In this document: piece after piece, positions 1-32,000 of the stretch | Layout of the letters: each line of letters opens with the position of its first letter | How positions within the stretch are numbered: position 1 is the stretch's first letter | NCBI RefSeq assembly: GCF_000284115.1 | Contig: NC_017080.1 | Location: 3,300,001 to 3,332,000 of the forward strand | Length of the DNA stretch: 32,000 bases | Direction: 5' to 3' | Origin: Phycisphaera mikurensis NBRC 102666 | Lineage (GTDB): Bacteria > Planctomycetota > Phycisphaerae > Phycisphaerales > Phycisphaeraceae | Program-made: the position numbers and the translations under genes | Notes under the pieces: generated by a model | What the model saw: the letters and a program-made list of their open reading frames with translations, nothing else | Database searches by the model: none | What the model was told of the DNA's origin: nothing

Positions 1-453
1 ACGCAACGCGGCGAGAAGCCCCGCGGCGACGGCCGCGAGGTGCCCGAGGGCTTCGAGCGCTACCGCCTCGACGTCGGCCGCGATGACGGCGCCGGGCCGA
101 GCAACTTCGTGGGCGCCATCACCGGCGAGACCGGCCTCACCGGCGGCGACATCGGCCGCATCGCGTTGCACGACGCCTACGCCACCGTCGACCTGCCCGC
201 CGGGATGCCGCCGCAGGTCTTCGCCCTGCTCAAGAAGCTGGAGGTGATGGGCAAGCCCCTGAACCTCGTGAAGATGGAGGGCGGCGGGCACGCCCACCAC
301 GCGGGCGGCGGCGGGAGCGGCCGGGCGCCGAGCCACGGCGGGTTCGCACACCCGAAGAAGAAGTTTGGCGGGAAGCCCGGCTTCGGCGGGCCGAAGAAGG
401 CCGGGGCCAAGCGATTCGCCGGCGGGAAGAAGTTCGGCGGGAAGAAGTCCTGA
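1..453 (+). CDS. DEAD-box RNA helicase, C-terminal fragment (DbpA-type RNA-binding domain plus Gly/Lys-rich tail); 5' end lies outside the window
   Basis: Frame 1 is open from base 1. FERYRLDVGRDDGAGPSNFVGAITGETGLTGGDIGRIALHDAYATVDLP resembles the DbpA/DeaD C-terminal RNA-binding domain. Basic GGKKFGGKK tail; stop TGA at 451-453. Confidence 0.75.
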   Translation, partial: TQRGEKPRGDGREVPEGFERYRLDVGRDDGAGPSNFVGAITGETGLTGGDIGRIALHDAYATVDLPAGMPPQVFALLKKLEVMGKPLNLVKMEGGGHAHHAGGGGSGRAPSHGGFAHPKKKFGGKPGFGGPKKAGAKRFAGGKKFGGKKS

Positions 454-517
454 CCGCGGGAGGAGGCGGTTGCGGCGCGGGGGTGGACGCCACCGGGGCC
501 GCTCCATAGCTTCCTCC

Positions 518-1084
518 ATGAGCAACGAATCCACCGAGAACCCGCACGCGGGCAGCGTGCCGACCGAGAAGAAGATCGACGAGCTCTACGGGCTCATCGC
601 CGAGATGGAAATCGCGTTGATGACGACCCGCCGGCCCGACGGCCGGCTGGTCACCCGCCCCATGGACACGCAGGAGCGTGGCCCCGACGGCGACCTCTGG
701 TTCGTCACGGATGCCTCCGCCGAGAAGGTCGCCGAGCTGGAGCACGACGATCACGTGTGCCTGGGCTACTACAACGGCAAGACCCGCGAGTGGGTCTCGG
801 TGAGCGGCACCGCCCGCCTCACGCGAGACCGCGAGCGCATCCGCGAGCTGTACCAACCCGACTGGAAGGCCTGGTTCCAGGACGAGGGCGGCGACCGCGA
901 CGGAGGACCCGACGACCCGCGGCTGGCGCTGATCGTGGTCGAAGCCGATTCGGTCCACTACATGAAGGCGGAGCACTCGCGTCCGGTGCAGCTCTTCGAA
1001 GTCGCCCGGGGCGTCGTCACCGGAAGCCGTCCCGACGTCGGCCGCGAGGAAACGCTGTCCGCGCAAGACCTGGCGGGCCGCTGA
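518..1084 (+). CDS. Pyridoxamine 5'-phosphate oxidase-like FMN-binding protein (general stress protein 26 family)
   Basis: ATG at 518 inside tracked ORF 365..1084; the upstream part is Arg/Gly-rich and overlaps the helicase tail. KKIDELYGLIAEMEIALMTTRRPDGRLVTRPM...LWFVTDASAEKVAELEHDDHVCLGY fits the PNPOx-like split-barrel family. Confidence 0.8.
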   Translation: MSNESTENPHAGSVPTEKKIDELYGLIAEMEIALMTTRRPDGRLVTRPMDTQERGPDGDLWFVTDASAEKVAELEHDDHVCLGYYNGKTREWVSVSGTARLTRDRERIRELYQPDWKAWFQDEGGDRDGGPDDPRLALIVVEADSVHYMKAEHSRPVQLFEVARGVVTGSRPDVGREETLSAQDLAGR

Positions 1085-1163
1085 GCGGGAGGACGAGGAC
1101 GGTCGCCGTGGTCCCCGACCGCCGCGCGGCCGATCGCGGTCGGCATCGGTCGGAGCGACACGC

Positions 1164-1517
1164 TCAACCGCCCGCCGGCTTGACACCCGAGAAGCCACGC
1201 TCCCGCAGCAGCGAGACGAGCGCTTCGCGGTGGTCCCCCTGCACCTCGAAGCCGTCGCCGCGGAGCCCGCCGCCGGCGGAGACGCTCGCTTTCGCCGCCT
1301 TCAGCAGGCCCGCCAGGTCGCTGGCGTCGGGATCCAGCCGCGTCACCACCGTCACCCACTTGCCCCGGCGCCTCTCCCGCCGCACCCGCGGCTCTTGGTC
1401 CGCGTGCCGCAGGACCGCCCCGCTCGCGTCCCTCGGGCACGCGCAGCCGCCGATCGCCAGCCCGCACGCCTGGCAGGTGACCGGCCGCTCCAGCGGGGTT
1501 CCGTCGAAGAGTCCCAT
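1164..1517 (-). CDS. yciH: SUI1/YciH family translation initiation factor-like protein
   Basis: 117-aa ORF with an N-terminal Cys cluster (CQACGLAIGGCAC) followed by VRRERRRGKWVTVVTRL...LKAAKASVSAGGGLRGDGFEVQGDHREALVSLLRERGF, typical of bacterial SUI1 homologues. Confidence 0.85.
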   Translation of the reverse strand: MGLFDGTPLERPVTCQACGLAIGGCACPRDASGAVLRHADQEPRVRRERRRGKWVTVVTRLDPDASDLAGLLKAAKASVSAGGGLRGDGFEVQGDHREALVSLLRERGFSGVKPAGG

Positions 1518-1812
1518 GCGGGGACGCTACCGCCCCGGGGGCGGGCCGGCCGATCTCGCGGATCGCCGGGCTTGCGGGTGCGGAGCGGGGGCCGGCCAGG
1601 AGCCGCTCCGACCCCGGCGTGCGCGGTGCGGGGCTCGGCCTCGCCGCGGCGGGCCCGGGGAGCGACCGCTGCCGGAGGCTGGGATTTCGGCGCTCCCGGG
1701 GTTACGGTGGAGGCCGGCTCCTTGGCCCGGGGAGGCAACGCCAGCCCGTGAAGCCTTTCCGAGGGGGTCGGATCCGCGGGGAATCACTCCCCGGCTCTGA
1801 AAGGAGCAACGC

Positions 1813-2571
1813 ATGGGATTGTTGAAGAAGTGTTCTGCCGAGGCCGTGGGGACGTTCTGGCTGGTGTTCGGGGGCTGCGGCAGCGCGGTGCTCGCGGCGG
1901 GGTTCCCCGAGGTCGGGATCGGCCTGCTCGGGGTGTCGCTGGCCTTCGGGCTCACCGTGCTCACGATGGCCTTCGCGATCGGGCACATCTCCGGCTGCCA
2001 CCTGAACCCGGCGGTCACGCTGGGCCTCGTCGTGGCGAAGCGGTTCCCCGCGGCCGAGCTGGGCCCCTACTGGTTGTCGCAGCTGGCCGGCGGCATCGCG
2101 GCCGCGGCGGTGCTCTTCGTCATCGCCAGCGGCCAGGCCGATTGGTCGGCGGCGGAGTCCGGCTTCGCGGCCAACGGCTTCGGGGAGCACTCGCCCGGCG
2201 GGTTCACCCTCGTCGCGGCGCTCACGGCGGAGTTCGTCCTGACCGCGATGTTCCTGCTGGTCATCCTCGGGGCGACCGACGTGCGGGCGCCCAAGGGGTT
2301 CGCCCCGATCGCCATCGGGCTGGGGCTGACGCTGATCCACCTGATCAGCATCCCGGTGACCAACACCTCCGTGAACCCCGCCCGCAGCACCGGGCCCGCG
2401 CTCTTCGTCGGCGGCTGGGCGATCATGCAGCTGTGGCTGTTCTGGGTGGCACCGCTGGCCGGCGCGGCGGCCGGCGGGCTCCTGCACCTGGGCTTCTTCG
2501 CACAGGAAGCCGAAGAGGGCGAGGACGCGGTGAACGCCGGCAAGGTCGTGCTGCCCAACACCGAAGCCTGA
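1813..2571 (+). CDS. aqpZ: Aquaporin Z water channel
   Basis: 252-aa ORF with two NPA boxes ([14 protein letters not shown] and [13 protein letters not shown]) and six hydrophobic segments. GAAAGGAG lies a few nt upstream of the ATG. Confidence 0.92.
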
Positions 2572-2711
2572 ACCGCACGCCGGGCGCCACGCCCGCTCGG
2601 GGGTGGGTCCTGCCGCGGCGGCCCGGGCCGCGCCGGCCCTCCGGGGGCGCGGGGCCCGGCGGGTGCGGGCTCCTCGTCGGACACCCGCGCAGCCCCCGGG
2701 TCGCGTCCGCG

Positions 2712-2757
2712 CCGCGGACCGTTGGCCGGAACGCCCGGCTCGGCCCGCGGTCCGCGG
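2712..2757. repeat. 46-nt palindromic element, copy A (CCGCGGACCG-N26-CGGTCCGCGG)
   Basis: ccgcggaccg at 2712-2721 and cggtccgcgg at 2748-2757, perfect 10-bp arms and a 26-nt interior. Lies between the convergent 3' ends of aqpZ and the MOSC gene. Confidence 0.85.
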
Positions 2758-2768
2758 GAGCGGCACGC

Positions 2769-3431
2769 TCACGCGCTGAACTTCGTCTCCCGCCAGAGCC
2801 GCGAGAGCTGCGGGCAGGCCGTGAGGAAGGGGGCGGCCTCGGCCCGGGCGGCGCGGTCGTGGAGCAGAGCCGTCAGCCGCGCGATCGTCCACGCCGGCAG
2901 CGGCCGCTCGCGGAGGCCGAGCGCATCGCCCGAGGCGACCACCCCGGGGCTGAGCACGCGGACGTACCAGCCGAGCCGACCGGTCTCGGCCGCGCGGCGC
3001 GCGAGCTCGGGCCGGTTCCAGCGGCGGCACAGCTTCCAGCAGGGCTCGCGCGGCTGGCTCACCTCCACGAGGGCCGAGCCGACGGCGAACACGTCGCCGA
3101 GGCAGACGGTCCGCTCGTCGAGCCCGCCGACCGTCCAGTTCTCGCCGAAGGCCGCCGGCGGGAAGCGGATGCCGTCGTCCTCCGCCCAGGCCCGGTAGTG
3201 GTCGGCGGCGTAGAGCAACGCCGCGCGATCGGGCCCCCCGTGCACCTCCAGGTCGGCCTGCCCGTCCCCGTCAAGCCCGTCGGTCCGCAGCGACACGGGG
3301 CCGCTCACGCGGCGCTTCGTGAAGCCGCTGGTCCAGGGCTTGCCGGCCGGGTCGTGCACGGACGGCACGCCCACCGACTGCTGCAGGATCCGCGGCTCGT
3401 CGTCGGGCTGGAGCGCCGTCATGGATCTCAC
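2769..3431 (-). CDS. MOSC domain-containing protein (YiiM-like)
   Basis: LEVHGGPDRAALLYAADHYRAW...GENWTVGGLDERTVCLGDVFAVGSALVEVSQPREPCWKL fits the MOSC beta-barrel with its conserved Cys. A GTG start at 3431 overlaps the urtE stop as GTGA; an alternative ATG is at 3422. Confidence 0.8.
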   Translation of the reverse strand: MRSMTALQPDDEPRILQQSVGVPSVHDPAGKPWTSGFTKRRVSGPVSLRTDGLDGDGQADLEVHGGPDRAALLYAADHYRAWAEDDGIRFPPAAFGENWTVGGLDERTVCLGDVFAVGSALVEVSQPREPCWKLCRRWNRPELARRAAETGRLGWYVRVLSPGVVASGDALGLRERPLPAWTIARLTALLHDRAARAEAAPFLTACPQLSRLWRETKFSA

Positions 3432-4117
3432 ACCGACAGGTGCCGGGCGAGCGACGCCTCGTCGACGTCGGCCCGGGCGTCTTCGCGGACGAGCCGGCCG
3501 GACTCCATCATGAAGATCCGGTCCGCCACGTCCAGGGCGAAGCTGAGCACCTGCTCGCTCACGACGATCGACAGCCCCAGCCGCTCCTTCACGTCGTTGA
3601 GCATGCGGGCCATGTCCTTGATGATCGAAGGCTGGATCCCCTCGGTGGGCTCGTCGAGCAGGAGGACCTTGGGCCTGGTGACCAGCGCCCGGGCGATGGC
3701 CAGCTGCTGCTGCTGCCCGCCGGAGAGGTTGCCGCCCTTGCGCTTCCGCATCTCCTTGAGCACCGGGAAGATTTCGTAGATTTCTTTGGGGACCTTCCGC
3801 GTGCCGTGCGCCTCCAGCCCGGTGCGGATGTTCTCCTCCACGCTGAGCGTCGAGAAGATCTGCCGCCCCTGCGGCACGTAGGCGAGGCCGTGTTTCACGC
3901 GTCGGTGCGGCGGCAGGTTCGCGACCTCGGTCCCGTCGATCGCGACGCTCCCGCCGCCGCCGGGCAGCAGCCCGATGAGCCCTTTAATGAGCGTGGTCTT
4001 GCCCATCCCGTTCCGCCCCATCAGGGCGACGGTCTGCTTGGGCTGCACGGCGAAGCCGAGGCCGTGGACGACCTCGCTCTGGCCGTAGGCGACGGTGAGG
4101 TTCTGGACGTTGAGCAT
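3428..4117 (-). CDS. urtE: Urea/short-chain-amide ABC transporter, ATP-binding subunit UrtE
   Basis: Walker A GRNGMGKTT, signature LSGGQQQQLAIARAL and Walker B LLLDEP; branched-chain-type ABC ATPase placed last in a urtABCDE-order cluster. Confidence 0.9.
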   Translation of the reverse strand: MLNVQNLTVAYGQSEVVHGLGFAVQPKQTVALMGRNGMGKTTLIKGLIGLLPGGGGSVAIDGTEVANLPPHRRVKHGLAYVPQGRQIFSTLSVEENIRTGLEAHGTRKVPKEIYEIFPVLKEMRKRKGGNLSGGQQQQLAIARALVTRPKVLLLDEPTEGIQPSIIKDMARMLNDVKERLGLSIVVSEQVLSFALDVADRIFMMESGRLVREDARADVDEASLARHLSV

Positions 4118-4238
4118 GGTGGCTTCAGGGTGGATCTTCGAACGGGCCGGGCCGCTGGGCAGAAGAAGGCGAGCCGCAGACGGACGGAGATGAACGCGGA
4201 CGGACGCGGACGCACGCTTCTCTTGGGTCCCGTCGGGC

Positions 4239-4985
4239 TCAGTGCCCCAGGTAGACCTCGATGACCTTCGGGTCGGTCTCGACCTTCTCCATCGAGCCCT
4301 CGGCGAGGACTTTGCCCTGGTGCATGACGGTGACCTTGTCCGCGATCTCCCGGACGAAGTTCATGTCGTGCTCGATCACGATCACCGAGCGGCCCTTGGC
4401 GATGCGGCGGAGCAGGTGGGCGGTCAGCTCGCGCTCCCGCACGCTCATGCCGGCCACGGGCTCGTCGAGCAGGACGAGCTTGGGGTCGGCGATGAGCAGC
4501 ATGCCGATCTCCAGCCACTGCTTCTGGCCGTGGCTGAGCAACCCCGCCTCTTCGTCGAGGTGCGCGTCGAGGTGGATCTCCCGGGCGACCTCGTGGACCT
4601 TCTGCTCCACCGCCGCGTCGCGCTTGAAGAACAGCGAGCCCCAGACCCCGCGGCCACGGGGGAAGCTCACCTCCAGGTTCTCGAACACCGTGAGCGCCCC
4701 GTAGATCGAGGGCGTCTGGAACTTGCGGCCCACGCCGCCGCGGACGATCCGCTGCTCGGGCAGCTTCGAGAGCTCCTGGTTGTAGAAGCGGACGCTGCCG
4801 CCGGTGGGCCGCGTCTTCCCGCAGATGAGGTCCAGCAGCGTGGTCTTCCCGGCTCCGTTGGGCCCGATCACCACGCGTAGCTCCCCCTCGTCGACGTAGA
4901 GCGAGACCTTGTCGACGGCCTTGAAGCCGTCGAAGGAGACGGTGAGGTTCTCGATGGCGAGGGCGAAGGTGGTGTCCAGCGGCAT
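4239..4985 (-). CDS. urtD: Urea/short-chain-amide ABC transporter, ATP-binding subunit UrtD
   Basis: Walker A GPNGAGKTT, LSHGQKQWLEIGMLL and LVLLDEP; sits upstream of urtE and downstream of the two permeases. Confidence 0.9.
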   Translation of the reverse strand: MPLDTTFALAIENLTVSFDGFKAVDKVSLYVDEGELRVVIGPNGAGKTTLLDLICGKTRPTGGSVRFYNQELSKLPEQRIVRGGVGRKFQTPSIYGALTVFENLEVSFPRGRGVWGSLFFKRDAAVEQKVHEVAREIHLDAHLDEEAGLLSHGQKQWLEIGMLLIADPKLVLLDEPVAGMSVRERELTAHLLRRIAKGRSVIVIEHDMNFVREIADKVTVMHQGKVLAEGSMEKVETDPKVIEVYLGH

Positions 4986-5030
4986 GGCGGAGGGTGGGGA
5001 AGAGACGGAGGAGAAGGCAGCCGTCGGGGC

Positions 5031-6233
5031 TCAAGCTCGCGTGGGGGCCGCGGACGGCGTGGGTTCGGGCACGGAAGCGGGGTCGGTCCGCGGCGCGGCC
5101 TCGGCGTCCGGCTTGCCGCCGAGGCCCGTGAGCCGGCCGAGCTTGGCGCCGGCCTGCGTGACGATGCCGGCGATGCCGCTGGGGAACAGCAGCGTGACCG
5201 CGATGAAGATCGCCCCCATCGCGAAGTACCAGAGCGCCGGGAACTCCTCGGAGAACCAGGTGCGGGCCCAGCTGATCAGCAGCGTCCCGAAGACGGCCCC
5301 GGTGAGGCTCATCCGACCGCCCACGGCGCAGAAGATCACCATGTAGATGCTCGGCTCGATCGTCACGAGCATCGGGCTGATCATGCCGGTGTTGAGCACG
5401 AACATCGCGCCGCCGAGGGCGGAGAAGGCGGCGGCCACGCAGAAGACGAAGGTCTTGAAGCTGGCGACGTCGTAGCCGGAGAAGCGGACGCGGTCCTCGC
5501 TGTCCCGCACCGCCACCAGCAGCCGGCCGAGCTTGCTGGAGAGGATCCACCGGCCGAGCAGCACCGTGCCGAGCAGGAAGACGACGGTGGCGAAGTACAG
5601 CGTGTTCTGCGCCCCCGGCGTCCGGATGTCCCAGCCGAGCATCGTCCGCAGGTCGGTGATCCCGTTGATGCCGCCGGTCCAGCCCTGCCGCGTCACGAAG
5701 AGCAGCTGCATCAGCCAGCACAGGGCCTGGGTGATGATCGCGAAGTACACGCCGCTCACGCGGCGCTTGAACATCGCGGTGCCCAGCAGGTAGGCGAGCA
5801 GCGTGGGGACCGCGAAGACCAGCACGAGCGTGAGCGGGAAGCTCTTGAAGGGGATCCAGAACCACGGCAGCTCCGTGATCTGGTTCCAGTCCATGAAGTC
5901 CGGCAGCCCCGCGGTCGTCAGCGCGTTGATCTGGTCGGTGCCCGACTCGGCCGCGATGTTGCCGGCCGCCTCGAGCTTCAGGAAGGCCGCGAGGCAGTAG
6001 CCGCCGAGGCCCCAGAAGACTCCCTGCCCCAGGCTCAGCACGCCGCCGTAGCCCCAGCAGAGCACCAGGCCCACCGCGACGAAGGCCAGCGAGAGGTACT
6101 TCGCCGCCATGTTCAGCCGGAAGGCGTCGAGCCACAGCGGCATCGCCAGCAGCAGCAGCGCCGCCAGCGCGGCGAAGGCCACGAGCCCGGCGTTGGAGCC
6201 GAAGAATCGGAATCGGATCTCGGAAGCGTTCAA
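5031..6233 (-). CDS. urtC: Urea/short-chain-amide ABC transporter permease UrtC
   Basis: 400-aa polytopic membrane protein of the LivM/UrtC type. The low-complexity Pro/Ala tail (last ~25 aa) is encoded by palindromic element copy H. Confidence 0.88.
   Translation of the reverse strand: MNASEIRFRFFGSNAGLVAFAALAALLLLAMPLWLDAFRLNMAAKYLSLAFVAVGLVLCWGYGGVLSLGQGVFWGLGGYCLAAFLKLEAAGNIAAESGTDQINALTTAGLPDFMDWNQITELPWFWIPFKSFPLTLVLVFAVPTLLAYLLGTAMFKRRVSGVYFAIITQALCWLMQLLFVTRQGWTGGINGITDLRTMLGWDIRTPGAQNTLYFATVVFLLGTVLLGRWILSSKLGRLLVAVRDSEDRVRFSGYDVASFKTFVFCVAAAFSALGGAMFVLNTGMISPMLVTIEPSIYMVIFCAVGGRMSLTGAVFGTLLISWARTWFSEEFPALWYFAMGAIFIAVTLLFPSGIAGIVTQAGAKLGRLTGLGGKPDAEAAPRTDPASVPEPTPSAAPTRA
5048..5093. 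repeat. 46-nt palindromic element, copy H (inside the 3' end of urtC)
   Basis: ccgcggacgg at 5048-5057 (one mismatch) and cggtccgcgg at 5084-5093, with a 26-nt interior. Confidence 0.8.
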
Positions 6234-6297
6234 GGGGTTCTCTATCGCGACAGGAGGACCCGGGCCGCTTGGCCCGGGCGGGAGCGTTCGGGGCTTC

Positions 6298-7248
6298 TCA
6301 ACGCCGGATCTTCGCCTTCACGAGCCCCTGCGGCCGCAGCAGCAGGATGCCCATCACGATCAGCAGCACGTACACCTTCGCCAGCACGCCCGAGAGGAAG
6401 AACTCGAGGATCGACTGCGTCTGCGCGATCGTGAAGGCCGCGAGGATCGTGCCCAGGATGCTGCCCGCCCCGCCGAAGACCACGATGATGAAGGTGTCGA
6501 CGATGTACAGCTTGCCGGCGTCGGGCGACACCGAGCCGATGGTCGTGAACGCCGCCCCGGCGACGCCGGCGATGCCGCAACCCAGCGCGAAGGTCATGCG
6601 GTCGGTCCGCTTGGTGTTGATGCCCGCCGCGTCGGCCATCGGCCGGTTCGCCACCGTCGCCCGCACCCGCAGGCCGTAGCGCGAGCGGAAGAGCAGGAAG
6701 TAGACCAGCCCCGTCACGAACGCCGCGAGGACGAGCATGAACATCCCGTTGATCGGGATGTCGACCATGTCGGTGACGGCCCAGGAGCCCATCAGCCAGT
6801 CGGGCATCACCGCCGAGTCCTCGCGGGCTCCGAAGCCCGAGCGGAAGCTCTGCTGCATGATCATCCCCAGCCCCCAGGTCGCGAGCAGGGTGTCCAGCGG
6901 GCGCTGGTAGAGCCAGCGGATGAGCGTGATCTCGACGAAGTAGCCCAGGGCACCGGCGACGAGAAAGGCCAGCACGATGGCGACCGGGAAGTAGTACGGC
7001 AGCGCCCACTCGGCGCTGCCGACCACGGAGTTGGAGACGAACACGGTGGTGTACGCGCCGAGCGTGAGGAACTCGCCGTGGGCCATGTTGATGACCTTCA
7101 TCTGGCCGAAGATGATCGCCAGGCCCAGGGCCATCAGCAGGAACACCGCGAACATGGAGAGCCCGTTGAAGCTCTGCATCATGAAGATCGCCTGGAGCTC
7201 CTCCGCGGAGTAGCCCTCGAACATGCTGAAGACGGCGAGCGTGGTCAT
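6298..7248 (-). CDS. urtB: Urea/short-chain-amide ABC transporter permease UrtB
   Basis: 316-aa LivH/UrtB-type permease (GLAIIFGQMKVINMAHGEF motif) between urtA and urtC. Confidence 0.9.
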   Translation of the reverse strand: MTTLAVFSMFEGYSAEELQAIFMMQSFNGLSMFAVFLLMALGLAIIFGQMKVINMAHGEFLTLGAYTTVFVSNSVVGSAEWALPYYFPVAIVLAFLVAGALGYFVEITLIRWLYQRPLDTLLATWGLGMIMQQSFRSGFGAREDSAVMPDWLMGSWAVTDMVDIPINGMFMLVLAAFVTGLVYFLLFRSRYGLRVRATVANRPMADAAGINTKRTDRMTFALGCGIAGVAGAAFTTIGSVSPDAGKLYIVDTFIIVVFGGAGSILGTILAAFTIAQTQSILEFFLSGVLAKVYVLLIVMGILLLRPQGLVKAKIRR

Positions 7249-7315
7249 CGTGATCTCGATCGGGCGTGGCCGCGTCGCGGCCGGGTGGAAGCGCGACGGC
7301 CCCGGTGGGGGGCGG

Positions 7316-7361
7316 CCGCGGATCGTCGACGGAAACCCATCGAACCGGCGACGGTCCGCGG
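7316..7361. repeat. 46-nt palindromic element, copy B (urtA-urtB intergenic)
   Basis: ccgcggatcg at 7316-7325 (one mismatch) and cggtccgcgg at 7352-7361. The stem extends by tcg/cga, identical to copy C. Confidence 0.85.
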
Positions 7362-7374
7362 GTTCGACGGCCGC

Positions 7375-8646
7375 TTACTGGTAACCCTCGGGGAAGGGGT
7401 TGGGCTCGATGAGCTCGTCGCTCTCGGCGAGGACCTTGAACTGGCCGTCGGGCATCATCTCGCCGATGCGGGCCTTGCTCCAGAGGTGGTGGTTCTCGTG
7501 GATGCGGACGTAGCCCTCGGGCGCGTTGTCCATCTCGATGCCCGGCGAGGCCGCGGCGATCTTGTCGATGTCGAAGCTGCCGGCCTTCTCGACCGTCTTC
7601 TTCCACAGCCACGGGCCCAGGTAGGCGGCCTGCGTCACGTCGCCGATCACCGAGTCGTCGCCCCAGCGCTCCTTGAACGCCGCGACGAAGGCCTTGTTCG
7701 CCGGGTTGTCCAGGCTCTGGAAGTACTTCATGCAGGCGTAGAAGCCCGCGACGTTCTCGCCGCCGATGCCGAGGATCTCGTCCTCGGTGGTGGAGATCGT
7801 CAGCAGGATCTGGCCGCGCTTGGCGAGGCTGTCGCCGGTGATGCCGGCCGCGTTGAGCTGCTTGTACCAGCTCACGTTGGAGCCGCCGACGACGATCGAG
7901 TAGATGCAGTCGGGCTTCTTGAGCTTCACCTTGTTGATGAGGCTGCCGAAGTTGGTGTGGCCCAGCGGGTAGTACTCCTCGCCGACGACCTTGCAGCCCT
8001 TGAGGTAGCGCTCGATGTGGAAGCGCGCGATCTTGTTGCTCGTCCGCGGCCAGATGTAGTCCGAGCCGATGAGGAAGAAGGTCTTGGCGCCCTTCTCGGT
8101 GTGCGCCCAGTCGAGGCCCCAGATGATCTGCTGCGTGGCCTCCTGGCCGGTGTAGATGACGTTCTTGCTGGCCTCGAGGCCCTCGTAGAACGTGGGGTAG
8201 TACAGCATGCCGTTCTCCTTCTCGAAGATCGGCAGCACGGCCTTCCGCGAGGCGGAGGTCCAGCAACCGAAGACGGTGCCGACCTTGTCGGAGATGAGCA
8301 GCTTCTTGGCCTTCTCCGCGAAGGTCGGCCAGTCGCTGGCGCCGTCCTCCTGGATGATCTCGATCTGCCGGCCGAGCACGCCGCCCTGGGCGTTGATCTG
8401 CTCGATCGCCAGGCGCTCGGCCTCCACCGAGCCGGTCTCGGAGATGGCCATCGTGCCGGTGACCGAGTGCAGCTGACCCACCGTGACGGTGTCGTCGGTG
8501 ACCATGAGGCCGGTGGTGTTGACCTCGCTCGTCGGGTACTCCTCGAGCATCGGGTTGGCGGCGAGCGCGGCCGGCGCGGCGGCGACGCTGAGCATCGCGG
8601 CGCCGAGCAGGCGGCGGAGGGAGGATCTGGCGGTGTGGGTCGTCAT
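7375..8646 (-). CDS. urtA: Urea/short-chain-amide ABC transporter substrate-binding protein UrtA (FmdD-like)
   Basis: 423 aa with an N-terminal signal (SLRRLLGAAMLSVAAAPAALA), then VGQLHSVTGTMAISE...INAQGGVLGRQIE..., typical of the UrtA/amide-binding periplasmic protein family. Confidence 0.9.
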   Translation of the reverse strand: MTTHTARSSLRRLLGAAMLSVAAAPAALAANPMLEEYPTSEVNTTGLMVTDDTVTVGQLHSVTGTMAISETGSVEAERLAIEQINAQGGVLGRQIEIIQEDGASDWPTFAEKAKKLLISDKVGTVFGCWTSASRKAVLPIFEKENGMLYYPTFYEGLEASKNVIYTGQEATQQIIWGLDWAHTEKGAKTFFLIGSDYIWPRTSNKIARFHIERYLKGCKVVGEEYYPLGHTNFGSLINKVKLKKPDCIYSIVVGGSNVSWYKQLNAAGITGDSLAKRGQILLTISTTEDEILGIGGENVAGFYACMKYFQSLDNPANKAFVAAFKERWGDDSVIGDVTQAAYLGPWLWKKTVEKAGSFDIDKIAAASPGIEMDNAPEGYVRIHENHHLWSKARIGEMMPDGQFKVLAESDELIEPNPFPEGYQ

Positions 8647-8749
8647 GGAGGTCTTCTCAGGAGCGGGCGGAAACGGAGCGGATCGGGCGCAGAGCGTCCG
8701 GGACGCGGCGGGGTGCCGCGCCTCTTGGGGGAGGAGGTTGCAAGGAGCG

Positions 8750-9073
8750 TCAGCCGTGCTCGATCACCCAGGGCCGCGGCCCGCGGGAGGCCGTGGGCAC
8801 GCCGCGGCCGGTGGTCTCGCTGAGGGGCACGCGGCCGGCGCCGTGCTTGTGGCTGCAGCCCGAGCCGCAGACGTGCGGTGCGTGGGCCGACTTCTCGTTG
8901 CGGTCGTGGGCGGTGATCTGGCTCGGGGCCATCTTCCGGGTCATCGGCGACGCGAAGAGGCGCGTGGCGTCGGCGCCGCACCGGGGACAGGCGCACTTCG
9001 CGCCGCTCCTCGCGATCGGGCGTTGCACCTCGAAGGTGCCGTGTGCGGGGCAGTCGAAGTCGTAACGCGGCAT
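8750..9073 (-). CDS. fmdB: FmdB-family zinc-ribbon putative regulatory protein
   Basis: Internal ATG at 9073 gives MPRYDFDCPAHGTFEVQRPIARSGAKCACPRCGADATRLF, the FmdB/CxxC_CxxC_SSSS zinc-ribbon pattern. Lies immediately downstream of the formamidase gene, as in the Methylophilus fmd locus. Confidence 0.75.
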   Translation of the reverse strand: MPRYDFDCPAHGTFEVQRPIARSGAKCACPRCGADATRLFASPMTRKMAPSQITAHDRNEKSAHAPHVCGSGCSHKHGAGRVPLSETTGRGVPTASRGPRPWVIEHG

Positions 9074-9113
9074 GGCAGGCTCGGGGGTGGGTCGGGGGAG
9101 GACTTCGAAACGA

Positions 9114-10337
9114 TCAGCCCGCGGCGCGGGCGAGATCGGCGCCGCCCATCGGGAAGGCCGACGGACCGTCGGCATTGGGCTTGATGTCGAAGTCGAAGAT
9201 GCCGGTGGGCAGCGCGAGCGTTGCGCACGCGTTGGGCACGTCGACGATGCCGCTGATGCGGCCCTCGATCGGCGCGGTGCCGAGGATCGCGTACGCCTGC
9301 TCGCCGGTGTAGCCGAAGAGCTTCAGGTAGTTGATGGCGTTCAGGCAGGCCTGGCGGTAGGCCACCGTTGCGTCGAGGAAGTGCTGCTGGCCGCTCTCGT
9401 CGACGCTGATGCCCTCGAACATGAGGTAGTCGCCGTACTCGGGCTTGATCGGCGAGGTCTCGAAGATCGGGTTGAGCACCGCGTACTTCTCGACGCCGCC
9501 CTTGATGAGGCTGACGCGGATGTCCAGGTAGCCCGCCATCTCGATGGCGCCGCAGAAGGTGATCTCGCCGTCGCCCTGGCTGAAGTGGATGTCGCCCATC
9601 GACAGCCCGCCGCCCTTGACGTACACGGGGAAGTAGACCTTCGACCCGCGGGTGAGGTCCTTGATGTCGCAGTTGCCGCCGTGCTCGCGGGGCGGCACGG
9701 TGCGCGCCCCTTCGGCGGCGGCTTTGTCGCGGGCGTCGCCGGTGAGGCGGCCCATGTGGGCGGTGTCGGCGTAGGGCAGGCAGGCCAGCGTCGGCACCCG
9801 GTCGGGATCGGTGTCGAACAGCGTGGTCTCGCGGCGGTTCCAAGTGTCGAGCAGATCTTGGCTTGGGAGGCAGCCGATGAGGCCGGGGTGCATGATCCCG
9901 GCGAACTCGACGCCGGGGATGTGCCGCGAGTTGGCGTACACGCCCGAGAAGTTCCAGCAGGCTTTGCGGGCGTCGGGGTAGTGCTCGTCGAGGAAGCCGC
10001 CGCCGTTGCTCTTCGCGAAGATGCCGGTGAAGCCCCAGTTGCTCTCGGGCAGGACGCCCACGTCGAGGATGTCGACGACCAGGAGGTCGCCGGGCTCGGC
10101 GCCCTCGACGCCGATCGGACCGCTGAGGTAGTGAACCTTCGAGAGGTCGACCGTGTGGATGTCCTGAGCGCTGTCGTCGTCGCGGATCTGCCCGCCGGTC
10201 CAGTCGACGCACTCCACGCGGAACTCGTCACCGGGCTTCACGGTGGCGACCATCGGGATGTCCGGATGCCAGCGGTTGTGGAGCACGTCCTGCGATTCCG
10301 GGGAGGCGGTGGTGTCGACCTTGATGAGCGTCTTCAT
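9114..10337 (-). CDS. fmdA: Formamidase (acetamidase/formamidase family)
   Basis: ATG at 10337 inside tracked ORF 9114..11255. MKTLIKVDTTASPESQDVLHNRWHPDIPMVATVKPGDEFRVECVDWTGGQI...GGNCDIKDLTRGSKVYFPVYVKGGGLSMGDIHFSQGDGEI is a full-length FmdA-type protein (407 aa). Confidence 0.92.
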   Translation of the reverse strand: MKTLIKVDTTASPESQDVLHNRWHPDIPMVATVKPGDEFRVECVDWTGGQIRDDDSAQDIHTVDLSKVHYLSGPIGVEGAEPGDLLVVDILDVGVLPESNWGFTGIFAKSNGGGFLDEHYPDARKACWNFSGVYANSRHIPGVEFAGIMHPGLIGCLPSQDLLDTWNRRETTLFDTDPDRVPTLACLPYADTAHMGRLTGDARDKAAAEGARTVPPREHGGNCDIKDLTRGSKVYFPVYVKGGGLSMGDIHFSQGDGEITFCGAIEMAGYLDIRVSLIKGGVEKYAVLNPIFETSPIKPEYGDYLMFEGISVDESGQQHFLDATVAYRQACLNAINYLKLFGYTGEQAYAILGTAPIEGRISGIVDVPNACATLALPTGIFDFDIKPNADGPSAFPMGGADLARAAG

Positions 10338-10390
10338 GGGCGGGTTGCGGAGAAAGCAGGCGGGCGGGAGGGACGGTTCCGCCGGAGTGA

Positions 10391-10407
10391 TGCGAGCGTC
10401 GTGCCAG
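10391..10407 (-). promoter_or_regulatory. Candidate sigma-54 (-24/-12) promoter for the fmdA-urt operon
   Basis: The minus strand reads CTGGCACGACGCTCGCA, versus consensus YTGGCACGRNNNTTGCW. There is one mismatch and the GG-to-GC spacing is exact. It lies about 54 nt upstream of the fmdA ATG. Confidence 0.5.
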
Positions 10408-10474
10408 AAGACGGCGGAGCCCGGAAAAACGTCCATCCGGCCCACAGGAGCGTTTTGCCGTCGCGTCATGCGGC

Positions 10475-10490
10475 GGAAACGAGGGTTTCC
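10475..10490. promoter_or_regulatory. Palindrome GGAAAC-N4-GTTTCC upstream of the sigma-54 promoter (possible enhancer-binding-protein site)
   Basis: ggaaacgagggtttcc at 10475-10490. Further GGAAA(AA)CG half-sites occur at 10423-10431 and 10516-10523, in the locally AT-richer divergent intergenic region. Confidence 0.3.
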
Positions 10491-10617
10491 CTTAATCCGC
10501 CAGGGAGAGCTCGTTGGAAACGTAAGCGCATCTAAGAGGCTTCGCCCCGGCGGCTGCGCGCTTTGCGCGCGTCGGGCCGCTCCGCACTCTCTACGCGGCA
10601 ACAGGTACTTTGTGGGG

Positions 10618-11556
10618 ATGAGCATCGCCCAGACCGGTCGGTTTATCCGTTTCGCGAGGGCCCTGCCCGCGCTCGCGTCGGCCGCGCTCGCGGCCGCCGC
10701 GGCCGCGGGTCCGGATTCGTGGCCCGAGGCGCGGTCACCCGCACCCGACGCGGGCGGAGCCGCCGCCGTCGTGGTTTGGCTCGATGCCGCGCCGGCCGAC
10801 GCGGACGCCGCGGCCGACCGGGCCTTGCTCGCCGAGGAGGCACTCGCCTCCCGCCTGGACGCCTTCGCCGCGTTCCGCCTCCCCTGGCCCGCCGGCGGGC
10901 TCCAGAACCGGGCGGCGATTTCGCGCCACGCCGCCCTCGCCGACGCCTGGGGCGTACGCCGGCTCCCGGCGTGGGTGCTGATGGATCCGGCCGGCCGCGT
11001 CTTCGCTCGCTTCGACGAGGGGACGCCGCTGGCGGCCTCGGCGGAGGATGCCGCGGACCGGCTGGAGGAGGCGATGGCGGCTCTTCGGACCCGCGACGCG
11101 CGCCTCGCCGAGGCCGAGGGCGCGGACGGCCTCGCCCGCGCGGCGCTGCTGGACGCGGCGCTCGGAGCCGTCGAGCCCTTCGCCGTGTCGCACCACGCCG
11201 CGATCGTCGAGGAGGTGCTGGCGCTCGACGCCGACGACGACGCCGGCCTCCGCACCCGCTGGTGGGCGGCGTGGGCCGAGCCCCGCCTGCAGCAGCGCCT
11301 GGAGGAGTCCGTCTTCCCGCTCGTGGAGGAGCGGCGGTTCGGCGGTGCCCGCGCCGCCCTGCTCGCGGTTCGCGACGCCGAGCCGCTGCCCGCGGCGCTC
11401 GTCCGGAAGCTCGACGTCTTCGCGGCGCAGCTGCGCTTCAGCGCGGGCGACGCCGACGGCGCGCGGCGGGCGATCGAGCAGGTCCTCGACGCGACGCCGC
11501 CCGGCGAGGAAGCCGACGCCTACGCGGAGCTGCTCGCGGGCATGGCGGAGGGCTAG
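10618..11556 (+). CDS. Hypothetical secreted protein, thioredoxin-fold-like N-terminal region (no CxxC) plus helical C-terminal region
   Basis: ATG at 10618 inside tracked ORF 10243..11556. Signal-like N-terminus (ALPALASAALAAAAAAG) and strong GC3 codon bias in this frame. No confident family assignment. Confidence 0.55.
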   Translation: MSIAQTGRFIRFARALPALASAALAAAAAAGPDSWPEARSPAPDAGGAAAVVVWLDAAPADADAAADRALLAEEALASRLDAFAAFRLPWPAGGLQNRAAISRHAALADAWGVRRLPAWVLMDPAGRVFARFDEGTPLAASAEDAADRLEEAMAALRTRDARLAEAEGADGLARAALLDAALGAVEPFAVSHHAAIVEEVLALDADDDAGLRTRWWAAWAEPRLQQRLEESVFPLVEERRFGGARAALLAVRDAEPLPAALVRKLDVFAAQLRFSAGDADGARRAIEQVLDATPPGEEADAYAELLAGMAEG

Positions 11557-11720
11557 CAGGCCGCTGCAGAACCCCATCGGGGCTGCGAGCGGGCAGAATC
11601 GCGTCTCGCTTCGTCGAGCGTAACCCACGTAGTAGACGGCTACGCGGGTCCCGCTCTCCTCGCGAGACACGATTCTGCCGCGCTCTCGCCTGACGCGAGG
11701 TTCTGCAGCGGCCTGCTAGC
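11552..11720. repeat. 169-nt long imperfect inverted repeat (rod-like hairpin); MITE-like element, structured RNA or bidirectional terminator
   Basis: Perfect 22-bp outer stem: gctagcaggccgctgcagaacc at 11552-11573 pairs with ggttctgcagcggcctgctagc at 11699-11720. Inside are a 13x13-nt internal loop, further stems (gcagaatc/gattctgc; acccacgtag/ctacgcgggt) and a 7-nt apical loop at 11633-11639. Confidence 0.8.
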
Positions 11721-11786
11721 GCACCGTGCGCCGAGGACGAGGCGCCCACCCGGGAGGACGTCCCGGCGTGATCCGGTCGCGGAGCG

Positions 11787-11832
11787 CCGCGGACCGCCGG
11801 CGGAATCGGCGCTTGCCGCCCGCAATCCGCGG
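11787..11832. repeat. 46-nt palindromic element, copy F (degenerate right arm)
   Basis: ccgcggaccg at 11787-11796 and caatccgcgg at 11823-11832 (two mismatches), with a 26-nt interior. It ends 2 nt before the stop codon of the 11835..12509 gene. Confidence 0.65.
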
Positions 11833-11834
11833 TT

Positions 11835-12509
11835 TCAGCGTTTCGGCGGCTTCTTCGCGGCGTCCTCGGGCAGCTCGTACAGGCCCTGCCCGGCGCGGAG
11901 GAGCCGGCCGTCCTCCACGAGGGCGGCCCACACCGGCGGCGGGTAGTCGCGCGGCGGCTGGATGGCGGTGATGCCGCTGCTCTTGCCGTAGGTGGTGTGC
12001 TTGCTGCCCAGCCGGCTCTCGTCGTCGAGGCGGGTGGTCTTGAGCTTCTTGCGGAAGGCGCGGAGGGCCTTCTTGAGGTTCTCCTTCTCCAGCGAGTCCT
12101 TCCCGCTGGCGGCGGCGCTGGCCTCTCGCACCTCCTTGAGGGTGCGGCCATCGGCCACGGAGGGCAGCCCCGCCCGGGCCGCCCCGCCGCCGGCGGCGGG
12201 CCGCGGCGCGGCGCCCGGAATCCCGCGCCCGGGCCCCGCGGCCCCGCCGGCGTCGGCCTGCTTCACCAGCGCCGCGAGCTTCTCCACGTCGCGTGCCTGA
12301 ACCACCTGCGCCACGCGGGTGGCGTCGACGCCCATCCGCATGAGCGCGGTCTGCGCACGGCCCCACATCAGCGTCGCTTTCTTGCTCTTGGGTTCCTCCA
12401 CCAGCCAGAGCTCGGCGACGAGGTTCGAGAGGTTGTCGCTGTGGATCGTCTCGGCGTGCGCGTAGTGACGCTGGATCGCTCTGCCGGATGCGTCGGAGTG
12501 GTCGGCCAT
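11835..12509 (-). CDS. Hypothetical protein (two globular parts joined by a Gly/Ala/Pro-rich linker)
   Basis: 224-aa ORF with balanced, non-junk composition at both ends (MADHSDASGRAIQRHYAHAETIHSDNLSNLVAELWLVEEPKSKK...; ...LKKALRAFRKKLKTTRLDDESRLGSKHTTYGKSSGITAIQPP...). I do not recognise the family. Confidence 0.6.
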   Translation of the reverse strand: MADHSDASGRAIQRHYAHAETIHSDNLSNLVAELWLVEEPKSKKATLMWGRAQTALMRMGVDATRVAQVVQARDVEKLAALVKQADAGGAAGPGRGIPGAAPRPAAGGGAARAGLPSVADGRTLKEVREASAAASGKDSLEKENLKKALRAFRKKLKTTRLDDESRLGSKHTTYGKSSGITAIQPPRDYPPPVWAALVEDGRLLRAGQGLYELPEDAAKKPPKR

Positions 12510-12581
12510 GGGCAGAGATTACGGGGCCGGGGCCGGCAGCCGGCGGCGGCGGGCGGCGTGCGGGGCCCGCGTCCGGAGGCC

Positions 12582-13241
12582 TCAAGCGGTGGGAGCACCG
12601 CCCGACCCGAGGCGCCGGGCCTCCTCCACCGACGGCCGCTTCATCTCCAGGCGGTCGCCACAACGGGTGTACCCGCCGGCCCCGCCCAAGCGCCCCAGCG
12701 GCGTGAAGGCGTCGGGGTCGACGCGCCAGCTTTCCGGGTCCACCAGCCCCTCGCGGAAGCTGCCGTGCAGCACCTCGCCGAGGACGAGCCGGTTGCCGCC
12801 GATCGCCTCGACCCGGTGCGTGCGGCACGCGAAGCTCGCGGGCGCCTCCGCGATCCGCGGCACGTCGGTGCCGGGGCAGGCCGCGAGGGTGAAGCCCACC
12901 GCCTCCGCCTCGCTCTCACCCGGCGGGAACGACGCCGCGCAGCCGTTCATCCGCTCCGCCATCCCCGCGTCCACCGCGTTCACCACGAAGAAGCCGTGCC
13001 GCTCGGCGTTGCGGGCGGTGTCTTTCGCGACGCCGCCGTGGTCGTCCTCCGGCCGGTCGCCGACGTTGAGGATCACCAGCCCCGGATCGCTGCCGAAGCA
13101 GTTGAAGAAGCTGTACGGGGCGGCGTTCACCACGCCGGCCTCCCCCAGCGAGGTCACCAGGGCGATCGGCCGCGGCACCACGAAGGACGACAGCAGCTTG
13201 TACCGCTCTTTGGAGGCGAGCCCGTTGAAGTCGACGTTCAT
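12582..13241 (-). CDS. Flavin reductase-like FMN-binding protein
   Basis: ATG at 13241 inside tracked ORF 12582..13376. YKLLSSFVVPRPIALVTSLGEAGVVNAAPYSFFNCFGSDPGLVIL matches the flavin reductase-like split-barrel domain. Confidence 0.8.
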   Translation of the reverse strand: MNVDFNGLASKERYKLLSSFVVPRPIALVTSLGEAGVVNAAPYSFFNCFGSDPGLVILNVGDRPEDDHGGVAKDTARNAERHGFFVVNAVDAGMAERMNGCAASFPPGESEAEAVGFTLAACPGTDVPRIAEAPASFACRTHRVEAIGGNRLVLGEVLHGSFREGLVDPESWRVDPDAFTPLGRLGGAGGYTRCGDRLEMKRPSVEEARRLGSGGAPTA

Positions 13242-13370
13242 GGCCTGCTCTATAGGCAGCGCCGCCGGACGCCGGCGAAGCCGCGCTCGCCGCGCGGAAG
13301 CAGCAGCCGCCTTCTCGATCCGCGAGCGCGGCACCGACCGAACCGGCAGCGGGGATGCGGCGTAAGGTTG

Positions 13371-13393
13371 TTGCAACTACATTTGTCGCAACC
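13371..13393 (+). promoter_or_regulatory. Candidate MarR operator/promoter motif, copy 1 (TTGCAAC-N7-GTCGCAACC)
   Basis: ttgcaactacatttgtcgcaacc ends 28 nt upstream of the dioxygenase ATG. A near-identical 23-mer lies upstream of the MarR gene (15042-15064). Confidence 0.45.
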
Positions 13394-13420
13394 ATTCCTT
13401 GACCGACCCGAGACGCTCCC

Positions 13421-14353
13421 ATGAGCCTGCCCATCCTCGGCCTGCACCACGTCACCGCCATCGCCGGCAGCCCGCCGGTCAACGACGCGTTCTGGACGGG
13501 CGTGCTCGGCATGCGTCGCGTGAAGCAGACCATCAACTTCGACGATCCCGGCACCTACCACCTGTACTTCGGCGACCGGATCGGCCGCCCCGGCTCGCTC
13601 TGGACCACGTTCCCGCACCCCGCGGCCCGCCCGCGGCAGCCCGGCGCACCGGAGGTCGCGCTCACCTCGCTCGCCGTGCCCGGCGGCTCGCTGCGGCGAT
13701 GGAGGACCCGCCTAGAAGAAGCCGGCTGCGGCGTCACCGAGCACGAGGGCCGCCTCCGGTTCCAAGATCCCGACGGCACCGACCTGGAGATCGCCGAGGG
13801 CGATCTTCCCCCGGCGTACGAGGGGGTCGGGGACGACGGCGTGCGCTGCCTGGAGTCCGTCACCCTGCGCAGCCTCCGCCCCGACGCCACCGGGCGCTTC
13901 CTGACCGAGGCCTTCGGCTTCACCCGCCAGAGCGACGATCTCTACGTGTGCGGCGATGGCGCCGCCTCCCGCCGCGTCCGCGCGCTCGGCGGCGCCGGCG
14001 TGGCGCACCCCCGGCTGGGCGCAGGGTCCGTCCACCACGTCGCCTTCCGCCTCGCCGACGACGAAACGCAGGCCGAGGCGCTGCAGCGGCTGCCCGGCTT
14101 CGGCGTCCGGCCCACGCCCGTGCAGGACCGGCAGTACTTCCACAGCATCTACTTCCGCGAGCCCGGCGGCGTGCTCTTTGAGCTCGCCACCGACGCGCCC
14201 GGCTTCGCCACCGACGAGGACGCCGGGGCCCTCGGCCAGAAGCTGCAGCTGCCCCCGTGGTTGGAGCCGCAGCGGGCGCGGATCGAGGCGGATCTGGTCC
14301 CGCTCGGCGGCACCGACCGCGCTCCCGCCCGCTCCCAAGGAGGTGCGGCGTGA
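13421..14353 (+). CDS. VOC-family ring-cleaving dioxygenase (MhqA/MhqE/YfiE-like)
   Basis: ILGLHHVTAIAGSPPVNDAFWTGVLGMRRVKQTINFDDPGTYHLYFGD...HHVAFRLADDETQAEALQRL...PVQDRQYFHSIYFREPGGVLFELATDAPGF is a two-module glyoxalase/dioxygenase fold. Confidence 0.85.
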   Translation: MSLPILGLHHVTAIAGSPPVNDAFWTGVLGMRRVKQTINFDDPGTYHLYFGDRIGRPGSLWTTFPHPAARPRQPGAPEVALTSLAVPGGSLRRWRTRLEEAGCGVTEHEGRLRFQDPDGTDLEIAEGDLPPAYEGVGDDGVRCLESVTLRSLRPDATGRFLTEAFGFTRQSDDLYVCGDGAASRRVRALGGAGVAHPRLGAGSVHHVAFRLADDETQAEALQRLPGFGVRPTPVQDRQYFHSIYFREPGGVLFELATDAPGFATDEDAGALGQKLQLPPWLEPQRARIEADLVPLGGTDRAPARSQGGAA

Positions 14354-15018
14354 GCTCCAACGGCCCCCGCGACCCGCACGCGACCGCTCCGCTCGGATCC
14401 GCCGGCACTCCGCTGGGTGACGCTTCCGGCGTCGTGCTCCTGCTGCACGGCCGCGGCGGCTCCGCCGCGGACATCCTCTCGCTCGCCCCGCACCTGGACC
14501 CCGGGGGGCGCGGGAAGCTCGCCTTCCGAGCCCCGCAGGCCAGCGGCAACACCTGGTACCCGGGCAGCTTCCTGCTTCCGCGCGACCGGAACCAGCCGCA
14601 CCTGTCCTCGGCGCTGTCGCTCGTGCACCGGACGATCGACAAGCTGACGGCCGCCGTGCCCGCCGCGCGGGTGTTCGTGGTCGGCTTCAGCCAGGGCGCC
14701 TGCCTCGCCGCCGAGTCGGTCTTCCGCCGCGCGGAGCGCGAGCCGCTCGGCGGCGTGGTCGGCTTCACCGGCGGCCTGATCGGTGAACGCGTCGAGGTCC
14801 CGGAGGCTCCGGCGGCGCTCGATGGCGTGCCCGTGCTGCTCACGGGCGGCGACCCCGACCCGCACGTCCCCTGGGCCCGCGTCGAGGAAACCGCCGCCGC
14901 CTACCGCGGCCGCGGCGCGAGCGTCGAAATCCGCCGCTTCCCCGGCAAGCTCCACGGCGTCTCGGAGGAAGAGGTCCGGCTCGCCGCCGAGCTCATCGCC
15001 GGAGCGGCTTCCGGCTGA
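14350..15018 (+). CDS. Phospholipase/carboxylesterase-family alpha/beta hydrolase (MhqD-like)
   Basis: A GTG at 14350 overlaps the dioxygenase stop as GTGA. VVLLLHGRGGSAADIL and the nucleophile elbow GFSQGA, plus a C-terminal His region (GKLHGVS). Confidence 0.8.
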   Translation: MSSNGPRDPHATAPLGSAGTPLGDASGVVLLLHGRGGSAADILSLAPHLDPGGRGKLAFRAPQASGNTWYPGSFLLPRDRNQPHLSSALSLVHRTIDKLTAAVPAARVFVVGFSQGACLAAESVFRRAEREPLGGVVGFTGGLIGERVEVPEAPAALDGVPVLLTGGDPDPHVPWARVEETAAAYRGRGASVEIRRFPGKLHGVSEEEVRLAAELIAGAASG

Positions 15019-15041
15019 CCCGCCTCCGGGGCATCCACTCC

Positions 15042-15064
15042 TTGCAACAAGGGTCGTCCCAACC
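15042..15064 (+). promoter_or_regulatory. Candidate MarR operator/promoter motif, copy 2 (TTGCAAC-N7-GTCCCAACC)
   Basis: ttgcaacaagggtcgtcccaacc ends 42 nt upstream of the MarR ATG. It matches copy 1 at 15 of 16 non-spacer positions, and similarity continues into the 3' flank (aacca..ccttg). Confidence 0.45.
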
Positions 15065-15105
15065 ACCTTGCCGCGGTGGCCCCTCCCCGACAGAATCCGC
15101 ACACG

Positions 15106-15585
15106 ATGCCCTCCCGCCTCCAGCGTAAAGTCGGCAAGGCCGGCCCCTTCGACTTCGTTCAGCAGGAGCTGTACCTCAACCTCGTCCGGACGGCTTCGAT
15201 CGCCGCCGAGCCGGTGCAGCGCTGCCTGAAGGCGCACGGCCTGCGCGAGCCCGCCTTCAACGTGCTCCGCATCGTGGCGGGCCGCGGCGCCGAGGGGCTG
15301 CCCTCGCAGGCGATCGGGGCGCACACGGTCAGCCGCGTCCCCGACATCACGCGCCTCGTCGACGGATTGGAGAAGCGCGGCCTGGTGGAGCGCCGGCGCT
15401 GCCCGCACGACCGGCGGGTCGTGCACGTGGTGATCACCGCGGCGGGCCGCCGGAAGGCGGAGCGGGCGAGCCGGGACGTCGACGCCGTGCACCGCTCGCA
15501 GTTCCCGGGGCTGACGGAGCCGCGGATCGCGAGGCTCATCCGGCTGCTCGAGCGGGCGCGGGAGCGGGACGCGGGAGAGGGCTGA
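15106..15585 (+). CDS. MarR-family transcriptional regulator
   Basis: ATG at 15106. FNVLRIVAGRGAEGLPSQAIGAHTVSRVPDITRLVDGLEKRGLVERRRCPHDRRVVHVVITAAG is a winged-HTH MarR signature. Confidence 0.85.
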   Translation: MPSRLQRKVGKAGPFDFVQQELYLNLVRTASIAAEPVQRCLKAHGLREPAFNVLRIVAGRGAEGLPSQAIGAHTVSRVPDITRLVDGLEKRGLVERRRCPHDRRVVHVVITAAGRRKAERASRDVDAVHRSQFPGLTEPRIARLIRLLERARERDAGEG

Positions 15586-15594
15586 GGCGGGCGT

Positions 15595-16680
15595 TCAGGG
15601 CCGGAACTTGATGCAGGTGGCCCCGGGGACGTCGATGCTCTCCCCGGTGGCGACGAGCTCGCCGGTCTGCGCGTCGATGCGGAAGGACGCGACGTTGCCG
15701 GACCGCTGGTTCGCGACCAGCAGGAAGCGGCCGTCCTCGGTCAGCCGGAAGTTCCGCGGCCAGTCGCCGCCGCTGGCCACGCCCCCCCGCCGCTCCAGGT
15801 TCTCCCCGTTCCAGGCGAACCAGGCGATCTCGCCGGGGCCGCGGTTGCTGGCGTAGACGTGCCGGCCGCCGGGGTGGAACAGGATCTCCGCCGAAGCCCG
15901 CTCGGCGTCGGCGGGCAGGTCGGCGGCGACCGCGGGGAGGGTCCGGGTGACGCCGCCGGTCACCGGATCCACGGGCGCGACCGAGACCGTGCCGGCGAGC
16001 TCGTTGAGGATCAGCACGGCCCCGCCGCCGGGGGTGAAGACGAAGTGCCGCGGCCCGCTGCCCGGCGGCAGGTCGATCGCGGCCGGAGAAGCCGGCTCGA
16101 GGCCGCCGGCCCCGGTGACGCTGTAGACGTACAGCTTGTCGGTGCCCAGGTCGGCGGCCATCAGCGTCCGACCGTCCGGGGTGAATCGGACGCTGTGGGC
16201 GTGCGGGGCGGTCTGACGCTTCTCGTTCACGCTCCGCCCGGCGTGCCGCGCCACGGTCGGCTCGCCGGGCGTGCCGTCGTCGGCGAGCGGGAAGAGAGCC
16301 ACCGAGCCGCTGTTGTAGTGAGCCACCGCCGCGAGCCGGCCATCGGGCGAGACGGTGACGAAGCACGCGCCCTCCCCGCCGGTGCCGACCGAGGCGGAGC
16401 GGGTGAGGCCCCCCTCGCCGCCGATGCGGAACGCGACCAGCCGCGACCCCCCGCCGCCACCCACCGCGTAGAGCACCGGCAGCGTGGGGTGGATCCACAG
16501 AAAACCGGGCGCCTCCATCGCGGCGGCGAGCACCGGCGGGCTCATGGCGCCGGTGTCGGTGTCCAGCGTCGAGGCGTACACGCCGTCGGCGTCGGTGCCG
16601 ATGAAGAAGGGCCGCGGCTCGGCCGCGGCGGGCGTGGCGAGGAGCGTCGCTCCGAGGAGAAGGCCGGGCGCGGGGTTCAT
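15595..16680 (-). CDS. Lactonase-family 7-bladed beta-propeller protein (6-phosphogluconolactonase-like), secreted
   Basis: ATG at 16680 gives a signal peptide (MNPAPGLLLGATLLATPAAA). HAHSVRFTPDGRTLMAADLGTDKLYVYSV and GPRHFVFTPGGGAVLILNELAGTVSV are typical repeats of this family. Confidence 0.8.
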   Translation of the reverse strand: MNPAPGLLLGATLLATPAAAEPRPFFIGTDADGVYASTLDTDTGAMSPPVLAAAMEAPGFLWIHPTLPVLYAVGGGGGSRLVAFRIGGEGGLTRSASVGTGGEGACFVTVSPDGRLAAVAHYNSGSVALFPLADDGTPGEPTVARHAGRSVNEKRQTAPHAHSVRFTPDGRTLMAADLGTDKLYVYSVTGAGGLEPASPAAIDLPPGSGPRHFVFTPGGGAVLILNELAGTVSVAPVDPVTGGVTRTLPAVAADLPADAERASAEILFHPGGRHVYASNRGPGEIAWFAWNGENLERRGGVASGGDWPRNFRLTEDGRFLLVANQRSGNVASFRIDAQTGELVATGESIDVPGATCIKFRP

Positions 16681-16753
16681 GCCCGCGAAGCGTAAGCACC
16701 GGTCGGCCCCGCAGCCAAGGTCCGAAGGCGGCACCGAGCCGGCTCCGACGCCT

Positions 16754-17620
16754 TCAGGGCAGGTCGGCCAGCCGGGCCACGATCTCCACCCGCCGGTCCT
16801 CCAGGAACGGGGGCAGCATGAGGTCGCGGCCGAGGGCGTCGGCGGGCTCGTCCACGGCGAAGCCCGGGCCTGTCGTGGCGACCTCGATCCGCGTGCCGCC
16901 GGGCTCGCGGAAGTAGACCGAGTGGAAGTACCGGCGGTCCTTCACCGGCGTGGGCTCCAGCCCGAGTGCTTCCACCCGGTCGCGGACGTCGCCGAGCGCG
17001 GCGTCGTCGGCAACGCGGAGGGCGACGTGATCCACCCCGCCACAGGCGAGTCGGCGCTGGCCCCGCGTCCGGCCGGAGGCGTCCGCGTGGACGCGGAGCA
17101 CCCCGCCCGCCCCGCAGGCAACGCCCAGCTCCTCCTCGAAGAAACGGCGGGTGGCGTCGGGGTCCTCCACCGACAGGCGGGCGTGGTCGAGGCGGCCGTC
17201 GAGGGCGCCGGCCGCCCCGCCGGCGTGCGGGCGCTCCACCAGGCCCAGCGGGATGCCCGCGGGGTCCTCGAAGGCGAGGACCGGGCCGTCGGGGCGGGGC
17301 GAGGCGCCGGCGTCGCCCAGCCGCTTCTCCCAGGCGTCCAGCGAACCCGGCGGCACCGCGAAGACGATCCGGTCGACCCCGCCCGGGCCCGCGTGGTGCG
17401 GCCCCGCGTCGGCGTCGGTGAAGCAGGTCATCACGCTGCCGGGCGTGGCGGCCGGGTCGGCGAAGTAGAGGTGGTGATCCTCGGGCCGATCGAAGTTCAC
17501 CGTCTTCTTGATGCGGGCGAGGCCGAGCGTCCGCGTGTAGAAGCGGTCGCAGGGCGCGGCCTCCGCGGCCACGGCGGTGGCGTGGTGGAGGCCGAGGATG
17601 GCGGACGCGGCGTCGGGCAT
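16754..17620 (-). CDS. VOC-family ring-cleaving dioxygenase, paralogue of 13421..14353
   Basis: ATG at 17620 inside tracked ORF 16754..18838. ILGLHHATAVAAEAAPCDRFYTRTLGLARIKKTVNFDRPEDHHLYFAD...PVKDRRYFHSVYFREPGGTRIEVATTGPGF is collinear with the other dioxygenase. Confidence 0.85.
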   Translation of the reverse strand: MPDAASAILGLHHATAVAAEAAPCDRFYTRTLGLARIKKTVNFDRPEDHHLYFADPAATPGSVMTCFTDADAGPHHAGPGGVDRIVFAVPPGSLDAWEKRLGDAGASPRPDGPVLAFEDPAGIPLGLVERPHAGGAAGALDGRLDHARLSVEDPDATRRFFEEELGVACGAGGVLRVHADASGRTRGQRRLACGGVDHVALRVADDAALGDVRDRVEALGLEPTPVKDRRYFHSVYFREPGGTRIEVATTGPGFAVDEPADALGRDLMLPPFLEDRRVEIVARLADLP

Positions 17621-17700
17621 GCGGGACGCTACGGAGAGCGGTCCCGCCGGACCCGCCGACGCCGCGGGCGGCGCGGGCAACGAGCGGCGATTAGCGGCGA

Positions 17701-18288
17701 CTAGCGGCGCTTCACGCCGAAGGCCGCGGCCTTGAGCAGCAGCGCCACGCTCTTCGCGTCGCGGATCTCGTTGCGTTCGACCTTGTCCATCGTCTCCTGC
17801 CAGCTTGTCGGGAAGACCTCGATCTTCTCGGTCTCGTCGAGCGACTGCTCGGTCGCGGCGAGCCCGACCGCGACGAAGGCGTGCAGGTACTCGGTGGTGA
17901 AGCCCGGCGAAGAGAAGAAGCCGCCGAGCGGGACCAGCGTCTCGGCGGCGTAGCCGGTCTCTTCCTCCAGCTCGCGCCGCGCGCACGCCAGCGGGTCTTC
18001 CCCGGCTTCGAGCGTGCCGGCCGGGAGCTCCCAGAGCGTGTCGTTCACGCTGTGTCGCTCGTTGCGGATGAGCACCACGTCGGTGAGGGTCGGGTCGGTG
18101 GCGAGCGCGGCCAGCGGGTCGTTGCCGGGGTTGGTGACCAGCAGCGGGAGGACGACGACGGCGTCGGCGACCTCCGCGATCTCGCGCCGCTGCACGCCGC
18201 CGCCGCGGCGGGGCAGCTCGGCGATGCGCAGGTTCACGCGGGATCCGTCGTGGATCAGCTCGGTGTCGTCGTGGAGGCCCAGGGCCAT
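17701..18288 (-). CDS. NUDIX hydrolase (ADP-ribose pyrophosphatase-like)
   Basis: NUDIX box GTLEAGEDPLACARRELEEETGY in a 195-aa ORF. Confidence 0.85.
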   Translation of the reverse strand: MALGLHDDTELIHDGSRVNLRIAELPRRGGGVQRREIAEVADAVVVLPLLVTNPGNDPLAALATDPTLTDVVLIRNERHSVNDTLWELPAGTLEAGEDPLACARRELEEETGYAAETLVPLGGFFSSPGFTTEYLHAFVAVGLAATEQSLDETEKIEVFPTSWQETMDKVERNEIRDAKSVALLLKAAAFGVKRR

Positions 18289-18425
18289 GGCGTGCTCGGG
18301 GTAGTCGGCGGGCGTTGCCCCGGGCGGACGCCGGGTCGTCGGTGAAAGCTAGGGACCGGCGGCGAGATTGGCGGTAGAACGGCGTCCCGCGATCCCCTCG
18401 TCCGCTTTTCTCTAGATTGTCAACA

Positions 18426-19112
18426 ATGGCCACGCCCACCGCACCCCCCGACCCGCACCAGGACGTGCTCGACCTGCTCGCCCGGCACCGCCTGGTGCCC
18501 GTCGTCGTGCTGCACGACGCCGCCCACGCGGTGCCGCTCGCCGACGCGCTCGAGGACGGCGGCCTGCCGGTGGCCGAGGTCACCTTCCGCAGCGACGCGG
18601 CGGAGGCCTGCATCAAGGCCATGGCCGACCGCGGCGGCATCCACGTGGGCGCCGGCACGCTGGCGACCGCCGAGCACGTCGACCGGGCCGTGGACGCGGG
18701 CGCCTCCTTCGCCGTCACGCCGGGCTTCAACGACGCCGTGGTGGAGCGTTGCCTGGAGCGCGGCCTGCCGATCTTCCCGGGCATCTGCACCCCCGGCGAC
18801 ATCGAGCGTGCCCGCGCCGCCGGCCTGTCCACCGTCAAGTTCTTCCCCGCCGAAACCTACGGCGGCGTGCCCACGCTCGAGGCGCTGCAGGGCCCTTACC
18901 CGGCGATCCGCTTCATCCCCACCGGCGGCATCACCGCGGACAACGTCGGCTCGTACCTGCGGCTGCCCAGCGTGGTCGCCTGCGGCGGCAGCTGGATGGT
19001 GAAGCCGGCGCTGTTCGCGGGGGGCGACTTCTCGGCGGTGAAGGAGGCCGCGCGGGACGCGGTCTCTGCGGCCTCCGCGGACGGGCGGGGAGCAGAGAAG
19101 GACAGAGCGTGA
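18426..19112 (+). CDS. eda: 2-dehydro-3-deoxyphosphogluconate (KDPG) / 4-hydroxy-2-oxoglutarate aldolase
   Basis: LVPVVVLHDAAHAVPLADALEDGGLPVAEVTFRS...GAGTLATAEHVDRAVDAGASFAVTPG...STVKFFPAE..GG...L.....P.IRFIPTGGI includes the Schiff-base Lys context (VKFFPA). ATG at 18426; an alternative TTG is at 18417. Confidence 0.88.
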   Translation: MATPTAPPDPHQDVLDLLARHRLVPVVVLHDAAHAVPLADALEDGGLPVAEVTFRSDAAEACIKAMADRGGIHVGAGTLATAEHVDRAVDAGASFAVTPGFNDAVVERCLERGLPIFPGICTPGDIERARAAGLSTVKFFPAETYGGVPTLEALQGPYPAIRFIPTGGITADNVGSYLRLPSVVACGGSWMVKPALFAGGDFSAVKEAARDAVSAASADGRGAEKDRA

Positions 19113-19262
19113 CGACTCCAGGCGCGAGCAGGCCGGGGGGGAGGGAGCGGCCCGGTGGCCGCCGCCGGCGGTGGGTGCTGACGAGACCCTGGCCTCCCTC
19201 CCCCTCTCCCGCGTGCCTCCCGTTCGCGTGCTTCCCGATCCTTTGACCTCATCCGGTTCCCC

Positions 19263-20363
19263 ATGCCCCAACTCTCCCTCCGCTCCGCCGACTCCTGCGA
19301 ATTCGACGCCGTCTCCCTCGGCGAGGTCATGCTCCGGCTCGACCCCGGCGAAGGGCGGATCCACACCGCCCGGTCGTTCCGCGCCAGCGAGGGCGGGGGC
19401 GAGTACAACGTCGCGCGCGGGCTGCGGCGCTGCTTCGGGCTGCGGGCCAGCGTCGTCACGGCCTTCGTCGACAACCCCGTGGGCCGGCTGCTCGAGGACC
19501 TCATCCTGCAGGGCGGCCTCGACACCTCGAACCTCCGCTGGGTAGAGGACGACGGCATCGGCCGCGACAACCGCAACGGCCTCAACTTCACCGAACGCGG
19601 CTTCGGCATCCGCGGCGCCGTGGGTTGCAGCGACCGGGCCCACACCGCCGTTTCGAATCTGAAGGCCGGCGACGTCGATTGGGACCGCCTCTTCGGCGAA
19701 CGCGGCGTCCGCTGGTTCCACACCGGCGGCATCTTCGCCGCGCTCTCCGACACGACGCCCGCGGTCGTGGAGGAGGCGCTGACCGCGGCGAAGAAACACG
19801 GCACCGCCACCAGCTACGACCTCAACTACCGCCCCTCGCTGTGGCGGGCGATCGGCGGGCAGGAGCGGGCCCAGGAGGTGAATCGCCGGCTCGCGCCGCT
19901 GGTCGACGTGATGATCGGCAACGAGGAGGACTTCACCGCCTGCCTCGGCTTCGAGGTGGAAGGGGCCGACGAGAACCTCGAGGAGCTGCCCGAGGAGGGC
20001 TTCAGGAAGATGATCCGCAAGGCCGTGGAGACCTTCCCCAACTTCCACGCCTGCGCCACCACGCTCCGCGGCGTGAAGACGGCGACCGTGAACGACTGGG
20101 GCGCGATGTGCTGGTGCGACGGGGCCTTCCACACCGCCACGCACCGGCCGGGGTTGGAGATCATGGACCGCGTGGGCGGCGGCGACTCCTTCGCCTCGGG
20201 CTTCATCTACGGGCTGATGACCACCGGCGACGCCGCCCGCGCCGTCGAGTACGGGGCCGCGCACGGCGCCCTGGCGATGACCACGCCCGGCGACACCACG
20301 ATGGCGCACCTCAAGGACGTCGAGAAGCTCGTCGCCGGCGGCGGCGCCCGCGTGGACCGCTGA
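19263..20363 (+). CDS. kdgK: PfkB-family sugar kinase, 2-dehydro-3-deoxygluconokinase-like
   Basis: 366 aa with N-terminal SLGEVMLRLDP...GGGEYNVARGL and C-terminal DRVGGGDSFASGFIYGL (PfkB signature 2). Adjacent to eda. Confidence 0.82.
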   Translation: MPQLSLRSADSCEFDAVSLGEVMLRLDPGEGRIHTARSFRASEGGGEYNVARGLRRCFGLRASVVTAFVDNPVGRLLEDLILQGGLDTSNLRWVEDDGIGRDNRNGLNFTERGFGIRGAVGCSDRAHTAVSNLKAGDVDWDRLFGERGVRWFHTGGIFAALSDTTPAVVEEALTAAKKHGTATSYDLNYRPSLWRAIGGQERAQEVNRRLAPLVDVMIGNEEDFTACLGFEVEGADENLEELPEEGFRKMIRKAVETFPNFHACATTLRGVKTATVNDWGAMCWCDGAFHTATHRPGLEIMDRVGGGDSFASGFIYGLMTTGDAARAVEYGAAHGALAMTTPGDTTMAHLKDVEKLVAGGGARVDR

Positions 20364-20412
20364 CGGCCGGGCTCAGCGCGCAGGCCGCACCGCCCGCCCC
20401 CCGCCCGCGGGC

Positions 20413-21357
20413 TCAGGGCGTCAGCGGCGGCCGCTTCTCGAGGCCGATCCGCGCCAGGGCCTCCTCCCCACCCCGGCCGTTCAGGCTCCAGTACGGCATG
20501 CGGTCGACGCCGATGAGCACGGCCTCGAAGCCGTCGCTGCGCGTCCACTTGACGACGCGGTGCGGCGGGGCTTCCTCCACCCAGAAGGCGTGCTCCACGG
20601 CCGGCGCTTCCGACCGCTCGACCTTCACCGTCGCCTCCCGCACGGCGATCCGCCCGATCGCGGTGTCCATCTGCGTCGTCTCCGCGGCCCGCTCCAGCAC
20701 GGCCGCATCGATCCTCGGCGGGACGTGCGTGAGCTGGACGACCGCCGCCGAGCGGTACAGCGAGACGGCGGCCTCCTCGCCGGCGTCCACCGCGGGGGCG
20801 GCGAGCCCGCGGGCCCACAAGAAGAGCGCGTCCTCGGCGTAGAGGGGCTCGTCGAGCCGGAAGAAGCCGGCCTTCTCCGCCTTGCCCTCGAAGTAGCTGA
20901 AGGAGCGGTGCTCCAGCTTGTCGGGGAAGAAGACGTCCTGCTGGAAGGCGTGCCCGCACCATTCCTGGGCGGTGAAGGTGAGCTTCACCGGCGCCCCCGC
21001 GGGCAGCCCCTCGACCGGCTCGGCCGCGACGAAGGCGGACGTCATCAGGTTGTAGTCGTACACGCCGGTCGGGAAGTCCTCCATCAGGTTGAGCTTCACG
21101 ACGCCGAAGGTGTCGGCACCGCCGGCCTTGACGCGGGGCTCCCAGGAGAAGGGCTCCGTGACCGTGATCGCGACGGCCGTGCCGGTGCGCTCCTCGCCGT
21201 AGCGGGGGAAGGTGAGGGCGTAGCCGGCGAGCTCGGCCTTCCCGTCGTGCCAGGTGGCGGCGAAGGCGCCGCCGAAGAGCGGGACCTCGGGCGCGGCCGA
21301 CGCCGGCAGGGCGAGCGGGGCGGCGAGCAGGACGGCGGCGAGGGCGGAGCGGATCAT
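20413..21357 (-). CDS. Hypothetical secreted protein
   Basis: ATG at 21357 at the 3' end of the 1313-aa tracked ORF. Signal peptide MIRSALAAVLLAAPLALPASAAP and ordinary globular composition thereafter. Family not recognised. Confidence 0.6.
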   Translation of the reverse strand: MIRSALAAVLLAAPLALPASAAPEVPLFGGAFAATWHDGKAELAGYALTFPRYGEERTGTAVAITVTEPFSWEPRVKAGGADTFGVVKLNLMEDFPTGVYDYNLMTSAFVAAEPVEGLPAGAPVKLTFTAQEWCGHAFQQDVFFPDKLEHRSFSYFEGKAEKAGFFRLDEPLYAEDALFLWARGLAAPAVDAGEEAAVSLYRSAAVVQLTHVPPRIDAAVLERAAETTQMDTAIGRIAVREATVKVERSEAPAVEHAFWVEEAPPHRVVKWTRSDGFEAVLIGVDRMPYWSLNGRGGEEALARIGLEKRPPLTP

Positions 21358-21371
21358 GGGGGATTGATACG

Positions 21372-21417
21372 CCGCGGACCGTCGCCGATCGGGCGGGCCG
21401 GGGCCGACGGTCCGCGG
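21372..21417. repeat. 46-nt palindromic element, copy C
   Basis: ccgcggaccg at 21372-21381 and cggtccgcgg at 21408-21417. The stem extends to 13-14 bp (..tcg/cga..). It lies 15 nt upstream of the 21357 start, in the divergent region before topA. Confidence 0.85.
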
Positions 21418-21579
21418 CGTCGCCGCCGCCCCGGTGCGGCGCTCCCCGAACCTCCCGCCGGGCGGCGCCTCTATAAGGATGCGGCGGGCAGGGGTGGCGA
21501 ACCGATCCCCTCCCGCCGCCCCCCCACGGGCCGCAGGACGCGGCGGCGGCGGCGACACCCCTTCCCGGAGAGACACGAC

Positions 21580-24399
21580 ATGGCCAAAGCCACCCCCAGA
21601 AAGAGCTTCGCCGGCAAACCCGGGTCCTCCGGCAGGAAGTCCTCCTCCCGGAAGAAGTACGCCTTCAACGTGAAGGACGCCCAGGGCCGGCACCTGGTCA
21701 TCGTCGAGAGCCCCACCAAGGCCAAGACGATCAACAAGTACCTCGGCCGCGACTACCACGTCATGGCCTCGGTCGGCCACGTCCGCGACCTGCCCAAGTC
21801 GGCGCCCAAGGGCTCCTCCAAGGAGGACCAGGTGCTGCCCGGCGTCGACCTGGCCCGCAACTTCGAGCCGACCTACGAGATCCTCCCCGACAAGAAGGAC
21901 ACGGTCAGCAACCTCCGCAAAGCCGCGAAGGTCGCCACCGACGTCTACTTCGCGACCGACCTCGACCGCGAGGGCGAAGCCATCGCCTGGCACCTGGCCG
22001 AGGCGCTGAAAGTCCCCACCGACCAGGCCAAGCGGGTGGTCTTCAACGCGATCACCAAGAGCGCTCTGGAGGAGGCCTTCGCCCGGCCCCGCGGCATCGC
22101 CATCCCCCGGGTCGACGCCCAGCAGACCCGCCGCATCCTCGATCGGATCGTCGGCTACCAGGTCTCGCCGCTGCTCTGGCGGAAGGTCGCCGGCGGGCTG
22201 TCCGCCGGCCGCGTGCAGTCGGTGGCGACGCGGCTGGTGGTGGAGCGCGAGCGGGCGATCGAGGCCTTCGTCCCCGAGGAGTTCTGGAAGCTCACCGGCT
22301 TCTTCACGCCGAAGATGGACGAGGCGAAGAAGCTCGGCGACGCGTGGAGAGACTTCCTGAAGAAGTCCGGCGAAGATGTGACCATCAAGAACCAGAACGG
22401 CTTCCTCTCCGAGAACGGCGTGCTCCGCGCCGAGCTGGACACGGTGGGGGGCAGGAAGTGGAAGACCGACGACCGCGAGCAGGCCCTCGCCCTCGCGGAG
22501 TCGCTGGGCTTCGTGCTCGACGACGCGGTGGAGACCGAGCACCCCGACGAGAAGGGCCCGGCGCAGAAACAGGTCCGCTTCCTCGGCGGCATCGGCAACG
22601 CCCCGGACTACAAGATCCAGAGCGTGGAGACCAAGCGGACCAAGCGCCGCCCGGCGCCGCCGTTCATCACCTCGACGCTGCAGCAGCGGGCCAGCAGCTA
22701 CCTGGGCTTCAACCTCAAGCGGACGATGCGCGTCGCCCAGCAGCTCTACGAGGGCATCGATCTCAAGGGCAGCCGCGGGCAGACCGGCCTCATCACGTAC
22801 ATGCGGACCGACTCGACCTTCCTCTCCGGCGAGGCCATCGGCGCCGCCCGCGGCTACATCGAGGACAAGCTCGGCAAGAACTACCGGCCCGAGGACAAGC
22901 CGCGGTTCTACAAGTCCAGCAACCAGGACGCGCAGGAGGCCCACGAGGCGATCCGCCCCACCGACGTGACGATCACGCCGAGCAGCATCCAGAACCAGCT
23001 CTCCGAGGAGCAGTTCCGCCTGTACGACCTCATCTGGCGCCGCTTCGTCGCCTGCCAGATGGTGGACGCGCAGTTCGACTCGACCTCGATCATCATCGCG
23101 TGCGAGAAAGCGGAGGCGACGTTCCGGGCCTCCGGCAGCGTGCTCGTCTTCGACGGCTTCATGCGGATCTCGGGCGTCCCGAAGTCCGACGAGGTGCTGC
23201 TGCCCAAGGGCCTGGAGGAGAACAAGCCGATCGCGCCGATCGACCTCGACCCCAGGCAGCAGTTCACCAGCCCGCCCGCCCGCTACACCGAGGCCTCGCT
23301 GCAGAAAGAGCTGGAGAAGGAAGGCATCGGCCGGCCGTCGACCTACGCCGCGATCATCGGGACGATCCAGGACCGCAAATACGTCGAGACCGTCAACGCC
23401 CGCGACAAGCGGCTGATGGCGACCGACCTGGGGAAGGTCGTCACCGACAAGCTCATCGAGGCGTTCCCGGAGATCCTCGACGTGGGCTACACGCGCGACC
23501 TGGAAGCCCAGCTCGACGACATCGAGAACGACGGCCGCGACTGGCGGAAGACGCTCGGCGACTTCTACAAGCCCTTCAAGGTCCAGCTCGACGACGCCAT
23601 GGCGAACATGACGCACGCCAAGGCCGCCACCGAGGTGAGCGACCACCTCTGCCCGACCTGCGGCTCGCCCTGCGAGTACCGGCTCGGCAAGAACGGCCGC
23701 TTCCTCTCCTGCACCGCCTTCAACGTGCCGCCGGTGGAAGTCAGGCCCGAGAAGGACCCGGTCGCTCCCGACGGCTCGCCCTGGCTGCTGCACAAGGCCA
23801 AGGGCAAGGCCCGGCCGAAGATCACCACCGCCGACGGCGAAACCAAGCTCGGCTGGACCAAGCTCAGCAAGACGGACAAGGAGCGGTTCATGAACCTCTC
23901 CGAGCAGATGCCCGAGCCCTGCAAGTACGCCTGTCCGATCGACCGCAACGGCAACCCGCAGGCGCCCGAGCTCACCGACGTGCTCTGCCCGGTCGACGGC
24001 GAGCCGATGATCCAGCGGACCGGCCGCTTCGGGCCCTTCCTGGCCAGCAGCAACTACCCCGCGGTGCAGTACATCCTCAAGCTGCACCCCAAGACCGGCG
24101 CCGTCGTCACCCCCAAGGTCGAGCCCCTCGTCACCGAGATGGTTTGCCCCAAGTGCGAGGAGCGCCCGCTGAACCTCCGCGACGGCAAGCACGGCCTGTG
24201 GCTGGGCTGCTCGGGCTTCCCCAAGTGCCGCGGCCGCGAGGGCTTCACCAAGCTGCCCGAGGAGGAGCAGGCCGACCTCACCAAGCTCTGGGAGAAGCAC
24301 GTGAAAGAGCACCCGCTGCCGGAGGTCAAAACCGCCGACGGCCGCGTGCTCCACGACGAAGACAACTACGTGCCCCAGCCGCTCGAAGCGGCCGGCTGA
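21580..24399 (+). CDS. topA: DNA topoisomerase I (type IA) with C-terminal zinc-ribbon repeats
   Basis: ATG at 21580. Toprim LVIVESPTKAKTINKYLG, DLDREGEAIAWH, active-site region ITYMRTDS and C-terminal CxxC..C ribbons (CPTCGSPCEYRLGKNGRFLSC; CPKCEERPL...GCSGFPKC). Preceded by a ~35-aa Lys/Ser/Arg-rich N-terminal extension. Confidence 0.95.
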   Translation: MAKATPRKSFAGKPGSSGRKSSSRKKYAFNVKDAQGRHLVIVESPTKAKTINKYLGRDYHVMASVGHVRDLPKSAPKGSSKEDQVLPGVDLARNFEPTYEILPDKKDTVSNLRKAAKVATDVYFATDLDREGEAIAWHLAEALKVPTDQAKRVVFNAITKSALEEAFARPRGIAIPRVDAQQTRRILDRIVGYQVSPLLWRKVAGGLSAGRVQSVATRLVVERERAIEAFVPEEFWKLTGFFTPKMDEAKKLGDAWRDFLKKSGEDVTIKNQNGFLSENGVLRAELDTVGGRKWKTDDREQALALAESLGFVLDDAVETEHPDEKGPAQKQVRFLGGIGNAPDYKIQSVETKRTKRRPAPPFITSTLQQRASSYLGFNLKRTMRVAQQLYEGIDLKGSRGQTGLITYMRTDSTFLSGEAIGAARGYIEDKLGKNYRPEDKPRFYKSSNQDAQEAHEAIRPTDVTITPSSIQNQLSEEQFRLYDLIWRRFVACQMVDAQFDSTSIIIACEKAEATFRASGSVLVFDGFMRISGVPKSDEVLLPKGLEENKPIAPIDLDPRQQFTSPPARYTEASLQKELEKEGIGRPSTYAAIIGTIQDRKYVETVNARDKRLMATDLGKVVTDKLIEAFPEILDVGYTRDLEAQLDDIENDGRDWRKTLGDFYKPFKVQLDDAMANMTHAKAATEVSDHLCPTCGSPCEYRLGKNGRFLSCTAFNVPPVEVRPEKDPVAPDGSPWLLHKAKGKARPKITTADGETKLGWTKLSKTDKERFMNLSEQMPEPCKYACPIDRNGNPQAPELTDVLCPVDGEPMIQRTGRFGPFLASSNYPAVQYILKLHPKTGAVVTPKVEPLVTEMVCPKCEERPLNLRDGKHGLWLGCSGFPKCRGREGFTKLPEEEQADLTKLWEKHVKEHPLPEVKTADGRVLHDEDNYVPQPLEAAG

Positions 24400-24408
24400 G
24401 CGTCCCCC

Positions 24409-24454
24409 CCGCGGACCGAGGCCCTCAGGCGGCTCGGAGCCCCGCGGTCCGCGG
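24409..24454. repeat. 46-nt palindromic element, copy D (topA-hsdM intergenic)
   Basis: ccgcggaccg at 24409-24418 and cggtccgcgg at 24445-24454, perfect arms and a 26-nt interior. Begins 10 nt after the topA stop. Confidence 0.85.
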
Positions 24455-24485
24455 CGCGGGCCCCGCGCTTCGGTAGCGTCCGCCG

Positions 24486-26147
24486 ATGCCCGCGACCGAA
24501 CACGCTTTCCTCCGCGAGCTCGACGCCAAGCTCTGGGCCGCCGCCGACAAGCTGCGGAACAACCTCGACGCCGCCCAGTACAAGCACGCCGTCCTGGGGC
24601 TGATCTTCCTGAAGTACGTCTCCGACGCCTTCGACGCCCGCCGCGAGCGGGTGCTCGCCGACCTGCGCGACCCGGACAGCGAGTCCTTCTACCCCGACGC
24701 CACCGAAGAGGACCTGCACGCCGAGCTGGAGGACAGAGACCACTACACCGCCGCGAACACCTTCTGGGTCCCCCCGCTGGCCCGCTGGCAGAACCTCCAG
24801 AGCTGGGCCAAGCTGCCGCCGCAGACGACCGTGGAGGTGAAGAATGGCAAGACGGAGAAGTACACGATCAAGAGCACCGCGCTGCTCATCGACGACGCCC
24901 TCGCCGCCGTCGAGCACGAGAACGAGCCGCTCAAGAACGTCCTCGCCCGCGACACCTACGCCCGCCTGCAGTTGGATCCCGCCAATCTGCGCGGCCTGAT
25001 CGACCTGGTCGCCGGCATCCCCTTCACCCACGACCGCCTGCAGGCCCGGGACATCCTCGGCCACGTGTACGAGTACTTCCTGGGCCAGTTCGCCTTGGCG
25101 GAGGGCAAGAAGGGCGGCCAGTACTTCACGCCGAAGAGCATCGTCGGCCTCATCGTCGAGATGCTGCAGCCGTACTGGGGCCGCGTCTACGACCCGGCGA
25201 TGGGCAGCGGCGGCTTCTTCGTCGAGATCGAGAAGCACGTGGAGCGGGCCTACGACGAACGCACCCACGGCGCTTCCGGGGGGATCAGCGTCTACGGGCA
25301 GGAGAGCAACCCCACCACCTGGCGGCTGGCCGCGATGAACATGGCCATCCGCGGCATCGACTTCAACTTCGGCAAGACGTGGGCGAACAGCTTCACGCAG
25401 GACCAGCACCCCGACCTGCGGGCCGACTTCGTGATGGCCAACCCGCCGTTCAACGTGAGCGACTGGTGGGACGCCAAGCTCGCCGACGACCCGCGCTGGA
25501 CGCACGGCACGCCGCCCAAGGGCAACGCGAACTTCGCCTGGGTGCAGCACATGCTCCACCACCTGGCCCCCACCGGCAGCATGGCCCTGCTGCTGGCCAA
25601 CGGCAGCATGTCCGGCACGTCCGGCGGCGAGGGCGACATCCGCCGCGCCCTCGTCGAGGCCGACCTGGTCGAGTGCATGGTCGCCCTGCCCGGCCAGCTG
25701 TTTACCAACACGCAGATCCCCGCGTGCATCTGGTTCCTCACGAAGGACAAGGCGGCGCGGAACGGCAAACGCGACCGCCGCGGCGAGGTGCTCTTTCTCG
25801 ACGCCCGCGGCGTCGGCTACATGAAGGACCGCGTGCTGCGCGACTTCACCCGTGAAGACATCCAGAAGCTCGCCGGCACCTTCCACGCCTGGCAAGGCTT
25901 GGGCGACGACGAGTACGCCGACATCCCCGGCTTCTGCAAGTCAGCGACGCTAGCCGAGATCGCCGCCCAGGGCTTCGTGCTGACTCCCGGCCGCTACGTC
26001 GGTGTCGCCGCGGCGGAGGACGACGGCGAGCCCTTCGCCGAGAAGATGGCCCGCCTGACGGCCGAGCTGAGCGGGCAGTTCGAGGAGTCCGCTGCGCTGG
26101 AGGCGAAGATCCGGCGGAACCTGGAGGGGGTGGGATATGAGGTCTGA
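24486..26147 (+). CDS. hsdM: Type I restriction-modification system, DNA methyltransferase subunit M
   Basis: HsdM N-terminal domain (LWAAADKLRNNLDAAQYKHAVLGLIFLKYVSD), AdoMet motif (VYDPAMGSGGFF) and catalytic NPPF (FVMANPPFNVSDW). Confidence 0.95.
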   Translation: MPATEHAFLRELDAKLWAAADKLRNNLDAAQYKHAVLGLIFLKYVSDAFDARRERVLADLRDPDSESFYPDATEEDLHAELEDRDHYTAANTFWVPPLARWQNLQSWAKLPPQTTVEVKNGKTEKYTIKSTALLIDDALAAVEHENEPLKNVLARDTYARLQLDPANLRGLIDLVAGIPFTHDRLQARDILGHVYEYFLGQFALAEGKKGGQYFTPKSIVGLIVEMLQPYWGRVYDPAMGSGGFFVEIEKHVERAYDERTHGASGGISVYGQESNPTTWRLAAMNMAIRGIDFNFGKTWANSFTQDQHPDLRADFVMANPPFNVSDWWDAKLADDPRWTHGTPPKGNANFAWVQHMLHHLAPTGSMALLLANGSMSGTSGGEGDIRRALVEADLVECMVALPGQLFTNTQIPACIWFLTKDKAARNGKRDRRGEVLFLDARGVGYMKDRVLRDFTREDIQKLAGTFHAWQGLGDDEYADIPGFCKSATLAEIAAQGFVLTPGRYVGVAAAEDDGEPFAEKMARLTAELSGQFEESAALEAKIRRNLEGVGYEV

Positions 26148-27498
26148 TGTGTCAGCATGGACGCCGCGGCGCCTCGCCGACTGTGCGACATGGATCTCCG
26201 GGGGTACGCCTTCAAAGAAGAATCGAGATTACTGGGACGGCGACATCCCTTGGGTATCTGCCAAAGACATGAAGTCATTCAGGCTTCACGACAGCGTGGA
26301 CCACATCACGGAGCGAGCCGTAGACGATGGAGCGAAGCTCGTTCCGCGCGACTCCATCCTGCTTCTCGTCCGCGGCATGACGTTGAACAACGACGTCCCG
26401 ATCTGCATGACGGATCGGCAGATGGCGCTCAACCAGGACCTGAAGGCGCTATTGCCTGCTGATGACGTCGACGCTCACTTCCTCGCGTACTGGCTGCTCG
26501 CGAACAAGCCCCAGCTGCTTTCTTCGGTCGAACATGCGGGACACGGCACCGGCAAGCTAGCGACGCCCGTTTTGCAATCGATGCAGATCGCTCTCCCCCC
26601 GCTCTCCGAGCAGCGGGCGATCGCGGCGGTGTTGGGGTCGCTGGATGACAAGATCGCGTTGAACCGTCGGATGAACCGGACGCTGGAATCGCTGGCCCGG
26701 GCGTGGTTCCAGAGCTGGTTCGTCGACTTCGACCCCGTCCACGCGAACGCCGCCGGCCGGCCGACCCTCCCCCCCGACCTCGCCGCCCTCTTCCCCGCCA
26801 CCTTCACCCCCTCCCCCCTCGGCGACATCCCGGAGGGCTGGGAGGTGAAGCCCGTCGGCGACATCGTCGACTGCGTCGGCGGCGGCACGCCGAGCACGAA
26901 GAACGACGACTACTGGGAGGGCGGCACGCACCACTGGGCGACGCCAAAGGACCTGTCGTCGCTCGACGCCCCGATCCTTACGACGACGAACCGGAAGCTG
27001 ACCGACGCCGGCGTCGGCAAGGTCTCGTCTGGCCTGCTGGAACGCGGCACCGTCCTCATGTCATCCCGAGCCCCCGTCGGCTACCTCGCCATCGCCGACG
27101 TGCCGGTCGCCGTCAACCAGGGCTTTATCGCCATGAAGCCGACCGATGCGATGCCGGCGTCGTTCCTGCTGAACTGGTGCCAGCACAACATGGAGACCAT
27201 CAAGAGCCAGGCCGGCGGCACGACCTTCGCCGAGATCAGCAAGAAGGCCTTCCGCCCGATCCCGATGCTCGTCCCGCCGCCCGGCGTCGCGTCCCGCTTC
27301 GCAGAAATCGTCGGCCCGATGTACGCCCGAATTACGCTGAACGTCCGCGAGAGCGAGACGCTCGCCGCCCTCCGTGACGCCCTGCTGCCTCGCTTGCTCT
27401 CCGGCGAGCTGCCCGCACCCGCGGACCGTGACGATCTTCCGCCCGTGGAGCCCACGGTCCGCGGCAACCCCGGCCGGTCGCCGGTGGCCCCCGCCTGA
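26137..27498 (+). CDS. hsdS: Type I restriction-modification system, specificity subunit S
   Basis: Two target-recognition domains separated by conserved helices (LSEQRAIAAVLGSLDDKIALNRRMNRTLESLARAWFQSWFVDFDPV; C-terminal ETLAALRDALLPRLLSGEL). Overlaps hsdM by 11 nt. The 27-aa tail after SGEL is encoded by palindromic copy G. Confidence 0.92.
   Translation: MRSDVSAWTPRRLADCATWISGGTPSKKNRDYWDGDIPWVSAKDMKSFRLHDSVDHITERAVDDGAKLVPRDSILLLVRGMTLNNDVPICMTDRQMALNQDLKALLPADDVDAHFLAYWLLANKPQLLSSVEHAGHGTGKLATPVLQSMQIALPPLSEQRAIAAVLGSLDDKIALNRRMNRTLESLARAWFQSWFVDFDPVHANAAGRPTLPPDLAALFPATFTPSPLGDIPEGWEVKPVGDIVDCVGGGTPSTKNDDYWEGGTHHWATPKDLSSLDAPILTTTNRKLTDAGVGKVSSGLLERGTVLMSSRAPVGYLAIADVPVAVNQGFIAMKPTDAMPASFLLNWCQHNMETIKSQAGGTTFAEISKKAFRPIPMLVPPPGVASRFAEIVGPMYARITLNVRESETLAALRDALLPRLLSGELPAPADRDDLPPVEPTVRGNPGRSPVAPA
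27419..27464. repeat. 46-nt palindromic element, copy G (inside the 3' end of hsdS, just upstream of darT)
   Basis: ccgcggaccg at 27419-27428 and cggtccgcgg at 27455-27464. The stem extends to 12 bp (..tg/ca..), with a 26-nt interior between the 10-bp arms. Confidence 0.85.
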
Positions 27499-28139
27499 TG
27501 GCCGCCTATTCCGCCGAGCGCGCGCAGATCTTTCGGTTGACCCACCGGGACAACCTGCCGTGGATCCTGGAGCACGGGCTGCACTGCCCGACAAGCGACA
27601 CGCTGGACCCCGGCTTCGTCGCAATCGGGCGGGAGGAGATCATCGACCGCCGCACCCGCCACGAGGTTTCGTGCGGGCCCGGCGGGGTGCTCGCGGACTA
27701 CGTGCCGTTCTACTTCACCCCGCGGTCGATCATGGCGTTCAACATCCGCACCGGGTTCCACGGGCTGACGCAGCGTGACAACGACGACCTCGTGGTGCTG
27801 GTGTCGTCCATCCCCCGCCTGCTGGAGATGTCCATCGGCTTCGTGTTCTACAGCGGGCAAGCGATGCTGCACGAGAGCACCTGCCACGCCGACGCCGCGG
27901 ACCTGACGAAGATCGACTGGGCCCTGCTCAACGCGGCCGACTTCCGCAACGATCCGGAGGACCCGGGGAAGAAGGGGCGGTACCAGGCGGAGGCGCTGGT
28001 CCACCGCCACACGCCGGTGGAGGCCTTGCTCGGCGTCGGGTGCTACAGTCCGAAGGTGGCGCACGAGGTGGATCTCCTCGTGCAGCGAAGCGGCAGGGAT
28101 CTCGCCGTCAAGCCCGCGCCGAAGCTGTTTTTCCGATGA
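27498..28139 (+). CDS. darT: DarT, ssDNA thymidine ADP-ribosyltransferase toxin (DUF4433 family)
   Basis: 213 aa. IFRLTHRDNLPWILEHGL, GGVLADYVPFYFTPRSIMAF and GRYQAEALVHRHTPVEALLGVGCYS parallel the conserved DarT blocks as I remember them from Thermus DarT, including the catalytic Glu in QAE.LV. The ATG shares one base with the hsdS stop (TGATG). Confidence 0.85.
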   Translation: MAAYSAERAQIFRLTHRDNLPWILEHGLHCPTSDTLDPGFVAIGREEIIDRRTRHEVSCGPGGVLADYVPFYFTPRSIMAFNIRTGFHGLTQRDNDDLVVLVSSIPRLLEMSIGFVFYSGQAMLHESTCHADAADLTKIDWALLNAADFRNDPEDPGKKGRYQAEALVHRHTPVEALLGVGCYSPKVAHEVDLLVQRSGRDLAVKPAPKLFFR

Positions 28140-29200
28140 TCCACGCCACGGATGGCAATCTCCTTGAAGCGGACGCGGAAGCGCTCGTGAACACGGTCAA
28201 CACCGTGGGCGTGATGGGCAAGGGCATCGCCCTGATGTTCAAGGAACGCTTCCCGGAGAACTTCCGGCGCTACGCCGCCGCCTGCAAGCGGGAGGAGGTC
28301 CAGACCGGGCGCGTCTTCGCGGTGGCCAACGAGGAGCTGGCCGGGCCACACTGGATCTACAACTTCCCGACGAAGCGGCACTGGCGGTCGCCCTCCCGGC
28401 TGGAGTGGATCGACGAGGGCCTCGCCGACCTGGCGTGGCTGCTGCGCGAGCACAGGGTCGCCTCGGTCGCGGTCCCGCCCCTTGGGGCCGGCAACGGCGG
28501 GCTGAAGTGGGCGGACGTCCGGCCGCTGGTGGAGCGACACCTCGGCAGCCTGCCCGGGGTCGACGTGCTGCTGTACGAGCCGACGCAGGCGTACCAGAAC
28601 GTCTCGAAGACGACCGGCAAGGAGCGGCTCACGCTGGCGCGGGCGCTGGTCGCGGAGATGGTCCGCCGCTACGGGGTGCTCGGGCTGGACTGCTCGATCC
28701 TCGAGATCCAGAAGCTCGCTTGGGTGCTGCAGCGTCAGATCCGGCAGTTGGGCTTGGATGACCCGTTGGAGCTTGACTTCAAGGCCAACCGCTACGGCCC
28801 CTATTCCGACCGCCTCCGTCACCTCCTCGACGCCCTCGACGGGAGCTGGCTGCGGAGCGAGAAGCGGCTTGCCGATGCCGAACCCCCGGACACGATCCGC
28901 TTCGCGCCCGGTCGGGAGCGAAAGCTCGGCGAGTGGTTCGGTGCGGGGCAAGGCTTCCACTACCGAGAAGCCGTGGAGGCGACCGACGCCTTGATCGATG
29001 GCTTCCAGTCGCCGCTGGGCCTGGAGGCGCTCGCCACGGTGGGGTGGCTCCTCGACGAGGAAGGGGTGGAGCCGAGCCTCGCGGCGGTGCGTGAGGGCAT
29101 CGCTCGCTGGCCTGCGGGGCCCGCCGCGGCCGAGCGGAAGGCGGGGCTGTTCGGCGATCACCTGCTCGAGGCCGCCATCCGGCGGTACACGCACCCGTGA
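28136..29200 (+). CDS. darG: DarG, macrodomain DNA ADP-ribosyl glycohydrolase antitoxin
   Basis: ATG at 28136 overlaps the darT stop (ATGA). N-terminal macrodomain (DAEALVNTVNTVGVMGKGIALMFKERFP; IYNFPTKRHWRSPS) plus a ~200-aa C-terminal domain, the DarG architecture. Confidence 0.85.
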   Translation: MIHATDGNLLEADAEALVNTVNTVGVMGKGIALMFKERFPENFRRYAAACKREEVQTGRVFAVANEELAGPHWIYNFPTKRHWRSPSRLEWIDEGLADLAWLLREHRVASVAVPPLGAGNGGLKWADVRPLVERHLGSLPGVDVLLYEPTQAYQNVSKTTGKERLTLARALVAEMVRRYGVLGLDCSILEIQKLAWVLQRQIRQLGLDDPLELDFKANRYGPYSDRLRHLLDALDGSWLRSEKRLADAEPPDTIRFAPGRERKLGEWFGAGQGFHYREAVEATDALIDGFQSPLGLEALATVGWLLDEEGVEPSLAAVREGIARWPAGPAAAERKAGLFGDHLLEAAIRRYTHP

Positions 29201-29211
29201 GCGAGAACCCG

Positions 29212-29257
29212 CCGCGGACCGTGCGTGGCTGCGGCCGTTGCGGCCGGTGGTCTGCGG
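29212..29257. repeat. 46-nt palindromic element, copy E (darG-hsdR intergenic)
   Basis: ccgcggaccg at 29212-29221 and tggtctgcgg at 29248-29257. Both right-arm substitutions still allow G-U pairs in a plus-strand RNA. 26-nt interior. Confidence 0.75.
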
Positions 29258-29288
29258 GGGTGCGAGGGCTCCCGCAGCAGGAGAACGA

Positions 29289-32000
29289 GTGATCAACGAG
29301 GACGCCGTCGAGCAGAAGGCTCTTCGCTGGTTCCAGGACACCGGCTGGGCGTACCTCCACGGGTCGGAGCTGGCCCCGGACGTGGCGCCCGAGCAGCGGG
29401 CGGACGGAAAGGCGGTGGTGCTGGCCGGGCGGCTGGCGGAGGCGGTGCGGCGGCTGAACCCGCAGCTGCCGGCCGAGGCGGTGGAGGAGGTGGTGCGGGC
29501 GGCAACGCAGCGGGAGCACCCGGACCTCGCCCGGGCCAACGCGGCGTTCCACCGGAGGATGATCGACGGGGTGCCCGTCCGCTTCGAGGATCCTTCCACC
29601 GGCGAGAAGGTCCAGGACGTGGCCCGGCTGGTGGACTTCGGCGGAGCCGCGAACAACGACTGGCTGGTGGTGAACCAGCTGGCGATCGCGGGAACCAAGG
29701 ACGGGCGGCGGCCGGACGTAATCGCCTATCTCAATGGCCTGCCGATCGCGGTGATCGAGCTGAAGAACCCGGCGGACGAAAAGGCCGACGTGTGGGCGGC
29801 GTACCGGCAGCTGCAGACCTACAAGGACGAGATCGGCGAGCTGTTCGTCCGCAACGCGGCGCTGGTGGTGAGCGACGGGATCACGGCGCGGGTCGGGTCG
29901 CTGACGGCGAGCCCCGAGTGGTTCCTGCCGTGGCGGGCGGTGAGCGGCGAGGCGGACCAGCCCAAGGTGGAGATGGAGCTGGAGCGGGTCGTCCGCGGGT
30001 TCTTCCGGCCGGACCTCCTGCTGGACTACCTGCGGCACTTCATCCTGTTCGAGGGCGAAGAAGACGTCGTGAAGAAGATCGCTGGATACCACCAGTTCCA
30101 CGGGGTGCGGGCGGCGGTGGAGGCGACGGTGGTCGCCGCGGACCGCGGCGTGGAAACGGCTCCGGGCGACGCGGTCCGCGAGCGGCCGGCGGCGGACTGG
30201 GGGCGGCGGGTGCCGCGGGGCAGCGGGAAGGCGGGCGTCTTCTGGCACACGCAGGGCTCGGGCAAAAGCATTTCCATGGCCATGTACGCGGGCAAGCTGA
30301 TGCAGCAGCCGGCGATGAACAACCCGACCCTGGTGGTGGTCACCGACCGCCTTGACCTCGACGGGCAGCTGTTCGCGCAGTTCGCGGCGGCGAAGTCGCT
30401 GCTGGGCGAGAAGCCCGACCAGGCGGAGAGCCGGGAGCAGCTGCGCGACTACCTCGACGGCCGGGCCAGCGGCGGGATCGTGTTCACGACGGTGCAAAAG
30501 TTCGCGCCGCTGGACGGGGAGGAGGCGCACCCGGTGCTGAGCGGGCGGAGCAACGTCGTCGTGATCAGCGACGAGGCGCACCGCAGCCAGTACGGGATCA
30601 AGCCGACGCTGGACAGGAAGACCGGGCGGTACGTCTACGGCTACGCCAAGCACCTCCGCGATGCCCTTTCGGGGGCGTCGTTCATCGGGTTCACGGGGAC
30701 GCCGATCAGCAGCGAGGACCGCGACACCCGCGGCGTGTTCGGCGAGTACGTGAGCGTCTACGACATCGCCGACGCCGTGGAGGACGGGGCGACGGTGCAG
30801 ATCTACTACGAGAGCCGGCGGGCGAAGCTGGACCTGAACGACGCGGAGATCGAGACGCTCAACCAACAGGTGGACGAGGTCGTCGAGGACGAGGAGACCG
30901 AGGACCGGGAGCGGACCAAGGGCCACTGGGCGCAGCTGGCGAAGCTGGTGGGGGCGCGGCCGCGGCTGGAGGCGATCGCGGACGACCTGCTGGCGCACTT
31001 CGACCAGCGGAAGGAGGCGATGGCGTCGCAGGTCGGGCCCGACGGCGGGAAGGCGATGATCGTCACGATGAGCCGGGACATCTGCGTCGCGCTCTTCGAC
31101 GAGATCGTCCGCCGGCGGCCGGAGATGGCGGGCAGCCGGAAGGACGACGGCACGTGGAACCCCGAGGACGGGTCGATCCGCGTGGTGATGACCGGCACGG
31201 CGACCGATCGGGTTGAGCTGCGGCACCACCAGCACGGCAAGGCCCAGCGCGAGCGGCTGGCCAAGCGGTTCAAGGACCCGGCCGACCCGCTGGAGCTGGT
31301 GATCGTGCGGGACATGTGGCTGACCGGCTTCGACGCGCCGTGCTGCCACACGATGTATGTGGACAAGCCGATGCGGGGGCATGCGCTGATGCAGGCGATC
31401 GCCCGGGTGAACCGGGTGTTCCGCGAGAAGGCGGGCGGGCTGGTGGTCGACTACATCGGGATCGCCAACGAGCTGAAGCAGGCGCTCAAGACGTACACGG
31501 AGAGCAAGGGGCGTGGCCAGCCGACGGTGCGGGCGGAGGACGGGCTTCGCATCCTGAAGGAGAAGGTGGGCGTTCTGCGGGACATGATGCGGGAGAACGG
31601 CGGCTTCGCGTACGCGGGCTTCGAGACGCAGCCGTTGGAGCTGCTGCCGGGGGTGACGAACCACCTCCTCGGGCTCGACGACGGCAAGCGGCGCTTCCTG
31701 GACGTGATGGCCTCGGTGCTGAAGGCGTTCAGCCTGTGCGCCACGCTGGACGAGGCGGCGGCGCTGCGGACGGAGATCGCGTTCTTCTCGGCCGTCCGCG
31801 GCGTGCTCGCCAAGCACGGGCAGGAAGAGCCGAAGCGTGGCGGCGCGGACAAGAGCGCATCGCTCAAGCTGATCCTGGACAACGCGGTGGTGAGCGAGGG
31901 CGTGGACGACATCTTCGCGATGGCGGGGCTGGAGCGGCCGGACATCGGGCTGCTGAGCGAGGGGTTCCTCGAGGACGTGCGGCGGATGCCGGCGAAGAAC
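29289..32000 (+). CDS. hsdR: Type I restriction-modification system, endonuclease/translocase subunit R (3' end outside the window)
   Basis: The frame is open from GTG 29289 (AGGAG 5 nt upstream) to the window end, so it is absent from the ORF track. My hand translation gives VINEDAVEQKALRWFQDTGWAYL..., a nuclease-domain-like segment (PDVIAYLNGLPIAVIELK) and helicase motifs (WHTQGSGKS, VVISDEAHRSQ, FIGFTGTP, MWLTGFDAP). Confidence 0.93.
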   Translation, partial: MINEDAVEQKALRWFQDTGWAYLHGSELAPDVAPEQRADGKAVVLAGRLAEAVRRLNPQLPAEAVEEVVRAATQREHPDLARANAAFHRRMIDGVPVRFEDPSTGEKVQDVARLVDFGGAANNDWLVVNQLAIAGTKDGRRPDVIAYLNGLPIAVIELKNPADEKADVWAAYRQLQTYKDEIGELFVRNAALVVSDGITARVGSLTASPEWFLPWRAVSGEADQPKVEMELERVVRGFFRPDLLLDYLRHFILFEGEEDVVKKIAGYHQFHGVRAAVEATVVAADRGVETAPGDAVRERPAADWGRRVPRGSGKAGVFWHTQGSGKSISMAMYAGKLMQQPAMNNPTLVVVTDRLDLDGQLFAQFAAAKSLLGEKPDQAESREQLRDYLDGRASGGIVFTTVQKFAPLDGEEAHPVLSGRSNVVVISDEAHRSQYGIKPTLDRKTGRYVYGYAKHLRDALSGASFIGFTGTPISSEDRDTRGVFGEYVSVYDIADAVEDGATVQIYYESRRAKLDLNDAEIETLNQQVDEVVEDEETEDRERTKGHWAQLAKLVGARPRLEAIADDLLAHFDQRKEAMASQVGPDGGKAMIVTMSRDICVALFDEIVRRRPEMAGSRKDDGTWNPEDGSIRVVMTGTATDRVELRHHQHGKAQRERLAKRFKDPADPLELVIVRDMWLTGFDAPCCHTMYVDKPMRGHALMQAIARVNRVFREKAGGLVVDYIGIANELKQALKTYTESKGRGQPTVRAEDGLRILKEKVGVLRDMMRENGGFAYAGFETQPLELLPGVTNHLLGLDDGKRRFLDVMASVLKAFSLCATLDEAAALRTEIAFFSAVRGVLAKHGQEEPKRGGADKSASLKLILDNAVVSEGVDDIFAMAGLERPDIGLLSEGFLEDVRRMPAKN
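30136..30181. repeat. 46-nt palindromic element, copy I (in frame inside hsdR)
   Basis: ccgcggaccg at 30136-30145 and cggtccgcga at 30172-30181 (one terminal mismatch), with a 26-nt interior. Encodes AADRGVETAPGDAVRE just upstream of the Walker A motif. Confidence 0.8.

Follow-up and report, generated by a model that had tools for sequence, protein, structure and literature searches.

A candidate REP-like family of 46-bp palindromic repeats in Phycisphaera mikurensis and its close relatives

Small palindromic repeats influence how stable mRNAs are, the expression ratios within operons, hot spots of recombination and the evolution of proteins; nearly all work on them has concerned Proteobacteria. 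The REP/REPIN repeats, which are mobilised by RAYT (TnpA-REP), are short G+C-rich hairpins, numbering from hundreds to thousands, that mostly occur immediately after genes, for instance in the gap between binding-protein and permease genes; they combine a conserved stem with a variable apical part and leave no target-site duplication. REPINs consist of two conserved inverted motifs at a fixed distance, separated by a less conserved spacer. Occasional REP copies lie in frame within genes (PMC3733652, PMC3116915), and families with long variable self-complementary loops and in-frame intragenic copies have been documented (PMC3733652). In tested systems, RAYT cleavage requires the tetranucleotide foot GTAG (PMC8266576). 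Di Nocera et al. (2013, PMC3733652) described Bradyrhizobium GTAG-14 REPs with long GCGG/CCGC-type loops, in which a conserved stem likewise surrounds a variable self-complementary inner region that can reach 27 bp. Planctomycetes are the main hosts of the class 3 TnpA-Y1 'REPtron-like' systems (Quentin et al. 2018, PMC6006769), which also occur in Acidobacteria; their atypical hairpins can number ~600 per genome and have a CnGA foot and another sequence (CCGA-GCCGCGACTGTCAAGGAGCGGTTG in Solibacter). The published REP surveys did not cover Phycisphaerae, the class of the host described here.

We describe a repeat family that extends the study of such elements to Phycisphaerae (Planctomycetota). 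The window analysed, a 32,000-nt stretch of the Phycisphaera mikurensis NBRC 102666 genome, contains nine copies of CCGCGGACCG-N26-CGGTCCGCGG, against 0.07 expected from shuffled sequence, so the pairing is not due to chance. An earlier note had listed nine 46-nt copies with 10-nt arms placed 26 nt apart, and each of them was found where it had been reported. Arm mismatches, for copies A to I in order, number 0, 1, 1, 2, 0, 0, 0, 2 and 1; the arms are thus perfect in four copies and carry one or two mismatches in the rest, again as reported. When spacings from 0 to 80 were scanned, nine matches were found at 26 and at most one at every other spacing, which makes 26 the sole enriched distance. 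The exact 10-mer occurs outside the arm pairs only once in the window, at 11051, within an ORF.

The same family is shared by six related metagenomic lineages (the L numbers below denote the sequences compared). In total, 40 copies were found in 160 kb from seven lineages, 12 of them in 44 kb of P. mikurensis, and the non-coding copies all have a 26-nt spacer. The 160 kb contain 38 arm pairs at spacing 26, none at 24, 25, 27 or 28, and at most two at any further spacing except 19, where six pairs fall within true copies owing to an internal CCGCGG. If the region is typical, a genome would hold ~1,000 copies. The element was also found in ~35 marine metagenome contigs, and the 46-mer can serve as a specific lineage marker in metagenomes. 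As a negative control we used a variable-gap scan of genome contigs, which returned mostly single chance hairpins of unrelated high-GC genomes; the family is absent from these genomes, and the arm-pair spacers are flat across the 120 control loci. Viral contigs gave no match to the element, and a phage origin was dismissed on this ground. The window has no match in Rfam 15 at the gathering threshold. Literature searches for the arms, for the accession number and for REP/RAYT in Phycisphaera returned only primer matches or nothing relevant; the earlier note, too, had not recognised a described family.

Seven of the nine copies in the window (A, B, C, D, F, G and H) lie at or across the 3' ends of genes; this count, too, is borne out by the gene map. 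Copy A (2712..2757, perfect arms) is located between convergent genes, 11 nt past the stop of a MOSC-domain gene (2769-3431, minus strand), and its site is also occupied in L123 and L182, with unrelated interiors. Copy B (5048..5093, one arm mismatch) is contained in the final ~20 codons of urtC (5031-6233, minus strand), ahead of urtD, and has orthologues at L123:13667 and L182:13671; at this site the arms are 47 nt apart in L184 and missing from L183. Copy C (7316..7361, one arm mismatch) is in the gap that separates the urtA stop (7375) from the urtB start (7248), 13 nt past the former. Its orthologue at L184:4411 differs at 7 of 26 interior positions, and only a right-arm remnant is left at this site in L123, L182 and L183. 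Copy D (11787..11832, two arm mismatches, CAAT) is found in a convergent gap, 2 nt beyond the stop codon of a minus-strand gene (11835-12509), and this gene end is also occupied, with an unrelated interior, by L189:6884. Copy E (21372..21417), with perfect arms and a perfect 16-bp stem, adjoins no 3' end; it is situated in a divergent promoter region, flanked by a minus-strand gene (20413-21357) and the plus-strand gene topA. Two of the 12 P. mikurensis copies are in such regions.

The remaining four copies belong to a type I restriction/DarTG island. Copy F (24409..24454, perfect arms) marks its left edge, 9 nt past the topA stop and 31 nt ahead of the hsdM start. Copy G (27419..27464, perfect arms) is inside the extended 3' tail of hsdS (26137-27498), and copy H (29212..29257) is 11 nt past the darG stop, in an 88-nt gap ahead of hsdR. 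In copy H the arms are altered at two positions, each of which gives G-T on the plus strand; the G-U-preserving changes that had been ascribed to the fifth copy belong here, whereas copy E at 21372 has perfect arms. Copy I (30136..30181, one arm mismatch) lies inside hsdR, just ahead of the Walker A motif.

Comparison with the homologous hsdM-hsdS-darT-darG-hsdR island of L177, from another organism and free of copies, demonstrates that copies are gained by insertion. Relative to L177, the P. mikurensis hsdR gene carries a 75-nt (25-codon) in-frame insertion at ~30133-30207 that contains copy I, the tail of hsdS, in which copy G lies, is extended by 54 nt, and the darG and hsdR genes, which overlap in L177, are separated in P. 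mikurensis by the gap that contains copy H. A further in-gene copy was found in a glycosyltransferase gene. The notion that the arms were written around pre-existing local sequence was dismissed, the hsdR and hsdS copies being net insertions with their own family-type interior. This horizontally acquired island with its four copies represents a dated natural experiment, in which HsdR gained 25 residues in frame. In genome annotation, the element causes mis-called gene ends and extended C-termini.

We found no target-site duplication, with flank identity at chance level (14 versus 9.6 for k=2 and 3 versus 1.2 for k=3). AT/AT flanks were considered as a duplication and rejected, as they were seen in four copies with ~3 expected. 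Because the copies were inserted without duplicating the target, a single-strand, HUH-type or other non-duplicative mechanism would be suggested. These data also bear on the idea that the element is a MITE of a DDE-type insertion sequence, with the arms as terminal inverted repeats of 10-13 bp on which a full-length IS elsewhere in the genome, with ends expected to match CCGCGGACCGTCG, would act in trans. Such inverted repeats are present and are the only strongly conserved part, insertion is evident in hsdR and hsdS, and presence varies among lineages. However, we regard this origin as very improbable: no target site is duplicated, MITEs are usually far larger than 46 bp, an orphan arm beside a transposase was not seen (the single one lies inside an ORF), and the in-gene insertions measure 75 and 54 nt and not 46 nt plus a duplication.

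Our best explanation, held with moderate confidence, is that the 46-bp element is a previously undescribed REP-like palindromic repeat, specific to the lineage of Phycisphaera and its close relatives. The earlier proposal of a REP/BIME-like or RPE-like family with a conserved stem base and a variable interior fits best in that the repeats are dispersed, form hairpins, are concentrated at 3' ends, sometimes occur in frame within genes and were inserted without target-site duplication; the GTAG/CGTC foot that defines described REP superfamilies is absent, and BIME-type clustering was not seen. As in REPs, we are dealing with a short, high-copy, mostly extragenic hairpin palindrome (40 copies per 160 kb; -25 to -36 kcal/mol), and the two inverted motifs are held at a fixed distance as in REPINs. 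The differences are that the arms form a perfect 10-bp palindrome pair with no bulge, that copies are single and not head-to-head dimers or BIME clusters, none of which were seen, and that the interior has diverged much further than in described REPIN populations. Of 77 copies, 3 have GTAG/CTAC no more than 8 nt from an end. The Bradyrhizobium repeats have a GTAG tag and a varying loop length, in contrast to the fixed 26 nt and missing tag found here. No ORF with an HUH-Y1 motif was detected in 350 kb of lineage DNA, no transposase lies between the paired copies of L160, no RAYT was found in the L145 contig, which also has paired copies, and the surroundings of the copies showed no class 3 TnpA-Y1 gene. 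The arms have the 7-mer GCGGACC in common with the Planctomyces brasiliensis REP GTAG-GGTCCGC-TCC-GCGGACC; the arrangement is inverted and the match may be a coincidence.

Two other known systems resemble the family in part. Rickettsia palindromic elements also add a peptide segment by in-frame insertion, as in hsdR and in the hsdS and urtC tails, but they are 100-150 bp long and conserved over their full length, whereas the present element has 46 bp and is mostly intergenic, and its in-gene insertions exceed the element length. Integron attC sites share the inverted core sites at the base of an imperfect hairpin, the variable centre and the location at gene 3' ends. However, the arms CCGCGGACCG/CGGTCCGCGG contain no GTTRRRY/RYYYAAC core, there is no cassette array and no integrase in the window, the copies lie inside housekeeping operons, and their length is fixed and not cassette-specific. 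A link to restriction sites in the arms was rejected, since outside the elements SacII (CCGCGG) occurs 84 times versus a Markov expectation of 100, and RsrII (CGGWCCG) 10 times versus 8.8.

The distance from stop codon to element peaks at 1-18 nt (31 of 52 gene ends). Because most copies are so placed, including the one in the urtA/urtB gap, transcripts should carry a very stable 3' stem-loop, and by analogy the element probably acts as a 3' mRNA hairpin. Like classical REPs, it may protect mRNA 3' ends or serve as a terminator or attenuator without a U-tract. The U-tract that directly follows the G+C-rich hairpin of intrinsic terminators is missing, as none of 77 copies has five or more T in the 8 nt past either end; canonical terminators are not above chance in positions 1-20000 of the window, and the terminator scan caught no element. 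A purely RNA-level signal, whose stem base a lineage-specific RNase or RNA-binding protein would recognise in order to process 3' ends, terminate transcripts or segment operon mRNAs, and which spread through usefulness and not mobility, would account for the tight placement past stop codons, the high stability of the hairpins, the lack of canonical terminators in positions 1-20000 and the location of copy C between the binding-protein and permease genes of an ABC operon, a classical site of stabilising REPs. We nevertheless consider it distinctly unlikely as a full account. The copies are oriented without preference with respect to the gene before them, G-U pairs do not outnumber A-C pairs beyond chance on the sense strand (21 versus 18), some copies are in divergent promoter regions or mid-gene, none matches Rfam, and a 20-nt identity cannot arise ~1,000 times without copying. 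A T-richness of the sense strand suggested by 17 copies (p ~0.01) was gone at 40 copies, where the interior T-A content is unbiased (t = 0.34). The RNA role envisaged for the REP-like repeat likewise finds no support in any strand-specific signal.

Conservation amounts to 1.7-2.0 bits per position in the arms and falls sharply at position 11. The earlier note considered the interiors unrelated in sequence, which is wrong: when compared in fixed register, 280 pairs have 11 or fewer differences, versus 9 in shuffles, and GTTTC/GAAAC motifs are enriched and held in common. The claimed partial self-complementarity of the interiors is present but weak, with ~45% pairing in register, barely over shuffles. 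Likewise, the extended stem CCGTCG/CGACGG assigned to copies B and C exists in copy C at 7316; its other partner is copy E at 21372 and not copy B at 5048. All window copies fold (-25 to -36 kcal/mol), and the copy closest to the archetype folds into a 20-bp stem. The interiors are degenerate forms of one full-length hairpin archetype in fixed register, a near-perfect 46-nt hairpin of roughly CCGCGGACCG-TCGSCG-TTTYC-loop-GRAAA-CGSCGA-CGGTCCGCGG. Given this consensus, CRISPR-like captured spacers were dismissed. Among 78 sampled copies, ~1% of any one genome, the closest non-orthologous ones differ at 6-8 of 26 interior positions, and near-identical copies were not seen.

Since interior pairing barely exceeds that of shuffles, a hairpin model alone is insufficient to explain a length that never varies. 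It is conceivable, though unlikely, that the copies are host-maintained bipartite DNA sites, in which a dimeric or tetrameric protein reads two inverted 10-bp half-sites 36 bp apart, centre to centre; ~1,000 such sites at gene boundaries would serve chromosome organisation, insulation or the management of replication and transcription, and the hairpin would be a by-product of symmetry. This is consistent with the step-like profile of ten invariant base pairs and a near-free interior, the absence of length variants in non-coding copies despite near-saturated interior substitution, the lack of strand asymmetry in every test, the weak interior pairing, and arms that are intact at orthologous sites with randomised interiors. 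By contrast, 36 bp correspond by our calculation to 3.4 helical turns, which places the half-sites on different faces, the interiors derive from a full-length hairpin archetype, and new copies within coding sequence (hsdR, the glycosyltransferase gene and gene tails) have no obvious host use. The uneven density among close lineages, with one copy in 21 kb of L183 against 8 in L123 and L182, also fits a selfish repeat. A bolder form, in which the copies are not selfish REPs at all but ~1,000 host-maintained bipartite sites or cruciform bases marking gene boundaries, read by a Phycisphaera-specific protein with a strict 26-bp ruler, is improbable; the marks could serve, for example, to organise the chromosome, to insulate transcription from replication or to define 3' ends, and Planctomycetes would then have an architectural system of genome-wide reach that had not been recognised before.

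Returning to the REP-like repeat, copies are also inherited vertically, with 3-7 of 26 interior differences between orthologues. After insertion the interior would drift, with the 10-bp arms and the 26-nt distance staying fixed, presumably because the arms act as a 10-bp G+C clamp at the base of an extruded hairpin that is read by a putative mobilising or binding protein. The family separates the two constraints cleanly, an invariant 10-bp stem base and length versus a near-free interior, and is therefore a good substrate for asking what such a protein reads. Part of the arm conservation seen among orthologues is due to ascertainment, as only copies with intact arms are detectable. Three same-site sets have unrelated interiors, reflecting either interior saturation or repeated insertion at the same gene ends. 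The flank logo contains only a weak G-A-A-T, and about one third of the copies carry an outer GAAT/ATTC extension.

A pattern search of the window for pairs of inverted 10-nt arms, allowing up to three mismatches, recovered exactly nine copies of the 46-nt palindrome, against 0.07 expected and a maximum of two in shuffled controls. All nine copies described in the earlier note were recovered at their coordinates and no others were found at this threshold; the observation is confirmed and the element is strongly non-random. The arms carry no mismatch in four copies, one in three and two in two. When spacings from 0 to 80 nt were scanned in the window with at most two mismatches per arm, 26 nt gave nine matches and every other spacing at most one, so that the proposed 26-nt constraint holds and 26 nt is the sole enriched spacing. 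Over both strands, the window contains the exact 10-mer 15 times, 14 of them within arm pairs and one as an orphan; the latter agrees with the earlier estimate of about one chance occurrence. This orphan, CCGCGGACCG at 11051-11060, lies inside a plus-strand ORF (10618-11556), and no partner arm was found for it at spacings up to 80 nt. Two details required correction: the G-T-compatible arm changes ascribed to the fifth copy belong to the copy at 29212, and the extended CCGTCG/CGACGG stem placed in the second and third copies is actually common to those at 7316 and 21372.

The window has a G+C content of 71% (about 0.9-1.0 at third codon positions) and encodes an aquaporin, a MOSC-domain protein, a formamidase with the urea-type ABC transporter operon urtABCDE, KDPG aldolase, a PfkB kinase, topoisomerase I and a type I restriction operon that encloses a DarT-DarG pair (hsdM-hsdS-darT-darG-hsdR). 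Copies A (starting at 2712) and D (11787) occupy convergent gaps, 11 and 2 nt, respectively, from a stop codon, while copies C (7316), F (24409) and H (29212) lie between co-directional genes, 9-13 nt past the stop. Copies B (5048) and G (27419) fall within the final codons of urtC and hsdS, respectively, copy E (21372) lies in a divergent promoter region, and copy I (30136) sits mid-gene in hsdR without breaking the reading frame. Three further copies precede the window, within 8 kb: one inside a glycosyltransferase gene, one with a compensatory ATCG...CGAT double change and one upstream of a gene for a DEAD-box helicase. At 31 of 52 gene ends the element lies 1-18 nt from the stop codon, the range in which these distances peak.

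Proteins sharing more than 90% identity with those of the window were used to fetch contigs from related metagenomic lineages, giving a syntenic, unbiased set of 160 kb. The family is present in all six lineages (L123, L182, L183, L184-187, L188 and L189). At a spacing of 26 nt this set contains 38 arm pairs with at most two mismatches, and at 24, 25, 27 and 28 nt none; the remaining spacings give at most two each except 19 nt, where all six pairs lie within true copies and are produced by an internal CCGCGG. On average the set contains one copy every 4 kb, and P. mikurensis 12 in 44 kb; this implies approximately 1,000 copies per genome, provided that the sampled region is typical. In 21 kb of L183 there is a single copy. 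Metagenomes, scanned with the spacer fixed, yielded 53 loci, about 35 of them from marine assemblies (chiefly ORXU01) with family-type interiors. A variable-gap scan of species-representative genomes retrieved only lone, unrelated hairpins from many high-G+C genomes and no family; the spacers of these arm pairs are evenly spread over 16-36 nt, and the 26-nt geometry is therefore not general to G+C-rich DNA. No match was obtained in viral contigs, nor in Rfam when searched with the window. Taken as a whole, a family specific to the Phycisphaera clade is the best-supported reading.

For a conservation profile, each element was split into two half-sites, numbered from its ends towards the centre. 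Information content is 1.7-2.0 bits at each of positions 1-10 and drops sharply at position 11, which is T or C; conservation is weak and G+C content high at positions 12-16, with G in 76% at position 13, and the centre is A+T-enriched. An AT adjoins an arm in 27 of 77 copies (about a third), usually as GAAT or GGAT, and this extension shares bases with a TGA stop codon in several cases. The interiors, previously described as unrelated, do share ancestry signals: in fixed register, 280 pairs have 11 or fewer differences against 9 expected, with pairwise Hamming distances well under those of shuffles, and the shared motifs GTTTC/GAAAC and CCGAAAC are 15- to 77-fold enriched. Since the most central copy (L188:7999) folds as a 20-bp stem capped by a 5-nt loop and the interiors are related, the archetype is a hairpin that spans all 46 nt, and its inner part has since drifted. 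The partial self-complementarity of the interiors noted earlier does exist; it is weak today, with in-register pairing of ~45% at interior columns 12-21 and a mean fold z-score of -0.69 when the interiors alone are shuffled. Over the whole element, paired cells reach 73.7%, as compared with 71.6% for shuffles, and covariation scores 0.154 vs 0.124 (0 of 500 shuffles reach the observed value); the only clear covariation is at the 11/36 pair (T-A and C-G; chi-square p ~0.01).

Comparison of the restriction island with an element-free homologue shows that copies are gained by insertion. The homologous island in L177, from a 63% G+C organism, lies next to an integrase, encodes an HsdR with 79% identity and is free of the family. 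Compared with it, the hsdR of P. mikurensis has an in-frame insertion of 75 nt (25 codons) shortly before the Walker A motif (window ~30133-30207; VAADRGVETAPGDAVRERPAADWGRRVPRGS region), of which 46 nt are copy I and the other ~29 nt are additional. The tail of hsdS exceeds that in L177 by 54 nt and includes copy G, with the TGATG stop-start overlap with darT retained, and darG and hsdR, which overlap in L177, are separated in P. mikurensis by an 88-nt gap that houses copy H. The DarT-DarG toxin-antitoxin pair is nested in the restriction operon at window 24486-32000, extending to L121:18019; that unrelated metagenomic organism (L177-L181) has the same five-gene module, with ~80% DNA identity, next to an AAA_25 gene and a phage-type integrase. 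The module is hence a defence island that moves horizontally. Copy F lies at its left edge. Copy A adjoins a synteny break (window 2571-2769 against L123:16151-16220, L183 and L184): the aquaporin gene separates copy A from the SUI1 gene in P. mikurensis alone, and in the relatives the MOSC gene is followed directly by SUI1 or other genes. The elements may mark rearrangement or insertion junctions.

Once inserted, copies are passed on vertically, as shown by orthologues recognised from their flanking sequences. Orthologous copies retain arms and spacing and differ in their interiors: the helicase-upstream copy at 3 of 26 interior positions between P. mikurensis and L183, copy C at 7 of 26 in L184, and coding copy B at 3-7 of 26 in L123 and L182. 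Summed over the reliable orthologues, 5 of 100 arm and 25 of 130 interior positions differ, a comparison biased by the fact that detection requires intact arms. In L123, L182 and L183, only a right-arm remnant, ATCCGCGG, is left at the copy C site, the left half being replaced by other, larger palindromes; copy C is therefore older than the split of all five lineages. In three same-site sets (after the MOSC gene, after a 224-aa gene, and L123:7750 with its counterparts), the arms are intact, the interiors differ at 14-20 of 26 positions, which is the random level, and offsets from the stop are slightly shifted; these could reflect saturation under arm selection or repeated insertion at gene ends. 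A single length variant was found, the L184 B site (6708-6774), where intact arms enclose a 47-nt spacer through a 21-nt in-frame insertion in the urtC coding tail.

No target-site duplication flanks the elements, which argues against a DDE-type MITE. A conserved GTAG or CGTC foot is absent (3 of 77 copies) and no copy among the 77 has an adjacent U-tract; the element is therefore not a canonical intrinsic terminator, nor is it a tagged REP in the definition of Di Nocera et al. Canonical hairpin-plus-T-tract terminators number 7 in window 1-20000 vs 6.2 in shuffles, all within coding sequence, so the organism may not depend on classical intrinsic terminators here. An apparent sense-strand T-richness in 17 copies was gone with 40, and sense-strand mismatches are G-U in 21 cases vs A-C in 18; no one transcribed strand is therefore singled out. 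Given that length variation is wholly lacking, interior pairing is weak and there is no strand signal, a less likely alternative is that a protein reads two half-sites, or the base of a cruciform, on DNA with a strict ruler. SacII and RsrII sites, which lie within the arms, are not avoided elsewhere. No HUH-Y1-like ORF was found in 350 kb of lineage DNA, and the sole contig with two copies far enough apart for a gene encodes a small membrane protein between them.

The best-supported identity remains a REP-like small palindromic repeat, as the earlier note had proposed, without the GTAG/CGTC foot. On this reading the element inserts without duplication and is then passed on; what counts for a mobilising enzyme, a host factor or both would be the 10-bp arms and the constant length, and the usual position of the element would place a strong stem-loop at the 3' end of transcripts. 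The malE-malF and hisJ-hisQ intergenic REPs are classical cases, and the position of copy C between urtA and urtB matches theirs. REPs are documented in other Planctomycetes. REPs with long, variable, self-complementary loops and in-frame REPs inside genes are also on record (PMC3733652). A Planctomycetes-centred class 3 HUH-Y1 family has atypical high-copy hairpins (PMC6006769), whose listed sequences are unlike the element. In tested RAYT systems cleavage needs a GTAG foot (PMC8266576), so that its absence here is a real difference. P. mikurensis is not among the genomes in published REP surveys, and the family is a new addition to the REP-like palindromic repeats.

Other repeats occur in the urt operons of the relatives. 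The larger palindromes at the site of copy C in the urtA-urtB spacer (L123:11302-11415 and L183:9804-9924) are ~115-120 nt long with arms of ~30 nt, e.g. CCGGTGGTTCCCCGTCCCCGACGGGG; they may represent a second family of palindromic repeats in these genomes, and no copy was found in the window. The urtD-urtE spacer of P. mikurensis is 121 nt long; the longer spacer of L123 (14551-14806, 254 nt) holds an inverted repeat, absent from P. mikurensis, of short GGATG/CATCC-type tandem units (GGATGATTCGGATGGGTCGGATG ... CATCCGATCCATCCGATCCATCCG).

Follow-up and report, generated by a model that had tools for sequence, protein, structure and literature searches.

[quoted passage not shown] This arrangement raises the question of whether the toxin answers to the RM complex that surrounds it or acts as a defence layer of its own. 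Type I systems methylate host sites through the HsdM2S complex and cleave unmodified incoming DNA through HsdR. Toxins of the DarT2 type use NAD+ to ADP-ribosylate thymidine in single-stranded DNA; the macrodomain of the antitoxin DarG removes the mark, and the C-terminal domain of DarG sequesters DarT. Upon infection DarT escapes DarG and blocks phage DNA replication, resulting in abortive infection. We consider it likely that P. mikurensis carries a co-oriented five-gene defence operon, in which a type I RM system houses a DarTG2 cassette at its hsdS|hsdR junction and the two systems work as autonomous layers.

The locus comprises five genes, all co-oriented, with the following features:

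24486-26147, + strand: hsdM, 553 aa, type I N6-adenine methyltransferase subunit
26137-27498, + strand: hsdS, 453 aa, specificity subunit with two Methylase_S domains
27498-28139, + strand: darT, 213 aa, DarT2-type ssDNA ADP-ribosyltransferase toxin by family match
28136-29200, + strand: darG, 354 aa, antitoxin with a macrodomain and a C-terminal DarT-binding domain
29279-29283, + strand: AGGAG, a Shine-Dalgarno-like motif separated from the hsdR GTG by 5 nt
GTG 29289 to 32000 (window end), + strand: hsdR, restriction/translocase subunit, 903 aa within the window

The gene junctions given in the preliminary description hold to the nucleotide. The hsdM and hsdS genes overlap by 11 nt. In the sequence TGATG (27496-27500) the last base of the hsdS stop TGA (27496-27498) is also the first of the darT ATG (27498-27500), and in ATGA (28136-28139) the darT stop TGA (28137-28139) overlaps the darG ATG (28136-28138). 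The hsdR gene follows the end of darG (29200) after a spacer of 88 nt with the arrangement AGGAG-N5-GTG. The complete hsdR on the matching contig L001 encodes 1071 aa, and a sulfatase gene in convergent orientation comes next. Upstream, a full-length topoisomerase I gene (topA) ends 86 nt away from hsdM. The defence island is a lone insertion amid housekeeping genes in a genome of ∼70% GC, and no flanking IS elements were seen at the locus. Elsewhere in the window, an ORF at 6109-8820 does not correspond to a recorded gene.

Profile searches bear out the proposed composite of type I RM and DarTG: all five families are recognised at curated thresholds, with their motifs intact. Among the RM subunits, HsdM matches N6_Mtase (2.7e-107) and HsdM_N, scores 143 against TIGR00497, which is below the cut-off of 243, and carries the motifs DPAMGSGGF (residue 236) and NPPF (residue 319). 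HsdR matches HSDR_N, SWI2_SNF2 and T1RH-like_C, reaches 559 bits against TIGR00348 (cut-off 285), and retains the PD...ELK nuclease motif (residue 142), GSGKS (323) and DEAH (428); the closest solved HsdR is that of the type IC enzyme EcoR124I. The identities assigned earlier to hsdM, hsdS and hsdR are thereby upheld, and the cluster contains what defines a type I RM system: an HsdM with NPPF, an HsdS with two TRDs, and an HsdR that joins a PD-(D/E)xK nuclease to an SF2 ATPase.

The 213-aa ORF, put forward as DarT, is matched over its full length by Pfam PF14487 (3.6e-56, 190.5 bits against a cut-off of 22.5, model positions 1-201 of 201) and by NCBIfam toxin_DarT (NF048013; 212 bits, cut-off 150), and PADLOC calls both DarT and DarG. 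It also matches the solved structures of Thermus DarT (7omv) and Mycobacterium tuberculosis DarT (7yk3_A). The glutamate of QAEALV (residues 163-168), pointed out earlier, is E165 and aligns with the catalytic position mutated in 7omv (E160A). Both this glutamate of the ART fold and the conserved NAD+/DNA-binding residues are in place: H16, R52, Y68, Y72, R161 and E165 are invariant across 23 homologues. Among the matches listed, identity to the best relatives outside the species is 44–74%. By family membership, the P. mikurensis enzyme is predicted to be specific for thymidine. The NCBI record is already named DarT, with a length of 200 aa from a TTG at 27537. We rejected this PGAP start, since the 13 residues upstream of it are conserved in homologues, where M1, A9, I11, F12 and R13 are nearly invariant. 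The conserved N-terminus supports the ATG at 27498, and the 200-aa form therefore looks truncated. The database start of DarT in the closest homologue, P0002, likewise looks too short.

For the 354-aa ORF, the predicted combination of a macrodomain with a C-terminal domain, as in DarG, is confirmed by matches to Pfam Macro (2.6e-20), to NCBIfam antitoxin_DarG (NF048014; 396 bits, cut-off 250, residues 2-350) and to solved structures; PADLOC assigns it at 6e-114. The N-terminal macrodomain (residues 3-151) has K80 in FPTK and PPLGAGNGG intact, and is similar to the macrodomains of Thermus aquaticus DarG (7e-55) and M. tuberculosis DarG (2.5e-51). Residues 187-327 match the C-terminal, DarT-binding domain of M. 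tuberculosis DarG (7yk3_B). An alternative darG start, GTG 28040, was rejected, because alignments to homologues, to NCBIfam and to PDB entries begin at residues 1-3 counted from ATG 28136. The DarTG2 subfamily is defined by a macrodomain antitoxin and thymidine specificity (PMC11543638). In P. mikurensis the antitoxin gene directly follows darT and encodes a macrodomain, not a NADAR domain, with a C-terminal DarT-binding domain. The DarTG2 systems of T. aquaticus, Thermus sp. 2.9 and M. tuberculosis (7omv, 5m31, 5m3i, 7yk3) share with it the DarT fold family and the catalytic glutamate, the toxin-first gene order with a stop/start overlap, and the two-domain DarG, although the P. mikurensis toxin is distant from Thermus DarT (E-value 1e-20).

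The preliminary description regarded the pairing of darTG with type I RM as probably not new, and the literature agrees. In enteropathogenic Escherichia coli (EPEC) E2348/69 the hsdS and hsdR genes of a type I RM system enclose a DarTG2 system that is functional against phage; the island is driven from a single promoter upstream of its first gene, rptR, and the study points to the hsdS|hsdR site as a probable hotspot at which defence genes are embedded (PMC12255303). According to a review from 2021, which cites the discovery paper of 2016, DarTG is often found encoded alongside RM systems (PMC8385414). Since the layout has been published and functionally studied in E. coli, the P. mikurensis locus is an ordinary new example and not a discovery; it adds a planctomycete to the published architecture. 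Both loci contain the co-oriented series hsdM-hsdS-darT-darG-hsdR. The EPEC island, termed RRDM, consists of RptR, type I RM, DarTG2 and M48. In P. mikurensis, by contrast, no RptR repressor gene lies upstream, where the 86 nt between topA and hsdM leave no room for an RptR-like regulator gene, and a convergent sulfatase gene takes the place of the M48 peptidase downstream. The locus is thus not an RRDM-type island.

The tight spacing of the genes, together with the lack of a promoter-like site inside the cluster, argues for the operon structure anticipated in the preliminary description, and the five genes are probably co-transcribed. The promoter and terminator scan of the cluster returned no promoter-like or convincing terminator-like site and nothing above shuffled expectation. 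Folding z-scores for the topA|hsdM and darG|hsdR spacers (+0.34 and −0.54) are no better than those of shuffled sequence and suggest no special structure there, and an Rfam search of the window gave no match. By analogy with classical type I systems, a separate hsdR promoter could be present in the 88-nt spacer, where the gene has its own Shine-Dalgarno motif. Translation of darT and darG is probably coupled to the upstream cistron. Under this organisation type I restriction would provide the first line of defence and abortive infection by DarTG2 the second; the two would share regulation and be inherited or mobilised together, and DarT would not be controlled by the RM complex. DarTG2 operons cloned alone, without RM, restrict phage (PMC13309987).

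To explore how often DarTG is embedded in this way, we drew on 80 DarT loci, the closest among species-representative genomes. RM neighbours were under-detected by single-sequence phmmer searches, and iterated local profiles and Pfam counts were used instead. By Pfam, hsdS lies directly upstream of darT in 14/63 loci, and an HsdR-like helicase directly downstream of darG in 13/56. By iterated local profiles, the order M-S-T-G-R occurs in 18 of the 59 loci with both flanks, a count that includes the P. mikurensis locus and L082; the others comprise four R-T-G loci, two T-G-R loci and 35 without type I RM nearby. The frequency of embedding is thus ∼22–31% among the closest DarT loci, across at least two type I families. 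Packing in embedded loci is usually as close as in P. mikurensis: 1-12 nt separate hsdS from darT, and darG and hsdR overlap by 4 nt. All five genes recur in unchanged order in the closest relative, the metagenomic contig L082, at 75–84% protein identity (HsdM 80%), with HsdS at 48%; the five-gene unit has thus been inherited whole. For the next-closest DarTG pairs, L002 and L003, the surrounding RM genes belong to another type I family. Where sister clades are embedded in other families, similarity to the P. mikurensis HsdM is only ∼1e-18 and HsdR has ∼800 aa versus 1071 aa. Because two or more type I families have accepted DarTG at the hsdS|hsdR junction, the survey supports this site as a general docking point for second-line defence. 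DarT and DarG have equal lengths in embedded and stand-alone loci, and the embedded proteins thus have no extra domain. Among variants, darTG follows hsdR (M-S-R-T-G) in L057, L069, L064 and L078; L030, L041 and L053 are embedded loci with an intact darTG and a short or fragmentary hsdR.

The main alternative to autonomous layers is a guard arrangement, proposed in the preliminary description, in which HsdMS or HsdR restrains DarT or the DarT–DarG pair and a phage anti-restriction protein of the Ocr, ArdA or Stp kind releases it by disabling the RM enzyme. The site of insertion is indeed the same as that of prrC in EcoprrI, as noted earlier: in this type IC RM locus, too, the gene of an abortive-infection effector lies between hsdS and hsdR. 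Guardians of RM are an accepted class (PrrC, PARIS), embedding of DarTG is recurrent and co-inherited, and our literature search turned up no study of how anti-restriction proteins affect DarTG, which leaves room for such a role. PrrC, however, is an ABC-ATPase/tRNA nuclease that has no antitoxin and is masked by the RM complex, whereas the P. mikurensis effector is by family a DNA ADP-ribosyltransferase and has a dedicated antitoxin, complete and with two modes of neutralisation, enzymatic and sequestering. DarTG2 alone defends against phage (PMC13309987), and ∼60% of the close relatives have no type I RM nearby, while four sit after hsdR. The type I family that hosts DarTG changes between sister clades, and since the RM partners differ to the extent described above, a specific protein interface between DarTG and RM is unlikely. 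Neither length nor domain content distinguishes embedded from stand-alone DarT and DarG, and DarTG persists in some embedded relatives whose hsdR is fragmentary. We found no support in the sequence for the guard inference, and the antitoxin of its own with two modes, the stand-alone defence, the equal lengths, the varying RM family and the fragmentary hsdR together make the arrangement unlikely. It is similarly doubtful that, in embedded loci, DarT is freed from DarG by the type I complex or by DNA mimics of the Ocr/ArdA kind that inhibit this complex. If this were so, DarTG would join PrrC and PARIS as another type of RM guardian; as a system for testing the trigger, the P. mikurensis locus offers no advantage over the existing E. 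coli model.

Somewhat less probable still is that DarTG hitch-hikes in the RM operon as an addiction module that stabilises the island by penalising its loss, in which case phage defence would be of minor weight or lacking altogether. DarTG is a bona fide toxin–antitoxin pair, the five genes travel as a unit, the island stands alone amid housekeeping genes, and the preprint on embedding mentions a possible selfish benefit of linked transfer. Against this, several DarTG systems give direct phage defence and type I RM systems are to some extent addictive themselves; no sequence feature separates addiction from defence, and the one does not preclude the other. Cooperation at the DNA level, with DarT ADP-ribosylation and type I methylation or translocation acting as one pathway on the same invading DNA, is a highly improbable reading: it has been speculated upon in a review (PMC8385414) and would suit genes that are probably co-expressed from one operon, but we found no supporting data, DarT targets ssDNA whereas type I enzymes target dsDNA, and DarTG works alone (PMC13309987).

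Returning to the operon with two autonomous layers, we found that its modules are bounded by copies of a dispersed bipartite palindrome of 44 nt, CGCGGACCG-N26-CGGTCCGCG. The element has 11 matches at ≤3 mismatches versus 0.54 expected, and is a real dispersed repeat. Its copies are:

2713-2756, 5049-5092, 7317-7360, 11788-11831 and 21373-21416: copies in the window away from the operon
24410-24453: copy in the 86-nt topA|hsdM spacer
27420-27463: perfect copy in the hsdS 3' tail, ending 34 nt before the darT ATG
29213-29256: degenerate copy (2 mismatches) in the darG|hsdR spacer
30137-30180: perfect copy, in frame in a variable linker of hsdR (∼aa 283-297)
L001 20902-20945: copy on this contig
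L082 2990-3033 and 8021-8064: copies in the closest relative

The arms are conserved and only the 26-nt spacing is enriched, while the spacer sequences are unrelated and unconstrained; tested for extended hairpins, they show fold and self-complementarity no better than those of shuffled spacers. Most copies are intergenic or lie just after stop codons, and two are in frame (hsdS and hsdR). One copy is found at each boundary between the modules topA|hsdMS|darTG|hsdR. Among all loci fetched, the element is multi-copy only in P. mikurensis and L082; scans of metagenomes and viruses recovered almost exclusively single-copy matches, possibly due to chance, and Rfam holds no match to the element. 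The boundary palindromes might punctuate the operon transcript. A further idea, which we consider improbable, is that they set differential expression of, or recombination between, hsdMS, darTG and hsdR.

The copy in the hsdS tail accounts for the form of the hsdS/darT junction. In L082 hsdS stops inside the orthologous element (2990-3033), 40 nt before the darT ATG. The P. mikurensis hsdS reads through the element, which gives rise both to the TGATG overlap with darT and to 20 extra residues: the C-terminal extension DDLPPVEPTVRGNPGRSPVAPA (27432-27498) is absent from the closest relative. The TGATG overlap is therefore lineage-specific and not conserved in L082.

The bias of G versus C at third codon positions shifts steadily along the operon despite the common strand, from −0.24 in hsdM through −0.15 in hsdS, −0.06 in darT and +0.03 in darG to +0.18 in hsdR; flanking host genes range from −0.19 to −0.33. 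The gradient is present but weaker in L082, and may reflect a mosaic origin of hsdR.

In six proteobacterial relatives darT is immediately preceded, with an overlap or end to end, by another, divergent ORF of the DarT family, so that DarT'-DarT-DarG triads result:

L018, 7496-7969: second DarT-family ORF
L048, 218-784: second DarT-family ORF
L059, 7355-7981: second DarT-family ORF
L070, 7420-7992: second DarT-family ORF
L077, 555-1148: second DarT-family ORF
L079, 7414-7983: second DarT-family ORF

The Pfam DarT model finds these ORFs (∼160-209 aa) with E-values of 1e-13 to 5e-26; they are 22–28% identical to P. mikurensis DarT and keep the catalytic glutamate in a MAECL motif. In the type I RM locus of Marinomonas vulgaris (L018), hsdS and darT are separated by ∼4 kb of further genes, and a Fic/DOC-family gene (9694-10299) comes right after darG with a 1-nt overlap; the hsdS|hsdR junction of this locus is more heavily loaded.

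Follow-up and report, generated by a model that had tools for sequence, protein, structure and literature searches.

The darT–darG pair of Phycisphaera mikurensis NBRC 102666 very probably is a DarTG2-type pair carried by a Type I restriction–modification (R-M) operon in its variable slot for cargo genes, between hsdS and hsdR, and, as part of the same reading, the 46-nt palindromes on both of its sides are ordinary members of a repeat family and not recombination junctions. The original prediction for the window (the whole stretch of 32,000 nt analysed here) had proposed that darTG was inserted into, or can be exchanged out of, an hsdMS–hsdR operon and that the palindromes mark the junctions; the first proposal agrees well with related operons and the second does not. 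The attractive idea that a host palindrome delimits cassettes of defence genes does not hold, and what emerges is a clear planctomycete case of an hsdS–hsdR cargo slot together with a host-wide repeat that appears to remodel gene ends, here as a longer protein tail and an opened spacer in an otherwise compact operon. The repeat family, with its conserved arms, exact spacing and even chromosomal distribution, is a more interesting object than the locus.

All genes of the operon are encoded on the forward strand. The gene hsdM (24486–26147) encodes the Type I methyltransferase (Pfam N6_Mtase 2.7e-107 and HsdM_N; PADLOC MTase_I 6e-175), hsdS (26137–27498) the specificity subunit of 453 aa (Pfam Methylase_S 8.2e-42) and hsdR (29289–32000, running past the window end) the restriction subunit (PADLOC REase_I 4.5e-281), the product of which has 1071 aa in the genome and shows the Pfam domains HSDR_N, SWI2_SNF2, T1R_D3-like and T1RH-like_C. 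By Pfam and PADLOC, HsdM, HsdS and HsdR are co-oriented at one locus, as expected for Type I R-M. The hsdS and hsdR genes enclose darT (27498–28139), encoding the ssDNA ADP-ribosyltransferase toxin (Pfam DarT 3.6e-56, with the whole profile covered; PADLOC DarT 3.5e-56), and darG (28136–29200), encoding the antitoxin, a macrodomain protein with a C-terminal DarT-binding region (Pfam Macro 2.6e-20; PADLOC DarG 6.3e-114). The TGA of hsdS (27496–27498) has its A in common with the ATG of darT (TGATG), the darT stop and darG start overlap as ATGA, and darG and hsdR are separated by a spacer of 88 nt (29201–29288, forward strand). Reading the sequence of this spacer we found a second small hairpin, CTGCGGG-N12-CCCGCAG (29252–29277, forward strand), which is followed by a GGAG 5 nt before the hsdR GTG.

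The assignment as DarTG follows from a DarT (DUF4433) domain and an adjacent DarG with an N-terminal macrodomain besides the C-terminal DarT-binding region. The best solved relative of DarT is the Thermus DarT (PDB 7omv, 1.2e-20), and the segment QAEALV aligns to QAAFLV of 7omv, which we take to be the chain of an E160A mutant, so that the catalytic ARTT-motif Glu is kept. For DarG, residues 3–151 match PDB 5m31 (7e-55) and residues 187–327 match PDB 7yk3_B (2.5e-12). The genome contains one darT, and the GC3 of darT and darG (0.91–0.93) is like that of the host, which suggests a long residence of the pair in this genome.

The palindromic element has the form CCGCGG ACCG-N26-CGGT CCGCGG, that is 46 nt with 10-nt inverted arms, and its copies are placed in the operon as originally described, namely two around darTG, one before hsdM and one inside hsdR. 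Copy D (24409–24454) lies between topA and hsdM with both arms exact. Copy G (27419–27464; CCGCGGACCGTGACGATCTTCCGCCCGTGGAGCCCACGGTCCGCGG), with both 10-nt arms exact as well, is read through as part of the HsdS C-terminal tail, which continues up to the stop overlapping the darT ATG. This tail after ...LLSGEL (27412–27495, forward strand; PAPADRDDLPPVEPTVRGNPGRSPVAPA) is indeed encoded via copy G but comprises 28 aa instead of the 27 codons given before, and it lies beyond all HsdS profiles, with the PADLOC Specificity_I profiles stopping at residues 425–432. The phase in which copy G is translated is the commonest coding phase of the family (..ADR...VRG..). Copy E (29212–29257) lies in the darG–hsdR spacer and is a degenerate member of the family, with an exact left arm and two mismatches in the right arm (TGGTCTGCGG), the latter overlapping the small hairpin. 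The short gaps reported at both sides of darTG were confirmed, although their lengths are 33 nt and not 34 nt from copy G to the darT ATG and 11 nt and not 12 nt from the darG stop to copy E. Copy I (30136–30181, one mismatch) lies inside hsdR and encodes residues 283–298 (AADRGVETAPGDAVRE), in a loop that is found in some HsdR homologs and missing from others, and the alignment of this loop favours a copy that was built within an already variable region. In the genome, at least four copies are found in 1.4% of all 5.8-kb windows and in 4.1% of all 7.6-kb windows; the local copy density is only mildly unusual, and the locus was chosen after the fact.

The exchangeability of darTG is supported by the comparison with related operons. 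In the collection L082–L089, HsdR is 71–83% and HsdM 75–85% identical to the window proteins (71–80% and again 75–85%, respectively, for the seven operons L083–L089 taken alone), and seven different cargos are found between hsdS and hsdR, including SIR2, Abi_C with DUF4365, DUF4747, another DarTG subtype and unknowns. Together with the window this gives eight different cargos across operons with methylase and nuclease 71–85% identical. The target-recognition domains of hsdS are diverged (33–40% identity to the relatives). The HsdS tails of the seven relatives have 9–16 aa at this position vs 28 aa in the window, and their cargo abuts or overlaps hsdS, except for L083 with a gap of 479 nt, while at the other end the start of hsdR directly adjoins or overlaps the final cargo gene in all seven. 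The closest DarG relatives (66–68%), of the same DarTG subtype as the window pair, occupy this slot in operons of another Type I family with an HsdR carrying EcoEI_R_C, which again speaks for an exchangeable darTG. With the other subtype in the related operons, two unrelated DarTG subtypes are found in the slot. Among more distant DarT loci, darTG is followed by hsdR in 17 of 80.

A defence gene in this position has precedents. In EcoprrI the anticodon nuclease PrrC lies between hsdS and hsdR, co-oriented as is darTG here, but it is another cargo, and here eight cargos are found among operons with HsdR 71–83% identical. Another is the RRDM defence island of EPEC E2348/69, a Type I R-M system in which DarTG2 separates hsdS from hsdR. 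Other gene pairs were found there in the same slot, which was called a potential recombination hotspot (PMC12255303). The hsdS–darTG–hsdR architecture and the hotspot idea are already published (PMC12255303). Both loci have the gene order hsdM–hsdS–darT–darG–hsdR, and the window DarT belongs to the thymidine-type family; on the other hand the window comes from Planctomycetota, has another Type I subfamily and bears copies of a host-specific palindrome at its junctions.

In a rival reading these copies would be cassette boundaries, recombination sites for the insertion or exchange of darTG that loosely resemble attC, which we regard as very improbable. Such a role would fit the short distances of copy G (7 nt) and copy E (31 nt) to the left and right breakpoints of homology with the related operons, and the local density, which is within the top 1.4–4% of windows. 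Moreover, the self-complementary CCGCGG makes the element ends 6-nt direct repeats, so that a precise deletion is possible in principle. Against this, both copies lie inside the variable segment, copy G past the left and copy E before the right breakpoint, no palindrome was found in the operons L082–L089, the seven related operons and the other Type I family swap their cargo without it, and we found no flanking motif common to the loci of the same DarTG subtype. The comparison covered operons from outside the genus, none of which combines the repeat family with a different cargo.

In a further locus, L090, the same DarTG subtype adjoins an hsdR from the window's hsdR family, and the darT–darG DNA is 80% identical to that of the window. 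Its darG–hsdR spacer of 52 nt is homologous to ours and includes a hairpin homologous to 29252–29277, but the element is missing, the difference of about 40 nt corresponding to the element minus one CCGCGG. This spacer with its single CCGCGG resembles an empty site, as a cassette boundary would leave it, while the absence of the element beside the same pair speaks against a junction marker, and the comparison favours copy E being about 40 nt of extra DNA. The same locus bears on the possibility that darTG came from another place within this lineage, carrying the palindromes as its own flanks, for which the location of both copies in the variable segment, outside the conserved hsd flanks, could be taken as an argument. 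As in L090 the homologous spacer between the same subtype and an hsdR of this family is devoid of the element, as DarTG homologs in other contexts lack such flanks, and as the genome has a single darT with the host-like GC3 of a long-resident pair, we give hardly any credit to this origin.

The behaviour of the palindrome in the rest of the genome also speaks against junctions and for ordinary copies. Based on a rough gene caller (2925 genes, 85% coverage), which underlies all genome-wide junction statistics, a copy is present at 15.5% of 2877 called gene junctions, and 25 single-gene, 44 two-gene and 61 three-gene blocks are bracketed. The 44 bracketed pairs compare to 59 expected under independence, so that bracketing is not commoner but rarer than predicted. 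Housekeeping genes are bracketed too: in the window topA lies between copies at 21372 and 24409, and two ABC-permease genes lie between 7316 and 5048, with 5048 forming a permease tail. No foreign composition was detected for flanked genes, the GC3 of which is normal, although the gene caller may miss atypical genes. Where segments are duplicated within the genome, their boundaries fall away from copies (only 3 of 1248 at a copy's edge). An indiscriminate genome-wide distribution, which had been named beforehand as speaking against the junction idea, is largely what we observed.

Like attC, the element is an imperfect palindrome, conserved at its ends and variable in its centre, and can be located where an accessory gene ends. 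However, attC sites vary in length, occur once per cassette and require an adjacent integron integrase, whereas our element is fixed at 46 nt, flanks housekeeping genes and also sits inside genes. No match to PF00589 was found in the window, and the nearest one (a tyrosine recombinase at G000:C1:3361353) lies about 29 kb past its end. An integron cassette or attC was therefore rejected, since no integrase is adjacent and about 15% of all junctions, including those of topA and the ABC-permeases, carry a copy.

The family as a whole is a lineage-wide 46-bp element in which inverted arms of 10 bp enclose a spacer of strictly 26 bp with a free interior, and it has a preference for gene ends. In the genome 477 copies have exact arms and a spacer of exactly 26 nt, while any other spacer length between 10 and 44 nt gives at most 9. 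Allowing up to one mismatch per arm at N26 results in 680 copies and up to two mismatches in 846 matches vs 26–78 for control patterns. The family size is about 680–770 copies. The interiors are unique in 678 of 680 cases and show no covariation at a fixed register. Whole elements fold barely better than those with shuffled interiors (−29.7 vs −28.6 kcal/mol) and the interior alone folds no differently from shuffled ones, and a long-hairpin model was rejected on these grounds. A MITE was rejected as well, with unique interiors and no clear duplication of the flanks, where we counted 103 vs 85 expected target-site duplications at k=2 and no excess at k=3 and k=4. Although intergenic DNA makes up only about 15%, 56% of the 680 copies are intergenic and about 37% lie within called genes, again subject to the rough gene caller; 38 copies lie within the last gene codons and 44 more overlap stop regions. 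About 80 copies are translated as C-terminal protein tails.

In its high copy number, palindromic nature, preference for gene ends and intergenic DNA and occasional read-through into gene tails the family resembles REP and REPIN elements, the repetitive extragenic palindromes tied to RAYT transposases. It differs from them in that conservation is limited to the 10-nt arms and the 26-nt spacing, the interiors being nearly all unique, in its share of copies inside called genes and in a spacing along the chromosome that is more even than random. Neither of the two Y1_Tnp genes of the genome has the element beside it at the usual distance, and one of them is flanked by its own different repeat. 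The exact element is absent from 40 of 40 genomes that represent other genera within this family and order, in which DarT is absent too. Metagenome contigs carrying the element, none of which covers the hsd locus, gave seven single-copy alignments spanning a copy, all with the copy at the same site in a related marine organism at 74–88% DNA identity, as expected for stable sites and not for mobile junctions. Arms and spacing are kept between the species while the interiors drift, and thus some factor probably reads the 46-bp sites.

This conservation could also mean that the copies in the operon have been placed for a local cis function, punctuating hsdMS, darTG and hsdR either as hairpins of the mRNA that act as attenuators or REP-like stabilisers or as putative protein-binding sites, with an adaptive local enrichment. 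Copies D, G and E lie 31–33 nt upstream of the hsdM, darT and hsdR starts (31 nt for copy D), D and E follow stop codons by 9–11 nt (9 nt from topA to copy D), the copy density is unusually high, and an 88-nt spacer with hairpin and GGAG precedes hsdR where relatives have overlapping genes. But a simple scan (24300–30400) gave no promoter- or terminator-like sites near the copies, copy E is degenerate, and similar placements occur at many unrelated operons, so that any function would belong to the family in general and not to darTG in particular; we therefore consider a local function unlikely. In a stricter form, which we find quite unlikely, a chromosomal factor reads the 46-bp sites and their density in the defence operon is adaptive, with the copies upstream of hsdM, darT and hsdR punctuating it as DNA sites or mRNA hairpins. 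If true, the methylase, the toxin–antitoxin pair and the nuclease would be expressed semi-independently, in contrast to their translational fusion from end to end in the relatives.

With the palindromes being ordinary family members, two copies would have come to lie around darTG because the family prefers gene ends and the local density is high, both copies representing extra DNA at junctions that are otherwise tightly packed in related operons. Copy G would have lengthened an unconstrained HsdS tail in frame and kept the stop–start overlap with darT, and thus the translational coupling of hsdS and darT can presumably persist, while copy E lies within the 88-nt spacer, at a place where the genes of relatives overlap. 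The most likely route of cargo exchange in this operon family would be recombination within conserved flanking DNA, hsdM/hsdS-3' on the left and hsdR-5' on the right.

Two observations agree less well with ordinary copies. At least four copies in 5.8 kb is a high local density, and pure coincidence is therefore an imperfect fit. The location of both copies 7–31 nt from the homology breaks was as originally predicted, although gene boundaries explain it as well. As a further observation, a sample of 400 genomes of the class contained 10 with a DarT, at no more than 53% identity.

Pfam and PADLOC identify hsdM (24486-26147), hsdS (26137-27498), darT (27498-28139), darG (28136-29200) and hsdR (from 29289) as the genes of the locus. 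DarT retains the glutamic acid at the catalytic position in an alignment with Thermus DarT, and DarG consists of a macrodomain and a C-terminal DarT-binding part. For HsdR, the best named homologues belong to Planctomycetota and Phycisphaerales. The locus is no recent arrival, because the GC3 of darT and darG (0.91-0.93) is near that of the host topA (0.97). Four copies of the 46-bp element lie here: copy D (24409-24454), copy G (27419-27464, arms perfect), copy E (29212-29257, two mismatches in the right arm) and copy I (30136-30181). Copy G is translated within the HsdS tail, whose TGA has one A in common with the darT ATG. The original prediction had described this region correctly except for the length of the tail, which is 28 codons and not 27, and had taken copies G and E as the junctions at which darTG was inserted or can be exchanged.

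We compared the orthologous junctions in seven related Type I restriction operons, with an HsdM 75-85% identical to that of the window in the six having one. Eight different cargos, the window counted, occupy the slot between hsdS and hsdR, at HsdR identities of 71-83%. In the relatives these are (HsdR identity over the whole protein) DUF4365 plus a 385-aa gene (L082, 83%), a 250-aa gene (L083, 81%), DUF4747 plus a 164-aa gene (L087, 80%), DarT plus Macro (L086, 79%), SIR2_2 (L084, 78%), Abi_C plus DUF4365 and a 373-aa gene (L088, 73%) and a 436-aa gene (L089, 71%). As similarity between the DarT of L086 and that of the window was not detectable by BLASTP and the two DarG are 39% identical, two different DarTG subtypes have entered the same slot. 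For E. coli the same architecture, and the site as a recombination hotspot, have already been published (PMC12255303).

None of the seven operons contains the element. In all of them the HsdS tail beyond the conserved LLxGE[LI] helix has 9-16 residues, and the hsdR start either directly adjoins the last cargo gene or overlaps it; the first cargo gene abuts or overlaps the hsdS stop in six, the exception being L083 with a 479-nt gap. The overlap with hsdR is 4 nt in L084 and 8 nt in L083, L086, L087 and L089, whose hsdR opens with ATGATTAAC, the TAA being bases 6-8 of it. From the compact junctions and short tails it follows that homology to the window is lost directly beyond the HsdS helix, copy G starting 7 nt further on, and since the cargo abuts or overlaps hsdR it is regained only at the hsdR start codon, 31 nt past copy E. 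Copies G and E lie inside the variable segment and, set against the relatives with their compact junctions, are extra DNA. With the element absent from every related junction, the palindromes do not hold up as exchange junctions. Cargo exchange would instead use the conserved flanking coding sequence, and darT would be kept translationally coupled to hsdS by the stop-start overlap; we infer that the copies do not contribute to mobility.

The closest darTG is found on a contig of 1304 nt (L090), with 80.2% DNA identity over the darT 3' end and darG and a DarG 84% identical. A spacer of 52 nt separates its darG from the start of an hsdR of the same family as in the window (MITEDLVEQQ). The opening of this spacer resembles that of the window (TGAGCGGGAGCCGCGGGGG... 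vs TGAGCGAGAACCCGCCGCGG...) and a small downstream hairpin is common to both, but the L090 spacer is without about 40 nt, corresponding to the element minus one CCGCGG. In trial deletions of 34-46 nt the best alignment was obtained exactly at the element, though by a small margin (28-29 vs 23 undeleted). Thus, darTG and hsdR are also found adjacent where the element is absent. The DarG relatives next in line (66-68%) are located between hsdS and hsdR, with an HsdR carrying an EcoEI_R_C domain (L091, L093, L094), and one pair stands alone in Mucisphaera. No flanking motif common to the loci of the closest DarTG relatives was found. Among 80 distant DarT loci darTG is followed by hsdR in 17.

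The genome comprises a 3.80-Mb chromosome and an 81-kb plasmid with 73% GC, and contains 477 exact-arm copies of CCGCGGACCG-N26-CGGTCCGCGG, or 680 at no more than one mismatch per arm. Other spacer lengths from 10 to 44 nt give at most 9 exact matches each, and with two mismatches per arm the real pattern has 846 matches vs 26-78 for control patterns. The arms are conserved to 89-100% across copies, while 678 of 680 interiors are unique. No covariation was found in the interiors and the extra folding energy is almost nil. Their pattern is compositional only: positions 17-20 and 27-30, 10 bp apart, are A/T-permissive, often as GTTTC and then GAAAC, and 30% of interiors contain TTTC or GAAA vs 3% of random 26-mers. 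The patches look like phased places at which a double-stranded DNA site is bent or contacted, and not like a hairpin loop. A rough gene caller places 380 copies between genes, 46 across a gene end and 254 within genes, the latter with a strong coding-phase preference. The spacing is more even than Poisson (median 4.8 kb), with 104 spacings below 2 kb vs 204 expected and 13 gaps above 15 kb vs 46 expected. The plasmid has only 3 copies, two of them 459 nt apart, and thus one fifth of the chromosomal density (0.37 vs 1.8 per 10 kb).

The exact element is absent from 40 genomes of other genera. It does occur in 53 metagenome contigs, most out of one marine assembly. Seven of them (L111, L112, L123, L125, L144, L152, L158), which belong to a related marine organism, give single-copy orthologous alignments spanning a copy at 74-88% DNA identity. 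In all seven the position of the copy is unchanged and its arms are intact, with a diverged interior and almost no indels, which argues that arms and spacing are under selection across species.

Bracketing by copies is not special to darTG. According to the rough gene caller 15.5% of 2877 gene junctions have a copy, and the numbers of bracketed blocks are 25, 44 and 61 for one, two and three genes vs 69, 59 and 50 expected if independent. Within the window, where copies begin at 2712, 5048, 7316, 11787, 21372, 24409, 27419, 29212 and 30136, the housekeeping gene topA is bracketed by copies 21372 and 24409, and two ABC-transporter permease genes by copies 7316 and 5048. Copy 5048-5093 encodes the low-complexity C-terminal tail (ending in AAPRTDPASVPEPTPSAAPTRA and the stop; 5031-5100, minus strand) of the second permease, of a urea/branched-chain-type transporter, in direct analogy to the HsdS tail. 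Genome-wide, 38 copies are within the last codons of genes and 44 more across the stop region. GC3 is normal in genes flanked by copies, and only 3 of 1248 duplicated-segment boundaries are at the edge of a copy. One point does favor the original prediction: four copies in 5.8 kb are an unusual density, as at least four are reached in 1.4% of 5.8-kb and 4.1% of 7.6-kb windows. Apart from this modest oddity, two known things are enough to account for the bracketed darTG, which is nothing out of the ordinary. The family may have some generic cis function, as protein site or RNA hairpin, that just happens to separate the three modules of the operon.

As to the origin of the local copies, comparison with the L090 spacer suggests that copy E either added about 40 nt to a CCGCGG site here or was precisely lost from L090; as CCGCGG is self-complementary, the element ends double as direct repeats. 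For copy G, the HsdS tail exceeds those of relatives by 12-19 residues, which would fit a gain of 16 codons, though the variability of the tails precludes an alignment. The GKS nucleotide-binding motif of HsdR is directly preceded by a loop of about 25 residues (about 283-310; 30130-30220), the first half of which is filled by copy I. This loop is also present in the homologues P0009, P0010 and P0016 and missing from the closest ones (P0002-P0008). Since AVRE, encoded by the right arm, aligns with AIRE and ILRE of the loop-bearing homologues (...AGAIRE-GRATW...), copy I seems to have arisen inside sequence that was already there.

Outside the window, the densest cluster of copies (G000:C1:1338477-1356572 on the chromosome) has 13 in 18 kb, 11 of them within 7.6 kb. 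A longer repeat unit, recurring 1562 nt apart, appears to contain them, and the cluster is matched many times by the metagenome contigs L110 and L127. A Y1-transposase (RAYT-like) gene at G000:C1:3005349-3006644 (L105) has on either side another short repeat (GGTGACAGCCACCGATT...) in inverted copies, and this repeat is a second REP-like family, unrelated to the 46-bp element, with a candidate cognate transposase.
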